64,000 bases of DNA from Parcubacteria group bacterium (GCA_041659685.1 JBAZXV010000003.1:2040-66039); one strand, 5' to 3'; positions 1 through 64,000 are shown, numbered from the stretch's first letter. Made by a program: numbers and translations. Notes: generated by a model not told the origin, from the sequence alone.

Positions 1-449
1 TACGGCATTTTGTAAAAGCCTTTCAAACACGGCCGCGGCAGTGGCGAACGTGGCAGAGACAAAAGTAGCCAGGGTGCCCACGACAACAAAGCCCGCCGGA
101 TCGTCATCCTTGTTATGAAATATTCTTATGTAAAGCACTGCCGCAATAATTAAGACGCTAAGTATGATTGCAGAGTATTTTATTGTCCGCAAAGCTTTCA
201 CAGAGCTTAGTGAAAATACTTTATTTTGCCCGATGAATCCCAGCAGTTTAAACGCTTGATACAGCGCCACAAAAAATGGGACAGACGCTAAGTACATATA
301 TGCTATTAACGGATCCCGGTAGATGCTAAACAGGTCTAGGTTTGCGGCTCTCCCCTCGGTCAAGGGAAACCGAATCATGGCGGCAAGTGTTCCGATCCCG
401 ATAAGTGAAATTACTATCCTTAGAAATATAATTGAACCTCGTTTCATAG
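1..449 (-). CDS. multi-pass membrane protein, DUF2975-like (C-terminus lies beyond the window start)
   Basis: Reverse-strand ORF starting with ATG at 449-447. Translation MKRGSIIFLRIVISLIGIGTLAAMIRFPL... contains several hydrophobic helices. The ORF runs off the window edge. Confidence 0.5.
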
Positions 450-820
450 ATGGCTTTTTATATTATTAATAACTTCAGTTTAATCTATCGCTTATCGTTT
501 GTCAATATCTTTTTATCGTTTTACCTATACCGCGAAACTAAGCAAGTGAAAGCTACCCCAACATTCAATGTTGGGAAAATATTAAGAAAACTAACCCACC
601 CCCAGCGAGAAACCCGTCTGCACCATCGGTGGGTTTTCTTTTTTGGCTCAACACAAAAGGCAATTTTTCGCTTTTAATATGCCTCTTTCTATTTTTCAGT
701 ATTTGACAAGGGGAAAAAATTTTGCTTCAATACCATGTCCAACTGGACACCAATTCTGTTCCTACAACCCCAAACTAACCGCGCCCAAATATTCACGACC
801 CAATAAGGAGAAAGTCAGAA

Positions 821-1801
821 ATGAAAAAGGTTACATACGGCGTTGCTGGCTGTGGCGAACATGCGCTTCGGGCGCATGTTCTTCCGGGAAAAGATATTCC
901 GGAGCTCGAACTGAATGGCATTTGCGACATCAATCCGGACAACCTTGCCCGTTTTTGCGAAAATTTCGGAGGCGGCCTGACGAGTTACAGCAGCATCGAA
1001 AAACTGCTGGCCGCACCGGACCTCGACGCGGTTCTGATTGCCACGCCGGACGAGTTCCATCTCGAGCAGCTGCGTTTGGCGATCGGCGCCGGAAAGCACG
1101 TATTGATCGAAAAGCCGCTGGCCGTCAAACACGCCGACCTCGAAGACCTGGATTGTCTCCTTCGTTTGGCGGCTTCTCGCGGCCTCGTCGTCACTACCTG
1201 CCATCCGCGGCGCTTTGACCCGCCGTTTACGTGGATTAAAAACCGAATGGGGACCGCCATCGAGGAGCTCGGACCGGTCGCCTCATTCAATTTCGATTTC
1301 TCCTACCACCGGCCCGAAGCCGCGTGGAAAGCCAGCCGGAGTTTGCTGCTGGATCATCTCAACCATGAGATTGATCTGGTGCACTATATTCTCGGCATCA
1401 CATCTTTCGATGCGGAAATGGTCTCTGATTCGTTCGACCATTACCGTGTCACGGGACAGCGGGACGACGGAATCTTCCTGAATTTCCACGGCACTCGCCG
1501 TTTGGAAAGCAAGGTCTATCTCGAGTCGCTGGTCCTTCGCCACGACCGCGGCGAAATAAGGATCGATGCCCACTCCGGTTCCGCCGTAATAGCCAACCAT
1601 GAAACCGGTGAAACCCATGTCCGGGACTGTGGGATGACCGACTATTATATCCGGTCTCTCCGCATCATGCGGAATTTTGTGGAAACGATCCAAGGCGTCT
1701 CCGAGAATTACCTGACGCCTCAGGACCTGTGGGTGAACAACTGGCTGGGAACAACTCTCAAGGAATATGGACACGCCAAGTTCAGCCTGGAGCCCATGTA
1801 A
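821..1801 (+). CDS. Gfo/Idh/MocA family NAD(P)-dependent oxidoreductase
   Basis: The N-terminal Rossmann region (GVAGCGEHALRAHV..DAVLIATPDEFH..EKP) is typical of the family. A strong SD (AAGGAGA) precedes the ATG and a rho-independent hairpin follows at about 1830-1872. Confidence 0.88.
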   Translation: MKKVTYGVAGCGEHALRAHVLPGKDIPELELNGICDINPDNLARFCENFGGGLTSYSSIEKLLAAPDLDAVLIATPDEFHLEQLRLAIGAGKHVLIEKPLAVKHADLEDLDCLLRLAASRGLVVTTCHPRRFDPPFTWIKNRMGTAIEELGPVASFNFDFSYHRPEAAWKASRSLLLDHLNHEIDLVHYILGITSFDAEMVSDSFDHYRVTGQRDDGIFLNFHGTRRLESKVYLESLVLRHDRGEIRIDAHSGSAVIANHETGETHVRDCGMTDYYIRSLRIMRNFVETIQGVSENYLTPQDLWVNNWLGTTLKEYGHAKFSLEPM

Positions 1802-1829
1802 GGTTCGAATTGACTCAAAGGAGACACTC

Positions 1830-1872
1830 AGCGGCGGTGAGAAATCAGCTTTACCTCTCACCGCCGTTTTTC
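1830..1872 (+). terminator. rho-independent terminator after the oxidoreductase gene
   Basis: GC-rich inverted repeat cggcggtgag...ctcaccgccg followed by TTTTT. Confidence 0.7.
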
Positions 1873-1934
1873 TATCCTGAAAAAATTTTCTGAGAATATT
1901 TAAATTTCTTCCCAACCAAAAATTAGAATTTAAT

Positions 1935-2040
1935 AAAACGCCCTGAACGGGCGGCTTTCTGTTTTCATGCCTAGGCTTGCCCGGAAAAACAGGAGTGATA
2001 AGATTAAGAAATGAAATAGAGGCTTCTGCGGAGGCTTTTG
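1935..2040 (+). repeat. composite intergenic repeat, long form: hairpin+T-run, CTTGCCCGGAAAAACAGGAGTGATAAGA core, degenerate double palindrome
   Basis: Shares the ..TTGCCCGAAA..GGAGTGATAGGATAAA..AGAGGCTTCT..GAGGC.. consensus with copies at 3193, 4585, 5655, 6600, 7925 and 36530. Confidence 0.7.
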
Positions 2041-2058
2041 TCCCCTATCGAAAAATAT

Positions 2059-3186
2059 ATGAAAAAGGAACCAACAATTGAAAATTTGGGCTGGGATGCC
2101 TTTTTTGAAGCGGGCCGGGCGAAGCTTGGACTGGGCGCTTTTCGGGTTGCGCGGGTGATTGCCGAACATCGAGGCGCCTATAAAGTCAAAAATGCCGAGG
2201 GTGAATATTTGGCCAGAATAACCGGTAAACAAATTTTCGACGCGAAATCGCGGGAAGATTATCCGGCCGTCGGCGATTGGGTCGCCATTTCCGAAGCTGG
2301 CGGGCGGCAGGCCGTCATCCGGGCAGTTTTGCCGAGAAAGACAATAATCAAAAGAAAGTATGGCGATAAAAATAAAACTGGTGAAAAAGATGAAACTCAA
2401 ATCATCGCCACGAATATTGATGTGGCGTTTGCCGTCGAATCGGTCGACCGGGACTATAACCTGAACCGCCTGGAAAGATATTTTGCCATCGCCCGGGACG
2501 GCGGAATAAATCCTGCCGTAGTACTCAATAAAATAGATTTGATTTCCAGTGAAGAATTAAACTCAAAGCTTGTCCAAATAAAAAACAGGTTCAAAAATAT
2601 TGATGTCATTCCTGCCAGCGCTTTCAATGACGAAGGACTGGCTGATTTGAAAGGATATTTAAAAAAAGAAAAAACCTATTGCTTCCTCGGCTCGTCGGGT
2701 GTCGGAAAATCATCCCTCATCAACAAACTGCTGGGAGAAGATATCCTAAAAACCGAAAATATCGGGGAACGTTCCGGCAGGGGCAAACACGCGACAACCG
2801 GCCGGGAAATGTTTTTCTTACGGGAGGGCCCCGACGCTACGGCCGGGGCAGGCGCCATTGTGATTGATAATCCCGGAGTGCGAGAAGTGGGAATGACGGA
2901 CACAGGCGCCGGAGTCGGCGATGTATTTCAGGAAATAACCGCTCTCGGAAGAGACTGCAAATATGCCGATTGCACGCACGTCCATGAACCGGGCTGCGCG
3001 GTTCTCGGCGCAGTCAAAGCGGGCCGGCTGGATGAAAGCCAATACGCGAATTATATCAGCCTCAAAAAAGAAGCTGAGCATTTTGAAATGACCGGATTTG
3101 AGAAAAAAGAAAAAAACCGCCAGTTCGGAAAGTTTTTGAAAAAAGCGAAAAAGGAATTGAGAGACGCTGGACATAAGGATTATTGA
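2059..3186 (+). CDS. rsgA: ribosome small-subunit-dependent GTPase A (circularly permuted GTPase RsgA/YjeQ)
   Basis: Circularly permuted G motifs (NKIDL ... GSSGVGKSSLIN ... DNPG) are present. A C-terminal Zn-finger-like CxHxxEPGC motif is also present. The ATG at 2059 is preferred over the TTG at 2038. Confidence 0.88.
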   Translation: MKKEPTIENLGWDAFFEAGRAKLGLGAFRVARVIAEHRGAYKVKNAEGEYLARITGKQIFDAKSREDYPAVGDWVAISEAGGRQAVIRAVLPRKTIIKRKYGDKNKTGEKDETQIIATNIDVAFAVESVDRDYNLNRLERYFAIARDGGINPAVVLNKIDLISSEELNSKLVQIKNRFKNIDVIPASAFNDEGLADLKGYLKKEKTYCFLGSSGVGKSSLINKLLGEDILKTENIGERSGRGKHATTGREMFFLREGPDATAGAGAIVIDNPGVREVGMTDTGAGVGDVFQEITALGRDCKYADCTHVHEPGCAVLGAVKAGRLDESQYANYISLKKEAEHFEMTGFEKKEKNRQFGKFLKKAKKELRDAGHKDY

Positions 3187-3192
3187 ATCATT

Positions 3193-3250
3193 TTGCCGAA
3201 AAAAACAGGAGTAATAGAAAGAAAATAGAGGCTTCTATGGAGGCCTCTAA
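3193..3250 (+). repeat. composite intergenic repeat, long form, ending in AATAGAGGCTTCTATGGAGGCCTCTAA
   Basis: Same consensus as the other long-form copies and the same + orientation. Lies immediately 3' of rsgA. Confidence 0.75.
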
Positions 3251-3477
3251 ATATTTCCTAAGGTTAAACTTTAGAAAACGCTAGACTTGACTTTTACTGG
3301 TTAAAAGTGTATCTTTCCAAATCAAATTTAGACATTGATTTTGATCCTGTTTTCCTTCAGAACGCAAGATTTGCGTTTTGCGCGGTATACGGGATCGCTC
3401 CTGCATATCCTGCCAGTCGCCCGGCGGGGTGGTCCTCGCAGACCATCAAAAAAAGTTCTTTGCAAGAGGAGATTACC

Positions 3478-4449
3478 ATGCAAGAAGATTTTATTTCGCG
3501 GATTCAGGGCTTCACTGACCTTCCGGATCGAGGCATGGAAGCGGTTGTTCAAAGAATGGAATACCCTTTCCTGCTTCACGAAATTTTCATTCCTGGTTGT
3601 TCCGCGCAGGATGAAGCGAAGTCCATAAAGGACCAATTGCTCCCTGCTATTTACTTCTATATGGAAAACTGGCTGCCTCTGGCACTCGATAAGGGGAAGA
3701 AGATCCAAGATGTCTATCGGCATTTTTTTGACTTCCCCCTGGATTTCGAAGTGGAAAAAGTATACTTGAAAGTTGTCCAGGGCAAAGAGTATTGCGACAT
3801 CCATGTTCTTCTGAATAATTCCAGCCTCCAGGTGAAGAGGTTCGGCAATTGTCTCGGAATTAGGATAGTCTCTGAGAACTCCAAAAAGGATCCGCATGGA
3901 ACCGGCACGGCAATCTTGGAACAATTTACGAAAAATACTTCCTCGCCGGTGGCAAATTTTTGGCACAGTGCCGATTTCATTGTCCCATTGCTGAGGCGTC
4001 ACAGAGAACCTTTCTCGGTGATTATTGATCTGGATGAGACATACATCCGCCTCGTGAAATCCTGTCCATTCGTGAAATGGATTCCTTTCCCGGAATTCGC
4101 CAAAATCATTGATGCCTACAAGACGAAAAAATCCGTGTTAGCGGGAAAATGTCAGGGCATCTCGATAATGGCGGAATTTATCCATTATACTAACGATGAG
4201 ATTGTGAAGTCAGAGGTGTATCGGAGAGGAAATGTCAGGAATTTCGAGGATTTCCTGGTCACTTTTTCTCGCGGCGATGACCTCTGCCTCAAGATCACGG
4301 CCAATAGCGGCCTTCCGAAGAACAGCTTTTCGACGAATGTCGCTTTGGACCTGGATGTGAGTAATCTGCAATCCGTCCTGAAAGACGTTGCGTCGATGCT
4401 CTATTTTCAATTGTCGGCGCAGACGCTCAACGATCGCCAGAGAAAATAG
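3478..4449 (+). CDS. hypothetical protein
   Basis: Long ORF. The internal ATG at 3478 has an AGGAGA SD, whereas the upstream part of the track ORF overlaps repeat sequence. No recognisable domain. Confidence 0.6.
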   Translation: MQEDFISRIQGFTDLPDRGMEAVVQRMEYPFLLHEIFIPGCSAQDEAKSIKDQLLPAIYFYMENWLPLALDKGKKIQDVYRHFFDFPLDFEVEKVYLKVVQGKEYCDIHVLLNNSSLQVKRFGNCLGIRIVSENSKKDPHGTGTAILEQFTKNTSSPVANFWHSADFIVPLLRRHREPFSVIIDLDETYIRLVKSCPFVKWIPFPEFAKIIDAYKTKKSVLAGKCQGISIMAEFIHYTNDEIVKSEVYRRGNVRNFEDFLVTFSRGDDLCLKITANSGLPKNSFSTNVALDLDVSNLQSVLKDVASMLYFQLSAQTLNDRQRK

Positions 4450-4524
4450 CCGTCAGGCGCGAGAAATTGAGACGTTCACTCCCGCCCGATCGACGGCTTC
4501 CGAGCCACTAGCCCAAAGAAAAAA

Positions 4525-4650
4525 GACGGCGCGTTGCCTATCGTGGACGCGCCGTTTTTCAATGGAGAAATAATATTTTCACCCCTGGCTTGCCCGAAAA
4601 AAACAGGGGCGATATGATAAAGGAATGAATTAGAGGCTTCTGTGAAGACC
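4525..4650 (+). repeat. composite repeat: terminator-like hairpin (GGCGCGTTGCCTATCGTGGACGCGCC+T5), CAATGGAGAAATAATA, long-form core
   Basis: Near-identical to 6559-6685 and related to 7882-8006. Confidence 0.75.
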
Positions 4651-4654
4651 TGCA

Positions 4655-4870
4655 AAAAAATCGACGCTGAATCCTTGGCAAGGTTCAATCTTAACGAAGT
4701 ATTATTTTCCAAACTTAGCATTTTGATACGGCCGTGGGAAAATGCTAAGTTTGGAAGAAATGAAAATGAAGGAGAAATGCATCAAAGGAATGGCTGAGAT
4801 AGCCATTATTTTGTTCATCTCCCCCGACTTTTCCCGAAAAACAGAGATTTCTGCAGAGGCTTTTATTCTG
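4655..4870 (+). repeat. 220-bp repeat unit containing a long hairpin (16-bp stem CCAAACTTAGCATTTT/AAAATGCTAAGTTTGG, 14-nt loop) followed by a degenerate long-form core
   Basis: A second copy lies at 36374-36603 with about 85% identity. Small ORFs inside (4742..4936, 36395..36601) are not conserved in frame. Confidence 0.75.
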
Positions 4871-5005
4871 AATTTAAAAAACAGCGCCGAAAGCGTTGTT
4901 TGTGAATTCCCAGAAGCTGATGCGGATTTAAAATAATATTTTTACTGCGGCCTATAAGTCCTCATTTATTTTGAAGCTGCCCGGCGCGACAATCCGCACC
5001 GGGCG

Positions 5006-5491
5006 CTACAGTCCAAAAACCGCTTTTCTGCCCGCCCGGGAAAAGGCGGCAAAGGTATAGAAAAATGCATCCGCCACCATAGTCCCCGCGACTATGCCCC
5101 AGAATAGATCCCCAATGATATGCGGGAAAAATGAGAGGCAAAACGGGCGAATAACGGTAATATCCAAGAATTCCCCTGTCCCGAAGTCACAGATCACATT
5201 TCTGAAACTCCTGAAAAAAATTCCCGGATATGATCGAAGGTTGCCCCTGCTTCCCTTCCCGAGCCGATGAATATAGACGGCCAGCTCTTGAAGTGAAACG
5301 GCGGAGTAGAAAAAAATAAAATCAGCGCCATTCCCGGCTTCCGCGATAACCAGCCAGTGAGCGTTCCTCATTGTGTAGACGCCCCAGGCCGTGCCCAAAT
5401 ACGAGCACAGTTGGCCGAAAAGAAAATTCTTCGACCAGTATTTTGCCGCTTTCCTGGCCGACGAGAATACTCTCTTCATTTCCCCTCCCAT
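5006..5491 (-). CDS. hypothetical membrane protein
   Basis: 161-aa ORF with hydrophobic segments (FWGIVAGTMVADAFFYTFAAF). No competing ORF. Function unknown. Confidence 0.45.
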   Translation of the reverse strand: MGGEMKRVFSSARKAAKYWSKNFLFGQLCSYLGTAWGVYTMRNAHWLVIAEAGNGADFIFFYSAVSLQELAVYIHRLGKGSRGNLRSYPGIFFRSFRNVICDFGTGEFLDITVIRPFCLSFFPHIIGDLFWGIVAGTMVADAFFYTFAAFSRAGRKAVFGL

Positions 5492-5654
5492 GGCCTCTTA
5501 TTGAGAGGCAATCAGAATATTTTTTCTCCCGTGTTTAAAGGAACTTCTTTCTTATTCTCCGCTTCAACTGATTTGGCAGGCTACACCTAAAAATGCCTTC
5601 TGTCAATCTGGTTTACGCTCATTTGCCTCTCGCGGATGGTTTTTGTGTTTTTTC

Positions 5655-5700
5655 CACCCCGCCCTTGCCCGAAATACGAGGAGTGATAGGATGAAATAAA
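5655..5700 (+). repeat. long-form repeat core without the double palindrome (CCCTTGCCCGAAATACGAGGAGTGATAGGATGAAATAAATG)
   Basis: Matches the consensus of the long-form family. Confidence 0.65.
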
Positions 5701-5754
5701 TGATTTTAAGGTTCAACCTTAGCGAGGCGTTATTTTTAAGTAATTTATTCTTTA

Positions 5755-6536
5755 TGGGCGATCATCTCAAAAAAATTTCGAAACTGAAAAAATTAAATTT
5801 TGCGGCAAGGCAAAATTTTCATTTTGATAAAAAAAGAGCTGAGAAGTATGAAAACGCTCATGATTACAGGACGAGAACTTTTGATTGGATGGCTAAAACA
5901 ATCAGACCCTGTTTAGCCCAAGCTGAATCCGCCCTTGATGTAGGAACTGGTACCGGCGACTTGGTGAGATCAATAAAAATAAAGGGCGTTTTTACCGGCT
6001 TGGATGTCTCAAAGAATATGTTGGATGTCGCAAGAAAAAAGTGCTCTCATGGCAATTTTGTTCTTGGCAACGCCTATTCCCTGCCCTTCGATGACGAAAG
6101 TTTTGAAGTGGTGATCTACAAATATGCCCTGCATCATCTCAAAAGGCCCTTAAACTCGCTTATCGAGGCATTCAGAGTCATGAAGAATAATGGCCAAGTT
6201 ATCATTGCAGATGTGGCATCGTTTAAAAATAAATCGCATCACTCTATTTTCAAAAAGCTAAACAGCCTCAGGGAGCCGGCGAATTACGAATATCGAACCA
6301 TCGAAACAATACTCAGATTATTGGATAAAGCTGGTTTCAAAAAAGCCAGGATCGTAAAAAAGGATTTTAATTTGATTTTAGAAGATTGGCTGAATCATTT
6401 CTATGAACCTGAAAAAACAATAAACCTGGTCTTAGATTCGCCGATCTCATTCAAAGAGGTTATAAGGTTGAAATCTTTATCGAACCAAAAACATCAAATA
6501 ACACTTACATCCTTTGTCGTTACGGCAAAAAAATAA
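5755..6536 (+). CDS. class I SAM-dependent methyltransferase (Methyltransf_11-like)
   Basis: Motif I LDVGTGTGDL is present, with an acidic motif II/post-I pattern. The start is uncertain (5700, 5755 or later) because the 5' end overlaps a repeat. Confidence 0.75.
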
Positions 6537-6558
6537 ATTGCCAATAAAATTTATCGAT

Positions 6559-6685
6559 ACGGCGCGTTGCCTATCGTGGACGCGCCGTTTTTCAATGGAG
6601 AAATAATATCTCCTCTCCCCCCTTGCTCGAAAAACGAGAAGTGGTAGGATAAATGGATAAATAAAGAGAGACTTCTATAAAAAAT
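6559..6685 (+). repeat. composite repeat: terminator-like hairpin, CAATGGAGAAATAATA, long-form core, degenerate palindrome
   Basis: Near-identical to 4525-4650. Confidence 0.75.
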
Positions 6686-6695
6686 TAACAAAGTA

Positions 6696-7193
6696 ATGAA
6701 AAAAATTTTAGTCACAGGAAATGCCGGCGCCGGAAAAAGCACTTTTAGTCAAAAGCTTGGGGAAAAGTTGAAAATGGAAGTGCATGGTCTCGACAAAATT
6801 GTTTGGCGGCCGGGCTGGAAAAAAACTCCCGACAATGAAAAGAAAGAACTGATCAAAAAGATTACGGACGGAGAAGAGTGGATTATAGACGGTGTGTCTC
6901 AAGATGTTTTCAATGAAGCGGAGGTTGTCATCTTTTTAGATTTTCCAAAGAGAGTTTGTTATTGGAGAGTATTTAAGCGCAATTGGAAATATTTATTTTC
7001 TTCGCGACCGGGGCTTCCAGAAAATTGCCCCGAAATATTGATCATGAAACGGCTCGCGCTGATCATCTGGAAATTTCACAAAAATTATCGTCCGAACCTA
7101 TTGTCCGAAATGAAAAAGCATGAGCAAGCCAAAATAATAGTCCATATTAATTCAAATAAACTGCTGGAGGATTTTCTCTCGCAGGCCGGTTAA
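6696..7193 (+). CDS. P-loop NTPase, adenylate-kinase-like (topology modulation protein-like)
   Basis: N-terminal Walker A motif GNAGAGKST. Size and pattern match the small AAA/adenylate-kinase-like family. Confidence 0.75.
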   Translation: MKKILVTGNAGAGKSTFSQKLGEKLKMEVHGLDKIVWRPGWKKTPDNEKKELIKKITDGEEWIIDGVSQDVFNEAEVVIFLDFPKRVCYWRVFKRNWKYLFSSRPGLPENCPEILIMKRLALIIWKFHKNYRPNLLSEMKKHEQAKIIVHINSNKLLEDFLSQAG

Positions 7194-7397
7194 TTTTCAA
7201 TAAGATCCGAGGCATATTCCTCAAATAAATCTTCAAAAGCAAGGTTTTATGCCTTGTTTTTTGTTTTCTGGTTAAACTTGACTTAATTATAAAAATATGC
7301 TTAAATATAGTGTTATCTTCCCATTCGGGAGGCTAGCCTCTGCCATAAGCAAATATGGTATTATCCCAATACAATAATAATCCCGGAGGGTAATTCC

Positions 7398-7838
7398 ATG
7401 AACTGGAAACTGAAATTAGTCTGCAGCTGGGCATTGGTTCTTTCATTGTTTGTAACAATCATCCTGCATTGCACCATCTTTATGGTCACCGCAATGGGGC
7501 TGCAGGAAGGTAGTTATTGGGAAACACGCACCGGCGAAATTCGGGGTGAAACCGTCGACTATCGCGTCGAGCTTCGGCAGCTGATCGCCAAAAAGTGTAT
7601 CCGATACGGATATGAACTTCGGGTTATCAGCCAGGTGATCGAGCTCGTTCCCAAAGGCGGGTCCGGCGAAACTATTGTCGGACACGACTTCGAAGGCAAC
7701 GGCTCCTGGAAGCTGGCTGTCTATCATGAGGCAACTGAAGTTCCTGGGAGTAAATTTTCGGCCATCAACGGTGCCATCGAGGCCCGGAAATTGATCGGCC
7801 AAGCTGTAAAAATTCTGCCTGCCCAGCCCCTGATCTAA
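7398..7838 (+). CDS. hypothetical membrane-anchored protein
   Basis: N-terminal TM segment. A TTGACT..N17..TTAAAT promoter-like sequence lies at about 7280-7310. Confidence 0.5.
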   Translation: MNWKLKLVCSWALVLSLFVTIILHCTIFMVTAMGLQEGSYWETRTGEIRGETVDYRVELRQLIAKKCIRYGYELRVISQVIELVPKGGSGETIVGHDFEGNGSWKLAVYHEATEVPGSKFSAINGAIEARKLIGQAVKILPAQPLI

Positions 7839-7881
7839 GGGCAAGAAGTTCTGGATAAGAATTATGCACTTTCGAAAAAAG

Positions 7882-8006
7882 AACAGCGCGCTGCCTATTC
7901 GGACGCGCTGTTTTCATTTGCCGAAATTCTATTTCACTCCCGCCCTCGCCCGAAATATGAGGAGTGGTAGGATAAAAGGAATAGAGGCTTCTATAGAGGC
8001 CTCTGA
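7882..8006 (+). repeat. composite repeat: hairpin+T-run, long-form core, AATAGAGGCTTCTATAGAGGCCTCTGAA
   Basis: Same family and the same orientation. Confidence 0.75.
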
Positions 8007-8102
8007 ATTTTTACCAGGATGATTCATCTATCAACTGCCGAAATATTGCTTGATTTTCAAGGCAAAAGAGAGTAGTTTGAGAAAAACCGTCAGCACAAAC
8101 CT

Positions 8103-9065
8103 ATGGCTCAAAAATCAAGCCTTCTGGCCATTCTCAAGGCAATCATCATGGTTATCTTCCTACCGATTACTTTGATTTGGATTGTTTGGAAAAAGACCGA
8201 CTGGGAAAAAAGAAACAAATGGATCGCAACCGCCGCTGTCGTGGTTGTTTTTTTGTTCATGATCCCGTCCGATGAGAAAAAAGATCCTGTTGAGCAAAAA
8301 GCGGCTACGCAAGCAGAAAATCAAGTCCGAAGCGAGAATCAATCAACTGAAACTGTTGCGACAGAAGTGGAGCAACTTGCCGGCGATCAGAAAGAAGAAA
8401 TGCAAAAACCGGAAGGAGAAATATTCAAAGTGGCTCACGTTGTTGACGGCGACACAATCAAACTCGAGAACGGCCAAGTGGTGCGATATATTGGAATTGA
8501 TACTCCGGAAACAGTCGATCCCAGAAAACCGGTGCAATGTTTTGGAAAGGAAGCGAGCTCCAAAAACAAAGAGCTGGTCGAAGGAAAAGAGGTGAGGCTC
8601 GTGAAAGATGTTTCCGAAACTGACAAATATGACCGGCTTCTCCGGTATATTTATGTCGGTGATATTTTCGTGAATGATTATCTCGCGCGAAACGGCTTTG
8701 CCAAATCTTCGACTTATCCGCCGGATGTGAAATATCAGGAACAATTCAAAAAAGCCGAAGAAGAAGCGAGAATCAATAAGCGGGGCCTATGGGCCGAAGG
8801 CGCTTGTCAAACCGAAACCGCACCCGAGGAAAAAACTCCAGCCTCATCCCCCGCCCCGTCGACCCAGGCTCCGGCACCAGCGAGCGTGACCGCACCCGTT
8901 CAATCGACGACTCCAAGCTCAACCGGAACTTTTGCCTGCAACTGCTCGAAAACCTGTCCTCAAATGAGCTCCTGCGCCGAAGCTCAATATCAGCTCAATG
9001 TCTGCGGCTGCACGAGAAGAGACGCCGACCACGACGGCATCGCCTGCGACGCGGATTGCCAGTGA
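8103..9065 (+). CDS. membrane-anchored thermonuclease (SNase family) with C-terminal Excalibur Ca-binding domain
   Basis: SNase motifs (VVDGDTIKL, RYIGIDTPE, DRLLRYIYV) are present. The N-terminus has a TM helix. The C-terminus has a Cys-rich DxDxDGxxC Excalibur signature (DADHDGIACDADC). Confidence 0.85.
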   Translation: MAQKSSLLAILKAIIMVIFLPITLIWIVWKKTDWEKRNKWIATAAVVVVFLFMIPSDEKKDPVEQKAATQAENQVRSENQSTETVATEVEQLAGDQKEEMQKPEGEIFKVAHVVDGDTIKLENGQVVRYIGIDTPETVDPRKPVQCFGKEASSKNKELVEGKEVRLVKDVSETDKYDRLLRYIYVGDIFVNDYLARNGFAKSSTYPPDVKYQEQFKKAEEEARINKRGLWAEGACQTETAPEEKTPASSPAPSTQAPAPASVTAPVQSTTPSSTGTFACNCSKTCPQMSSCAEAQYQLNVCGCTRRDADHDGIACDADCQ

Positions 9066-9114
9066 TTGATTCCTAAGGGTCAACTTTCGGAGAGGTTAAG
9101 GTTTTGAATAAAAA

Positions 9115-9894
9115 ATGATTAAACGCTTTTTTGATAAAATAATTATCATCATTCTTATCCTTGAAATAAGTTGGTTTATTTTTATTTATTCCCATAATAG
9201 TACTCTTATTCAAGATATTTTAAAAAACATAAAAACGGATGCGTGGACTGCCATAGGGACTATATTTTTGGGCATGGTAGCATTACTTACGTTTTTCTAT
9301 GACAGATATAAAAATAGAAGAGCAAAAGTATCTATGTTAATTAACACCGTTCCGCCTGACTGTCATCAAATCGAACTTACCAATTCAAAAACTGGAGAAT
9401 TTATTTCGCAAAGTATCTATATAAGAATAAGAGTTGAACACATAGGAGGAAATTCTGCCGAAGATGCCGAAATAATGGTTTCAAATTTTTGGATTGTTAA
9501 TGATCATGGGGGGAAAATTGTAAAAAAAGCCTTTCTTCCGATGAATCTCACATGGAGTCATTTTGGCGGAAAAAAAAGGAGCGTACCCCGAGGACTATTT
9601 AGATACTGTGATTTTGGAAGATTTCAACCAAAATATACAAATAATACCCATACTATATTGCGGCTAGACACTGCAGTCCAACCCAATAGAGTGAGCGACG
9701 GTGAAATTCCCAATGTTATCGAGCCCGGAAAATATGAATTCGAGCTTATTCTTAGCGGCGTAAATTCAAATTTCATAAGAAAAAGATGGATTTTAGAGTT
9801 TAAAAAAAATTGGAGCGATGATGAAAGCGAAATGCTTAATGAACATATAATAATAAAGGAGAGAAAATGGTATAATTTTTTTGCGAATATTTAG
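9115..9894 (+). CDS. hypothetical membrane protein (2 N-terminal TM helices) in an AT-rich island
   Basis: Very AT-rich ORF. Its stop is 3 nt from the start of the next gene (operon). Confidence 0.55.
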   Translation: MIKRFFDKIIIIILILEISWFIFIYSHNSTLIQDILKNIKTDAWTAIGTIFLGMVALLTFFYDRYKNRRAKVSMLINTVPPDCHQIELTNSKTGEFISQSIYIRIRVEHIGGNSAEDAEIMVSNFWIVNDHGGKIVKKAFLPMNLTWSHFGGKKRSVPRGLFRYCDFGRFQPKYTNNTHTILRLDTAVQPNRVSDGEIPNVIEPGKYEFELILSGVNSNFIRKRWILEFKKNWSDDESEMLNEHIIIKERKWYNFFANI

Positions 9895-9897
9895 AAT

Positions 9898-10416
9898 ATG
9901 GACAAAGAAAAAATTATTCAGCCACATGCCAGAGGCGAATATGATAAACTTAATGATTGCTATGAGGGGTTAGCTCAAAAAGTGACAGACTCATTGAATG
10001 AAACAGAAATTGGGATTTATTCTGATTGTTTTTTGCTTCATGCTAGAAATTTAATTGATTTTTTGTGCAATAAAGAGAAAAAAGACTATTTCAAGTGTCC
10101 AAAATGTAAATTACATATTTCAAGAGGCTATACACCCGATGATGTGGTTGCATCTGATTTCTTCTGCGATAAAAATCCACCCTCGAAAAAAACAGATATC
10201 CTTACCGAAGCAGAATATGACAGAATTAATAAACAACTTTCTCATATAACCCGTGCACGTTTGAAAGGTCAAATTAATTTTTTTGATGAAAGAAAATTAT
10301 TTGAAAGTATCTTTAATAATATTAAGGACGAATTGAAAAATTTTGATCAAAAAATAAATCAAGAATACGATTCATTGAAAGCCCGAGACTTAAGAATAAT
10401 TGACAGAGAATCTTAA
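9898..10416 (+). CDS. hypothetical protein, possibly HEPN-like (CxxC plus R-x6-H motif)
   Basis: 172-aa ORF translationally coupled to 9115..9894. Contains CPKC and RINKQLSH (Rx6H) motifs. The HEPN assignment is an inference only. Confidence 0.5.
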   Translation: MDKEKIIQPHARGEYDKLNDCYEGLAQKVTDSLNETEIGIYSDCFLLHARNLIDFLCNKEKKDYFKCPKCKLHISRGYTPDDVVASDFFCDKNPPSKKTDILTEAEYDRINKQLSHITRARLKGQINFFDERKLFESIFNNIKDELKNFDQKINQEYDSLKARDLRIIDRES

Positions 10417-10426
10417 AAAATTAAAT

Positions 10427-10455
10427 AAAATAGAACTTCTATAGAGTCTCCCAAG
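10427..10455 (+). repeat. degenerate copy of the double-palindrome repeat (AAATAGAACTTCTATAGAGTCTC)
   Basis: Similar to the TAGAAGCTTCTATAGAGGCCTCTA family. Confidence 0.55.
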
Positions 10456-10596
10456 TTTCAATTTGAGCGAAGCACGAGTGAAAAGCAGTTTTTTTGACTA
10501 TTTAGATCTTCTGTGGTAGCCTTTTTCGCTAAAAGTAGGTTACTGCATTAAGCGTATAAATTATTAAGATAGTATCAATTGTGATATAATAAAACT

Positions 10597-11205
10597 ATGT
10601 TTGATGACAGAAAAGCGACACAATTACTGAATTATCTTGCACAAAAAGAAGGTGGCAAGATTAACTTCTTAAAGTCGATGAAACTTGTTTATCTCATTGA
10701 TAAGTTTCATTTGAGAAAATACGGCAAAACAATTACAGGCGACCTTTATTATGCAATGAGTAAGGGTCCAGTTGCTTCAAATACTAAAGATATTTGCAAG
10801 TATATACTTCGAGATGATATGGACTATGGAAAAAATGACTATTATGACAAATACATAAAAAAAGGTCGAGTAAAGTTTACTCTTCAATCTATTCAACAGC
10901 CCGACCTTGAGTATTTCTCCGAAGTAGAGATTGAATCTATAGATGCGGTATATGAACAATTCAAGGGTTTCAGCGGTTTTAAATTAGTTGACATTACTCA
11001 CGACACATTTGAATGGAAATGCAAAAGTGAATTTTTAAAAAAAGGAGCCTTGAGAGAGCAAATGAGGTTAAGTGATTTTTTAATCGATCAAAGATATTCT
11101 GAAAGAAGCCCCTTAAGAATATTCAATACAACAAAAACTGATTTAGAAAGGGTTTCAAAAACTTATGATCTAATTAGAAATACTCGGCTGTCTTGTGAAT
11201 GTTGA
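10597..11205 (+). CDS. Panacea-domain (DUF4065 / SocA-like) protein, putative PanA antitoxin
   Basis: N-terminal region LLNYLAQKEGG..KLVYLID..YG..ITGDLYYAMSKGPV matches the DUF4065 signature (KL.Y.....G......A...GPV). Confidence 0.72.
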   Translation: MFDDRKATQLLNYLAQKEGGKINFLKSMKLVYLIDKFHLRKYGKTITGDLYYAMSKGPVASNTKDICKYILRDDMDYGKNDYYDKYIKKGRVKFTLQSIQQPDLEYFSEVEIESIDAVYEQFKGFSGFKLVDITHDTFEWKCKSEFLKKGALREQMRLSDFLIDQRYSERSPLRIFNTTKTDLERVSKTYDLIRNTRLSCEC

Positions 11206-11214
11206 TTGAATACT

Positions 11215-11673
11215 ATGAAGCGCATCAAGCAGATTGAAGAAGAAATTACTAAGGGTGTTGGTGCAGTTTTCAGATTCATAAACCCAGAATATTCAACGAG
11301 CATTCACCACTTTAAAATTCTTATAGGTATTGATAAATCGAAAGCAAAAGATGTTTTGCTTTTTCTAACCTGCACCTCAAAAAGTATTGTGATGAGAAGC
11401 TATGTGTTGATAAGTAATGTATTAATTATAAATAAAGATGAATATTGCGAATTAAGTGAAGAAACCTCAATTTTATGTAATGATATTGAAACTGTAAATA
11501 TTGATGACCTAGTTGGAAAATATCTCTCAGATTGCGAATTTAAGGTTTGCGAACGAATTAGTGATGATTTGTTAATTCGCATTTACCAAGTTATAAAAGA
11601 TTCGAGAGAGGTTAGCAAAAAACATAAAAAAATTATAAGAAAAAATTTGAACCAGAAAGGGATCATTGATTGA
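11215..11673 (+). CDS. hypothetical protein, candidate cognate toxin of the upstream Panacea antitoxin
   Basis: The ORF begins 10 nt after the stop of 10597..11205. No recognisable domain. The role is inferred from gene-pair architecture. Confidence 0.5.
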   Translation: MKRIKQIEEEITKGVGAVFRFINPEYSTSIHHFKILIGIDKSKAKDVLLFLTCTSKSIVMRSYVLISNVLIINKDEYCELSEETSILCNDIETVNIDDLVGKYLSDCEFKVCERISDDLLIRIYQVIKDSREVSKKHKKIIRKNLNQKGIID

Positions 11674-11700
11674 CGTTGCACAATTAATTCGAAACTATTA

Positions 11701-11778
11701 ACGGCCCGTAAGGCCTGTTTTTCTTTTTTTATGACTCTGTTAAAATGAAATAGAAGCTTCTATAGAGGCCTCTAAAAG
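11701..11778 (+). repeat. composite repeat: GGCCCGTAAGGCC hairpin + T-run, CTCTGTTAAAATGAAA, double palindrome
   Basis: Near-identical to 17322-17390. Confidence 0.75.
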
Positions 11779-11801
11779 TTTCAAATTATAGATTTTTAAA
11801 T

Positions 11802-12410
11802 ATGAAAAATAAATTTCAGATCTGTGTTTGCGGATGGTATTATTATCCAGAGTTTTATAAAGCCCTGCTTAGAGTCAAAGATAAATTCAGCATTATTGTA
11901 ATTGGAAATAAAGAAGGAGAAGTTTTTAATTTGCCTTTTGTCTTGAGAAACAATATCGGTTTGGATTGGGGTGCTTATTCTTTTTTTCTTGATAATAAAT
12001 GGGACGGCAAATCAAATGTTTTGTTTATGCAGGACGATTCAACAGTTTCTGATGGTTTTTTTGAGGAAATGTCCAAAATTTCTTTCGACCAAGCCTTTAT
12101 ATTTCGCAACCAAAAAGAGTTTGAAGAAAATTATAGCCACGGGAGAGCTTTTTTCGCTTCCGGAAAATTTCTTAAAAACTTGAATGAAGATGGCGGGATT
12201 TTGTTTGATGAAGGCAACAATGGTTTCATCGCCAAAGGGACTTCTTGGTCAGAAAAGCCGCCCAAGGGTTGCCAAGACCATAATGCGGGAATAAGAGACT
12301 TTACTTCAAAAGTTAAACGAATCGGTGAAAATAATCCTGAACTATCGGTAAATAAACAAGTTTATTCTGAAAAAGTGCGCTTGGGAAGAAGAGGAGTAAT
12401 CAGTAGATAA
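11802..12410 (+). CDS. hypothetical protein (Cys-rich N-terminus CVCGWYYYPEFY)
   Basis: 202-aa ORF in the AT-rich island. No domain recognised. Confidence 0.5.
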   Translation: MKNKFQICVCGWYYYPEFYKALLRVKDKFSIIVIGNKEGEVFNLPFVLRNNIGLDWGAYSFFLDNKWDGKSNVLFMQDDSTVSDGFFEEMSKISFDQAFIFRNQKEFEENYSHGRAFFASGKFLKNLNEDGGILFDEGNNGFIAKGTSWSEKPPKGCQDHNAGIRDFTSKVKRIGENNPELSVNKQVYSEKVRLGRRGVISR

Positions 12411-12446
12411 TTGATTTGGATAGTGATAAAATAAAAGAAGAAATTT

Positions 12447-13463
12447 ATGGAGAAAAATAATTTTAGCCAAGGCGAGATAGTCATCTATAAAACCCCTCAA
12501 AAAGAGGTGGAATTGAAAGTGCGTTTTGAAAAAGAAAATATCTGGTTGAATCAAAATCAAATCGCCCTACTTTTTGGCACGCAGAGGCCGGCAATCACCA
12601 AACATCTAAAGAATATTTTTGAAAGCGGAGAGCTTAAGGAAAAAGTGGTTAGTTCCATTTTGGAACTAACCACCGAGCATGGGGCCATCAAAGGAAAAAC
12701 GCAAACAAACAAGGTGAAATTTTATAATTTGGACGCTGTCATTTCTGTTGGCTATAGAGTAAATTCCCAAAGAGCCACGCAGTTTCGAATATGGGCGACC
12801 AAAATTTTGAAGCAATATTTGGTCAAGGGCTATGCCATCCATGAAAAACGCCTTTTGGAGACCCAAAGCAAATTTCATGAACTGCAAGAGTCGATTTTGT
12901 TTTTGCAAAAACAGTCAAAAAAGAAATTGCTGAAAGGCCAGGAAACGGAAATTTTGAATTTGCTTTCTGATTATTCCAAGACCCTCACTTTGCTGGAAAA
13001 ATACGACAAAGAAAAACTGGGCAGCCCCAAAGGAGCAAAAACAAAATTTGTTTTGAGATATGCCGATTGCGCGGGAATCATCGCCAAGCTCAAAAAAGAG
13101 CTGATTGCCAAAAAAGAGGCCGGCGATCTGTTCGGGCAGGCAAGAGGCGGAAGTTTTGAGGGGATTATCAAAGGACTTTATCAAACATTCGGCAAAAAAG
13201 AACTTTATCCATTGATCGAGGACAAAGCTTCTCATTTGCTCTATCTCATAATCAAAGATCACCCATTCTCCGACGGCAACAAGCGCTCGGCGGCGTTTTT
13301 GTTCGTCTATTTTTTGGATAAGGCAGACTATCTTTTCAAAAAGTCCGGCGAACGGAAAATCAATGACAACGCGCTCACCGCTTTGGCGCTTCTCATTGCT
13401 GAAAGCAATCCGAAAGACAAGGATGTTTTGATAAAAATCATAACCAACTTATTGGGTGATTGA
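12447..13463 (+). CDS. RhuM-family virulence protein with C-terminal Fic/Doc domain
   Basis: N-terminal RhuM-like block (IWLNQNQIALLFG..RPAITKHLKNIF..FRIWATKILKQYLVKGY) is present. The C-terminal Fic/Doc motif HPFSDGNKRSAAF matches HxFx(D/E)GNxR. Confidence 0.8.
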   Translation: MEKNNFSQGEIVIYKTPQKEVELKVRFEKENIWLNQNQIALLFGTQRPAITKHLKNIFESGELKEKVVSSILELTTEHGAIKGKTQTNKVKFYNLDAVISVGYRVNSQRATQFRIWATKILKQYLVKGYAIHEKRLLETQSKFHELQESILFLQKQSKKKLLKGQETEILNLLSDYSKTLTLLEKYDKEKLGSPKGAKTKFVLRYADCAGIIAKLKKELIAKKEAGDLFGQARGGSFEGIIKGLYQTFGKKELYPLIEDKASHLLYLIIKDHPFSDGNKRSAAFLFVYFLDKADYLFKKSGERKINDNALTALALLIAESNPKDKDVLIKIITNLLGD

Positions 13464-13487
13464 TTTTCTTTGCAAAAAATAATCAAG

Positions 13488-13512
13488 GTAGAAGCTTCTA
13501 TAGAGGCCTCTA
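13488..13512 (+). repeat. double-palindrome repeat TAGAAGCTTCTATAGAGGCCTCTA
   Basis: Perfect copy, two adjacent 12-bp palindromes. Confidence 0.8.
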
Positions 13513-13542
13513 GGAAAATAAGATATGAGAAATAAGAAATAA

Positions 13543-13580
13543 CCCCAGTTGAATGATGCGACAGAGTCGCAATTCAACGG
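13543..13580 (+). promoter_or_regulatory. about 15-bp-arm inverted repeat (GTTGAATGATGCGAC/GTCGCAATTCAAC) abutting the RBS of the small AbrB-like gene
   Basis: Seen directly. A related IR lies upstream of the decayed copy at 20630-20663. Confidence 0.5.
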
Positions 13581-13591
13581 AGTAAAAAAAT

Positions 13592-13762
13592 ATGGCTGAG
13601 AAAAAAGGTATAATCAAGCTTAAGAAAGCGAGTGCGTATAGTTTTTCCGTGACCATCCCGAAAGAAATCATCGAGAAATATAAATGGAGGGAAAAACAAA
13701 AGCTGGTCGTCACCGACAAAGGCCGCGGGAAGATAGAGATCAGCGATTGGCGGAGGAAGTGA
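13592..13762 (+). CDS. small AbrB/MazE/SpoVT-like (looped-hinge helix) DNA-binding protein, multicopy family
   Basis: 56 aa, below the ORF-track cutoff. Motif SFSVTIPKEIIEKY...DKGRGKIEISDWRR resembles the swapped-hairpin AbrB fold. A paralog lies at 18396..18575. Confidence 0.6.
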   Translation: MAEKKGIIKLKKASAYSFSVTIPKEIIEKYKWREKQKLVVTDKGRGKIEISDWRRK

Positions 13763-13820
13763 TCTTGGATAGAAAAACACTTTATTGCAAAAACACCGAA
13801 ATATAATATAATGCTTATAT

Positions 13821-14414
13821 ATGCCAGACACAGACCCATTACAAGATCAGGAAGGATTGTTGAGCATTGAGACTCCGCTAGTGTTCGCAGATGGAACGAC
13901 TTTTTTCAAAAACCTTGCCAAGGACTACATTGTCCATGAAAGAGGTTTTTTTATTTTGGGCCCGTCTGGTGTCGGCAAAAGCCATTATTACCGCAACCAG
14001 AAAGAGGGCGAAAAGCATTGGATCGATGCAGACCGGGTATGGCGCTGGTCCAAAGCGATGCCAAAAGGAGCTTGGTGGGAAAAAGGATTGGAAGTGTCTC
14101 AAGACGTTGAGTCTAAATGCGATATTATTACTGAAGAGGCGAAAAAAAAGGGCTTTTGGCTGATCGGCTCGGCCAATAATTGGCTGGTTCCGGATGCCAT
14201 CGTAATTCCGCATTGGCGCACTCATGTCAAATTCATAAAAAAAAGAGAACTCAATTTTGACGGAGGAGCGCGGTCAACTCCCAAAGATCTGGCCCAGGTA
14301 AAGAGTCACCGAAAATTAATCTCGCTTTGGGCAAAAAAAGGAGTGCCTAAGTTCAATTCCGTTGAGGAAGCGATAATGCACTTGGAAAATATTTATCATA
14401 AAAAATATAAATAA
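13821..14414 (+). CDS. P-loop NTPase (kinase-like) of unknown function
   Basis: Walker A motif GPSGVGKSH is present. The rest of the sequence is not assignable. Confidence 0.6.
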   Translation: MPDTDPLQDQEGLLSIETPLVFADGTTFFKNLAKDYIVHERGFFILGPSGVGKSHYYRNQKEGEKHWIDADRVWRWSKAMPKGAWWEKGLEVSQDVESKCDIITEEAKKKGFWLIGSANNWLVPDAIVIPHWRTHVKFIKKRELNFDGGARSTPKDLAQVKSHRKLISLWAKKGVPKFNSVEEAIMHLENIYHKKYK

Positions 14415-14418
14415 ACTT

Positions 14419-15000
14419 ATGTCAATGCCATCATTGAAAGACAAAAATAAAACAATTTTCTATTTTGGATTTGGCTCCAATAAAGATTTAGCGATGATGC
14501 AGCATATGATTGGCAAGAAAAAGATCAAAGGAATCCGCGGAGTTTTGATCGGCTACGAAATTTGTATCCAGCGGGCAGACCAGTTCAGAACAGATATTCC
14601 GCCAACAACCCCTTATCCGGCTTCTCCAAAGGATTTAATTTTGGAAACCTGGGGACCAAAGTTCGAAATGTATGTTTCTCGTCCAAATCCGACGGGTCTC
14701 GCCTATGGCATGATTTGGGAGCTGACTCCGGAAGACTTGGAACTGGTCAGGGAATGGGAGCTGGTTGATTATGGGGCGCAAGAAGACGCCTGGGGCATTG
14801 CCCTTGATTCCAAAGGCAAAATGTATGAAGTGATTACACAAAGTTTTATGAAACCGCCAATTGATATTGACCGGGTTGTTAAGGGGAAAAAATACCCTGC
14901 ATATATTGCGTCAAAAAAAGCCATGCTCAAACGAGCTGACGAGTTGCGGGAGCAATACTTGAAGCAAAATAAATACAAGAAACCTGTTAAATTTGATTAG
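14419..15000 (+). CDS. gamma-glutamyl cyclotransferase-like (AIG2/GGCT fold) protein
   Basis: N-terminal YFGFGSN motif is characteristic of the GGCT-like family. Confidence 0.65.
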   Translation: MSMPSLKDKNKTIFYFGFGSNKDLAMMQHMIGKKKIKGIRGVLIGYEICIQRADQFRTDIPPTTPYPASPKDLILETWGPKFEMYVSRPNPTGLAYGMIWELTPEDLELVREWELVDYGAQEDAWGIALDSKGKMYEVITQSFMKPPIDIDRVVKGKKYPAYIASKKAMLKRADELREQYLKQNKYKKPVKFD

Positions 15001-15938
15001 ACGAGAGACTCTAATTTTACGGCGAAGGTTCTTGCGCCTACCGAAGTCTCGGCGGTTTTATCAGATGATCTTTTAATAACCAGTCCCCCGCCCTTTTCCA
15101 TCGGTACGAATCCTTTTGCCGGATCGATGCCTGCCAAATGGCTTTTTACCCAGGGACTCAAGTTGTCATAATGCCCGATAGCAAAAATAACGACTCTTTT
15201 TTGAGGGTTGCCCTCTTGGTGCAAATCAACAATTGTGGTGGCAATGCTGACGAAGTGATCAACCCTATCCGAAATATCGGTTGGGCCTTCAGCGCGAAGT
15301 TCCGTGCGCCTTACCTGTTCGGCGTCTTCTTCAAAAGCCTTCCAAAAATCCCTTCCGGCGCCATATCTTTTAACAAGGAAGTTATGAAATTCTTTTTCGC
15401 CCTCGGATCCTAACGGGTGCATGAGCCGGAGGTCGTTCAAGATATTGGTAGCTATCGGCCTGCCGTGCTGTGTCGTCAAGACTTCTTCTGGATCAATATC
15501 ATGCTTCGTCATTGATTTTAGTATGCCGGCTATCGCTCGGTCGCCTGTTTCCATCGCCCTTTGATGGGCACTGCGCAGACCGTTCGGCCCGGGCGTAACC
15601 AAATGTGTTTCGCCGGCAATGACCACCACATCCAAATCGCTGCGCTCCTCCGCGGGGAGAGTGTTGTAAATCTGATCCATGAACGATTCGATGCGTGCTT
15701 CAAATTCCGCGGCTTGTTCCGGATACAAAGCGCCGATTTCCCCGTCCTTGGGGTCTCGTATGTCTTTGACATTCACTATTAGGTTGATAAGAGCAGCGCC
15801 TTTTTCAAATTCCTGAGGAGGCTTCAGATCTTCCTTTTTTACTATGATTCTCTCGGCTTCCGGTATTGCCTCGGCGCTTTCTGAAACGGAAAAACCTTCA
15901 GCTCCATGTATGGGTATTTTTTTAGGTTCTTCGATCAT
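14997..15938 (-). CDS. hypothetical protein
   Basis: 313-aa ORF with no confident domain. There is a weak resemblance to the histidine-phosphatase superfamily C-terminal SHG region. Confidence 0.55.
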   Translation of the reverse strand: MIEEPKKIPIHGAEGFSVSESAEAIPEAERIIVKKEDLKPPQEFEKGAALINLIVNVKDIRDPKDGEIGALYPEQAAEFEARIESFMDQIYNTLPAEERSDLDVVVIAGETHLVTPGPNGLRSAHQRAMETGDRAIAGILKSMTKHDIDPEEVLTTQHGRPIATNILNDLRLMHPLGSEGEKEFHNFLVKRYGAGRDFWKAFEEDAEQVRRTELRAEGPTDISDRVDHFVSIATTIVDLHQEGNPQKRVVIFAIGHYDNLSPWVKSHLAGIDPAKGFVPMEKGGGLVIKRSSDKTAETSVGARTFAVKLESLV

Positions 15939-16091
15939 ATTTGATTCAGTTATGGTATAACAACTTATACGGAAAGACTGCGATTGATCGGCTCATGTCT
16001 GTTATTTTAGCACAACCGCGTCGCAATACAATTATACATAAGACTAATAATATTATAAAATACGGACAATACTGTTAAACTTCGTTAAGGC

Positions 16092-16124
16092 TCGATCTTT
16101 GCAAAGTTTAACAGTTATGAGACT
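16092..16124. promoter_or_regulatory. inverted repeat CTGTTAAACTT-N11-AAGTTTAACAG in a divergent intergenic region
   Basis: Perfect 11-bp arms. Lies between the divergently oriented 14997..15938 (-) and 16343 (+) genes. Confidence 0.4.
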
Positions 16125-16129
16125 GGTTG

Positions 16130-16205
16130 AAATGGAGGCTTCTATCGCCTGCGGCAGAGGCCGCGGCGTGGTTGAAATCTGCGATTGGAGGAAAAGATAA
16201 TTAAC
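16130..16205 (+). pseudogene. decayed remnant: repeat fragment (GAGGCTTCTAT) fused to the AbrB-like gene 3' end (..GRGRGVVEICDWRKR*)
   Basis: Direct similarity to 13700-13762 and 18520-18575. Confidence 0.55.
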
Positions 16206-16212
16206 GATTCCA

Positions 16213-16247
16213 TCTCTTGCCAGCCTCTGCGGGCTGGTTTTTTTGTA
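16213..16247 (+). terminator. rho-independent terminator (CCAGCC..GGCTGG + T7)
   Basis: Hairpin followed by a T-run. Confidence 0.6.
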
Positions 16248-16342
16248 TCCGATGCGGGAGATGATTATATGTTTCAGCCAAAGAAATAATTCCCATAGCC
16301 GGTTTGTATATATATTGTAGAAATAATACGTAAATAAAAACT

Positions 16343-16717
16343 ATGGCTAAGTACGTCGACGGGTTCGTACTTCCCGTTCCGAAGAAAAATATCGCAAGCT
16401 ATCGCAAAATGGCCCAAATAGGAGCCAGGGTTTGGAAAAAATATGGAGCGATCGAGTATATCGAGGCGGTCGGCGAAGATCTTAATCCCAAGTCGATGGG
16501 GATGAAATTCCTCACCTTTGCGAAAATAGCCAAGGCAAAGCCGGGAGAAACAGTGGTTTTTTCGTTTATTGTCTTCAAATCGCGCAAGCATCGCGATCAG
16601 GTGAATGCCAAGGTCATGAAAGCGATGATGAGCGACCCGAAAAGTAAAGACATGCAGATGCCGTTCGATATGAAACGCATGGCCTACGGCGGATTCGAGG
16701 TGATCGCCCAAAGCTAG
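16343..16717 (+). CDS. DUF1428 family protein
   Basis: MAKYVDGFVLPVPKKN...YIE.VGEDL matches the DUF1428 N-terminal signature. Confidence 0.8.
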   Translation: MAKYVDGFVLPVPKKNIASYRKMAQIGARVWKKYGAIEYIEAVGEDLNPKSMGMKFLTFAKIAKAKPGETVVFSFIVFKSRKHRDQVNAKVMKAMMSDPKSKDMQMPFDMKRMAYGGFEVIAQS

Positions 16718-16783
16718 TTGAAACATCAAAGTTGAGGTTTTGAAATTATATTTCTAATTTTTAAATGACGGATATTCAACCAT

Positions 16784-17275
16784 ATGCAAAAAATAACACC
16801 AAATTTGTGGTTCGACTCGCAAGCTGAAGAAGCTGCGAACTTCTACGTTTCCGTTTTCAATGATTCAAAGATCAAAAAAATTTCTCGCTACCCCAAAGCG
16901 TCCGAGTCCGTTTCGGGGAAAACCGCTGGCAGCGTCATGACAGTGGCATTCGAAATCGAAGGACAGGATTTTTTGGCCTTGAACGGCGGGCCCCAATTCA
17001 AATTCAGTGAAGCTGTTTCTTTCATTGTGAACTGCGAGGATCAGGAGGAAGTTGATTACTATTGGGAGAAACTCACCGAAGGAGGAGATGAAAAAGATCA
17101 AATTTGCGGGTGGCTGAAGGACAAATTCGGCCTGAGCTGGCAGATCGTGCCCAAAAGACTCGAAGAATTGATGAGCGATTCCGATCCCGAAAAAGTTGAA
17201 AGGGTCACGGCGGTCTTTCTCGAGATGAAGAAGATTGTTGTCGCGGATCTCGAAAAAGCCTTCAGAGGAAAATAG
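16784..17275 (+). CDS. VOC (glyoxalase/PhnB-like) family protein
   Basis: ITPNLWFD..AEEA.NFYVSVF....V.FE..GQ.F.ALNGGP matches the PhnB/3-demethylubiquinone-9 3-methyltransferase-like VOC family. Confidence 0.8.
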   Translation: MQKITPNLWFDSQAEEAANFYVSVFNDSKIKKISRYPKASESVSGKTAGSVMTVAFEIEGQDFLALNGGPQFKFSEAVSFIVNCEDQEEVDYYWEKLTEGGDEKDQICGWLKDKFGLSWQIVPKRLEELMSDSDPEKVERVTAVFLEMKKIVVADLEKAFRGK

Positions 17276-17321
17276 CCTTCGGACACGACTTCGATTTGAT
17301 TTTCAAGTAGGAAACAGACTG

Positions 17322-17390
17322 ATTGCCTGTTTTTCTTTTTTTGCGGCTCTGTTAAAATGAAATAGAAGCTTCTATAGAGCCCTCTATGAT
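17322..17390 (+). repeat. composite repeat: GCCTGTTTTTCTTTTTTT, CTCTGTTAAAATGAAA, double palindrome
   Basis: Near-identical to 11701-11778. Confidence 0.75.
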
Positions 17391-17484
17391 TCGACTTTAG
17401 CGAAGCGTTAAGGCTTTTTTCTTGAAAAAAAGCGGTTTTCGGGATAGGATGAAGATATAATCCAGGGTTGTTCAAACAAATTTT

Positions 17485-18333
17485 ATGGGAAAAAACAAAA
17501 AACAAATCGCCATTTTTGAAGGCAAAAAAATCCGCCGCCATTGGGACGGGAAAAAAGAAAAATGGTATTTTTCGGTCGTGGATATCGTTGCCGTGTTGAC
17601 AGACAGCGAAAATCCGCAGGTTTACTGGCGTGTGCTGAAAAAACGCCTGCTTGACGAGGGTTCAACTGAAACCGTTACAAAATGTAACGGTTTGAAAATG
17701 CGAGCTTCCGACGGAAAAATGAGAATAACCGATGTCGCAGACGTCGAAACACTGCTGCGGCTCGTTCAATCTGTACCGAGTCCAAAAGCCGAACCGATCA
17801 AACTCTGGCTCGCGCGGGTCGGCTATGAAAGAATGCAAGAAACGATTGATCCGGAAAAATCCATAAACAGGGCTAGGATGAACTGGCAAAGGCTCGGCCG
17901 GAGCCAAAAGTGGATCCAGCAGAGAATGATGGGCCAGGAAACCCGAAACAAGCTCACCGATTATTGGAAAGATCACGAAATCAGCCAACAAGAGGAATAT
18001 GCGATTCTGACGAATATTATTCACGAAGAATGGAGCGACCTGTCGGTGCAAGGGCACAAAAAACTGAAAGGGATCAAGGCTGAAAACCTGCGCGACCATA
18101 TGACGGAAGCAGAACTAATTTTCACGGCGCTGGCCGAACTTTCAACCCGCCAAATCGCCGAAACGGATCAGGCAACCGGATTCGAGGAAAACAAATCTCC
18201 GGCGAGAAGCGGCGGACGGATCGCCAAGCGCGCCCGGCTGGATCTGGAAAGAAAAACCGGAAAAAAGATTGTGACCAAAGAAAATTTCAAATTGCCAGGC
18301 GGAAAAACCAAACAAATTCGCAACAGGAAATAA
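17485..18333 (+). CDS. DNA-damage-inducible protein D-like / Bro-N domain protein
   Basis: N-terminal Bro-N-like region (IRRHWDGKKEKWYFSVVDIVAVLT). The C-terminal region aligns by eye with DinD. Confidence 0.65.
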   Translation: MGKNKKQIAIFEGKKIRRHWDGKKEKWYFSVVDIVAVLTDSENPQVYWRVLKKRLLDEGSTETVTKCNGLKMRASDGKMRITDVADVETLLRLVQSVPSPKAEPIKLWLARVGYERMQETIDPEKSINRARMNWQRLGRSQKWIQQRMMGQETRNKLTDYWKDHEISQQEEYAILTNIIHEEWSDLSVQGHKKLKGIKAENLRDHMTEAELIFTALAELSTRQIAETDQATGFEENKSPARSGGRIAKRARLDLERKTGKKIVTKENFKLPGGKTKQIRNRK

Positions 18334-18359
18334 AATAGAAGCTTCTATAGAGGCCTCTG
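18333..18359 (+). repeat. double-palindrome repeat
   Basis: AAATAGAAGCTTCTATAGAGGCCTCTGAAG. It overlaps the TAA stop of the upstream gene. Confidence 0.8.
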
Positions 18360-18395
18360 AAGAAATAAAATATAAAAAATAAAATGTAAAAAGTT

Positions 18396-18575
18396 ATGAC
18401 TGAGAAAAAAGGCGTCCACAAGCTTAAGAAATCGAGCGCGTATAGTTTCTCCGTGACCATCCCCAAAGAAATCGTCGAAAAATACGGCTGGAAAGAGAAG
18501 CAAAAGCTGGCAGTCATCGACAAAGGCCGCGGCGTCGTCGAGATCCGCGACTGGCGGAAGAGGCAATTCAAATAG
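18396..18575 (+). CDS. small AbrB/MazE/SpoVT-like protein, second copy
   Basis: 59 aa, about 70% identical to the 13592..13762 product. Confidence 0.6.
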   Translation: MTEKKGVHKLKKSSAYSFSVTIPKEIVEKYGWKEKQKLAVIDKGRGVVEIRDWRKRQFK

Positions 18576-18604
18576 CAAGGGCAAAATAAATCGTTTTTTA
18601 AATC

Positions 18605-19876
18605 ATGAAAGAGAAATTGAATAAACTCTACCGCGAGACTTTTTCTTCACTGGCAAATCGTAATTTCCGTTTGTATTTCATCGGACAAAGCATTTCAATG
18701 ACTGGCTATTTCATGCAAGGAATTGCTCTTGCCTGGCTTGTCCTCAAAATCACAAACTCGGGCACCGCTCTGGGATTCGCCGTATCTTTGCAATATGCGC
18801 CCATGCTCGTGCTGGGGCCTTGGGGTGGAATGATCGCGGATCGTTTTTCCAAGCGCGTCCTTCTTATTATAACCAAAGCGGTCTTCGGCATTCTGGCTTT
18901 TTTGCTGGGCATCCTTGTCCTCACGGGGACGATCCAAATTTGGATGATTTATCTTTTGAGTCTGGCCGTTGGAATTGTGGGTCTGATTGATAGCCCCGCC
19001 TATTATGCTTTCGTTTCCGAACTGGTCGAGGGACATGAAGTTAAGAATGCCGTCACGCTCAACGCTAGCATGATAAATTTGACCAGAGTTGCCGGACCGG
19101 CATTGGCCGGCATTCTGATCGCCACAGTCGGAATCGCTCCCTGCTTCCTTCTCAACGGCGCTTCTTATATTGTCATCATTGTTGCCCTTCTTCGCATTAA
19201 AAAGGATGAGCTTCAAAAAATTTCACCGCTCGTCAAATCAAAAGGAATGGTTTGGGAAGGTTTTCGCCATGTGATGTCAAAACCTGTCCTTGCCAGTACA
19301 GTTGTCATGATTGCGATAATCGGCACACTTACCTATGAATTTCCAGTGAGCTTGGCGCTGTTTGCCAAGACTACATTTCATGGCAGTGCTGGCGGCTACG
19401 CTGCCTTGACTGGAGCTCTCGGGCTGGGATCTGTTCTCGGGGGACTTTTTCACGCCAGACGAAAAATTAAAAGTTCAAGCACGCTGGCAATGGCCGCACT
19501 CATATTCGGTTGCTCTGTCATTTTTGCGTCTTTTATGCCAACTTTAGTTTTAGCGGCGGGTGTTATGACACTGGTCGGAGCGTGTTCCATTTGGTTTGCC
19601 ACCCTCGCCAACACGACTTTGCAGCTCAATAGCGATCCGCAGCTCCGTGGAAGGGTCATGGTGCTTTGGTCAATGTCTTATCTCGGCTCCACGGCTATCG
19701 GCGGTCCGCTGATCGGCTGGATCGGCGAACACACTGGTCCGCGGTGGAGTTTGGCCGTCGGAGGATTGGCAGCGATTGTCGCCGCGGCCTTGGGATTTAT
19801 TATTATACGCAATCAGAAACGCCTGCCTGCAGTAACCGAAGCAGAAACCACATCCAATCTCTATAAAACAAAATAG
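18605..19876 (+). CDS. MFS transporter (EntS/YbdA-like, 12 TM)
   Basis: Typical MFS N-terminal pattern and multiple TM segments. The TAG stop lies inside a double-palindrome repeat. Confidence 0.88.
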   Translation: MKEKLNKLYRETFSSLANRNFRLYFIGQSISMTGYFMQGIALAWLVLKITNSGTALGFAVSLQYAPMLVLGPWGGMIADRFSKRVLLIITKAVFGILAFLLGILVLTGTIQIWMIYLLSLAVGIVGLIDSPAYYAFVSELVEGHEVKNAVTLNASMINLTRVAGPALAGILIATVGIAPCFLLNGASYIVIIVALLRIKKDELQKISPLVKSKGMVWEGFRHVMSKPVLASTVVMIAIIGTLTYEFPVSLALFAKTTFHGSAGGYAALTGALGLGSVLGGLFHARRKIKSSSTLAMAALIFGCSVIFASFMPTLVLAAGVMTLVGACSIWFATLANTTLQLNSDPQLRGRVMVLWSMSYLGSTAIGGPLIGWIGEHTGPRWSLAVGGLAAIVAAALGFIIIRNQKRLPAVTEAETTSNLYKTK

Positions 19877-19898
19877 AAGTTTCTATGGAGGCCTCCGG
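19871..19898 (+). repeat. double-palindrome repeat (AAATAGAAGTTTCTATGGAGGCCTCC)
   Basis: Family member. It supplies the stop codon of the MFS gene. Confidence 0.75.
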
Positions 19899-19933
19899 CC
19901 GATTCCAAAAGAGAGATTACTCAAATTAAAATA

Positions 19934-20623
19934 ATGCGAGAAATATTCAAAGGGATTGTAAAGAATTTTAAAAGAACCGGCGTGCTACAAGAGGATGTCG
20001 CAATATTTTTAAGAATGCATGATTGTGAAGACACCATAAAACATGTTAATACTGTTGCTGAGGAAGCAAAAATATTGGCATCCCGTTTTTTTGAAAGCCA
20101 GGAAGACGCCTTTTCTGCGGGACTGCTTCATGATGTCAGCGTTTTGTTTCCCGAAGAGGATCGATTGAAGATTGCGAATGAACTCAAAATCGATGTTTTG
20201 CCGGAGGAAAAAATTTATCCGGCCATTCTCCACCAAAAAATTTCTCAAGTTATGGCTCGAGAAATTTTTGGAATTACGGATGAAAATGTTTTGAACGCAA
20301 TCGGTTGTCACACCACTCTCAAGGAAAATGCATCGGTTTTGGATAAAATTGTTTTTATATCCGATAAAATAAGGTGGGACCAGAAATATGATGCGCCTTT
20401 CAAGAGCGATGTTTCAAAAGCTTTGGATATTTCATTGGATGAATCCTGTTTTTGTTATTTGAATTATCTGTGGAACAGAAAAGAAAGTCTTGCGGTTGTG
20501 CATCCATGGATGGCAGCTGCCTACAGACAGCTGGGTAATGATTTAAAAAAATTCGGATTTAGTTTGATATATAATGATGATGGCAAAATAGAAGCTTCTA
20601 TGGAGGCCTCTAATAAAAATTAA
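19934..20623 (+). CDS. HD-domain protein, YqeK-like (bis(5'-nucleosyl)-tetraphosphatase family)
   Basis: H..V...A..LA.RF ... LLHDV ... YHT ... ISDKI pattern is typical of YqeK HD hydrolases. The 3' end reads through a double-palindrome repeat at 20586-20612. Confidence 0.72.
   Translation: MREIFKGIVKNFKRTGVLQEDVAIFLRMHDCEDTIKHVNTVAEEAKILASRFFESQEDAFSAGLLHDVSVLFPEEDRLKIANELKIDVLPEEKIYPAILHQKISQVMAREIFGITDENVLNAIGCHTTLKENASVLDKIVFISDKIRWDQKYDAPFKSDVSKALDISLDESCFCYLNYLWNRKESLAVVHPWMAAAYRQLGNDLKKFGFSLIYNDDGKIEASMEASNKN
20586..20612 (+). repeat. double-palindrome repeat inside the 3' end of the HD gene
   Basis: AATAGAAGCTTCTATGGAGGCCTCTAATAA. Confidence 0.75.
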
Positions 20624-20745
20624 CTCCTGTTGAATAATGCGAGCCGCGATTCAACGGGGAAAGTAAAAAATATGCCTGAGAAAAAATCCACTCATAAGCT
20701 CAAAAAATCGTTCTCGAAGAAGGCGTTTAATGGGGAGATATAGAA
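20620..20745 (+). pseudogene. truncated AbrB-like gene copy with upstream IR (MPEKKSTHKLKKSFSKKAFNGEI*)
   Basis: The 5' part matches 13543-13650 (IR + start) and is then interrupted by a stop. Confidence 0.55.
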
Positions 20746-20825
20746 TTAATTGGGTAGATTACTATATTATTGAGTAGATTTGATGGGTATTTGTGTAGAT
20801 TTTGATAATATGATACCATAGGAGC

Positions 20826-21545
20826 ATGGAAGAAAAATTACTTACAATTGGTCAAGCTGCGGAATATTTGGGGGTTTCTTTGAATACACTTCGCCGTTGG
20901 GATGAAAGCGGTAAATTGGTTGCGATCAAAAAAGAGGGCGGGACTCATCGTTATTACCGTGAAGATGATTTGGAAATATTTTCCAGTGATTTAACGAGGT
21001 TTGCTACGGAATGGATCCGAAATGGAGTTGAATTTCCAGGCACATTTTATTGCCAGACAAGTTCAATTTTTAACGCGAAATTGACGAAAATGCAAAGCGC
21101 GCTGATGCAAAAGCCAGGGTTTGAAGAGCTATATTCCTTGATTGTTTTAATTGCCGGAGAAATTGGCGATAATTCATTTGCTCACAATTTAGGGAAGTGG
21201 CCGGATACCGCGGGAATCTTTTTTGGTTATGATCTTGAAAAACGAATAATTGTTCTTGCTGACAGAGGATTGGGTATCTTGGAAACACTGCGACAAGTTC
21301 GACCGAAACTTCCAAATCATGTGGAAGCGGTAAAAGTAGCATTTACGGAATTTGTTTCCGGGCGTGCGCCGGAAAAGCGAGGCAACGGCCTTAAGCTTGT
21401 TCGCGAGGTTGTCACCGATCAGCCAATTGATTTATTTTTTATCAGCGGTGACGCCGAAGTGCGCATGAAAGGGCAAAATAAAGTATTTCGTGTTACGCGC
21501 GGCCAGCATATTGTGAGAGGATGTCTGGCTAAAATAGAATTCTAA
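20826..21545 (+). CDS. MerR-family HTH fused to a GHKL (HATPase_c, RsbW-like) ATPase/kinase domain
   Basis: N-terminal TIGQAAEYLGVSLNTLRRWDESGKL matches the MerR HTH. The C-terminal region has an N-box-like EIGDN..AHN and a G-box-like GRAPEKRGNGLKLV. Confidence 0.65.
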   Translation: MEEKLLTIGQAAEYLGVSLNTLRRWDESGKLVAIKKEGGTHRYYREDDLEIFSSDLTRFATEWIRNGVEFPGTFYCQTSSIFNAKLTKMQSALMQKPGFEELYSLIVLIAGEIGDNSFAHNLGKWPDTAGIFFGYDLEKRIIVLADRGLGILETLRQVRPKLPNHVEAVKVAFTEFVSGRAPEKRGNGLKLVREVVTDQPIDLFFISGDAEVRMKGQNKVFRVTRGQHIVRGCLAKIEF

Positions 21546-21567
21546 TACATCTTAAAAAGCAAAATAT

Positions 21568-21867
21568 ATGAAATTACAAATCGAAAAATTCGGCAAGACA
21601 TTAATTTCGCGGGAATTAGGCCGAGAGGCATTTAAGGCCTTTCAGCCAACCTTGCGCGACCTTCCTAAAAATGAAGATCTGGAGATAGATTTTTCCGGAG
21701 TATTGACATTGTCGCCATCATGGGCTGATGAATTTTTAAGCCCATTATTTGATCAACTGGATGACAAGTTAATAATCTTGCCAAGCGATAATCTTTCGGT
21801 GCGTGCGACGCTTAAAATTCTCGAAGAGGTCAATAAGCGGCCGTTCAAGATCAGGCCGCAATCCTGA
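21568..21867 (+). CDS. STAS-like (DUF4325-type) small protein, putative partner of the upstream GHKL protein
   Basis: 99 aa. The pattern is consistent with STAS/anti-sigma antagonist-like proteins. It lies 22 nt downstream of the previous gene. Confidence 0.55.
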   Translation: MKLQIEKFGKTLISRELGREAFKAFQPTLRDLPKNEDLEIDFSGVLTLSPSWADEFLSPLFDQLDDKLIILPSDNLSVRATLKILEEVNKRPFKIRPQS

Positions 21868-21929
21868 TTTAGTTTGAGTGATGTTCAAGCAGTGTAATAT
21901 TTATAAACTCATTCACCCTAAAAAGGAAG

Positions 21930-21982
21930 AGTCGAACAAAGGCCGCGGCGTGGTGGAAATCCGCGATTGGCGGAAGAAGTGA
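21930..21982 (+). pseudogene. 3' remnant of the AbrB-like gene (..KGRGVVEIRDWRKK*)
   Basis: Matches 18520-18575 with no start codon. Confidence 0.55.
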
Positions 21983-22133
21983 TCTGTGATTCAATACCCC
22001 GTCAGCATCAGTGGACTGACATTTTCTCTAAACAGGGTATTGAACCTTTAAGGAATAAGAAGATCAAAACAAATGATGATTGTGAAAAAACTATAACTAT
22101 CATAGGATTAAAGCAATATTAAGAGGATAGTAC

Positions 22134-22319
22134 ATGCGAGCAATTGAAGAATTCAAAAAGGAAATGGTTGAAGCCACGAAAAATTCAAAAGATGGCAAAA
22201 TATATCTTTTTGATGCCAAGGAAAGAGCGGCCAAAATTGAAGAGCTGAGAGCTGCGGGCAAGGAGCTTGTCGGAATCTTCATTGAGACTAAGGAGGACGA
22301 ACAATATTCAAAGTACTAG
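22134..22319 (+). CDS. small hypothetical protein
   Basis: 61-aa ORF with a lysine/glutamate-rich helical composition. Weak support. Confidence 0.35.
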   Translation: MRAIEEFKKEMVEATKNSKDGKIYLFDAKERAAKIEELRAAGKELVGIFIETKEDEQYSKY

Positions 22320-22475
22320 ATGAATTATACAGAATGGCGTCGAAATATCTTCAGAAATACATAGTGCGCGAGTTAAAAGAACTTAAGGATCACGGACACA
22401 CCTGGAAAGATTTTCGGATGGTCGATCCGTTCGGTTTTTATCTGAGATTCACAGAACTCATCGACTGGGGACAAA

Positions 22476-22503
22476 AATAGAAGCTTCCATGGAGGCCTCT
22501 AAA
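22476..22503 (+). repeat. double-palindrome repeat followed by a terminator-like hairpin
   Basis: AAAATAGAAGCTTCCATGGAGGCCTCTAAATT, then CCAGCTCGAGCCGGCTGG+T6 at 22505-22535. Confidence 0.75.
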
Positions 22504-22622
22504 TTCCAATCCCCCACCAGCTCGAGCCGGCTGGTTTTTTGATTTTCTGAAAATGCCACGCGGCTGGCTTTTTTATTGGAAAAAAATAGGTTATAATTAA
22601 ACAAAGCAAACAATTGTTTTTT

Positions 22623-25600
22623 ATGGCGTCAAGAATTGTGAAATTTTTTGGTGTTCGAAATAAGATATTCCGAATATCGGTTTTTTTGTTTGCCTTTTTT
22701 CTTTTCTATTTCATTTCACCCGGCTCGGCCTTTGCAAGCTATGCCGGAGAATATTGGAACCTGCCCTCTCCCGCCGCATCCCCCTCTTTTCCCGGCGGAT
22801 CGCCGAATTACACGAGAACTGATTCGGATATCAATTTCAACTGGGGAGAATCTTCGCCAGCGCCCGGAACGATAAACATAGACGGCTTTGTGGCCCGCTG
22901 GACGGAGACGAAAAACTTTGACGCCGGAACATACTATTTCAGCGCCACATCCGACGACGGCGTCAGGGTATATGTCGACAGCACTTTGATTTTGAATTCC
23001 TGGATAGACCAGGCGCCAAAATTCTATAGCGCTTCTTCCAATATTTCCGCCGGAAGCCATACAATTAAAGTAGAATATTACGAAAACGGCGGCGGAGCCG
23101 TTTGCCAGTTTTCCTATTATAAACGAAACCCCAGCGTCTCCACTTTTTCTCCGTCCGACAACGCCACCGGCATCAGTCCGACCGGAAATTTGGTCCTGAA
23201 TTTTGACCAGACGGTATACACCAGCGCCAGCGGCAGCAATGATTTCGTCATCAAAAAGGCTTCGGACGATTCCACTATTGAAACTATTGACGCGAAAGAC
23301 GCCAAAGTCAGCGGCCACGGAACCTCCACCATCACTATCAATCCGGCGGCCACGTTCGAGGAACAAACCGCCTACTATGTCCAAATCGGTTCCGATGCCG
23401 TCTATAACGGTTCCGGCTATTATTACGGCGGCATAAGCGACTCGGCAACCTGGAATTTCACCACAGGCGACTTCACTAACCCCGCTGTTTCAACCTATTC
23501 CCCGGCGGATGACGCCGCGGACATCGACACGACGGCTATTTTGGTATTGACGTTCACCGAGCCAGTGACTGCTAAAGCCGGCGCCGACAACGATATCGTC
23601 ATCAAGAAAATTTCCAACAATTTTTCCGTGGAAACGATTGATGCGCTTGATGCCAAGGTGACCGGTTCAGGCACAACCGCCATTGCCATTAATCCCGAAG
23701 TAATTTTAGACGAACAAACTGCCTATTATGTTCAAATCGGCGCGGACGCCTTCGACGACACGGCTGGAAATTCATACGCCGGAATCTCCAGCACAACCGC
23801 CTGGAATTTCACAACTGAAGATGTCACTGCCCCTTCGGGCGGCTTAATCACATACACCGACGGCTATAACACGACCGGATCGGTATCGCTCACGTCAAAC
23901 GACGGCGCGGAAAACGGCTCAGGCATTAATTCTTCTTCCAGAATTGTCCAGCGAAAATCGGCGACGCTCTCGGACGGAACTTGCGGAAGTTTCGGCATTT
24001 TTTCGACCATCAGCTCAACAGGTGCATACCCGAATCTCACCGACGCAACTGCGACTTCCGGAAACTGCTATAAATATCAATATTTGGTTTCCGATATGGC
24101 CGGCAATCAGGCGGCCTATACTTCGAGTAATATCGCGAAAGTGGATACGGACGGCCCGATTACCGATGCCGGATCCGACGAGACAAAAAATGCCCAATTT
24201 TCGAAAAATGGTGCCGCTTCCGACAATGTTTCCGGCATAGCCGGCTACCTTTGGGAAAAGCAATCCGGCCCCGGCATAATCACCTTCGGCACAGCAACCG
24301 ACGAAGACACGACCGTTTCGACTGATACGGACGGAACTTATGTCATCCGCTTCACCACCAATGACAATGCCGGCAATTCCGCTTACGATGAATTTACTCT
24401 GACCTGGGATGCAAGCGCGCCCGGCACTCCCGCCGTTTCCCCTCCCTCCGGAACCTATACTTCGACTCAATCCGTCGAACTGACTTCCGCCGGCAGCAGT
24501 GAAATATATTACACGACCGACGGCGACACCCCCACTGCGAGTTCCGCCCTCTATTCCTCCGCCATTACAGTTGACCATTCCATGACCATCAAAGCCCTGG
24601 CAGTGGACGCGATTGGAAATGAAAGTCCAGTTCTGACGGCCCATTATACGGTAAATTTGGATTCCGACTCCCCGTCAATCTCCAGTGTCAGAGCCGATCC
24701 CTCGGCCAGCTCGGCCGAAGTAACCTGGAAAACCAACGAGGACTCTTCATCACAGGTGGAATACGGACTCGCATCGAGCTATGGAAATACTACTTCCGAA
24801 TTCGACACATCCCCGCGCGTCACAAGCCATTCCGTGTCTCTGAGCGGCCTTCAATCCTGCGCAAAATACTATTTCCGCGTGAAGTCCGAAGACGAATCTT
24901 CAAACAATGCCGTTTCCTCCCGGTCAACTTTCTATACTTCAGGCTGTGAAGCTTCTCAAATTTCGGACGGAGAAGGCGATTTCATCGACACTTCCGGCGG
25001 ATCAGTCTCGATCGCCACCGCCCAGGGAACTGCCGCGCTGATCGCTCCCGAAAACTTCTATTCCGAAACCGCCGCCATCCAGCTTAATATGCTTGAGATG
25101 GACAATTCTCCTTCGGCTCCTTCGGGAATGAATTTTGTGAATGATAATTTCTTCGAACTGCTGGCGGTCTCCTCAAACGGGGAAAAAATCGATAATTTCG
25201 ACCACACTGTCACTTTCACTGTAAACTACGGATCCGATACGGAAAATCAATATGTCGAAAGCACTTTGGACGTTTACAAATATTTCGGCGGAACATGGAC
25301 TAAAAAAGATTGCGCTCTTGATACCGGCGCCAACACCCTCACTTGCCTGTTAAACAGCTTTTCTTCATACGCCGTGTTGGGAGATGAAAATGTTGAAGAT
25401 GCTCCGATCGAAGATGTTTCGAATGAAAATACTCCGGTTGAGGATACTCCTGTCGAGAATATTTCAACCGAAGCTGTTCCGGATAAAGATGCGCAAAAGG
25501 CCCGTGTCGACTCCTGGAAGGCAAAACAATACACCACCGATGGTTCCTGCTCAAACAAGCTGAAGCTCACAATCAAGGGCCGGCATTTTAATAAAGGAGT

Positions 25601-26018
25601 CGAGGTGAGGATAGGCGGAACAAAAGCCGATGATGTTGACCGGGAAAACAGCCGAAAAATGACAGCTAAATTTTGCCTGGATGATCTATTCGGCGTTAAA
25701 ACCGATTATGCGCGAAAAATTCACGTCATCAATCCGAACGCCGATACCGCCAAAGCCAAGAAGAAGATTCATTTGGACAGGATCGGCCCCGATTTGAGAG
25801 CGTCGATCAATAACTTTGATCCCGAATCATCGAAGGGCGTAAAAAATATCCAACAAGCCCTGGTCAATCTCGGTTTTTTGAACAGCCAATGCGTGACGGG
25901 CACTTACGGCCCTCTCACAATCGAGGCAGTCAAAAAATTTCAGCAGAAGAACGGACTGCCGACGACCGGATATTCCGGCCCACTCACAAAGGCTAAATTC
26001 ATGAAAAAATTCAAATAA
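22623..26018 (+). CDS. giant secreted cell-surface protein: signal peptide, PA14, 3x Ig-like (SbsA/Big_5), CHB_HEX_C-like, FN3, C-terminal peptidoglycan-binding domain
   Basis: PA14-like block (DGFVARWTETKNF..GTYYFSATSDDGVRVYVD). Three tandem repeats of about 83 aa. The C-terminal PG_binding_1 motif is present (GTYGPLTIEAVKKFQQKNGLPTTG). Confidence 0.88.
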   Translation: MASRIVKFFGVRNKIFRISVFLFAFFLFYFISPGSAFASYAGEYWNLPSPAASPSFPGGSPNYTRTDSDINFNWGESSPAPGTINIDGFVARWTETKNFDAGTYYFSATSDDGVRVYVDSTLILNSWIDQAPKFYSASSNISAGSHTIKVEYYENGGGAVCQFSYYKRNPSVSTFSPSDNATGISPTGNLVLNFDQTVYTSASGSNDFVIKKASDDSTIETIDAKDAKVSGHGTSTITINPAATFEEQTAYYVQIGSDAVYNGSGYYYGGISDSATWNFTTGDFTNPAVSTYSPADDAADIDTTAILVLTFTEPVTAKAGADNDIVIKKISNNFSVETIDALDAKVTGSGTTAIAINPEVILDEQTAYYVQIGADAFDDTAGNSYAGISSTTAWNFTTEDVTAPSGGLITYTDGYNTTGSVSLTSNDGAENGSGINSSSRIVQRKSATLSDGTCGSFGIFSTISSTGAYPNLTDATATSGNCYKYQYLVSDMAGNQAAYTSSNIAKVDTDGPITDAGSDETKNAQFSKNGAASDNVSGIAGYLWEKQSGPGIITFGTATDEDTTVSTDTDGTYVIRFTTNDNAGNSAYDEFTLTWDASAPGTPAVSPPSGTYTSTQSVELTSAGSSEIYYTTDGDTPTASSALYSSAITVDHSMTIKALAVDAIGNESPVLTAHYTVNLDSDSPSISSVRADPSASSAEVTWKTNEDSSSQVEYGLASSYGNTTSEFDTSPRVTSHSVSLSGLQSCAKYYFRVKSEDESSNNAVSSRSTFYTSGCEASQISDGEGDFIDTSGGSVSIATAQGTAALIAPENFYSETAAIQLNMLEMDNSPSAPSGMNFVNDNFFELLAVSSNGEKIDNFDHTVTFTVNYGSDTENQYVESTLDVYKYFGGTWTKKDCALDTGANTLTCLLNSFSSYAVLGDENVEDAPIEDVSNENTPVEDTPVENISTEAVPDKDAQKARVDSWKAKQYTTDGSCSNKLKLTIKGRHFNKGVEVRIGGTKADDVDRENSRKMTAKFCLDDLFGVKTDYARKIHVINPNADTAKAKKKIHLDRIGPDLRASINNFDPESSKGVKNIQQALVNLGFLNSQCVTGTYGPLTIEAVKKFQQKNGLPTTGYSGPLTKAKFMKKFK

Positions 26019-26283
26019 AGTTCCCCGGGCTTTCTCTCGCGGTCTTCCGCGCAGGAGAATAAAATGGCTAAAAAATTATTTCCCGAAGCTGAATAACCGC
26101 AGATCCGTTTTCATTCGGGCGATATTCAGGCGGCGAAATATATCCTCCAGAAAAAAAACCAATACCTTTTATCGAGAAACCAAAAAAAATTAGAACCCTT
26201 GTTGCATCCGAAATACAAATTGACAACTTTTTTTAAAAAAGGTATTTTTAGATTAAAGTAACTCTTAAAACAAAAACAAAACC

Positions 26284-27684
26284 ATGCAGAAGAAAATTTT
26301 TCTCATGCCGGTTCTCCTTGCTCTGGTGTTTTTTGCGTGCCAGAGACAAGCCAAGGCCGACACCTGGACGCAGAAATATCTGGTGGACGAAGCAACCTCG
26401 AAAAGCCTTTACGCCACAGACGGGGCTCAGGACTCAAGCGGAAACAAATGGTTCACGACCGGTTCTCTGACGGGAGATCCAAATAACAATAGATTATTTG
26501 AATACACCGCGGGCGGAACTTGGGTCGATCACACCGACACAGTCAACAATCTCATACCGCATCCGACCGAAAAAGCGAAAAGTATTGTGTATGGAGACAA
26601 ATCAGGCAATGTTTGGCTTTTGGGAGGGGCAAGTTTGCTGGAATACGACGGATCCAATTGGAGCCGAATTTCGGACACGGGGCTTTCTCAACAGTTATAT
26701 GGTGACAACAAAGGCGGATTCTTTTTCAATATTTTCGGCGATGCCAGCGGAAACCTTTATGCCATTGCGCAATTCACAGGCAATAAAGCAGTTATTAAAA
26801 GGGATGCGAATGGGACTTGGTCAAAAGTATTCACGGGAGGTCTCATATTCGAAGATACGAGCAGCATAGGATCTCTAAGAGGAGGCTATAACGAAATAAC
26901 CGAAGATTTTTGGTTTATTCCGTCTAATTCTTCCTCCAACAGCCTTTCCGGAGTTTACCGCTATTCCGACGGGGACTGGACGCATTACACGACCGCCGAC
27001 GGCCTCGCGGATAATTCGCCCAACTCTTTTTTGGTAGGGGCAAACGGAAACGTGTGGGTGATTTTTGACAATACCCTAATCGATACGAGCACTAAAGGAA
27101 TTTCGAAATTCGACGGCTCTTCCTGGACGACCATCAATCCGTCAAACAGCGGATTGGCCACCGGCATTGGTAAACAAATGTCAGAAGACAATGAGGGAAG
27201 AATTTGGTTTACCAGCATCAAGGGAGATTACGACGGCGGAGTTGTTTCCGTTTTCAACCCTTCTTCCGGAAGCTGGATGTATTATTCGGCCAGAAACGGC
27301 CTCGACGGTTTCAAAAGCATCGGCCGGGTCTTCTTTTTGGGAAAGGACACCTGGACGGCGGCAGGTAATGGAGTGGACGGGTTCTATATCATCGAAGACA
27401 ATACCCTTTACGCGACTCTCTATGGCCAAGTCGGCGGCGCGACAGTTGAGGAGGCCAGTCTTGGGGCTCTCAAGAAAGCCAAATCCAAAAAAGTCACCAT
27501 CTACAAAATGACTCAGAAAAAGAATAAGAAATGGAAAGCGAAAGTTTATCGCCGAACCAAAACCTCAAGCGGGTGGTACAAATCCCTTAATCTGCCTGTC
27601 GGGAGATATAAAGTGAAAGTTCAGGGAAAGTCGACGAAAACGGTTGTCCTGACCGATGGCAACCCGTATCGGCTCAATTTCTGA
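26284..27684 (+). CDS. secreted beta-propeller protein (two-component-regulator propeller-like repeats)
   Basis: Signal peptide. Repeated SGN(K/V)W(F/L) and NGNVWVIF propeller blades. Lys-rich C-terminus. Confidence 0.7.
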   Translation: MQKKIFLMPVLLALVFFACQRQAKADTWTQKYLVDEATSKSLYATDGAQDSSGNKWFTTGSLTGDPNNNRLFEYTAGGTWVDHTDTVNNLIPHPTEKAKSIVYGDKSGNVWLLGGASLLEYDGSNWSRISDTGLSQQLYGDNKGGFFFNIFGDASGNLYAIAQFTGNKAVIKRDANGTWSKVFTGGLIFEDTSSIGSLRGGYNEITEDFWFIPSNSSSNSLSGVYRYSDGDWTHYTTADGLADNSPNSFLVGANGNVWVIFDNTLIDTSTKGISKFDGSSWTTINPSNSGLATGIGKQMSEDNEGRIWFTSIKGDYDGGVVSVFNPSSGSWMYYSARNGLDGFKSIGRVFFLGKDTWTAAGNGVDGFYIIEDNTLYATLYGQVGGATVEEASLGALKKAKSKKVTIYKMTQKKNKKWKAKVYRRTKTSSGWYKSLNLPVGRYKVKVQGKSTKTVVLTDGNPYRLNF

Positions 27685-28022
27685 TAAGGAATTGCCAGCC
27701 TTTTCGGGCATTTTTCGGTTGCAAACGGAACATCCCGATTTGTGGCAATTTGCAATCCCGCCAAAATCTTTTCCAGCGCACACAGTCCTCAAAATAAAAT
27801 ATTGGATCCGGAAAAAATTTAAGCAAACATGAAGTTACTTGAAATATTTGGAAATCGAAAAAGACAAGCTGAAGGAAACGCCTGATTTCATCTCCGAAAT
27901 CAGGGCGCATATTTATGCAGGCCAAAAACGACAAGGCGCTCAATTTTTTTTGACATGCTGCTCTGCGGCACGAATTTACAGCTGGCGCAAAAAATACTAA
28001 AAATCAATCAGGGGGATGATAA

Positions 28023-28253
28023 TTGTTAAACAAAATCATGAATAATATCGGAATGATTCTCATTATTGTCGGCTGGGCGATCCAACTCACGAGCAAGGGA
28101 AAAGAGATGAAAAGAAATTTTGTGCTGATCTACGCCGTCGGAGTCCTGCTTCTTGTGATCGACGAATATAGAAATCATCTTGTCCCACTGGGAACACTTA
28201 ACCTTATTTCTTTTTCTTTGGCCATGGCGGTCTTCCTGAAAATCAGGAAATAG
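28023..28253 (+). CDS. small hypothetical membrane protein
   Basis: 76 aa with two hydrophobic helices. Weak support. Confidence 0.35.
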   Translation: MLNKIMNNIGMILIIVGWAIQLTSKGKEMKRNFVLIYAVGVLLLVIDEYRNHLVPLGTLNLISFSLAMAVFLKIRK

Positions 28254-28411
28254 AAAAATACAAATTCAATTCTTTTCGTCGCTTTTCTCATCGGCGGATT
28301 CTTCCTCGCCAATTGGGCGAAAAGGAGAAAATGATGGTTTTGGTATTTCACACAAAAAACGCCTGATCCTGTAAAGAAAAATTATGGCAAATAATCTTGA
28401 AACCGGATACC

Positions 28412-28433
28412 GCCTTTAAGCGGTTTTTTAATT
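28412..28433 (+). terminator. small terminator hairpin (CCGCCTTTAAGCGG+T6)
   Basis: Hairpin followed by a T-run. Confidence 0.5.
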
Positions 28434-28545
28434 CCCTTTCCGGGCTTGTTTTTCGGCCCGGCGGTTTATGTAAGAAATATCATCAGGAAAAAACATAAAA
28501 AGCCATATAAAAGGCTTTTTATGTTATATTTTTAAACTTGACAAT

Positions 28546-28575
28546 TACTCAAAAAAGTGCTAAAATGCCAGGTTC
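28546..28575 (+). promoter_or_regulatory. sigma70-type promoter TTGACA-N17-TAAAAT (with upstream TGc) for 28672..29664
   Basis: Perfect -35, 17-bp spacer, near-consensus -10. Confidence 0.65.
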
Positions 28576-28671
28576 TTTCAAAAATCATAGTTGGGGCTGA
28601 AAAGAGGCTGTTCACGGCCTTTATTCTGCCCTAAACTATGCAGTTAATCCCACTTTGCGCTGGAGGATGAT

Positions 28672-29664
28672 ATGTCCGAAAAACCGAAAGTTATTGTCTA
28701 TCTCCTGAACCCGCCCTTTTCCGCCCTGGTTAAAAGAGGCAAAAAATGGTTTCCGGAATGTCTCCAAGCCGGGGTCATGGAAACAGAAACATCGTGCGGC
28801 GTCGGCATCGTTATTGAGGACGGATCGAAATTCGTAATGGGTCCCACTCTTCCTCGAAACCTTATTGCCGGCTTCCGGGCCAGCCTCATGATTTCGCGCC
28901 TCAACCGGTTTGAAGGCGCAGACATGTGGAACGCTATGGACGCCGGACAGCGGAACAACTCACCATCTTCATTTGCTCAAGCGATAATCGAAAAGATCGG
29001 GCAGAAGGCCTATGAGGAAATTATGGCCACGCCCGTTCCCGAAGAAATCATTCGAGCGATGCTCGATAATCAGAACGCAGAAGATCCGCCGGATCTCTGG
29101 CCGATCACCGATGAAGTCCGGGCCGGTACGATTCAGTGGAGGCAGGAATTCACCGACTTCGGCATCCCGCATCCTGACGAAATCGACGCCAAAAAGCGGC
29201 AGCGGGAAGAAACTTTGGCAAGATTTGAACCCTTGATTGAGTCTTACGCCGAGTACCGCCTCCGTTCTCGGAATTGTAATGTAATGGATTTTGTGGACGG
29301 CGCCCTCATCTCAGCCCTGGATTTTCTCGGGAATGCGGAGCCGTATCCGGACGAGGTGATCGTAGCTCTGGCCGGATATTTGGGCGACCTGGCTTTTCAG
29401 GATAAGGGATCGATGACACTGGCCAGCACCATGAGTCAGGATGTCAAAGATCGGACCGAGAGGGAGTCTCACCTGACGTCAGCCTTGTGGCTTGTCGCGA
29501 ATTGCCTTAAGCCCATCGAAGAAAAACCCTGGTGGATCCCTAATTTCTTTTGGACTCCGATTATGACGTATCGTTACTCCCTCGATGAAGCCATGCGGCT
29601 TCTCAAAGATCTCACCGAGGAGGTCATCAGAAACAACAAGGCCCGGCAGGCGGAAGCCGCCTGA
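28672..29664 (+). CDS. hypothetical protein
   Basis: 330-aa ORF with slightly higher GC than its neighbours. It has its own promoter and terminator. No domain recognised. Confidence 0.65.
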   Translation: MSEKPKVIVYLLNPPFSALVKRGKKWFPECLQAGVMETETSCGVGIVIEDGSKFVMGPTLPRNLIAGFRASLMISRLNRFEGADMWNAMDAGQRNNSPSSFAQAIIEKIGQKAYEEIMATPVPEEIIRAMLDNQNAEDPPDLWPITDEVRAGTIQWRQEFTDFGIPHPDEIDAKKRQREETLARFEPLIESYAEYRLRSRNCNVMDFVDGALISALDFLGNAEPYPDEVIVALAGYLGDLAFQDKGSMTLASTMSQDVKDRTERESHLTSALWLVANCLKPIEEKPWWIPNFFWTPIMTYRYSLDEAMRLLKDLTEEVIRNNKARQAEAA

Positions 29665-29756
29665 ACGCCAAGGCTTCTTGCCGGGATTAACATGGCGGCA
29701 AAAAATTGCCGATCAATTTTGCGCGGTTTGGAGGAACCGGCGCAAATTGAATATTT

Positions 29757-29815
29757 GAAGACCGCAGCTCGCGTAGAGCGACTGCGGTCTTTTCATTTCG
29801 GCCCGGCGGTTTTTG
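29757..29815 (+). terminator. rho-independent terminator (AAGACCGCAG..CTGCGGTCTT + T-run)
   Basis: Long GC-rich hairpin plus T-tract. It contains the TTCGGCCCGGCGGTTT motif also found at 28452-28467. Confidence 0.7.
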
Positions 29816-30035
29816 CGCGGGGGAATTGAAAACATAAGACTTAGAATCCGTACTATATTAAGTTACAGCTTATCTAAAAATTCCATTTCTGCTGTAAACT
29901 CCGTATTTTGGCTGCAAATTTTTCAAAAATTGTCGAAATATCACCGATATCCCTCCTCGTTTTTCAAAATTTTCGCTCGAAATCCATAATTTTCGTCACG
30001 AAAGCGAATTTTGAGATAAGCTTTAGCGATAATTT

Positions 30036-30635
30036 GTGGATAATCAGCATTTGGGCATCAAAGAAAACGAAAAATCTGATGCCGAATTGGTCGAATTGGC
30101 GAAAGCCGATCCCGAATCTTTCGGCCTTCTGATGGAGCGGTATCAGATTCCGCTTTTTCATTATATCCGCCGCCTCACTCAGCTTCCGAGAGAAGATGCC
30201 GAGGATCTGCTTCAGGAAGTCTTTATCAAGATCTACCGGAAACTGAACGAATACGACGAACTCTTGAAATTTTCCAGCTGGGCCTACCGGATCGCGCATA
30301 ATCATATTGTGGATTTTTTCCGAAAAACCGGCGCGCGCCCCAAGACCAGTTCACTGGAAGAATACGAGCTGGCGAAAATGCTGAAATCAAAAACGAATAT
30401 GGCAAAGGAGCTTGGCTCCAAAGACTGTCTGGAAAAAATAAAAATTTGTCTGGAAAAAATGCCGCTTAAATATCGAGAAATTTTAGTTCTCCGTTTCCTC
30501 GAAGAAAAGGAATACGAAGAAATTATGGATATCTTGAAAAAACCCAAGGGCACGATCGCGACTCTGATAGCCCGCGGCCGGAAAATGCTTTCGGCCAATA
30601 TGAAAAAGGAAGGTATTGATTGTCTTGAAGAATAA
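30036..30635 (+). CDS. RNA polymerase sigma-70 factor, ECF subfamily
   Basis: Region 2 (LLQEVFIKIYRKL..AW.YRIAHN) and region 4 (YREILVLRFLEEKEYEEI) signatures are present. Confidence 0.85.
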   Translation: MDNQHLGIKENEKSDAELVELAKADPESFGLLMERYQIPLFHYIRRLTQLPREDAEDLLQEVFIKIYRKLNEYDELLKFSSWAYRIAHNHIVDFFRKTGARPKTSSLEEYELAKMLKSKTNMAKELGSKDCLEKIKICLEKMPLKYREILVLRFLEEKEYEEIMDILKKPKGTIATLIARGRKMLSANMKKEGIDCLEE

Positions 30636-30639
30636 AACT

Positions 30640-31422
30640 ATGAAAAACATAATCGCGGATACAATTGAGAAAATTAAAAACGAGAATATGCGTCCCGAAC
30701 CGCGCTGGAGATACCTGGCAAAAAAATATTCAGCCTGGATGTCTTTTTTTGCAATCGCGCTCTTGGGCGCCGCCATTTTTTCGGTGGCGTATTTCCTCGT
30801 ATCGCAACTGGACTGGAGCTTACACGCCGTCGCGCGCCGCTATTCATTTTTCTATTACTTATCCCTCATTCCTTATCTTTGGATAATTCCGCTTATCAGC
30901 CTGATGTTTTTTGCATTTTTTAGCCTTCGAAAAACCGAAAACGGATACAGATACAATTTTTTGAAAATTGCCGCGGTCGTTTTGGGGAGCCTTTTTCTTT
31001 TCGGCCTTTTGCTGGTATCCTCCGGCTTTGGAGGAAAGATAAACGCGGCCGTGATGCGCGATTTTCCGGGTTATGGAAAATTGGTCGCAACGAAGGAATC
31101 TCAGTGGTCCCAACCGGAAAAAGGTTTGCTGGCGGGAACAATAAATTTTGTTTCAGGAAACTCAATTGACCTTCGGGACTTTTCCGGGAAAGACTGGAAA
31201 ATCAATATCGACGAAAAAACCATCGTACGTCCGTCAGCAAGCCTTGAATCGGGAAAAATGATAAAAGCAATCGGCCAAACTGAAAGTAATCAGGTTTTCA
31301 GAGCCAACGAAATCCGTCCCTGGCAGGGCAAGGGTCAAATGAAAAAATCCGGCGGCGCGGGAAGCGGAAATGCAAAACACCCGGAATCTCCAAAGGGAAG
31401 AGGCATGCCCGGCGGCGAGTAA
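30640..31422 (+). CDS. putative anti-sigma factor (membrane protein) co-transcribed with the ECF sigma
   Basis: Overlaps or abuts the sigma gene. It has TM helices. The role is inferred from position. Confidence 0.55.
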   Translation: MKNIIADTIEKIKNENMRPEPRWRYLAKKYSAWMSFFAIALLGAAIFSVAYFLVSQLDWSLHAVARRYSFFYYLSLIPYLWIIPLISLMFFAFFSLRKTENGYRYNFLKIAAVVLGSLFLFGLLLVSSGFGGKINAAVMRDFPGYGKLVATKESQWSQPEKGLLAGTINFVSGNSIDLRDFSGKDWKINIDEKTIVRPSASLESGKMIKAIGQTESNQVFRANEIRPWQGKGQMKKSGGAGSGNAKHPESPKGRGMPGGE

Positions 31423-31498
31423 GAAAATATTTTGAAAACAATCCGGAAAGCTTTCGTTCTATATACCAGAGCCGGCTAATAATCATTAAGGAACAACA

Positions 31499-31909
31499 AT
31501 GAACAACAAATATATCGCGCTGGGCGCGGTGGCAATCGCGGGAATTGCGGGATCTCTCGCCATCTCTCAGGCCGCCTTCGCTTATCGGGGCAACCCGGAC
31601 CAAACCGGTCCCAATTATAGCCCGGAAAGGCACGCGGAAATGCAAAAAGCATTTGAAAACAAAGATTATAACTCCTGGAAGGAGCAGATGAACGGGCGAG
31701 GAAGAGTGACTGAGATCGTCAATGAGCAAAATTTTTCCCGATTCGCTGAAATGCGCAAGCTGACGCTCGAAAAAAAATATGACGAAGCCAACAAGATTCG
31801 AGCAGAGCTTGGGCTGGGCCAGGGAAACGGCCAGGGAATGAATCAGGGACGCAATCGCGCTAATTTCGTCGACAAAGATGGAAACGGCGTCTGCGACAAT
31901 CTCCGATAA
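31499..31909 (+). CDS. small secreted hypothetical protein
   Basis: Signal peptide (AIAGIAGSLAISQAAFA) and SD AAGGAAC. A terminator follows. Confidence 0.6.
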   Translation: MNNKYIALGAVAIAGIAGSLAISQAAFAYRGNPDQTGPNYSPERHAEMQKAFENKDYNSWKEQMNGRGRVTEIVNEQNFSRFAEMRKLTLEKKYDEANKIRAELGLGQGNGQGMNQGRNRANFVDKDGNGVCDNLR

Positions 31910-31920
31910 AAAAAGAAAAG

Positions 31921-31975
31921 AGGCACCGGCTTCTTTCCCCATAGACAAAGACCGCCGAATATCGGCGGTCTTTCC
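31921..31975 (+). terminator. rho-independent terminator (AGACCGCCGAATATCGGCGGTCT + T-rich)
   Basis: Perfect hairpin. Confidence 0.7.
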
Positions 31976-32027
31976 TTTCCCCTTTCGGACTTGTTTTTTT
32001 CTGTCGGTTTTTGTGCGAAGCGGTAAC

Positions 32028-32173
32028 CCCCGTAGACGTCCGACGTCTACGAAGTAGGATCCGGAAGATAATCCTTGCCCAAGCCACCCGCTCATTAGCG
32101 GTTTTTGGGCGGGACGGAAATACTTACCGAGGTAAGTATTTGAATACGTATTTTTCCCGCGATTCAAGGTTTC
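32028..32173 (+). repeat. mosaic palindromic repeat, modules A-B-C (GTAGACGTCCGACGTCTAC; CCGCTCATTAGCGG+T5; GGAAATACTTACCGAGGTAAGTATTTGAATACGTATT)
   Basis: Modules recur at 33441, 34964, 36637 and 52259. Confidence 0.75.
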
Positions 32174-32259
32174 AAATAATTCTATTTTTCGTATATCCCC
32201 TTTGAACATCATGATTTATTAAAAGAAGGGGGCGCGCCTGATGGCCGCCCCCAGCGAAA

Positions 32260-33312
32260 CTACCCTTCCCCCAAAACATCGTCCCTGACTGCATTAATAA
32301 CGCCGCGCTTGTTTAGTTCACCCAGTGCGGGCACCCAATATTTTTCATCCGGGTCATCCCGCGCTATTTTCAGCATGCATTGCTCGATGTCTTCGCCCGC
32401 CCTTTTGCAAAGAGCGGAAAAAATGAGAAATTTTTCTTCAGGGTGATCGGCAGATCGCTTGTAGGCGCCGATCAGGTGCGAGTTGGGAGCTCGGTTTGGG
32501 CCGTCGAGCAAAAGGACGATTGCTTCGCGGCAATTTTGCTCCAGCTTCTGGTTGAGAGCCAGAAATCCTTTCCATATTACAGAAAGAAGGGTATTCATGT
32601 CCCAACGTTTAATCCCATGTTTTATGAGATTTTTCAGCGCCCCGGCTGAGACGTTTCCCCCATTGCCGTTTTTCACCTCAAACTCATACGCCTCACAAAG
32701 CGTGAGTTCAAAGCGCTCCCGATCATTTCGAATCTTGAGAGCTTTGTAGGCCGCCGACCTGGTGTCCTTGTCAGGGTGACCGAGAAGAGTGATTAATTTT
32801 TTGGTCATGTGCATACCCGACCGGCCAGCGATACCGTTTACCGCGGCGAGGCGGACATCGGGATTATCATCTTTATGAGCTTTTTGAAAAATCACTTCCC
32901 CGATCCGTTGAAAGTAAAGAATAGAATTCCGGATCGCCAGAATTTCCACAAGCCGGCGCCTGATCTCCCACCGCTTGTGATCGACGACTTCCTCCATCAT
33001 CAAGTCGGTTTCCTGGAAGTGTTCCATCACTGTCAGGATTTCCGCCAGCGCTTTGCCTTCAACCAGATTGAGATCGCCGGTTTTGTTCACAAATCCCAGC
33101 AAAAGACGCAAAACTTTCCACTGGATGAGTTGGGGTTCCAAGATATCGAGACAGGCTCCCCCGACTGCCGTGTGTCCCTTGCAGTCAACAAGAACTTCAT
33201 GGACAGCTTCGGGGGGTAAAGTTTTTGCGCTTTCCAGGAACTCCTCTTTAAAAATGAAGCCGCCCACAAAAAGCCGGAAAAACAGACGCAGATTAGCCAG
33301 GTCTTCTTTCAT
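32260..33312 (-). CDS. HEAT-repeat protein
   Basis: PBS-lyase/HEAT-like repeats (DDNPDVRLAAVNGIAG; GHPDKDTRSAAYKAL). The start at 33312 has SD GGAGG. Confidence 0.65.
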   Translation of the reverse strand: MKEDLANLRLFFRLFVGGFIFKEEFLESAKTLPPEAVHEVLVDCKGHTAVGGACLDILEPQLIQWKVLRLLLGFVNKTGDLNLVEGKALAEILTVMEHFQETDLMMEEVVDHKRWEIRRRLVEILAIRNSILYFQRIGEVIFQKAHKDDNPDVRLAAVNGIAGRSGMHMTKKLITLLGHPDKDTRSAAYKALKIRNDRERFELTLCEAYEFEVKNGNGGNVSAGALKNLIKHGIKRWDMNTLLSVIWKGFLALNQKLEQNCREAIVLLLDGPNRAPNSHLIGAYKRSADHPEEKFLIFSALCKRAGEDIEQCMLKIARDDPDEKYWVPALGELNKRGVINAVRDDVLGEG

Positions 33313-33440
33313 GGGAATCCTCCGGGGCATATTTAGTTGGGAAGCTACGCGAGCAATCCCTCCATTTCTCTGGCTTTAAGTTAGGGGAAAACCTCGCTGT
33401 TTGTCAATAAATAAGGGAAAAAATCCATTTGGATAATTCA

Positions 33441-33557
33441 TGGGAAGAAAATACTTACCTCGGCAAGTATTTGAATACGTATTTATTTCCGCGGTTCAGG
33501 GTTGATTTTTTCTAAATACATTCCTGATTGTTTCCTAACATCGAATGTTAGGAAATG
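33441..33557 (+). repeat. mosaic palindromic repeat, modules C + D' (…ATACTTACCTCGGCAAGTAT…; TTTCCTAACATCGAATGTTAGGAAA)
   Basis: Direct repeat of 34964-35030 and 32110-32173. Confidence 0.75.
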
Positions 33558-33597
33558 GCAAATTTATTTACAGAAAAAATCTTAGCGCTCAAAAAAT

Positions 33598-33640
33598 TAA
33601 AGGCCAGGGAATCTTGCTTCCCTGGCCCATTAGGCGTTGC
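33598..33640 (-). terminator. rho-independent terminator for the minus-strand operon (GCCAGGGAA..TTCCCTGGC + T-run on the - strand)
   Basis: Perfect 9-bp stem. Confidence 0.65.
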
Positions 33641-33650
33641 TCCAATTGGT

Positions 33651-33887
33651 TTAAGACTGCCATTCGGCGATCTTTTCCATCGCTGCCGCGGCCTCGTCCG
33701 GGCTAACCAGGAACGAAACCTGCGAGTATCCTCTCGCGCAGCTGCCATAGTCCTTATCAACCGTCAGGCCGATACTTTCAGCGAACTGGACAAACTCAGC
33801 GCGCTTTCTCCAAGTTTCGCCGGTCAGTTTGATGTCCAGCTCAACGCAATTCGGCCCCAAAACAGTATCTTTCACTTCAACTGCCAT
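33651..33887 (-). CDS. small hypothetical protein
   Basis: 78 aa. Strong SD (AAGGAGA) 7 nt upstream. A terminator lies downstream. Confidence 0.55.
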   Translation of the reverse strand: MAVEVKDTVLGPNCVELDIKLTGETWRKRAEFVQFAESIGLTVDKDYGSCARGYSQVSFLVSPDEAAAAMEKIAEWQS

Positions 33888-33928
33888 AATAGTCTCCTTG
33901 CCAATATCGTTAAAGTCTCGACCATCGG

Positions 33929-34744
33929 TTAAACCAGCTTGAGGTTGAGCTTCTGTTCAACCTGGGCCAGTTCCGCAGTAAGCGCTTCCCGCAAATCCAC
34001 TGGGACGGCAAGAAGATTCCTGCGAACGTCCGCAACTGTCCTGCCCCAGGGCTCATCGGCTTCGATCTCATTAGCCAGCTCATTCAGGTATTCCCGGATT
34101 AGGAAGTCAGAATTATACCTGGCCAGCTGACGGATATATTCAACGACGAGCGCCGCCAATTTCGGGCACCAAAGCGGATGCCTGCCTTCAACCCTCTTTG
34201 CCAGAGGTTCTCGGGGGCTGGAGAATATTGAATCTTGGATAACCATAGTCAAACGGAATACCAATTCTGTCATTTCCTCTTCGCCCCTCCGTATCCTCCC
34301 CAGAATTAACACGTCGTCGCCAATTCGTTTGCGCCAAAGATTTCCTTTGAGCACTGATCCATCAGCCAGGCGCAAATTTTTTTCTTCTCCTCTGACTCTT
34401 GAGACCAGATAATTGAACGGCACCTCAACGACCGGGTCGTGCAAGTACTTGTGGCCGTCCAGGAGAAGGGTGAGGATTTTTTCCTTGAGAAAAACACTCC
34501 CCCAAAGTTCCGCATGCACAATCGTTATCTCTGGAAGATTAAGAAAGAAACTTCCATTCGGAATACTGATCCTGCAAACCGGATAAATCCCCTCCGGCTC
34601 CCTCGGAAAATGTTTTTTTTCTTTGGAGTGAAAGGCTGTGACATCCACACTGAACTCCATTTTATTGAACCCCGACTGCGTATTGTATTGAATCGTCGGG
34701 CCATTGACCAGTATCCAGCCATTTTCCAAATTCGTCCAAGCCAT
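33929..34744 (-). CDS. hypothetical protein
   Basis: 271 aa. SD AAGGAGG. Forms an operon with 33651..33887. Confidence 0.6.
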   Translation of the reverse strand: MAWTNLENGWILVNGPTIQYNTQSGFNKMEFSVDVTAFHSKEKKHFPREPEGIYPVCRISIPNGSFFLNLPEITIVHAELWGSVFLKEKILTLLLDGHKYLHDPVVEVPFNYLVSRVRGEEKNLRLADGSVLKGNLWRKRIGDDVLILGRIRRGEEEMTELVFRLTMVIQDSIFSSPREPLAKRVEGRHPLWCPKLAALVVEYIRQLARYNSDFLIREYLNELANEIEADEPWGRTVADVRRNLLAVPVDLREALTAELAQVEQKLNLKLV

Positions 34745-34963
34745 TGTGTTCCTCCTTTACTTTGTCCCCCTGTCTGTTCATTGAACAAAACGAGGACTTC
34801 GCAAAGCTGCCTGTGATTTTACCCTCACAAGTCGGGTTTTTCCGCCCATTGCGGAACAATGTCAAAAAACAATTGCTCTCCATTGTATATATAAAAACTC
34901 GCGTTTGTCAACGGAACGGGGAAATGCCTCTCCCCGGACTTGTTCTTTCCCGGCAATTTTTTG

Positions 34964-35030
34964 TGTGGGAAGAAAATACTTACCGAGGTAAGTATTTAAA
35001 TACGTATTTATTTCCGCGGTTCGGGAATCG
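34964..35030 (+). repeat. mosaic palindromic repeat, module C
   Basis: GGGAAGAAAATACTTACCGAGGTAAGTATTTAAATACGTATTTATTTCCGCGGTTCGGG. Confidence 0.75.
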
Positions 35031-35178
35031 CTTTTCTTAAGTTTAATTCTTGCGAAATTTTTTTTAACAATTAAGATTTACTGATTGACAAAAGCGAGTC
35101 AACGTGCTTTTTTTGTTTTATCCCGCAAGTAATAACAATGATCTTTCCCAACATAAATTAAAGGAGGAGCAAGATATT

Positions 35179-36114
35179 ATGCACGCAAGAAGATGGGTCT
35201 CAATGCCGCTTTGGCAGCTTCGCCTTTCCGCCTGGCTCTTCCAGATAGAAATTCTAAGCAAAGAAATTAGGAGGAGAGCGCTTGAGGGTGAGGAATGGCT
35301 GGAACTTTATGCCCGTATCCTAAGGTATTTTTTCTTAGTTATACTGGCGCTGATCTCACGAAAATTCAGCCTGATTTCTTCGGTCTATACCTGGTTCCGC
35401 CAGAGCGACAATATCCTCGATGGAGATGTGCGACTCCGTTTGGGGGATGACCTGGAATCTTATATGGCGAGAAAAAACAGGGTGATGAAAGATCTTTTCA
35501 ACCTTAACTTTGCAAAGGCGCAGACTGAGAGAGAAGATATTCTCATTGCCTATTTTGTCCGAGAAGCGCGGCGTTTGCCCGTCTTTTCCGAACTTTGCCG
35601 GCAAGCCCGAATATTATGGCTACTGATGCAATCAGATGCCCTTCGCAGAAAGATAAGACCGATTGTGCCCCGCTCCGAATTTAATGAATTCACTTTCGAT
35701 CAAGATGTTTGCATTCTTAGCTTTTGCGTTTTGGCTCTTGACGGAAACAAGGAGCGTTTGCAATCGATTGCCAAGGTTCTTTGCGGCTTATTCAGCAGAA
35801 CCGATTGCCTCCTTGACTGCTTTGATGATATCAGAAGAGGAATCATTCAGATTCCCCGGGAGGCATTTGAGCGGCATGGATTGGATCTTGAATCCATGCA
35901 AAAATGCCTGAATGAGAAAGACTTTTTGGCGTCGCCGGGATTTCTGGAATGGCGGCGTGAGGAAGGCCGGCGCCTTCAGAATCAATGGCAGGCGGCAATG
36001 AAAGCTGTCAGGAATAACTTCGGCAATGTTTTCTCGAGTGCGATCTTGACGAAGATCATCCAGCTTGTTATATACACGCGCTTCTATCGCTCGATCCATA
36101 ATCTGCCTGTCTGA
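35179..36114 (+). CDS. hypothetical protein
   Basis: The ATG at 35179 has a strong SD (TAAAGGAGGAG). Alpha-helical. No confident domain. Confidence 0.6.
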   Translation: MHARRWVSMPLWQLRLSAWLFQIEILSKEIRRRALEGEEWLELYARILRYFFLVILALISRKFSLISSVYTWFRQSDNILDGDVRLRLGDDLESYMARKNRVMKDLFNLNFAKAQTEREDILIAYFVREARRLPVFSELCRQARILWLLMQSDALRRKIRPIVPRSEFNEFTFDQDVCILSFCVLALDGNKERLQSIAKVLCGLFSRTDCLLDCFDDIRRGIIQIPREAFERHGLDLESMQKCLNEKDFLASPGFLEWRREEGRRLQNQWQAAMKAVRNNFGNVFSSAILTKIIQLVIYTRFYRSIHNLPV

Positions 36115-36343
36115 TCCGGCCAACCTTGCGCGTGCCTTTAACCGCTGGTTTCTTCAACCACATCAAGGAGAGCCATCCTTTAAAAGGGCCAGTCCGTGCT
36201 TCGGACTGGCCTCTTTTACTTACAATGGTATTTTCCTGGGAAAAAATAATTAGATGAATAAGTGTTTTTTTCCGGACACTGTTTTTTGCGGGAGACAAAA
36301 ACTTGCGATATGTGATGAAAGCTTGAAAATTTCGGGCGACCGT

Positions 36344-36368
36344 TTTCCTAACATTCAATGTTAGGATT
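36344..36368 (+). repeat. module D'-type palindrome (TTTTCCTAACATTCAATGTTAGGATTTT)
   Basis: Related to 33525-33552. Confidence 0.6.
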
Positions 36369-36373
36369 TTTTT

Positions 36374-36603
36374 ACAAAAATCGACGCTGAATCTTTGCTA
36401 AGGTTCAATCTTAGCAAAGTATTATTTTCCAAACTCAGCATTTTTATACGGCCGTGGGAAAATGCTAAGCTTAAAAGTATGGAGAAGAGATGCATCAAAG
36501 GAACGACTGAAGCAGAAGTTTTTTTGTTCCCCTCCCCCGACTTTGCCCGAAATATGAGGAGCGGTAGGATAAAAAATAGAAGCTTCTATGGAGGCTTCTA
36601 AGG
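36374..36603 (+). repeat. second copy of the 220-bp long-hairpin unit + long-form core + double palindrome
   Basis: About 85% identical to 4655-4870 / 4585-4650. Confidence 0.75.
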
Positions 36604-36636
36604 GTATATTGCTAAAAAGCTCGACGTTGAATAATA

Positions 36637-36700
36637 TCTGATTATTTCCCAACATCGGATGTCAGGAAACGCCAGGAGTTGTAGACGTCGGACGTCTACG
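36637..36700 (+). repeat. mosaic palindromic repeat, modules D-A (TTCCCAACATCGGATGTCAGGAA; GTAGACGTCGGACGTCTAC)
   Basis: About 95% identical to 52328-52392. Confidence 0.75.
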
Positions 36701-36795
36701 GACAAGGCAAATATTCAAACAGCGTCCGATTGGACGCTGTTTTTGTGTCTTCCCTTGAAAAGATTATGTATCCTGAAATTGAATATTGGAAAAAT

Positions 36796-38703
36796 TTATG
36801 GCCGGTAGACGCAGCGGAAACCGGTATTGGTGTTCTTGCTGGTAATAGGAGTTCCCAAGCTTAAGGCATAGATGCCAGCAATTGTACCGTACCACCATGT
36901 TCCACCGCGGTTAAAAGCAAGATTCGTCGAGTTTGTGTTTCCAACCGGATTAAATGTATAAACCATTCCCATATTTTGAGCTGAATTCCAACTGGGATTC
37001 CCAGGTCGCAAACTGGCATAGCTCATCGTCCCGTAATCATCAATAGTAGTATATTCTTTCCAGTCCTGACTATCATCCGGACCAGTGGTTGAATGGGGAT
37101 TGTCTTTTGGTTTGATCATATCAGAAACATTTTCAAAAAGGTTTCCGGAGAGGTCCCAAACCGTTTCACTATTGGAAAGCGTGAAAGTGCGCCTTTGCGC
37201 CGAGGGAGCGGAATCTCCGGTACCTTCATAGCCTTGCGAATCATCTGCGTTAGCAGCGCCAACGGACATACTGGGAACATTATCCGTATGCCCCAGATAA
37301 AGACCCCCTTCCCCCACAGTTCCCGAAGTCCAATTGTCACCGATATTTTCGATGTTCCTCGCCATAGTCATCCATTCGTTGTTGGTGATGAGATGGTACC
37401 CAGTTCCAAGTCCTGAACAAGAGGAAACGGAGGTGGTTTGGGAGATGTTAGCAATGGAATAACCCGATGCAAGTGATTTGACATAAGCAGAAGTACAGGC
37501 TTGAGCATTATTATCATATGTTTGCTTGTTTGTCGCCGGCGTCACATCCCCCGCTCCGTCGTTGTTAAAATCGCACTTAGCCTCATACTTCATGACGCAG
37601 AAGCCTCCGCCGGTTCCGTAGCGGACGTCTCCGGGAACGGGAACGTATCCATCGGGGCAACTCGTGGGCTGGACATGGGGGTCGGTCGGAACATCCAGGT
37701 ATTCATCAGTTTCACTAGCCTGGGTGTTGTAAATCTTGGCGGTTTTATCGGTTGAATTGTAATAAATTTTCCCTTCCTCGGCCGAGGGAGCAGCGGTTTG
37801 GGAATCAAGCTTCAGAGTTCCGATATTCAGTTTGGCATTGGTGAGGGTGAGGTTTCCCGAAGAATCGGTGGCGGGGATGACGCTCACTCCTCCGGTTGTT
37901 GAGGTATTGAGATCATCCAAAAGATCAGTGTTGAGGTTCGCAACTTTGGTTGCGGAAGCAACGGTGAACGGGGCGGTTCCGGTGATTTGGGCGGAGGAAA
38001 AGGTGAGAGAACTGATGTTTCCGGTGGCGGAGAGGTCCACCATGTTTGAAAGGCTTCCTCCGTTCCAATTCCAATTCCCGTTGAAGTTTCCGTCGGTGAT
38101 GGTGTTGGTTCCGAGATCAAGATTGGTGATATTTCCAGTGGTGAGGGTGATCCCGTCGGCCAATTTGTCGCTCGTTATGGTATGGCTTTGGATATCATCT
38201 CCCGTGATGGCGTTCGAAAGGTTTAGTTTGGAAGCGTCGATGTTGGCGGCAGGCGATATCTGGTCATTGGTAATATACCCTGAAAGATTCAGCTTGGAAG
38301 GGCTGATTGAAGCATTGTCGGCGATGGAAGCATCGGTAATCGTTCCGGATTTGATGTTGCTTTCCGTAATTGTTCCGCGGCTCAGACTTTCTTCTCTCAG
38401 AGAGCGATTTTGAATAGTCTTGGCGACGATAATCCCATCCGTTCCCATGGTTCCCGAAACATCGATTTGGTCATTGGAAAGAAACTGGTCAAGGGTGGCA
38501 GTTTTTCCTTTGGCGTTTTGAAGCTTGGCCCTTTCGGTATTAATGGTATAGGTTTTTGAGTTTTTGGAGGCGATAAGGGTGGTTCCGGAGATTTCAGTGA
38601 TAACGGCTTTGGTAAGTTTGGTTTTTTTGGCGGCCAGCGCCGGAGAAACCGCGGAAAGAAGGAATGCGATGGCCAGAACGGCGATGGTTTTTTTGTTTTT
38701 CAT
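36796..38703 (-). CDS. secreted protein with C-terminal formylglycine-generating-enzyme (FGE-sulfatase/SUMF1)-like domain and an N-terminal repetitive region
   Basis: Signal peptide MKNKKTIAVLAIAFLLSAVSPALA. C-terminal NEWMTMARN..GNLFENVSD..GGTWWYG..GFRCV matches the FGE-sulfatase fold. Confidence 0.72.
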   Translation of the reverse strand: MKNKKTIAVLAIAFLLSAVSPALAAKKTKLTKAVITEISGTTLIASKNSKTYTINTERAKLQNAKGKTATLDQFLSNDQIDVSGTMGTDGIIVAKTIQNRSLREESLSRGTITESNIKSGTITDASIADNASISPSKLNLSGYITNDQISPAANIDASKLNLSNAITGDDIQSHTITSDKLADGITLTTGNITNLDLGTNTITDGNFNGNWNWNGGSLSNMVDLSATGNISSLTFSSAQITGTAPFTVASATKVANLNTDLLDDLNTSTTGGVSVIPATDSSGNLTLTNAKLNIGTLKLDSQTAAPSAEEGKIYYNSTDKTAKIYNTQASETDEYLDVPTDPHVQPTSCPDGYVPVPGDVRYGTGGGFCVMKYEAKCDFNNDGAGDVTPATNKQTYDNNAQACTSAYVKSLASGYSIANISQTTSVSSCSGLGTGYHLITNNEWMTMARNIENIGDNWTSGTVGEGGLYLGHTDNVPSMSVGAANADDSQGYEGTGDSAPSAQRRTFTLSNSETVWDLSGNLFENVSDMIKPKDNPHSTTGPDDSQDWKEYTTIDDYGTMSYASLRPGNPSWNSAQNMGMVYTFNPVGNTNSTNLAFNRGGTWWYGTIAGIYALSLGTPITSKNTNTGFRCVYRP

Positions 38704-38807
38704 TTTGGTTTTCTTTAGCTGGTTAAATGCCAGCGGAAAACACAAAAGGCCTCCCGCTCGCCGACAACCCCTTTCGGAGTTGTCCACTACCCTTTCGAGT
38801 AGCGACA

Positions 38808-38858
38808 TTACTACATGATAGCGAAACGGAAAGCCGTTTCTATGTAGTAATGTTTTTA
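38808..38858. promoter_or_regulatory. inverted repeat CATTACTACATG-N25-CATGTAGTAATG upstream of the FGE-domain gene
   Basis: Perfect 12-bp arms, seen directly. Function unknown. Confidence 0.4.
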
Positions 38859-39149
38859 GGTGCCATGCTCCGACGCAACGTCGGAGTTTAGGCGTAAATT
38901 GTTGGCTTTATTATACTATTTCAAAAAAAACGCGCAAGTAGCAAACATTCTCCCCGCACTCTTCGGGATGTTCGAGTGGATATTTTTGCACGGGGCGAAA
39001 ATACTTTGCCAGCCAAATAACTCTTTTTTTCGAATCTGGAATATCCATTTCTAAAGTTGAACTCTGAAGTGACCATGGCGGACGAATGAAAGAAAACGCT
39101 CATTTTGCAGGTATAAATAAAAAGATTGTCAATATTTTTTACACGCCTG

Positions 39150-39178
39150 TTGACAAATTATTTTACAAATATTACACT
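39150..39178 (+). promoter_or_regulatory. sigma70-type promoter TTGACA-N17-TACACT for the Panacea TA operon
   Basis: Consensus -35, 17-bp spacer. Confidence 0.55.
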
Positions 39179-39197
39179 TATGAACAACATCAACCAT

Positions 39198-39974
39198 ATG
39201 CTTGGAAAATTTATCTTAAAAAAGCGCAAAAAACTTGGCCTGACGCAGGATTTTTTGGCGTCAAAACTTGGCATTTCCCGCCCAACCTACATGCAGATAG
39301 AACAAGGAGAAAGGGATTTGACTCTTTCTGAAGCAAAAAAACTTGCGGATATATTTGGCATAGATTTCTGTCATTTTTCACAGGGTGAGGATTATGCCGT
39401 CACCGTAGAGATAGAAAAAGAAAAAAAACAAACAAAGGAAAAGGTTCCGGCGATGAGAATAAATGTCCCGCAAAAAAACCTAAAGAAATTCAAGGAAGTT
39501 TTTCTGTATGTTTTGTCAAAAATTGGAAGCAAGCCGAATGTGGGAGAAAGCGTGATAAATAAACTTTTCTATTTTATTGATTTTGACTACTACGAAAAAT
39601 ATGAGGAACAATTAATCGGTGCGACCTATATAAAAAACCATTACGGACCCACTCCCTGCGAACTGATAAAAATAGTTGAGGAAATGAAAACGAGAGGAGA
39701 GGTGGAAGAAGTGAGGAGCAGGCATTTTGAGTTCCATCAAAAGAAATTTTTTCCTTTGCGCAAGCCTGATTTGAGCATACTCACCGCAAGAGAAATAGAG
39801 CACATAGACGACGTTTTAAACAGGCTTTCTGACAAAAACGCGCGGGAAATTCGCGATTATTCCCACGAGGACGTTCCTTACAAGGTCCATAAAGACGGAG
39901 AAAAAATTGACTACGAAAGCGTTTTTTATCGCGATGAAAAATATTCAGTAAGAAGTTATGACGATGAACTATAG
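39198..39974 (+). CDS. HTH-XRE + Panacea (DUF4065) fusion protein, putative PanA-type antitoxin
   Basis: HTH block LGLTQDFLASKLGISRPTYMQIEQGERDLTLSEAKKLADIFG. C-terminal Panacea block INKLFYFIDFDYYEKYEEQLIGATYIKNHYGPTP. Confidence 0.78.
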   Translation: MLGKFILKKRKKLGLTQDFLASKLGISRPTYMQIEQGERDLTLSEAKKLADIFGIDFCHFSQGEDYAVTVEIEKEKKQTKEKVPAMRINVPQKNLKKFKEVFLYVLSKIGSKPNVGESVINKLFYFIDFDYYEKYEEQLIGATYIKNHYGPTPCELIKIVEEMKTRGEVEEVRSRHFEFHQKKFFPLRKPDLSILTAREIEHIDDVLNRLSDKNAREIRDYSHEDVPYKVHKDGEKIDYESVFYRDEKYSVRSYDDEL

Positions 39975-40305
39975 CGAGCTGCCTGAATTTTCCAGGGAAT
40001 TTAAAAAATACTCCGCCAAAAAATACAGGACACTGCAAAAAGATTTAGATAATTTCAAAAAAATAACCGATTCGATCCCGACGGGAACGGGGAAACATTT
40101 TAACGTCCTGTTTTCAAACAGCGAAATAAAAATCATCAAGGCGCGGCTGTTTTGCAGGACTCTGAAAGGATCGTCTATGAGAATAATCTACTGCTTTTTT
40201 CAAAATGCGAATAAAATTGAATTTATTGAAATATATTTCAAGGGCGACAAAGAAAACGAAAATCGGGAAAGAATAAGGGATTATATCAAGAATTTTGAAA
40301 TTTAA
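39958..40305 (+). CDS. RelE/ParE-superfamily (HigB/Gp49-like) toxin candidate
   Basis: Overlaps the antitoxin gene by 17 nt. The RIIYCFFQNANKIEFIEIYFKGD pattern resembles RelE/Gp49 (RiiY.f.....i.ll.if.K). Confidence 0.6.
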   Translation: MTMNYSELPEFSREFKKYSAKKYRTLQKDLDNFKKITDSIPTGTGKHFNVLFSNSEIKIIKARLFCRTLKGSSMRIIYCFFQNANKIEFIEIYFKGDKENENRERIRDYIKNFEI

Positions 40306-40318
40306 TATCGCTGAAATA

Positions 40319-40347
40319 TTCCGACATCCGATGTTGGGGCATTTTTA
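40319..40347 (+). repeat. module D-type palindrome (TTCCGACATCCGATGTTGGGG)
   Basis: Variant of TTCCCAACATCGGATGTCGGGAA. Confidence 0.55.
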
Positions 40348-40414
40348 ATTTGAAGGATATATTATCAATTCAAATCTTTTTCCGTTATAATGGAAAAGTA
40401 ATCTTGAAGCACTG

Positions 40415-41311
40415 ATGAAACTTGACCGCGAAAAAAAAGGCGACGCGTATATTCTTCTCGGGGCGGTGATCTGGGGATTTTTTCCCATAATCACCACTCT
40501 TACTTTTGCGACCTTGTCTCCCCTCACTTCGCTTGGCTGGAGCACTCTTTTCGCCGCCGTGTTTTTCGCCGTTCTTTTGACAGCGCGAAAAAAATGGCCG
40601 GAAATCAGAAAAAAGGAAGCTTTGAAAGACATTCTCATGACGACTCTTCTCCTCAGCGTCGTCTATTATTTCTTCTATTATTTCGGCCTCAAATTCACGA
40701 GTCCCGGAAACGTGAGTCTCATCGCTCTCACTGAAATATTTTTCAGCTTCATCTTTTTCCAGCTGTGGCGAAAAGTTGATTTTCCGCCGGCGCATATCTT
40801 CGGGGCCCTTCTCATGCTTTCGGGAGCCGGCATCGTGCTTTATCCGAATTTTTCCTCTTTTCACTCAGGGGATTTTCTCATTTTAGCCGCCTGCTTCATC
40901 GCCCCGTTTGGAAATTTTTTCCAGCAAAGAGCGCGAAAAAACGCCGGCAGCGAAGCGATTCTGTTCGTCCGCAGCCTTTTCGGCGCGATTTTAATTTTTG
41001 CTTTGGCCGCGGCGCTGGGAGAAAACGTTTTTGCGCTCGACCTTTCGAAATCCTTTTTGTTTCTTCTCGTGAACGGGTTTATCATGTTCGGATTTTCCAA
41101 AATTATCTGGATTGAAGGCATCCATCGGATCAGCGTGACAAAAGCCAACGCCCTTTCCGCCATCACTCCCCTTCTCACGCTTTTGTTTGTCTGGATGATT
41201 TTTCACAATGCCCCGACCGCTTTCCAGCTTCTCGCATTTGTGCCGATGTTTTTCGGCGTTTTTCTTCTCGGCAAAGGAAAAAAAGCGGAAAAACTGGAGC
41301 TCGAAGTATAG
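40415..41311 (+). CDS. DMT-family (EamA-like) transporter
   Basis: 10-TM hydrophobic profile with two EamA-like halves. Confidence 0.82.
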   Translation: MKLDREKKGDAYILLGAVIWGFFPIITTLTFATLSPLTSLGWSTLFAAVFFAVLLTARKKWPEIRKKEALKDILMTTLLLSVVYYFFYYFGLKFTSPGNVSLIALTEIFFSFIFFQLWRKVDFPPAHIFGALLMLSGAGIVLYPNFSSFHSGDFLILAACFIAPFGNFFQQRARKNAGSEAILFVRSLFGAILIFALAAALGENVFALDLSKSFLFLLVNGFIMFGFSKIIWIEGIHRISVTKANALSAITPLLTLLFVWMIFHNAPTAFQLLAFVPMFFGVFLLGKGKKAEKLELEV

Positions 41312-41439
41312 CTTTTCACGCCGGGCTATTTTAAATAAGATGAAGGAAGGGAGTGAAATTTATTGGATATATGCTATAATCAGACCATAACTTCTTTTAG
41401 TCAGATCTTCAGTCTTTTTAACAATTAAACGAAAAAAAC

Positions 41440-42234
41440 ATGAACAAAAAAACAACCTGGCTGATAGTCGCGCTGGTGATCCTGGCCCTGGCCGCCTTTT
41501 TGGATTTTGGTATTTTTTCCAAAAACAAACTGCCGGCGGAACTCATTGTCTCCGGGCATCCGGAGTGGCCGCCGATTATGTACCAGCAGAACGATCAGAT
41601 TGTCGGCGCCGGGCCGGAAATCGTCGCGAAAATTTTTCAAGAATTGGGCATCAAAGTTGTTCCGAAATTTGAAGGTTCTTGGGAAACAGTCCAAAGCAAG
41701 GCCAAAGACGGTTCCGTCGACGTTTTAGCGGCCGCCTACAAAACGGCGGAGCGGGAAACCTACATGGACTATTCGATCCCCTATACGGTTGACCCGGTGG
41801 TTTTGGTGACTAAAAAAGGCAAGGCTTTCCCCTATGACAAATGGGACGACCTCGTCGGGAAAAATGGAGTGGTGACGACCGGCGACAGTTACGGGCAGGA
41901 TTTTGACAATTTCTTGAAAGAAAAACTGACGGCTCAAAAAGTCGGCGCCCCCGCGGAAGCTTTTGCGCTTCTCGACCAGGGGAAAGCGGACTATTTCGTC
42001 TACGCGCTTTATTCGGCCGAAAATTATTTTTTTCAGCAAAAAGCGGCTGACCGGTTTGAGATTATTCCAAAATATGTCAGCTCGGAAAATTTCTATCTCA
42101 CTGTTTCCAAAAAATCTCCTTTCGCTTCTCTCCTGCCGCAAGTTAACGCTCTTTTGGAAAAATATAAAGCGGACGGAACGATTGACCGGATAATCGAAAG
42201 CAAGAAGCAATCTTTGTGGAGCGAGAATAAATAG
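41440..42234 (+). CDS. ABC transporter substrate-binding protein, family 3 (polar amino-acid type)
   Basis: N-terminal TM/signal sequence. The SBP_bac_3-like pattern (..YDIV.A..TP.R...DFS.PY...) is present. Confidence 0.75.
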   Translation: MNKKTTWLIVALVILALAAFLDFGIFSKNKLPAELIVSGHPEWPPIMYQQNDQIVGAGPEIVAKIFQELGIKVVPKFEGSWETVQSKAKDGSVDVLAAAYKTAERETYMDYSIPYTVDPVVLVTKKGKAFPYDKWDDLVGKNGVVTTGDSYGQDFDNFLKEKLTAQKVGAPAEAFALLDQGKADYFVYALYSAENYFFQQKAADRFEIIPKYVSSENFYLTVSKKSPFASLLPQVNALLEKYKADGTIDRIIESKKQSLWSENK

Positions 42235-42655
42235 GGCCGCCGAATTTGAAGCTCCCAATCCCGCCTCCCTCACCGGCCCGCTTCGACGCGAGACGAGCAG
42301 GCGCACGAATTTTCTGCGAAGCGGAATAAACATACAAAATAATATTATGAAACTTTTTCGTTTTGTTTTTTCTCTGGTCCTGCTAGGTTGGGGAGTTTTG
42401 GCGTTTCTTGCGGGAACTGATATTTATCATGCAACGGATCCGAATCTCTCGGTGGAATGGCTTGTCTTCAGTTCGTATTTCTATTTGAGCCTTCTTTATT
42501 ATCCTCATAAACATGGCGGATTTTTTCATTCGGAAAGACGAAAAATAATCAATGAAAGCATCTTTTTTCCCTTTTGGCCGGTTTGTTGCCAATATTCCCG
42601 ATTCTCTGTAAAATGAAGTCTGTTGGAGATTTTCTAAAAATTAATTGATAAACCA

Positions 42656-43702
42656 ATGTTTATGCGTCAGACGGAACGCCGGATGGGAAAGGAAAATTTT
42701 TACCAGAAAAAGCGGTTTAAGATTTTGCTGGCGGCAATCATATTAGTTGTCGCCGTTGCGGGATTTTTTGCCATAAAGACCGGACATATATTAAACAAAA
42801 TTTCCGGTTCAAAAAACTCCTCTTTGGGGAGCTTGTTCGGAAACTCAGCGTCTCCGCAATCGGATGACGGACGGATTAATGTTCTGCTGCTCGGCATGAG
42901 AGGCACGAATATGCCTGGCGGAGGTCTCCTCGCGGATTCAATCATGGTCGCCTCGTTTGATACCAAAAACAACAAAGTCGGGCTGATTTCAGTTCCGCGC
43001 GACCTTTATGTCCAAATTCCCGGCACATCAGAACGCGGAAAAATCAATTCAGTTTATGCCCATTGGGAAGGCGGTGGTAAAGGCCAGGGCATCCAGAAAA
43101 TGGAAGAAATGATGGGGATCGTCACCGGTCTCAAGATCAATCATGCCATCGTAATCAATTTTGATGGATTCAAGAAAATGATTGACGCCGTCGGAGGAAT
43201 TGATGTCCGGATGCCCAAGGGTTTTGCAGAAACTCAGCAATTCGTGGAGGGAAACGAATGCGGAGGGTCGTTTACATTGCCGATCGGCACCAATCATCTT
43301 AACGGAGAAAAGGCCCTTTGCTACGCTCGCGCGCGGGTGCAGACCAACGATTTTGACCGCGCCAAGCGCCAGCAAGTAGTCCTGAAAGCTTTGAAAGATA
43401 AACTGATCTCTCTCGGAACACTCGCCGATTTTTCTAAAGTCAACAACCTCTTGAATATTGCCGGAGACAACGTGAAAACCGATCTCACGCCCGAGGAGAT
43501 GAAAGGTTTTTATGACCAATATGCAAGCATGAAAGACGCCGATATCAACCAGCGCGTCTTTGAAAATTCCGAGAAAGGTTTGCTCATGGTTCCGGAAGCC
43601 GGCACTGGCCTCGGCTATGTTCTCGTTCCGCGCACCGGACAAGACAACTATTCCGCCGTGCAAGATGCCTGTAAAAATATCTTCACCCCAGCGGCGGAGT
43701 AA
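42656..43702 (+). CDS. LCP family protein (LytR-CpsA-Psr)
   Basis: N-terminal TM helix. Conserved LCP core (RINVLLLGMRG..D.L.DSIMVASFD..ISVPRD). Confidence 0.85.
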   Translation: MFMRQTERRMGKENFYQKKRFKILLAAIILVVAVAGFFAIKTGHILNKISGSKNSSLGSLFGNSASPQSDDGRINVLLLGMRGTNMPGGGLLADSIMVASFDTKNNKVGLISVPRDLYVQIPGTSERGKINSVYAHWEGGGKGQGIQKMEEMMGIVTGLKINHAIVINFDGFKKMIDAVGGIDVRMPKGFAETQQFVEGNECGGSFTLPIGTNHLNGEKALCYARARVQTNDFDRAKRQQVVLKALKDKLISLGTLADFSKVNNLLNIAGDNVKTDLTPEEMKGFYDQYASMKDADINQRVFENSEKGLLMVPEAGTGLGYVLVPRTGQDNYSAVQDACKNIFTPAAE

Positions 43703-43734
43703 ATTGCTTTCATTTGCGTAGTTTTTGTAACATC

Positions 43735-43768
43735 TGAACGTCCCGACACTTCATGCTGGGACGTTTTT
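43735..43768 (+). terminator. rho-independent terminator (ACGTCCC..GGGACGT + T5)
   Basis: Hairpin followed by a T-run. Confidence 0.65.
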
Positions 43769-43770
43769 AT

Positions 43771-44160
43771 TTGACAAAAGTGATTGAGATGCTTTAATGA
43801 TATTATCATTCTCCTTAACATACGGGAGAAAAAGGAGGCAGCCATGATTACGGTCATGAATACCAAACCGGATCAGCGCGCAAGGTCGGCGCCCTAGCTT
43901 CCCTGAATGGCCGTCCGTAAACGGGCGATATTGGGGGCAGCGGCTCAGGATGGGTCTCATCGGCTAATCCTTTACCTGGCCATCATTCACCGGCCATGGT
44001 TCAGTCGCTGACATCTCCGGGCTATCATAAGGTACCACAAAAACCCGGAGGGCGTAGCTATGACTGGTAAAAACCAATTTTCCAACTTGACCTACAACAA
44101 TGCCGGGCTGGCGCTTTTAAATAGGCTGGCCCGGATCCCCTTTTTCTTTTTTTGAGAAAA
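43771..44160 (+). ncRNA. candidate structured non-coding or leader transcript containing a 17-codon ORF (MITVMNTKPDQRARSAP) with a strong SD
   Basis: About 540-bp gap with no ORFs. It has a TTGACA -35-like start and GC-rich paired segments (GCCGTCCGTAAACGGGC; CACCGGCCATGG). It ends in a hairpin + T-run at about 44100-44158. Not matched to any known RNA family by eye. Confidence 0.3.
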
Positions 44161-44241
44161 CAAAAATAACCCCGCCAAGGGGTCATTTTTTATATCCAAA
44201 GATATCCTTCCGGCAGACAGTGCAACCGGCTTGCCGAATGC

Positions 44242-44595
44242 TTAATTAATCTTCTTGAAAGTTATCTTATATGAAGGCTCGTATTCCGCGTTATTCTTGT
44301 CTTTGAGGTTGATGCTCTCCCCTTTCATGAGCGACGTCATCGCAATGTCAGTGAGCATTTGTCCCAGGCTTTCGATTTCCGACTTGGATTTTTCCAGCTC
44401 CTCATAGCGCGACCCCATCTCGGCCTGAATGGCGGATTCCTGCGCCTTTTTCTTTTCGCGGAGCTTTTTCAGCTCTTCTTTTGTGTCTTCGTAGCCTTCC
44501 GATTGCGAAAGGGCATCCCGATATTCCCGGCCGATTTCTTTGCAAGTTTTCTTATGTTCCTGGATTTTGTCGAATACTTCCTGCATTTTTTGCAT
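44242..44595 (-). CDS. hypothetical coiled-coil protein
   Basis: 117 aa, Glu/Lys-rich. A terminator hairpin (ACCCCGCCAAGGGGT) lies downstream at 44166-44195. Confidence 0.5.
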   Translation of the reverse strand: MQKMQEVFDKIQEHKKTCKEIGREYRDALSQSEGYEDTKEELKKLREKKKAQESAIQAEMGSRYEELEKSKSEIESLGQMLTDIAMTSLMKGESINLKDKNNAEYEPSYKITFKKIN

Positions 44596-44720
44596 ATTTT
44601 TTGTTCTTGAAAAAGAAAATTAATAACGTTTGTTATCTTAACACAAAGCCGGCGGATTGGAAACCTGCCCAATAATTATTTTGGTTGGACGCAAAGGCGG
44701 ATTGTGCTACCATTCCTGCA

Positions 44721-45994
44721 TGAAAAACAATCAGGAAAAATTTGATATCGCGGTCATCGGAGGCGGACCGGCCGGCATGATGGCGGCAGGGCGGGCGGCC
44801 CAAATGGGCGCCAGAGTCGCGCTTTTGGAAAAAAACACCACTCTCGGCCGCAAGCTCCTCATTACCGGAAAAGGCCGCTGTAATCTGACGCAGGCGGAAT
44901 TTGACGACAAGGTGATTATCGAAAAATTCGGGAAAAACGGAAAATTTTTATTTTCCTCGCTGGCGGCTTTCGGGCCGGAGGAAGTCATTAAATTTTTCGA
45001 AGACAGAAAATTACCCGTTAAAACCGAAAGGGGCGGACGGGTTTTTCCCGTTTCGGATAAATCACTGGATGCCTTGCGGGTGATGAAAAAATATCTGGAA
45101 AATCACAAGGTGAAGATAATGTCCGGCAGCAGAATCTACGGATTTTTCAGCGACGGGAAAAAAATTACGGGCATAAAACTAAAACCCGGAAGAAATATGC
45201 CCGGCGACAATCAGATCTCGGCTGATAAATTCATTCTCTGCACGGGCGGAAAATCCTATCCAATCACCGGTTCAACCGGCGACGGATATCAATGGGCCAA
45301 GGAATTGGGACATACGATAACTCCGCCCGCTCCGGCCCTGGTGCCGATCAAAGCCAAAGAGGCTTGGATCCGGGACGTGCAAGGCTTGAGTTTGAAAAAC
45401 GTGGAAATAAAACTGCTGCAGGACAACAAGAAACGGGATTCGAGATTCGGAGAAATGCTTTTTACGCATTTCGGCCTCAGCGGACCGATCGTGCTGGATC
45501 TCAGCAAGCGCGCCGGAGAATTGATGCGGCAGGGCGAAGTCACAATTTCCATTGACCTGAAACCCGCCCTTAGCTCAGACCGTCTTGATGCCCGGCTGCA
45601 AAGGGATTTCAAAGATAACGGAAAGAAAGACTTTATCAACTACCTTCCGGAGCTCCTGCCGCAAAAAATGATCCTTCTGATGATAAAACTCTCCGGCATC
45701 GATCCGCGAAAAAAAATAAATTCCATCACCCGGGATGAACGGAAAAAACTAGCGGGCCTCCTCAAGGATTTGCGCCTGACGGCTGACGGAACAACCGGAT
45801 ATGATCAGGCCATCGTCACGAGCGGAGGAGTGAGCACGAAAGAAGTGCATTCCAAAACCATGCAATCCCGAATCGTCAGCAACCTGTTTCTTGCCGGCGA
45901 GATTTTGGATTTGGACGGGCCATCCGGCGGATACAACCTTCAAATGTGCTGGAGCACCGGATATGCCGCCGGAACATACGCGGCGCAATTATGA
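44721..45994 (+). CDS. NAD(P)/FAD-dependent oxidoreductase, HI0933/BaiN-like flavoprotein
   Basis: DIAVIGGGPAGMMAAGRAA FAD-binding motif. Length and pattern match TIGR00275-type flavoproteins. Confidence 0.85.
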
Positions 45995-46347
45995 CTTCGC
46001 AGTCAAGCCAACTTATAATGGTTTCGGGATTCCGGACACAGCTTCTCGGCTTTTTTCTGGTTCGCGGGATGGCTTTTTACCGTCGGATTTCTGCATCTCG
46101 CTTTCTGGAAAGGCGTGCTGGCTATCGTCCTCTGGCCGTATTTTATCGGCCTCGCCATAAGCGCAATGGCCGGACGCTAGAATCCCGGAAAAATATTTTT
46201 TCTGATTTTTTATTGAGACAAAGAAGATCATGTGTTTTCGGCATGATTTTTTCATTCACGGTTCGACGCCAAAAAAGCGCCTGACCCCTTTTCAAATCCG
46301 TTAAAGTGATGTATGATTAAAACTCAGTGCTTAACAAGGGAAAACCA

Positions 46348-47799
46348 ATGGCGAATGACGATGTAGCAGTGCGTTTCAATAACGTAACATTTGAATACGG
46401 ATATAAAAAACCCATTTTGGATGAGGTTTCTTTTTCTTTGCGCCGCGGCTCGAAAATCACGCTCATGGGGCAAAACGGCGCCGGCAAAAGCACGATTTTG
46501 AATTTGATTGCCGGATCCCTGAAAGAAGAAGACGGATCCATCTATGTCGACCCACGGCTCAAAATCGCCTACGCAAAACAGGTCATTCCGAGCGATCAAA
46601 TGCCTTTGACGGTCAGGGAATTCTTCGAGCAATGCTTTTTGGAAAAAATATATAATATTGATCCGAAAATCGACAGCGTACTTGACCTTGTTAATCTCAA
46701 GGCGCCGCATGACAAAATAATCAGGGAATTTTCCGGCGGACAGCAGGCTCGCCTCCTTTTGGCTTCGGCTTTGATCCAGGATCCGGATCTTCTCATTCTT
46801 GACGAGCCGACCAACAATTTGGACGCGGCGGGAATCGCCCGGCTTACGGAATTTTTGATGAATTACGACAAAACCTGCATTGTTATTTCCCACGATGCGG
46901 ACTTCTTGAATTCTTTCACGGACGGAGTCCTCTATCTTGACGTGTTCACCCACAAAGTTGAACAATATCTCGGCGACTATTATGTCGTGGTGGCGGAAAT
47001 CGCGGACCGCATCGAAAAAGAAAAGAGAAAAAATGCGCAATACGAAAAAGAAATTATCGCCAACAAAGAAAAAGCTAATTTTTTCGCAAACAAGGGAGGA
47101 AAAATGCGTCTCGTCGCGCGAAAAATGCGCAATAAAGCGGCTGAAATGGAGGAATCGAAAGTTGATGTAAGACGGGAGGACAAAGCCATTCGAAATTTCA
47201 CCATTCCCGTTCAGGAAGAACTGCTGGGAGAAATCCTGAATATCAGTTCACTCACTGTGATGAGAGGCCAGAATCCGGAAGAGAAGAAAACGGCTGTCTC
47301 GCTCAAAAAAAACACTCATCTTCTGCTGGCCGGCCCCAACGGGATCGGAAAAAGTACTTTGCTTGAATCGCTGGCTTCAGGCAGTGCCAAGGGCGCAAAA
47401 ATTGCGGACGGCATCCGGATCGGATACTACCGGCAGGATTTTTCGACGCTTAATTTCGAAGACACCGTGCGTGATTCGCTTGCGGCGGCAGCGCGAAAAA
47501 ATGACGAAGAGATGCTTCGATCAGTCGCCTCGGGATTCCTTATCGATAAAAAAATAATCAATGAAAAGATCGGAACCCTTTCCGAAGGGCAAAAGGGGCT
47601 CGTCGCTTTTGCGCGCCTCGTTCTTGAAGAGCCGGGACTTTTGATTCTGGACGAGCCGACGAACCACATCAATTTCCGCCATCTGCCGGTTATCGCAAAA
47701 GCCCTGGATTCCTTCAAGGGCGCCATGGTTCTTGTGAGCCATGTCCCTGAATTCGTGCAGCAAATCCGGATAGACGAAGTACTGGATCTGGAAAAATAA
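46348..47799 (+). CDS. ABC-F family ATPase (tandem ABC domains, no TM domain)
   Basis: Two Walker A motifs (GQNGAGKST; GPNGIGKST), two LSGGQ-like signatures and an inter-domain linker. Confidence 0.9.
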   Translation: MANDDVAVRFNNVTFEYGYKKPILDEVSFSLRRGSKITLMGQNGAGKSTILNLIAGSLKEEDGSIYVDPRLKIAYAKQVIPSDQMPLTVREFFEQCFLEKIYNIDPKIDSVLDLVNLKAPHDKIIREFSGGQQARLLLASALIQDPDLLILDEPTNNLDAAGIARLTEFLMNYDKTCIVISHDADFLNSFTDGVLYLDVFTHKVEQYLGDYYVVVAEIADRIEKEKRKNAQYEKEIIANKEKANFFANKGGKMRLVARKMRNKAAEMEESKVDVRREDKAIRNFTIPVQEELLGEILNISSLTVMRGQNPEEKKTAVSLKKNTHLLLAGPNGIGKSTLLESLASGSAKGAKIADGIRIGYYRQDFSTLNFEDTVRDSLAAAARKNDEEMLRSVASGFLIDKKIINEKIGTLSEGQKGLVAFARLVLEEPGLLILDEPTNHINFRHLPVIAKALDSFKGAMVLVSHVPEFVQQIRIDEVLDLEK

Positions 47800-47819
47800 T
47801 TTTACGAATTACACTATTG

Positions 47820-47852
47820 AAACCGCCCCGCTAAGGAGGGGCGGTTTTTGTT
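47820..47852 (+). terminator. rho-independent terminator (CCGCCCC..GGGGCGG + T5)
   Basis: Perfect hairpin plus T-run. Confidence 0.75.
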
Positions 47853-47902
47853 CGGAACGGAGATAAGCAATTAATTACTTATCTCGTTAAGTCATCATCT
47901 TT

Positions 47903-48745
47903 TCACAGTTTAAGTTTTTTATTTCTCAGGCTGAACTTTGGAAAAAGCGTCCCGGAAAGAATGATATTTTTCGCAGAACATGCCTCCCGGCCAAAAGACA
48001 AAACGGCAGGGCTTTTTCCCGTAAACGAAGGCGGGCGATAGAAAAATTTCATCGCCCCCAATTCTGAAGAAGATTCTTTTTCTTCGCTGCCGACAATCAG
48101 GGTGCTCTTGACGGGACTGCTTAAGTTGCCCGCCGCATCGCCCGCCAAACCCGTAATTTCATACTTACCCGGAGTTAATTCCGGAAAAATGATGCCGGAC
48201 GGCAAAACCCACGTGCCATCTTCGTTGTTAACGGCGGCATAGACAGTTCCATTGATATCGACTACGATTACGGCTGTTTTATCATCAACCGTTCCTTCGA
48301 GATCCGGGCTGGAATCGTTTGTGACGGAACTGTTAACAGTCATCTTGGGCGCCGCTGTGTCGATAACCAGACCTTCCATGGCCCTTATGCTGATCCGGGC
48401 GCCTTCAAGGGGAACCGCGTTCATTGTCACATCATAGATCCCGTCCGCCAGATCGGTTTCCGCGCCTGCCGCCCAACTTCCGTCGCCGCTGTTGACTCCC
48501 CGAAAAGTTTGGTTGGCGACGTTCACGAATATGCCGGCGCTGGGTTCATCGATGGTGCCGGTAACGGTCGGCTTCGTATTGTTGGTTATCTGATAATTAA
48601 TGCTGAGTCGCGGACCGGGAATCACCGTGGGGTTAAGGAGAAGCTGATTTCCCGCTGTCTCCTGCGCTTTTGCCGGACTGACAGCTAAAATCAGCCAAAA
48701 TAGAGCCAGATTCGCCAACACCCTTCCAAATAAATTATTATCCAT
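47903..48745 (-). CDS. secreted Ig-like domain protein
   Basis: Signal peptide (LALFWLILAVSPAKA). Ig-like beta-rich repeats (TVTGTIDEPSAGIFVNV; EGTVDDKTAVIVVDING). Confidence 0.6.
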   Translation of the reverse strand: MDNNLFGRVLANLALFWLILAVSPAKAQETAGNQLLLNPTVIPGPRLSINYQITNNTKPTVTGTIDEPSAGIFVNVANQTFRGVNSGDGSWAAGAETDLADGIYDVTMNAVPLEGARISIRAMEGLVIDTAAPKMTVNSSVTNDSSPDLEGTVDDKTAVIVVDINGTVYAAVNNEDGTWVLPSGIIFPELTPGKYEITGLAGDAAGNLSSPVKSTLIVGSEEKESSSELGAMKFFYRPPSFTGKSPAVLSFGREACSAKNIILSGTLFPKFSLRNKKLKL

Positions 48746-48957
48746 CTTTTTTAAATATCAATTAATTTATCCTTCTCTGCGATGCAAGATAAGCGCACTC
48801 AACCGTCCCTATTTATGAATACTTATTTTAGTTTTTTTTATTACTGATATTTCAGAAATCGAGCGCCTGTAAAATCCGGCTTGGCAGAGATAAAAACCAA
48901 AAAGCGCTCCATTGCAAAAGACGCTTTAGCTTCGGAATGAAGATGCTCCAAACAGTT

Positions 48958-50631
48958 TTATTCGCGGCGGATTATAAGAGAGGCAAGGGCGGCAAAAAGA
49001 GAAAGCGCGGCCGAAATTGAAAACACGAGAATCGTCCCTTTTCTGAAAGGCCCGCTCAAAATACTGGGAAAAAATTCATGTCCCAACAAATCGTTTCTGG
49101 CGGAATCGGACAAACTGTTTAAAACTTGGCCTGGAACGAGCGAACCCAGAGGATTATAACCCAGAAAGGCGGCGAAAATTGCATTGGTGGGCGGCAGATG
49201 CGAAACGGCTTGAGCGGTAGGAACCGGGATGCCTTCTTTAATCAAAGATTGGTCGAGCGTGCCGGGGAGGCTGGAGGAAAGTCCGATCGTAATCAGCGCA
49301 AAAACAATAACAATGCCCATACTGTTTGAAACATTGAGAAATGTAGACCTCATTCCCGAGGCGACTCCGCGATGCTCAGGCGGAACGGAGTTCATTATCA
49401 CAGCCGTATTGGGAGAAAAGAATATCCCCATACCGGCTCCCAGGATAAAAATAATAAGAGCGAAAACAGGATAAGAAAAATTTATCGGGAGAAAAAGAAG
49501 CCCGATGAAAGCCAAAGCGGATACGAGCATGCCTCCCACCGTAAAATACCGGGAGCCGAAACGATCGGAAAAATAGCCGCCGATAGGCCCGGTGATAAAA
49601 AGTCCGGCGGTCAGGGGCAAAATAAAAATGCCGGCCCAAAGAGGAGTGTCCGCGAAATCATACCCGCGAAGCGGCAGCCAAATCCCCTGCAGCCAGATAA
49701 TGAGCATGAAAAGAAGGCCGCTTCTCGAGAGCGAGGAAAGGAAAGAAGCGACATTTGCGGCGGTAAAAACAGGAATGCGGAAAAGCTCCAGCCTGAACAT
49801 GGGAGCAATTTTTTTTCTTAATTTCTCCACAAAATAAAAAGCCGCGAGGAGAAGGAGGCCGACTGCCATAGCGCCGATGACTTTCGGATTCGTCCACCCC
49901 ATGGGCGACGACCCATACGGAATGATTCCGTATATGAATCCGACCATAAAAATCGTCAGGCCTCCCGCAAAAAGGATGTTTCCGAGGATATCCAGCTTCA
50001 CTTTTTCTTTTTTTCGCTTCACTTCCCGAAGGGAATAATAGGCCCAGACGGTTCCTCCGACGGAAAAAGGAATGCTCACCAGAAAAACGTATCTCCAATA
50101 TATCGCGGCCAGAACTCCACCAAGGACGAGTCCGATAAACTGCCCGGAGAGAAACGCCATTTGGTTTATTCCGAGCGCGAGACCCCTTTGCTTTTCCGGA
50201 AACGCATCGGTGATTATGGCCGAAGAATTGGCAAAAATGAACGCTCCTCCCACCGCCTGGACCATTCGGAAAATAATGAGCTGGATTGCCGCGCTGTTTC
50301 CCTGGCCGTGGATGAAATAGAGAAGAGTCGATCCGACCGCAAAAACAAGAAATCCGAAATTATAGAGGCGAACCCGGCCATACATATCCGAAATGCGTCC
50401 GATCGTCACCAAAAGGACGGAAGTCACCAAAAGATACCCCATTATCGTCCACAAAAGGTAATTCGATTCCTCCGGAAGAAGAGGATCAACTCCGATTCCC
50501 CGAAAAATCGCGGGAAGGGCGATGAGGACTATGCTGGCGTCGATGGCCGCCATAACGACACCCAGCGTAGTGTTGGAAAGCACAATCCATTTATAATCCA
50601 TATTTCGAATACGATTGAGTAGGCCTGGCAT
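48958..50631 (-). CDS. MFS transporter, DHA2 (14-TM drug:H+ antiporter) family
   Basis: About 14 predicted TM helices. MFS motif A region (GRISDMYGRVRLY). Confidence 0.88.
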   Translation of the reverse strand: MPGLLNRIRNMDYKWIVLSNTTLGVVMAAIDASIVLIALPAIFRGIGVDPLLPEESNYLLWTIMGYLLVTSVLLVTIGRISDMYGRVRLYNFGFLVFAVGSTLLYFIHGQGNSAAIQLIIFRMVQAVGGAFIFANSSAIITDAFPEKQRGLALGINQMAFLSGQFIGLVLGGVLAAIYWRYVFLVSIPFSVGGTVWAYYSLREVKRKKEKVKLDILGNILFAGGLTIFMVGFIYGIIPYGSSPMGWTNPKVIGAMAVGLLLLAAFYFVEKLRKKIAPMFRLELFRIPVFTAANVASFLSSLSRSGLLFMLIIWLQGIWLPLRGYDFADTPLWAGIFILPLTAGLFITGPIGGYFSDRFGSRYFTVGGMLVSALAFIGLLFLPINFSYPVFALIIFILGAGMGIFFSPNTAVIMNSVPPEHRGVASGMRSTFLNVSNSMGIVIVFALITIGLSSSLPGTLDQSLIKEGIPVPTAQAVSHLPPTNAIFAAFLGYNPLGSLVPGQVLNSLSDSARNDLLGHEFFPSILSGPFRKGTILVFSISAALSLFAALASLIIRRE

Positions 50632-50815
50632 AGTTTTCCGGACTTCTTTTTTATGGCCGTAAACATTTATATCACTTAATACTAATGCCTCCAGAGTTTA
50701 TTCCAAGCCAACCGCTTCACGCTGGAAAAATGCGCAATCTGCCGGATAAACCGAAAACCGTCCGCCATAACGGGACGGCCTTTTCATATGAAAATACTTT
50801 CTGAAGCGCGTATGA

Positions 50816-51886
50816 TTATTTCTCCCAGGAATAAGCCTTAAATGTCCAGTCAATCGCCGTGCGAATGTCCTGCCAGCGATACGGATCGTCAAGGATAACC
50901 ACGACGATGCGATGCAAGCGGGTTGGATCCGATACTCCCATAGGAAGGGAATATCCGGCCGCCGGCGTGAAACCGGTTTTTCCGCCCATGCAATTTGGAA
51001 TATCGTCGAGAAGAATATCGCTGTTAATGAGAGTGTGCGACGTCTGGCCGTCGCAAGAATATATTTCTGAATTATTCGGAAATCTGAACATTTTCCAAAC
51101 TTCGTCAAAGCGCATCGAATAAGCGGCGATGCGCGCAATGTCAGCCGCCGAGGAATAGCATTCGGATTCGCGTCCGTCCGGCTCGAGTCCGGAAGGCGTG
51201 CAAAAATGCGTATCCGTAAGTCCCATCTGTTCCGCTTTCCGGTTCATGAGACCGGCGAAGGCGTCCTGGGATCCGGCGATATGTTTTCCGAGGGCAATCG
51301 CCGCATCGTTGGCGCTGTTCATCAGCATCGCCTGAAGAAGGCTCCGCGCCGAAACCCGCTCCCCGATCTTGAGCCGGGGACTGATGCAATAGCCGCTGCG
51401 TGGACAGCCGATCTTTGTTCCTTCGATATAGACTTCCTCTTCGCCAATTTCCACCGGTTCTTCAAGATCACCTATTTTTTCCATAGCCAGAATGGCTGTC
51501 ATCATTTTCGTGAGCGATGCGATTTGCTTTTGGTCCGCTTCATGACCTCCGGCCAATATTTTCCCCGTATCGGCATCAACCACCACAAAGGCATGAGCGG
51601 TTGGAATCGCAAGATCATGAATTTCTTCATTCCGCACCGGCTGGTATTCCGGATCGTCGACGGCTTGGGCCTTAATCCGTTCGATTTTTTTCGCTTCCGC
51701 CTCAGGAATCGCTTTCTGAATTTCGTCCGGCCGCACCTCGTTGCGGAGCGATTTGTAATGCCGGCTGATCATATACGCTCCGTCAGCGATTATAATCGCT
51801 ATGAGCAGCAATAAAACAAAACCATATTTTGGTTTTTTGGGAGGCGGATCAGGTTTATATCTTTTAGGCAGGTATTTTATGTCCAT
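50816..51886 (-). CDS. D-alanyl-D-alanine carboxypeptidase (serine peptidase S11, PBP5/6-like)
   Basis: SLTKMMT (SxxK), SANDAA (SxN) and KTGFT (KTG) active-site motifs. N-terminal membrane anchor. Confidence 0.85.
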   Translation of the reverse strand: MDIKYLPKRYKPDPPPKKPKYGFVLLLLIAIIIADGAYMISRHYKSLRNEVRPDEIQKAIPEAEAKKIERIKAQAVDDPEYQPVRNEEIHDLAIPTAHAFVVVDADTGKILAGGHEADQKQIASLTKMMTAILAMEKIGDLEEPVEIGEEEVYIEGTKIGCPRSGYCISPRLKIGERVSARSLLQAMLMNSANDAAIALGKHIAGSQDAFAGLMNRKAEQMGLTDTHFCTPSGLEPDGRESECYSSAADIARIAAYSMRFDEVWKMFRFPNNSEIYSCDGQTSHTLINSDILLDDIPNCMGGKTGFTPAAGYSLPMGVSDPTRLHRIVVVILDDPYRWQDIRTAIDWTFKAYSWEK

Positions 51887-52081
51887 TACGAAGAAATTTT
51901 AGCAAATGAAAGGAGCCTCTGCAAATCAGCGGAAGATAAAACATTGACAGCCGCCGCGGCAGGATGTTTTTCCGCGGCGGAAGCTGGAAATTGGCGAAGG
52001 AGAAAAAATGGTCGAGAAGACTGGAAATAATATCCGCAGCCCCCCGTATTACCTATTAATCTAAATCTTAAAAACAGGAAT

Positions 52082-52231
52082 ATGCTGTGGACCATATTCG
52101 TAATCCTGCTGATCCTCTGGATTTTGGGAGTGGTGAGCTCCTATACTTTGGGAGGCTATATTCACATTTTGCTTGTCATAGCGATAGTGGTTCTTCTGAT
52201 CAGATTAATTGAAGGCAGAAGAGTCATTTGA
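52082..52231 (+). CDS. Lmo0937-family small membrane protein
   Basis: 49 aa: MLWTIFVILLILWILGVVSSYTLGGYIHILLVIAIVVLLIRLIEGRRVI. It is below the ORF-track cutoff and matches the conserved family pattern. Confidence 0.6.
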   Translation: MLWTIFVILLILWILGVVSSYTLGGYIHILLVIAIVVLLIRLIEGRRVI

Positions 52232-52258
52232 CGATCCAGAAGACAACCCCTGCTCAAA

Positions 52259-52392
52259 TCAACCGCTCATTGGCGGTTTTTCTTCGGGGCGGAAATACTC
52301 ACCAAGGTAAGTATTTAAATACGTATATCTGATTATTTCCCAACATCGGATGTCGGGAAACGCTAGGAGTTGTAGACGTCGGACGTCTACAA
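52259..52392 (+). repeat. mosaic palindromic repeat, modules B-C-D-A
   Basis: CCGCTCATTGGCGG+T5; GGAAATACTCACCAAGGTAAGTATTTAAATACGTAT; TTCCCAACATCGGATGTCGGGAA; GTAGACGTCGGACGTCTAC. Confidence 0.75.
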
Positions 52393-52536
52393 GAGTTGGT
52401 TTCCGGGATTACGCTCGCGGTCTTTTGCATAGGAGGACAAAATCTGCATGCAGTTGAGATCCCCCGATATTTTGGGGGTTGTTTTTTGTTCGAACACTTT
52501 GTTCGCATGGCATAAACAAAACCACCTGCTGAAATT

Positions 52537-52566
52537 GACATTCGGCAAACTATCGGATACTATTCA
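52537..52566 (+). promoter_or_regulatory. sigma70-type promoter TTGACA-N17-TACTAT upstream of 52599
   Basis: Consensus -35, 17-bp spacer. Confidence 0.5.
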
Positions 52567-52598
52567 TTATCAAAATAAAAAGATGGGAAGAGGAGAAT

Positions 52599-52937
52599 AT
52601 GGATCAAAAGCAAACAGTTCCTTTGGGTTCCCGGGAAGAGTATGCAATGGCCGAAGCCCTTCTGGCCGTCCAGGAAGTTCCCGGTGCAAACAGGCAAAAA
52701 TGCGAGCAGGCTTATGAGGCGCGGCATGAGGAAGCCCTTCTCGAATTCCCTCTCCTTGCGCATATCAACGATTATGCCGCCAGGATGGAGACGGTCTTTG
52801 ATGAAGAGATTGCGCTCATGCATTACGATCTCATTTATTTTAGACTCTACTCCGTCGCCTCCAAGGCGATCAAGGTGATCGCGGCTTATCGGCCCGAACT
52901 TGCCAAGCGGCTTGCCGAAAAGGCGGAGGAGACGTGA
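52599..52937 (+). CDS. hypothetical protein
   Basis: 112 aa. SD GGAAGAGGAG. A terminator follows at 52948-52992. Confidence 0.5.
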   Translation: MDQKQTVPLGSREEYAMAEALLAVQEVPGANRQKCEQAYEARHEEALLEFPLLAHINDYAARMETVFDEEIALMHYDLIYFRLYSVASKAIKVIAAYRPELAKRLAEKAEET

Positions 52938-52947
52938 ACGCCGACCA

Positions 52948-52992
52948 GAAAATTTTTGCGCGCCCGTCAGGCGGCCTTTCACCGAGAGGCCG
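52948..52992 (+). terminator. rho-independent terminator (GCGGCCTTTCACCGAGAGGCCGC + T-rich)
   Basis: Hairpin followed by a T-run. Confidence 0.7.
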
Positions 52993-53107
52993 CTTTATCT
53001 TTTTCAAATTTTCCAACGTCCGGTTTTGAGAAGCCGCTTGCATCAAAACGGACGCTTTTTATCCAGAATGCGCTTGCCGCTTCTATGTGGTAAAATGAAG
53101 TCAACCG

Positions 53108-53803
53108 ATGAAAAAACAAAAAATCAAAAATAAAGCCCATACTCTTATCATTTCCGATCTTCACATGGGATCGCGGGTGAGCCGCGCCAGGGAAGCCGCC
53201 GAGTTTCTTAAAAGCTTTGAATTCCAAAAATTGATTTTACTCGGAGACATTTTTGAAGATCTCAATTTTAACCGCCTTCGTGAAGAAGACTGGAAGTTTA
53301 TAGCGCTCCTCACAAGGCTTTCCAAAACCAGAAAAGTGCGCTGGGTCGAAGGAAACCACGACAGGGGACTCGCGAAAATTTTTGCCGCGCTCACCGGAGC
53401 GAAAGTATATAAAGTTTATGTTTGGCGGCACAAGAACAAGAAATACCTCGCGATCCACGGCCATCAGTTTGATAATTTCCTCGTCGACAATGCCCTCCTA
53501 AGCTTGATCGCCGTCAAATTATATAATTTTATCCAGCTCATCGATTTTAAAGATAAGAGAATGAGCCGCTACGTAAAGAGGGAAAGCAAGGGCTGGATGC
53601 GCAATTCCGAAAAAGTAGCGGCGCGCGCCGTCCTCTATGCACGCCTTCGCGGGGCTGATTATATTTTCTGCGGGCACACCCACCAAGCGATGCAGGAGAA
53701 AAGAGGCAAAATCCGATATTTCAACTCGGGTTCCTGGACGGACGTGCCTTCGACCTATATTACTGCGGATGGCAAAAAAATCGAGATTTGCAGATATCAA
53801 TAA
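53108..53803 (+). CDS. metallophosphoesterase (calcineurin-like; LpxH/YfcE-like)
   Basis: SDLHMG ... GDIFE ... GNHD ... GHTH motif series. Confidence 0.82.
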   Translation: MKKQKIKNKAHTLIISDLHMGSRVSRAREAAEFLKSFEFQKLILLGDIFEDLNFNRLREEDWKFIALLTRLSKTRKVRWVEGNHDRGLAKIFAALTGAKVYKVYVWRHKNKKYLAIHGHQFDNFLVDNALLSLIAVKLYNFIQLIDFKDKRMSRYVKRESKGWMRNSEKVAARAVLYARLRGADYIFCGHTHQAMQEKRGKIRYFNSGSWTDVPSTYITADGKKIEICRYQ

Positions 53804-53805
53804 AT

Positions 53806-53836
53806 AAAATATCCCGGCAATTGACGCCGGGATTTT
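53806..53836 (+). terminator. rho-independent terminator (CCCGGC..GCCGGG + T7)
   Basis: Hairpin followed by a T-run. Confidence 0.7.
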
Positions 53837-53977
53837 TTTGTCGGGTAAAAATTCTTAGGACAAAGAAACAAAGCCGGCGAATATTTGTAGGAATATACGA
53901 GAGAAAAATATAAGCGCGTTAATTTATAATTTACTCTGTTAAATAGCGCGCCGGAGCGCAATTTAACAGGAAAAAAT

Positions 53978-54478
53978 ATGGAAAAAAGCAACAACGGACA
54001 GAAAATTATTATCGAGCGCGTATTCAATGTTCCAAAAGAAAAAGCCTGGAAGGCCTGGACTGATCCTGAAATGATCAAAAAATGGTGGGGACCGAAAGAT
54101 TTCACAGCGCCCCATATCAGCCTCGATCTGCGCGCGGGCGGCAAGTTCCTCTATTCCATGCGGGGAAAAGCCGGACCGGATCAGCCGGTAAGAGATTTTT
54201 GGAATACCGGTAAATTTATGAAAATCGTGCCGCGGGAAAAAATCGTCTCATCCGTCAGCTTTGCGGACGAGCAAGGAAACCCCGTTCCCGCCTCGCACTA
54301 CGACATGCCCGACCAGTGGCCGATGGAAACCAAATCAACGACCATATTCGAGGAAACCGCAGATGGAAAAACAAAACTAACCGTGCGGGAGGCCGGCATT
54401 CCCGAAGAAATGGCCGAGCCCGCGCGCATGGGCTGGGAACAGTCTCTCGACAAATTTCAAAAAGTCCTTGAGCAATGA
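53978..54478 (+). CDS. SRPBCC-superfamily protein (Aha1/activator-of-Hsp90-ATPase-like)
   Basis: IERVFNVPKEKAWKAWTDPEMIKKWWGP is the typical AHSA1-domain start. Confidence 0.78.
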   Translation: MEKSNNGQKIIIERVFNVPKEKAWKAWTDPEMIKKWWGPKDFTAPHISLDLRAGGKFLYSMRGKAGPDQPVRDFWNTGKFMKIVPREKIVSSVSFADEQGNPVPASHYDMPDQWPMETKSTTIFEETADGKTKLTVREAGIPEEMAEPARMGWEQSLDKFQKVLEQ

Positions 54479-54502
54479 CCAACTATTATTTTCTTCCCAA
54501 AT

Positions 54503-55192
54503 TCAATCCTGGGAAATGCTAATCAGAGTGCAGGCTCCCTTTTTTGTGAGAGCGGGGATCACCCGGTATTTGACTCCCCCAATCTCGGTCTTCCAGGAGC
54601 TTTCCCAGTGGCCGGACAGGACATATTTCACATTCGGCGTCAGAAGTTTGCGAAATTCCTTATATTTATTCGAATATTTTTTCGACGTTCTTGAAAACGG
54701 CGGATGGTGCATGGCGATTATGACATCTTTATCGGTTTGGAGCGCCTGCTTCAAAAATTTTAACTGGGTTTTTTTCAGTCCCCCGGTCGAATCGCTGTTT
54801 CTTTCATTGGTATCGAGAACAATTATGCGGATTTTTTTCAGATCGCAGTAATAATATGTCGAACCGTTAAAAACCTTGAAACTTTTCTTGTCGTGATTGC
54901 CTTTGACCCAGATCGTCTTGACTGATGAAAATTTATCGGCGGCGTCCTTCAGCATTTTGGCGTATGTTTTTAACCCTTTATCCGTCATGTCTCCGTCAAC
55001 TATCACTGCGTCCGCCTTGTCCTCAAAATTCCGAAGCGCGTCTTCAAAATAGGATATTTTTTCTTCAGGGGAACAGGCTGTTTTGGATTGCTTCATGTTT
55101 TTTTTGCCGACGTGAAGATCGGTTACGACGCCGACGGTTGCCGCCGAGCAAAGACTTGGTATTAAAATAAGCAGAATAATGAGCTTTTTCAT
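54503..55192 (-). CDS. secreted metallophosphoesterase (calcineurin-like)
   Basis: Signal peptide. DLHVG ... DGDMTD ... GNHD ... MHHPP ... GHWE motifs. Confidence 0.78.
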   Translation of the reverse strand: MKKLIILLILIPSLCSAATVGVVTDLHVGKKNMKQSKTACSPEEKISYFEDALRNFEDKADAVIVDGDMTDKGLKTYAKMLKDAADKFSSVKTIWVKGNHDKKSFKVFNGSTYYYCDLKKIRIIVLDTNERNSDSTGGLKKTQLKFLKQALQTDKDVIIAMHHPPFSRTSKKYSNKYKEFRKLLTPNVKYVLSGHWESSWKTEIGGVKYRVIPALTKKGACTLISISQD

Positions 55193-55577
55193 GGTTGTGC
55201 CCGAATCTTTTCATAGATATGGCCTTAGCTGTCCCGGCGTTTGCATTGAATGCCGGGACGGATAAAAAATAATATCGCTTCCCCAAAGTTAAGCGGCTTA
55301 TGATTCCGCTTAGACTCCCCTTCTTTCTCTCATTATGTTTTCAGCCGGCTCTTTCATAAACATTATTACAAAAAGATTTGCAAATCCTTACAGCGCGCCA
55401 AAGGGAAAAACTGCTGAAACAATACTATTAATAACGGCGATCCGTTTCGGCTGAATTTCTAGTGAACCGCCCATCGTCATTTTTCAGCACGGGAATTCGG
55501 AAAAAATCTTCGAAAAAACACCCCGGCGTAAAAGCCGGGGTGTTTTGATGACCGAAGGAATATTTGAGTGTCAGGCG

Positions 55578-56810
55578 TTATTCGACAAAGGTGAGCGCTT
55601 TCCCCTTGTGGGTTCCGCGACCGGTTCGTCCAATGCGATGGATATAATCTTCGTAGGTAGAGGGAATGTCATAATTGATGACATGAGTCACGCCGTCTAT
55701 ATCAAGCCCGCGGGCGGCCACATCCGTGGCGACCAGAATCCGGGCATGATTGTCTTTGAATTTTTTGAGAGCGCGCTGACGCTGGCCGTGAGATTTGTTG
55801 CCATGGATGGATTCTGCCTTGAATCCTCGATTCAAAAGAGTCTTTGAAAGTTTTTCCACTCCATGCTTCGTTCGGCCGAAAACAAGCACTTTTTTGAATT
55901 CGGGACCGTTTAAGATGTTGTGAAGCATCTCGACTTTATCCAATCCGTTTATTTTTACAATATCCTGCTCGACATTTTTTGAGGTCGCCTGAGTTTTTAC
56001 GGAGATTGTTATCGGATCTCTAAGAAAATTGTTAATAAGAGCTTCTATTCTCGGAGACATTGTGGCCGCAAAGCACAGGGTATGCCTCTCCGTCGGAACA
56101 TGCGACATGATAAGACGAATGTCATTGATAAATCCCATATCAAGCATTTGATCGGCCTCATCCAGAACAACGGTTTCCACTTCGCCGAGGCGCAAACATT
56201 TTCTGTTGATAAGATCGATCGTCCTCCCGGGAGTACCGATGATAAGATTATTGAAATATCTAAGATCGCGAATTTGCATGTTGATATTGGCTCCGCCCAC
56301 ACAAACCACCGAATAGAGGCCGAGGCCTTTCGAGAACACGCGAAATTCCTGGTCGATTTGAATCGCCAGTTCGCGCGTCGGAGTCAGAATAAGCACCTGC
56401 GTGTTCTTGTCTTCCTGCATCTTGTGAATAAGCGGCAATAAAAAAGCGGCGGTTTTTCCGGTTCCGGTATTCGCCAGACCCACGACATCGCGGCCGTTCA
56501 GGATGTGCGGAATTATTTTGTCCTGGATTGGAGTCGGCTGCTCATAACCATTCTGTTCGAGAGTGCGAAGGATCGTGGAACTGATTTTAAAGTCGGAAAA
56601 TTTATGTTCCGGCACAAAACGATCCACTTTTTCCGTAATGACAGCGGCTTTGTTGATAAATGAAGAAATGTCGAGCGGCGTTAATTTGAAACCGCCTCCT
56701 CTGGGAGCCCGGCTTCTTCCGCCGAAGCGGCTGCCTCCCCCCGAATTTCTCCGGCGGCCAGGCGAAAAGCTCCGCCTCGCGGATTGATATTTTGAATTAT
56801 TGTTTCTCAT
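55578..56810 (-). CDS. DEAD-box ATP-dependent RNA helicase with RGG-rich N-terminal extension
   Basis: Q-motif (TPIQ), Walker A motif ANTGTGKT, a DEAD motif (LDEAD), SAT, and HRIGRTGRG. Confidence 0.88.
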   Translation of the reverse strand: MRNNNSKYQSARRSFSPGRRRNSGGGSRFGGRSRAPRGGGFKLTPLDISSFINKAAVITEKVDRFVPEHKFSDFKISSTILRTLEQNGYEQPTPIQDKIIPHILNGRDVVGLANTGTGKTAAFLLPLIHKMQEDKNTQVLILTPTRELAIQIDQEFRVFSKGLGLYSVVCVGGANINMQIRDLRYFNNLIIGTPGRTIDLINRKCLRLGEVETVVLDEADQMLDMGFINDIRLIMSHVPTERHTLCFAATMSPRIEALINNFLRDPITISVKTQATSKNVEQDIVKINGLDKVEMLHNILNGPEFKKVLVFGRTKHGVEKLSKTLLNRGFKAESIHGNKSHGQRQRALKKFKDNHARILVATDVAARGLDIDGVTHVINYDIPSTYEDYIHRIGRTGRGTHKGKALTFVE

Positions 56811-57115
56811 GTAATTGTTGAATAATAAATGTTCTTTAATAATATTTTGTTGCCGCGCTAAAAATAGTTATTTCCGTTCCCCTGCGGAAATGGCCTGCAA
56901 ATGGCGCAAGGCAATCTGTTAATCATATACTATTTATCTATTTTTGTAAAGGGCTAAGCGTTATTAGGCCTTATTTATGGTAAAAATTGAAGAAAAAGGA
57001 GTATCAAAAAAAACGGCGGGGCCGACCGACGCTTTTTTCTATCCATGAAACCCAAATAATTAAAATGGCATAATCGACCTTGAGTTTTGGGTTCTTTTTT
57101 TGTTGTGTTTCTGCC

Positions 57116-58831
57116 CTATCGGGATTTTTTGAACGATCCGGAGCTATTCACTTTCCAGGTATATTTTTTCTTTCCGTTGAAGCGCGTAATGAATTTTCTT
57201 TTTGTGATTTGCAAAATGATTTGCGCCGTTTTGTATTTCTTTTTGAGCATCACTCGTTTGACTATTGTCACATTGCTCCCCCAAACTCTCGCGAGTGTGA
57301 TGTAGGCTCTTTTTTTGATCAGCCCCACGGCTATAATTTCATGGTATTCATCGCCGTAAAAATTAGCATCGGCATATTGGGCCGTTAGAGGATCGACGGT
57401 AAAGAAGGGGTATTCGCCGCCGTTCACATATGTCAGCCGGCCGTTTGCAAAGATGTCTGCCGGATCATCGCTGTTTGCCGCGTATCCCTCCGGCGCAGCG
57501 GGCGAGCAAACCTCAGCCGCTATGTTTGCGTCCCCCAAGCCGTCGCTGTCGGCGTCGCGATAGTAAGTTTGCTTTTGGGAAATAGAATTATCGGATTCAT
57601 CGCAATCAGAACCCGCTGATGAGCCATCGTTATCGAAGTCGCCGTCATTTTGATCATTGCTGTTTGCGGCATAGCCGGGCGGAATGGTGAAGGAACAAAC
57701 GGAGGTTGTTTCGTCCGAGCCGAGGCCGTCGCTGTCAGCGTCGCGGTAGTAGGTTTGAAATTGGAAAATGGAACTGTTCGAGTCGTTGCAGTCGACGCTT
57801 GTCGCATAGCCGTCATTATCGAAGTCGCTGTCGTTCCGGTCGGTGTTATCAGCCACGTATCCCGCCGGCGCGGTGAGCGAACAAAAAGAGGCCGGGGCGC
57901 TCGCGCCCAGCCCGTCGCCGTCCGCGTCGGGATAATACATCCGATTCGAAGAGATGCCGGCGTCGTAATCATTACAATCTTCGTTATAATTTTTTCCGTC
58001 TTTATCGGCATCGAGGCAAGTAACCGGATATTCCGTGTATTTTACGATCTGACCGTTATCGTCGTTAGTGATATAGACATCGGCCTTGCGCGCCAGACAA
58101 TTCGCCTTCATCGCAAAGCCTTCCTGGGCGCTCCCCGGGAGGCTGTAATGATTAATCGCTTCATTTGCCCCGTTAAGCTCCACCAGGGCGTTACTCGCAT
58201 CAAAAATCGCATAGGAAATTCCGGTATCCGCGTTGTAATCGATTCCGGAAATATCCGAATAGCCCGCATCCGGCGTGATAGTTTGCGCATAATCAACATC
58301 CCCGCTAGCATTGAGATTCACGTCAAAGACATAAATTTTTCCGTCCGCCTGAAGACCGGCCAGAAAATATCCATCCCGATAAGCCAGGCCTTCGAGCCCG
58401 CTGTTATCCGGACCAGTCATCCAGGTTGTAAGAGTCCAGGATTTTCCGGAAAGTTCTCCCGTGCCGAGATCAAATTCCACGATGCTGTCCGGGTTTTCTA
58501 TGCCGATATACAAATACCGGTCGTCTTCCGCAAGAGTGATCCCCTCAAGATCCCCGGCCACCGGCCAGGAATTTAGCTCGGTCCCGTTCGAATTAAGTTC
58601 TATAAGCGTTCCGGTGTTGCGGACAACAAAAAGCGATTGCCTCCCTTCATGCCAAACTGCGCCGCTTGCATCCGAATACGTTGCGATAGTCGTTCCCGAC
58701 CCTCCCGGCCAAGAGTTGATGGCAAGGCAATGCCAGGGAGAGGCAATGAAAAAAATAATGACGCCTAAAATAGTAATTTTTATTTTTTTACCGGAGACAG
58801 GGACGCCTTTGGCAAATATTTTATCCTCCAT
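57116..58831 (-). CDS. secreted protein: SdiA-regulated-like beta-propeller region + tandem MopE-like putative metal-binding repeats (YYRDADSDGLG..C)
   Basis: Signal peptide. Three tandem repeats of about 50 aa carrying the D-x-D-x-DG-x-G...C signature. The antisense ORF 57650..58576 is discounted. Confidence 0.7.
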   Translation of the reverse strand: MEDKIFAKGVPVSGKKIKITILGVIIFFIASPWHCLAINSWPGGSGTTIATYSDASGAVWHEGRQSLFVVRNTGTLIELNSNGTELNSWPVAGDLEGITLAEDDRYLYIGIENPDSIVEFDLGTGELSGKSWTLTTWMTGPDNSGLEGLAYRDGYFLAGLQADGKIYVFDVNLNASGDVDYAQTITPDAGYSDISGIDYNADTGISYAIFDASNALVELNGANEAINHYSLPGSAQEGFAMKANCLARKADVYITNDDNGQIVKYTEYPVTCLDADKDGKNYNEDCNDYDAGISSNRMYYPDADGDGLGASAPASFCSLTAPAGYVADNTDRNDSDFDNDGYATSVDCNDSNSSIFQFQTYYRDADSDGLGSDETTSVCSFTIPPGYAANSNDQNDGDFDNDGSSAGSDCDESDNSISQKQTYYRDADSDGLGDANIAAEVCSPAAPEGYAANSDDPADIFANGRLTYVNGGEYPFFTVDPLTAQYADANFYGDEYHEIIAVGLIKKRAYITLARVWGSNVTIVKRVMLKKKYKTAQIILQITKRKFITRFNGKKKYTWKVNSSGSFKKSR

Positions 58832-59393
58832 TTTTTTATTGTACCATAAATCGGCTTGTATTCTTAAATTATCCCCGGCGTTATCAAATCAAGCGATTAT
58901 TCGCCGATTGAACATTGAATGAAAACAAAGTCAAAAAGCGGTTGTATATATATGTGCAATTCGGAGAAATTTGCCTATTAAATAATCAATTTTCATAAAG
59001 TATAAAAACGATAAATGCGTAAATTTCCGGCAATATTAGCAGTAGCGGCGTTCCTGCTTCTGGCGACAGCTCTTTTTTTGATCTTCGAAGGAAAAAACGA
59101 CTACGCCTCTCCCTTCCCCCATGAACTATAATGCAATTTCAGCGCCGCAGACCCGGAATCCGGCCTCCGCGGGCTATCGGAAATAATTTTATTCTTTTAC
59201 GATGAAGCACAAAATTCCTGTCTATACCGGACCTTTTGTTTTGGCCTCTCTCGCCATTTTCTTTTTGAAGCCGTATTTCAAGTTCTGAAATAGATTTTTG
59301 CAATGCAGAACTGTTTTCCTGAAATTATTATTAAAATAATTTCCATTTTGTGGTATAATTTATATTATAATACAGGACAATAAAAATCTTTCC

Positions 59394-62300
59394 GTGCATC
59401 AAAAAAAACAAAAAAAATTGTTTCTATGCTTGTTCGCTGTTTTAGTGTTGTTTTTTATTTTTTCTTTTGGCATTTCCCGCGCTTCGGCAGCGATGGTTTA
59501 TGTGGACTATTCCACCGGAAACGACACAACCGGCGACGGGACATCGGAAAATCCGTATAAAACTTTCCATAAAGGCTTCACAATGGCCAACGCCGACGAT
59601 ATATTGGACCTCGCCGGAACTTTTGACTGGACCAACGCCGACGAAACCGGGGACGCGGCGACGACCGGCTATACGATCAACAAAAATTTGACTATCCTGG
59701 GCCACGGGCCGGATCAAACCATCATCCAGGCGGCGAGCTCCGAAAACACCGCCGGCCGGCGGGTATTCACTGTGGCCAGAGATATATCAGTATCTTTCCA
59801 AGGCTTGGCAATCCGTTATGGCAAGCTCACCGGCTTCAATTTTGGCGGCGGAATTTTGGCCATCGGCGCAGTCACAATGACCGACTGTGAAGTATACAGC
59901 AACCGGTGCGGGGGCGGTTTTGGCGGCGGAATTTTGGGCGGAGGCGTCAATGATTCGAGTGATAGCGGTTCCTCTGTCGCCAATTTGACAATTATAGATA
60001 GCTCCTTTCATGACAACATTGCCTATTACGGAGGTGGCGGAGTCTCCTACAAATCTCCCACCTCCGGATCCGGAACACTAACCATCACCAATTCCACCAT
60101 CGCCTCAAATCAAAGAACGGCCACCACTGGAAATACCGAAGGGGCAGGAGTTAATATCTGGTATGGGAACGCCATTTTCACCAATACTACTGTTTCGAAA
60201 AATATCGCCCCGAACGGATCGGGGAACTGCGGCTACAGCATGAACGACCCGCTCGGATATATCACCATAAAAAATTCAATAGTTGCCGGAAATACCGGAT
60301 CGACCATGGAATTCGGCTACCGACAGGCCGGATACGGCAACGTGACAGACAACGGCTACAACATCATCGCTGGCAGCCAATCATACTACACTTGGACCGG
60401 CGCGACCGACTGGGTGGACACGAACCAAGACGGGTCCTTTGTCCTTTACGGCACGGCCACAACCGGGCAATCAAACTTTGACACTTCGATAAACATAAAC
60501 GACAACACGAACAACAAAACGAAAACGCTCGCCCTGCTTTCGGGAAGCATTGCCATCAACAACGGCTCTCCGGATGCCAATGGCTCCATAAGCGTCCCTT
60601 CAACAGACCAGCGCGGAGCGACCAGAAACGGATCCGTTGACATCGGAGCCTATGAATTCGACGGCGGCGGACTTCCTGTCGACGCTCCCGCAACCCAGGC
60701 TTCGGGAATCGCTTCTTCAAGTGTCTATTATAATAATATGACCGTGAGCTGGACGAACGGAAATGGATCCCGCCGGGTCGTTTTCGCAAAACAGGCTTCG
60801 AGCGGCACGGCTTCTCCGGTTGATACGACCCGCTATAGCCCCAGTTCCGTATTCGGCTCTGGCAGCCAAATCGGCTCGAGTGGCTGGTATGCCGTTTATG
60901 ATGGCCTCGGCACCAGCGTCACGGTGACGAATCTGACCGGCGCCACCAATTATATCTTTCAGGTTTTCGAATATAACGGCGTTGGAACCGGCCAGGCGGA
61001 ATATCTAACAAGCACCGGCAGTGGAAATTCTTTGGCTCAAGCGAGTTATTCCCCAACCACGCTCTACGCCAATTCTGCAAGCGGAAACGACACGACCGGC
61101 GCTGGAACGTCGGGAAATCCCTATAAAACTTTCTACAAGACCTATGCAATGAGCCAGCCCGGCGACACGATTGATCTTACCGGAACTTTCACCTGGACGG
61201 ACGCGGACGAAACGGGCGACGCCGCAACAACCGGATATACGATCAGTAAGGATTTGACAATTGGAGGACACGGACCGAATCAAACCATCATCCAGTCGGC
61301 CAGCGCCGATAATACGGCTGATCGGCGCGTTTTCACTGTGTCGCGAGCCAATACCGTCGCTTTTCAGGATTTGGCGGTCCGATACGGACGACTCACTTCC
61401 TATGGTTACGGCGCAGGAATTTTCGCGATGGGAACAATCACAATTTCAGATTGCGAGATATATAGCAACCGGAGCGCAGGAGCTTTCGGCGGAGGAGTCC
61501 AGGGAGGCGGCTGCGACAACGCCAGTGACGCCGGATCCTCCGTGTCCAACGTAACCATTGTCGACAGTTCAATTCACGACAATATGGCCTATTACGGCGG
61601 AGGAGGCATCACTTTCAAATCGCCCGTTTCCGGATCAGGCACTCTCACTGTCACTAATTCCACTATTTCCGGAAACCAGCGGACGGCCACCATCGGGAAC
61701 ACGGAAGGATCGGGTGTCAACATCTGGAATGGCAACGCTGTTTTGACAAATGTTACTATTTCCGGAAATTCCGCCCCGAACGGTTCCGGAAACTGCGGCA
61801 TCGACATAAACGACCAGCTGGGATACATCACCATGAAAAATTCGATCATTGCCGGAAACACCGGAACCACTTATGAATTCGGCTACCGGCAGGCCGGATA
61901 CGGGCACGTTATTGATAATGGCTACAATATCATCGCCGGCAACCAATATTATTACACCTGGACAGGCGCGACCGACTGGGTGGACACAAACCAAGACGGG
62001 TCTTTCGTTCTTTACGGCACGGCCACAACCGGACAGCTGAACCGGGGCAGTTTCGGCCTGAACAGCTCCCTGAATAATACGCAAACCTACGCTATGCTTG
62101 AAAACAGCATTACTATCAACAATGGCTCATCAAGCGCCAACGGCTCCGTGAGTGTGCCTTCGACGGACCAGCGCGGTTTAGTCAGAGTTGGCGCGACTGA
62201 TATCGGCGCCTATGAATACGGGGCAACCGCCAACACCACCCCGAGTCTCACCAGTGTTTCCGACTCTCCCGATCCGGTGAAAGGCGGCGGCGCAATCTCT

Positions 62301-64000
62301 ATCGCTCCTTCCGGACAGGGCGACGCGGATTCGAACGATTTGTATTTCTACTGCAACGAGTCCGGAAACCCGACAGCCGCAAGCAATAGCTGTTCCGGTG
62401 GTCCGTATTCTTACGCGAATTACGGCTCAATGGCTTGTAGCTACAATGCGGGCACAGGAGACACAACCCGAACGGTTTATTGCCGCACGTATGACGGGAC
62501 GGACTACAGCGCCGAACAAACCACGACTTATACAGTCGACTCAACCGCGCCTTCGAGCGGGTCAATCACTTATTCGAACGGATTCACCAATTCAGTTTCA
62601 GTAGCACTCACGGCCGCTGACGGCACGGACGGCGGATCCGGACTCGACACCGGATCGAGAACCGTCCAGCGGAAATCAGCCACACTTTCCGACGGAACCT
62701 GCGGCGCTTATGGAAGTTTCGCGACTATTTCGCCAACGGGAACTTATCCAAATTTCACGGACGCAACCGCGCTTTCAGGAAATTGCTACCAATACCAATA
62801 TTTGGTTTCCGACGCGACGGCTAATCAGGCAACCTACATAGAAGCAAGTACTGTGAAAGTTGATACGGCTACCCCGACAACCTCCGATAATTTCACTCAT
62901 AACAACGCGTGGCAGAACAGTGACCAAACAATTGCGCTGTCTCCCGCGGATGCCGCCTCCGGAATAATTTGGACAAAGTATTGCACCGACTCAGGCAACA
63001 CCTGTGACCCGAGCTCCGGCACCAGCTACAGCGGCGCGGCCACCATAAGCGCGGAAGGCACCACTTACTTCCGTTACGCCAGTTATGATAACGCCGGCAA
63101 TACTCAAAACACAGCTTCAAAAACAATAAAAATCGACAAAACCGCGCCTTCCGTTTCCGCCGGCTCCAACCAAACGAAAAATGCCGCCTTCACCCAAAAC
63201 GCCGCTGTTTCCGACTCCGTTTCGGGAGTAGCGAGCTACTTATGGGAAAAAGTAACTGGCCCCGGCACAATAACTTTCGGAACAGCCGCCGCCGAGAACA
63301 CAACTATTTCCGCTTCCATGGGCGGAACCTATGTCATCCGCCTCACCGCTACAGATAACGCTAACAATTCCTCTTCGGACGATTTCACGCTCGCCTGGGA
63401 CACCACTTCGCCAGTGATATCAAGCGTCTCATCAATCCCGTCTTCCACTTCCGCGACCATTACATGGACATCGAACAAAAATTCTTCTTCGCAGGTGGAA
63501 TATGGGCTGGTTTCGGCTTATGGAAACTCAACGACTGAAGCCGACATGGCAACGCGCGTTTCATCCCACTCCGTAAATTTAAGCTCTCTACAATCCTGCG
63601 CGAGATATTTCTATCGCGTGAAATCCAAAGACGCGGCCGGCAATCAGGGCTTTTCAGCCCCGTCGACTTTCAACACTTCAGGATGCGAAACGTCTTCCAT
63701 TTCAGACGGAAACAGTGATCCGGTGGAAGTTTCAGGAGGAACTGTCGCAGTAAACACCAATGCCGGCAGCGCAACCGTCATCGCGCCAAATAATTACACT
63801 TCAGAAACTGCCACGATTCAAGTTAATAAGCTCAATACGGAAAACGCTCCTTCGGCGCCGGCAGGACAAACTCTTATTGGCGACAATTTTTTCAATCTTC
63901 TCGCTGTTTCCGCAAGCGGCTCTGTTATCGCAAGTTTCGCGAATCCAGTCACTTTTTCCGTTTCCTACGGATCTGATGTGGAAAATGCCTACGACGAAAA
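59394..64000 (+). CDS. giant secreted right-handed beta-helix surface protein (partial; continues beyond the window end)
   Basis: Uninterrupted reading frame from GTG 59394 (or TTG 59418) to the window end, over 1530 aa. Hydrophobic N-terminus, two tandem beta-helix modules of about 540 aa, and a C-terminal module paralogous to 22623..26018. Confidence 0.8.
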   Translation, partial: MHQKKQKKLFLCLFAVLVLFFIFSFGISRASAAMVYVDYSTGNDTTGDGTSENPYKTFHKGFTMANADDILDLAGTFDWTNADETGDAATTGYTINKNLTILGHGPDQTIIQAASSENTAGRRVFTVARDISVSFQGLAIRYGKLTGFNFGGGILAIGAVTMTDCEVYSNRCGGGFGGGILGGGVNDSSDSGSSVANLTIIDSSFHDNIAYYGGGGVSYKSPTSGSGTLTITNSTIASNQRTATTGNTEGAGVNIWYGNAIFTNTTVSKNIAPNGSGNCGYSMNDPLGYITIKNSIVAGNTGSTMEFGYRQAGYGNVTDNGYNIIAGSQSYYTWTGATDWVDTNQDGSFVLYGTATTGQSNFDTSININDNTNNKTKTLALLSGSIAINNGSPDANGSISVPSTDQRGATRNGSVDIGAYEFDGGGLPVDAPATQASGIASSSVYYNNMTVSWTNGNGSRRVVFAKQASSGTASPVDTTRYSPSSVFGSGSQIGSSGWYAVYDGLGTSVTVTNLTGATNYIFQVFEYNGVGTGQAEYLTSTGSGNSLAQASYSPTTLYANSASGNDTTGAGTSGNPYKTFYKTYAMSQPGDTIDLTGTFTWTDADETGDAATTGYTISKDLTIGGHGPNQTIIQSASADNTADRRVFTVSRANTVAFQDLAVRYGRLTSYGYGAGIFAMGTITISDCEIYSNRSAGAFGGGVQGGGCDNASDAGSSVSNVTIVDSSIHDNMAYYGGGGITFKSPVSGSGTLTVTNSTISGNQRTATIGNTEGSGVNIWNGNAVLTNVTISGNSAPNGSGNCGIDINDQLGYITMKNSIIAGNTGTTYEFGYRQAGYGHVIDNGYNIIAGNQYYYTWTGATDWVDTNQDGSFVLYGTATTGQLNRGSFGLNSSLNNTQTYAMLENSITINNGSSSANGSVSVPSTDQRGLVRVGATDIGAYEYGATANTTPSLTSVSDSPDPVKGGGAISIAPSGQGDADSNDLYFYCNESGNPTAASNSCSGGPYSYANYGSMACSYNAGTGDTTRTVYCRTYDGTDYSAEQTTTYTVDSTAPSSGSITYSNGFTNSVSVALTAADGTDGGSGLDTGSRTVQRKSATLSDGTCGAYGSFATISPTGTYPNFTDATALSGNCYQYQYLVSDATANQATYIEASTVKVDTATPTTSDNFTHNNAWQNSDQTIALSPADAASGIIWTKYCTDSGNTCDPSSGTSYSGAATISAEGTTYFRYASYDNAGNTQNTASKTIKIDKTAPSVSAGSNQTKNAAFTQNAAVSDSVSGVASYLWEKVTGPGTITFGTAAAENTTISASMGGTYVIRLTATDNANNSSSDDFTLAWDTTSPVISSVSSIPSSTSATITWTSNKNSSSQVEYGLVSAYGNSTTEADMATRVSSHSVNLSSLQSCARYFYRVKSKDAAGNQGFSAPSTFNTSGCETSSISDGNSDPVEVSGGTVAVNTNAGSATVIAPNNYTSETATIQVNKLNTENAPSAPAGQTLIGDNFFNLLAVSASGSVIASFANPVTFSVSYGSDVENAYDE

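Follow-up and report, generated by a model that had tools for sequence, protein, structure and literature searches.

A RayT-linked GTAG-type palindrome and probable BIME-like clusters of hairpin repeats in Parcubacteria-group (CPR) DNA

The palindromic repeats in 64 kb of Parcubacteria-group (CPR) MAG DNA (the window, meaning the whole stretch that was analysed) are best read as BIME-like clusters of several unrelated hairpin-repeat families in a variable, orphan-gene-rich region of a CPR chromosome, a reading to which we assign a probability of about 0.6. They add a further case to a known class of repeat and do not form a novel mosaic element. One of the families, module A, is a repetitive extragenic palindrome (REP) of GTAG type linked to a RayT transposase. 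The proteins encoded in the window match a Parcubacteria-group MAG.

The initial annotation had described four palindromic modules, A–D, combined in different orders. In a search that allowed few or no mismatches, with 100 shuffles of the window as the baseline, all four were recovered at or a few bases from the expected positions and far above chance. They are true repeats found together in varied orders, and each order given for them (A-B-C, C-D', C, D', D-A, D and B-C-D-A) was right; the module starts had been placed 4–10 nt off because flanking sequence was taken in. Self-BLAST showed that the true repeat units exceed the modules in length (94 nt for B-C, 66 nt for D-A and 57–75 nt for C; Table 1). 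The notion of a single mosaic family with shuffled modules was not supported: the module distributions are independent, and A occurs in 72 metagenome stretches without B, C, D or E. None of modules A–D was found in 52 kb of relatives (L211–L213). A covariance-model search of the modules against Rfam 15 gave nothing at gathering score and, at E ≤ 1, only a chance match to HrrF (23.8 bits versus 77).

Table 1. Repeat modules and composite units, in window coordinates.
Feature	Position	Strand	Remarks
Extra D core CCAACATTCAATGTTGG	558–574		Beyond the originally reported span
A, copy 1 (GTAGACGTCCGACGTCTAC)	32032–32050		Exact match; centre is C, flipped with respect to copies 2 and 3
94 nt B-C repeat, copy 1	32058–32151	+	B 32088–32106, C core 32118–32141; 83% identical to 52233–52326
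B	32088–32106 and 52263–52281	+	Search of window; hairpin and T5
C unit, copy 1	32102–32171	+	T-run, GGGNNG, 24 bp palindrome AAATACTTACCGAGGTAAGTATTT, tail GAATACGTATTT, degenerate second hairpin; from alignment
C unit, copy 2	33441–33503	+	Core 33449–33472; 93% identical to 34966–35022 over 57 nt
D' hairpin TTCCTAACATCGAATGTTAGGAA	33532–33554		Perfect palindrome; DNA hairpin −8.9 kcal/mol, z = −5.9
C unit, copy 3	34958–35022	+	Core 34974–34997; between divergent promoter-like boxes
D' hairpin TTCCTAACATTCAATGTTAGGAT	36345–36367		Followed by T7; terminator-like
E (AATAGAAGCTTCTATGGAGGCTTCTA)	36575–36600	+	Behind promoter-like box TTGCCC-N16-TAGGAT, 36543–36571
66 nt D-A repeat, copy 1	36634–36699	+	D 36646–36668, A 36681–36699; 97% identical to 52325–52390
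D	36646–36668 and 52337–52359	+	Within D-A units; search of window
Half-degenerate C-like copy	38983–39019	+	Left flank and left arm kept (TTTTTGCACGGGGCGAAAATACTT...)
Inverted D (TTCCGACATCCGATGTTGGGG)	40319–40339	−	13 nt past stop of 115-aa gene; then T-run
94 nt B-C repeat, copy 2	52233–52326	+	Starts 1 nt after DUF5670 stop; B 52263–52281, C core 52293–52316
66 nt D-A repeat, copy 2	52325–52390	+	D 52337–52359, A 52372–52390

Module A (GTAGACGTCSGACGTCTAC) is present as exact copies at 32032–32050, 36681–36699 and 52372–52390 (three against 0.01 expected from shuffles of the window). It is a perfect 19 nt palindrome, or 23 nt counting the TT and AA flanks, and copy 1 folds as a DNA hairpin of −9.1 kcal/mol (z = −5.1). 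The 19-mer has 89 exact copies across the 72 metagenome stretches (408 kb), as counted with a pattern of 18 specified bases; lone matches, such as that in L032 (70% GC), may be chance hits. All three window copies and the 89 metagenome copies start with GTAG, which is base-paired with CTAC; TT precedes 57 of the 89 and AA follows 63. Modules B, C, D and E are absent from these 408 kb. Copy number appears low (three in the window, three in one 998 kb contig and one to four per metagenome contig) compared with classical REPs, which number tens to hundreds per genome. About one third of the copies (31 of 89) lie in frame within long open reading frames, among them those of UvrA, LeuRS, CysRS, GAPDH and AtpG, to which A adds only seven codons. 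The stretches L080 and L054 are 99–99.9% identical, yet differ by a precise 216 nt deletion between two A copies, L054 being the side from which the segment was lost by recombination between them.

A Y1_Tnp protein (PF01797; 31.2 bits versus a cutoff of 23) is encoded in 15 of the 72 A-bearing stretches, and its alignment contains an invariant P84-N85-H86-x-H88 (the HxH motif) and Y146. The NCBIfam model REP_Tyr_transpos scores 27.9 bits, under its cutoff of 80. JGI gives homologues the name 'REP element-mobilizing transposase RayT', and there are over 2,350 homologues in Nomurabacteria, Paceibacterota and Minisyncoccia. The gene is single-copy and has a conserved neighbourhood. At 13 of the 15 loci, counting exact copies and those with up to three mismatches, the start codon is preceded within about 25 nt by A and then TGnTATACT; all 13 have A directly after the RayT stop codon as well, and 11 of them carry it in frame within the gene (VDV[GR]RLQ). 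At these positions the RayT orthologues of L214–L216 and L028 have other palindromes, specific to their lineages, a sign that REP and RAYT have co-evolved. A is probably the hairpin that a domesticated Y1/HUH RayT recognizes. The window contains no RayT gene, and because just these 64 kb of the source genome were read, a cognate RayT in the source organism itself is presumed.

Module B, which consists of CCGCTCATTRGCGG and T5, is not a repeat family. It is a weak intrinsic terminator together with the 3' flank of a DUF5670/lmo0937 gene (52082–52231), located 31 nt past the stop codon (52231), and was copied once, within the 94 nt segment; the copy at 32088 was flagged by the terminator scan. 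Its stem is short (5–7 bp), so the terminator is probably leaky. There are only two composite duplications, B-C (83%) and D-A (97%), which differ in identity (Fisher p = 0.005) and are separate segmental duplications of different age. This and the occurrence of A without B, C and D point to REP/BIME-like accumulation and not to a BOX-like unit. D-A copy 1 is followed by an intrinsic terminator at 36717–36742, and a fifth palindromic family, E (AATAGAAGCTTCTATRGAGGCYTCTA), lies inside the same cluster at 36575–36600; the next strong terminator after D-A copy 2 is at 52461–52490. The D core is also found in L003 and L078, and in L003 a C copy adjoins a D-type hairpin just downstream of the same sigma operon as in the window.

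The C core occurs four times in the window, at 32116/32118–32141, 33449–33472/33474, 34972/34974–34997 and 52291/52293–52316 (0–3 mismatches; none expected). It is a perfect 24 bp palindrome abutting the 10 bp palindrome AATACGTATT, which is loop-less and unable to form a hairpin, and the pair contains four AATAC/GTATT half-sites. The core is invariant in eight copies from at least four CPR genomes, with a GA or TC loop and differing flanks, and is unchanged between lineages with proteins only about 65% identical; L218 has a variant with a compensatory symmetric change. In copy 2 the loop is flipped to TC and the one A·C mismatch is G·U on the minus strand. The window copies share 57–75 nt of nonpalindromic flank that is 84–93% conserved, which indicates duplication by descent. 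The GTAG/CGTC tag is absent from the C and D sequences, no regulator or mobilizing enzyme tied to C or D was found, and no Y1_Tnp ORF lies in the window, L003, L008, L012, L210 or L218 (about 100 kb examined).

The nearest known analogue of these repeats is a REP/RAYT system (or REPtron; Nunvar 2010; Bertels & Rainey 2011) with BIME-like clustering, and not the BOX-like architecture that had been proposed. As in REP/RAYT systems, A is a 19–23 nt GTAG palindrome with multiple copies, most of them apparently just downstream of genes; it flanks a cognate single-copy Y1/HUH RayT in a conserved neighbourhood, RayT lineages have their own REPs, and copies are found inside uvrA and tRNA-synthetase genes. 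GTAG-tagged REPs have been described by Di Nocera et al. (2013; PMC3733652), with a usual placement downstream of gene ends and with intragenic copies in other phyla, including in uvrA and tRNA-synthetase genes. Five of the six clusters in the window lie downstream of at least one gene end. The system differs from described ones in its CPR host (no description of REPs in CPR bacteria was found in the literature searched), in the apparently low copy number of A per genome and in a perfect palindrome that includes GTAG, whereas the tag of described families is unpaired. Furthermore, A lacks a REPIN-type inverted doublet, most RayT genes contain their own REP a third time, in frame, roughly one A copy in three is in an open reading frame, and C and D have neither tag nor RayT link.

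With E. coli BIMEs and the mosaic intergenic repeats of Neisseria, the clusters share the varied order of short palindromic and nonpalindromic motifs in intergenic sites. In BIMEs a single REP family (Y/Z PUs) alternates in orientation and is joined by fixed linker motifs, a combination not seen here; the families that meet in the present clusters are unrelated, and the units with an orientation (C, D-A and B-C) are all on the plus strand, D at 40319 being the exception. The BOX of Streptococcus pneumoniae is one element with the order boxA-(boxB)n-boxC, the modules of which are never independent. It resembles the clusters in modular build, hairpin potential and intergenic site, but ordered co-occurring modules were not found here: A stands alone in the 72 stretches, without B, C or D in 408 kb, and in L003, L008 and L012 C and D are found apart from A. 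As first noted, there is no sequence relation to BOX. There is no taxonomic relation either, and no Rfam match. Rickettsia palindromic elements likewise insert in frame in housekeeping genes without destroying them; RPE-1 elements are about 100–150 bp in length and are not known to have a transposase, whereas A adds only seven codons and has a cognate RayT.

The data show what A is, its tie to RAYT, its copies in coding frame and a deletion between A copies; how the enzyme works, what C and D are and whether the repeats shape the arrangement of gene blocks we infer as follows. The A hairpin would be recognized by a single-copy, vertically inherited Y1/HUH RayT, which is widespread in Paceibacterota and Nomurabacteria. 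By analogy with RAYTs that have been studied, RayT would bind and cut the hairpin in single-stranded DNA, and its action would spread or maintain identical A copies, both intergenic and in frame in genes; the copies could in turn serve as substrates for deletion and rearrangement. C and D would be two further palindrome families, usually together and most probably REP-like, served by another, unseen enzyme, and may work secondarily as terminator or insulator hairpins. The varied orders could have arisen from independent insertions into the same permissive intergenic spots by terminators and from the two segmental duplications (B-C and D-A), and a dedicated module-shuffling mechanism would be unnecessary.

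Two alternatives assign the modules a function of their own. C, and perhaps D, may be operators of a lineage-conserved transcription factor with a small local regulon of the HEAT gene, the 78+271-aa operon and a 336-aa gene, the repeats then being paralogous regulatory regions and not selfish; we regard this as doubtful, with some chance of being correct. A DNA-binding regulator would account for the features of C no less well than a REP: to the half-sites and to the invariance of the core despite differing flanks can be added that the core fills the spacer of a TTGACA-N18-TATTCT promoter in L210, precedes a TTGACA-N17-TATACA promoter by about 80 nt in L008, and in the window precedes two similar minus-strand promoters by 41 and 62 nt (a difference of two helical turns) and, at copy 3, lies between divergent promoter-like TTGACAAANGCGAG boxes (34898–34911, minus; 35085–35098, plus). 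However, three of nine C copies (32110, 52291 and L012) are flanked by convergent genes or located in 3' regions that have no promoter, the neighbouring genes are unrelated from genome to genome, the conserved flanks point to descent, C is missing from the 52 kb of three close relatives with the same operon, and no candidate regulator could be linked to it. That the modules act mainly as RNA, as terminator, insulator or mRNA-stabilizing 3' UTR hairpins or as small RNAs, is improbable, and an RNA role is compatible with the favoured REP/BIME-like accumulation as a secondary one. The transcribed units would be promoter-E-D-A-terminator (36536–36745) and the DUF5670 3' UTR through the terminator at 52461–52490. 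B, D' (36346) and inverted D (40319) do score as hairpin and T-run terminators, gene ends precede five of six clusters, all C and D stem imperfections are G·U on one strand, and D-A at 36634, where there is no ORF, has a promoter-like box before it and a strong terminator after it. REPs are also thought to be transcribed in other bacteria (PMC3733652). Against this, the A, C and D cores are conserved across genomes, whereas plain terminators are not; A and most C and D copies have no downstream T-run; no Rfam family matches; and in-frame A within genes is insertion behaviour at the DNA level. In the composite at 52233–52400 the minus strand folds with z = −4.7 and the plus strand with z = −2.5, but the better-folding strand is antisense to the DUF5670 gene and the downstream terminator.

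The remaining alternatives concern the gene blocks between the repeats. C copies, judged by their flanks, are indeed direct repeats, and they enclose the HEAT gene and the 78+271-aa operon. The bracketed blocks lack conserved synteny: five relatives with the same ECF-sigma operon (four found through an anti-sigma-like protein, plus L003) each have other downstream genes. Relatives of the neighbouring operon belong to Parcubacteria or Moranbacteria. The cargo is orphan or rare, the HEAT protein having no homologue among 5.8 billion proteins and the 271-aa protein only 14 distant relatives; in L219 a homologue of the 271-aa gene likewise lies between direct repeats that carry a palindrome, here another one of GTAG type. 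Of the cassette-like layout suggested initially, the bracketing of non-syntenic blocks by direct repeats stands, and a recombinase is what the window does not supply: no integrase, recombinase or transposase domain was found by Pfam in 60 window ORFs, which are nearly all plausible genes of at least 150 aa. Least probable of all the readings is that C (or C-D) forms attC-like sites of an integron-like or HUH-driven system with the one- or two-gene blocks as mobile cassettes. Integron attC and CALIN arrays also have imperfect palindromes in direct orientation between one-gene orphan blocks, and the segment lost between A copies in L054 would suit such mobility. However, there is no IntI, no R''/R' core sites (RYYYAAC/GTTRRRY) were seen in the C units by eye, and each bracketed gene has a promoter of its own, with orientations that vary. 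In L218 the homologue has no C copies on its two sides, and no empty-site or presence/absence pair was found for the blocks. Palindromic repeats occupy most intergenic spaces of these genomes, so that bracketing of genes is expected by chance. It is very unlikely, too, that the clusters are joints of a CPR-specific recombination system in which HUH/RayT-type enzymes act on hairpins A, C and D to excise, delete and insert one- or two-gene orphan blocks; if true, such a system would be a functional counterpart of the integron that works on single-stranded DNA, and the scrambled, cassette-like accessory regions of tiny CPR genomes would be explained by it.

The genomes of CPR/Patescibacteria are very small and are assumed to be poor in repetitive or selfish DNA, and their dynamics are known almost only through MAGs. 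On the favoured reading, the 'mosaic' of the window is nothing more than hairpin repeats that have accumulated within a variable orphan-gene region and at its edge, and the invariance of the C and D cores deserves further study. Annotators should be aware that seven-codon VDVGRLQ or CRRPTST inserts are repeat-derived, and the 19-mer may be useful as a sequence marker of the group. A REP/RayT system with an invariant 19-mer, spread over Paceibacterota and Nomurabacteria, inserting in frame in essential genes (uvrA, leuS, cysS, gap and atpG) and mediating precise deletions between its copies, gives a testable mechanism for micro-rearrangements in this group.

A pattern search of the window against shuffled sequence confirmed that all of the palindromic modules listed in the initial annotation (A, B, C, D and the D variant D′) are present. 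Module A (GTAGACGTCSGACGTCTAC) occurs three times as an exact match, compared with 0.01 expected in the shuffled window, and the C core four times, compared with an expectation of 0. The fifth family of palindromes is E (AATAGAAGCTTCTATRGAGGCYTCTA), of which the window contains at least ten copies, one of them (36575) inside a cluster. Self-comparison of the window shows that the actual repeat units exceed the modules in length, with B–C and D–A each recurring as a longer unit and with C units of 57–75 nt in which the non-palindromic flanks are also conserved. By exact protein matches the window belongs to a 150,081 nt contig of a Parcubacteria-group MAG (NCBI MFA59257xx–58xx, including MFA5925791–809; locus tags WC831_025xx). 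All clusters in the window are intergenic. None of the modules matched Rfam, and the B–C–D–A composite had no match in the phage and plasmid collections.

Repeat modules, clusters and associated features. Coordinates are window positions unless preceded by an L number, which denotes a locus or contig retrieved from other genomes, metagenomes or viral collections.
Feature	Location	Strand	Remarks
A, exact	32032; 36681; 52372		
B	32088; 52263		
C core	32118; 33449; 34974; 52293		
C, extra copy	38983		half-degenerate
D	36646; 52337		
D′	33532; 36345		
D, inverted	40319		stop codon 13 nt before
D core, extra	558		
E	3224; 7980; 11749; 13487; 17361; 18334; 19872; 20587; 22476; 36575	+	26 nt each
E in relatives	L211 1268, 7622; L213 9259, 11393	+	
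B–C repeat unit	32058–32151; 52233–52326		94 nt, 83% identity
D–A repeat unit	36634–36699; 52325–52390		66 nt, 97% identity
A–B–C cluster			between convergent ends of ECF-sigma operon and HEAT gene
C–D′ cluster			3′ of 78-aa gene, 5′ of HEAT gene
Lone C			inside divergent promoter region
D′...E–D–A			between convergent gene ends
B–C–D–A			immediately 3′ of 49-aa DUF5670/lmo0937 gene
RayT with own REP (examples)	L080 3523–4280; L214 4962–5691; L215; L216; L028		
A–A deletion pair	L080 4067–4259; L054 6538–6560		
A in longer palindrome	L023 1060, 1747; L050 1160; L059 4172; L022 4470		
In-frame A	L066; L088; L064; L071; L046/L057/L068; L078; L024; others		VDVGRLQ or CRRPTST
184 nt repeat	36376–36552; 4656–4839		82% identical
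Promoter–E–D–A–terminator	36536–36745		
HEAT gene	32260–33330	−	
271-aa gene	33929–34744	−	
Leader of 271-aa gene	34745–34915	−	L218 4830–5000; L219 ~4840–5000
LOOT RNA (RF03000)	38763–38894	−	
SocA/Panacea genes	10597–11205; 39126–39974		second fused to HTH_3
Long diverged repeats	59483–61348; 23937–24409 and 62655–63400		71–73% identical, direct

Module A is a repetitive extragenic palindrome (REP), having the REP features that are open to testing: it is a short palindrome with a GTAG end and a cognate, A-flanked RayT (Y1/HUH transposase) with HUH and Tyr motifs. In the sequence covered, its copy number is low; apart from the window copies, a single metagenome scan found 89 exact copies of the 19-mer in 72 stretches, on contigs with a GC content of 35–47% and one outlier of 70%, and viral contigs gave 0 matches. 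The flanks are non-random, with TT before 57 and AA after 63 of the 89 copies (consensus TTGTAGACGTCSGACGTCTACAA). Fifteen of the A-bearing stretches encode the transposase, which scores above the cutoff for Pfam Y1_Tnp and only below the cutoff for NCBIfam REP_Tyr_transpos, and contains an invariant HxH motif and an invariant tyrosine. Its more than 2350 homologues are named as Nomurabacteria, Paceibacterota or Minisyncoccia proteins by NCBI and as ‘REP element-mobilizing transposase RayT’ by JGI, the RayT names having already been assigned by automatic annotation. The 64 kb window itself contains no RayT gene.

At 13 of the 15 RayT loci an exact or near-exact A is located ~20 nt 5′ of the start codon and another directly after the stop codon, and 11 of these 13 have an additional in-frame A within the gene. 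An extended −10 box (TGnTATACT) comes after the upstream copy and places the palindrome in the −35 region of the RayT promoter, an arrangement that suggests autoregulation. RayT orthologues of ~50% identity, which share a conserved housekeeping neighbourhood, have other palindromes at the same three positions (for example AGACAGCGCCTWAGGCGCTGTCT in L214 and AGATAGAGYCTWAGRCTCTATCT in L215), and a RayT of 24% identity is flanked by GATGTTAATGTCCGACATTAACATC. Most of the RayT genes examined from Parcubacteria/Patescibacteria-type bacteria (CPR) contain three copies of their own REP, at −35, internally in frame, and at the stop codon or beyond it, and the REP sequence differs from one RayT lineage to another. 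Since RayT lineages have different palindromes in equivalent positions, REP and enzyme co-vary, as is characteristic of REP/RAYT pairs (PMC3733652). Two contigs that are 99–99.9% identical, L080 and L054, are distinguished by an exact 216 nt deletion between two A copies, with which the RayT N-terminus is lost. A subclass of A (TGA-A-TCA) lies inside longer palindromes, the outer arms of which vary between copies and remain complementary, and resembles REPs ‘inserted within palindromes’ (PMC3733652).

Open frames that run for at least 60 codons on each side contain 31 of the 89 A copies. In these frames A contributes seven codons, read as VDV[GR]RLQ or [CS]RR[RP]TST. The hosts confirmed by Pfam include GAPDH, ATP synthase gamma, LeuRS, UvrA and CysRS; ArgRS and PyrF were assigned by eye only. 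Such in-frame insertion is like that of RPEs and of the intragenic REPs of other phyla, which have already been described, notably from uvrA and tRNA synthetases.

The proposal that the modules constitute a single shuffled mosaic family was not borne out, as B, C, D and E are all absent from 408 kb of A-bearing metagenome loci. In 52 kb from three relatives with the shared sigma operon, E is present and A–D are absent. B is a short hairpin with T5 after the DUF5670 stop codon, with a positive terminator score, and its second copy exists solely as part of the 94 nt duplication. The B–C and D–A duplications contain 16/94 and 2/66 mismatches, respectively (p = 0.005), and this unequal divergence argues for separate events rather than one array split by insertion. 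An ancestral B–C–D–A array split by a 4.5 kb insertion (32–36.7 kb) was accordingly rejected, because its halves differ in divergence from the 52 kb copy; a clean target-site duplication is also absent. The modules do not follow the ordered grammar of BOX elements. Clusters that mix repeat families are known from the BIMEs (mosaic REP clusters) of E. coli and the mosaic intergenic regions of Neisseria, and the clusters in the window are probably a case of REP/RAYT with BIME-like clustering.

Matches to the C core in genome contigs, a collection without the source species, were largely at chance level, with three clearly related loci. One of these, L003 from a Moranbacteria MAG, shares the sigma/anti-sigma/136-aa operon (~65% amino-acid identity) with a D-type hairpin (AACCCGACCCAACATTGAATGTTGGGTCGGGTT) and an adjacent C just 3′ of it; the other two, L008 and L012, both belong to a single Parcubacteria MAG and have one C each, accompanied in L012 by two D′-like hairpins. 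Viral contigs gave a single C match (L210, IMG/VR) and at least 120 stretches matching the 14-base D core, which is non-specific there; a 17 nt D core recurs in L078. Across eight aligned C copies 20 core columns are invariant, with a central dinucleotide of GA or its complement TC, and L218 contains a C variant with a symmetric compensatory change. In D the inner AACAT-N3-ATGTT is constant and changes in the outer stem are compensatory. Wherever the stems of C and D are imperfect, the pair concerned is G·U (G·T) on the minus strand (in the inverted copy, on the plus strand). For the 52.3 kb composite, folding is better on the minus strand (z = −4.7) than on the plus strand (z = −2.5).

No gene family accompanies C or D at the loci examined. 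By analogy with A, C and D may be REP-like, a reading with which their patchy occurrence among relatives, the conservation of their flanks within the genome and the diversity of CPR RayT hairpins are consistent. They could instead be operator sites, as a loop-less palindrome (AATACGTATT) adjoins the C core, C fills a promoter spacer in L210, and in the window C is positioned 41 and 62 nt 5′ of two similar promoters. For the window copies, a sigma-70 promoter formed by C itself was rejected despite the spacer position of the L210 core, since the −35-equivalent positions in the window (CGGAAA and GAAGAA) are a poor match. A LexA box is a candidate reading of D, the spacing of which (AACAT-N3-ATGTT) differs from that of the Gram-positive box, GAAC-N4-GTTC.

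E consists of two abutting 12 bp palindromes (TAGAAGCTTCTA and TAGAGGCCTCTA) and is conserved among related Parcubacteria contigs. Except for that at 36575, the copies are located 27–308 nt 5′ of plus-strand starts of unrelated genes, some being preceded by a promoter-like box (TTGCCC-N16-TAGGAT). E resembles a leader or operator motif shared across the lineage. The 184 nt repeat contains two hairpins and lies 5′ of E-type promoters. The promoter–E–D–A–terminator unit has no ORF and would thus be an orphan transcript or what is left of a decayed gene.

The initial interpretation was supported in part, and the cassette-like layout, in which C copies bracket gene blocks, was confirmed. In relatives found via the anti-sigma-like protein (identity at most 72%), the genes after the sigma operon differ in every case; in the P0011 contig the operon is directly followed by ABC_tran, Peptidase_S11, Metallophos and DEAD helicase genes, and window 31.9–46.3 kb is additional when compared with the P0011 genome. 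Among 5.8 billion proteins the HEAT protein matched only itself, and a comparison of the 271-aa protein with 1.84 billion representatives yielded 14 distant relatives. The L219 homologue of the latter gene is bracketed by direct repeats with another GTAG-type palindrome (GTAACGTAGATATCTACGTTAC); the L218 homologue has no C brackets. The 60 window ORFs run through Pfam contain no recombinase or transposase domain, and an integron-like reading was rejected because these ORFs include no recombinase. The region is variable and repeat-rich, but repeat-driven cassette exchange is no more than a candidate explanation.

In the 271-aa gene, the promoter and ~140 nt 5′ leader share ~87% identity with the leader of a homologue, whereas the two proteins are only 43% identical. 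The leader contains two hairpins with compensatory changes (GTTCA..TGAAC to GCTCA..GAGC and CCGC..GCGG to CTGC..GCAG), has no match in Rfam and is a candidate for an unrecognised cis-regulatory RNA. Elsewhere in the window, a LOOT RNA match, which scores 70.5 bits against a gathering score of 46.4, overlaps the 5′ end of a 670-aa gene with no assigned function. Two genes encode SocA/Panacea antitoxin domains and the first 20 kb contains a RhuM/Fic gene and a Bro-N gene; together these suggest that the accessory region is mobile or linked to defence. The long diverged repeats probably correspond to domains that recur in large surface proteins.

A literature search found no published paper with the A sequence and none on REPs in CPR. 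The interest of these elements stems chiefly from the CPR host, the invariance of C and D, the in-frame copies of A and a 19-mer that is invariant across lineages.
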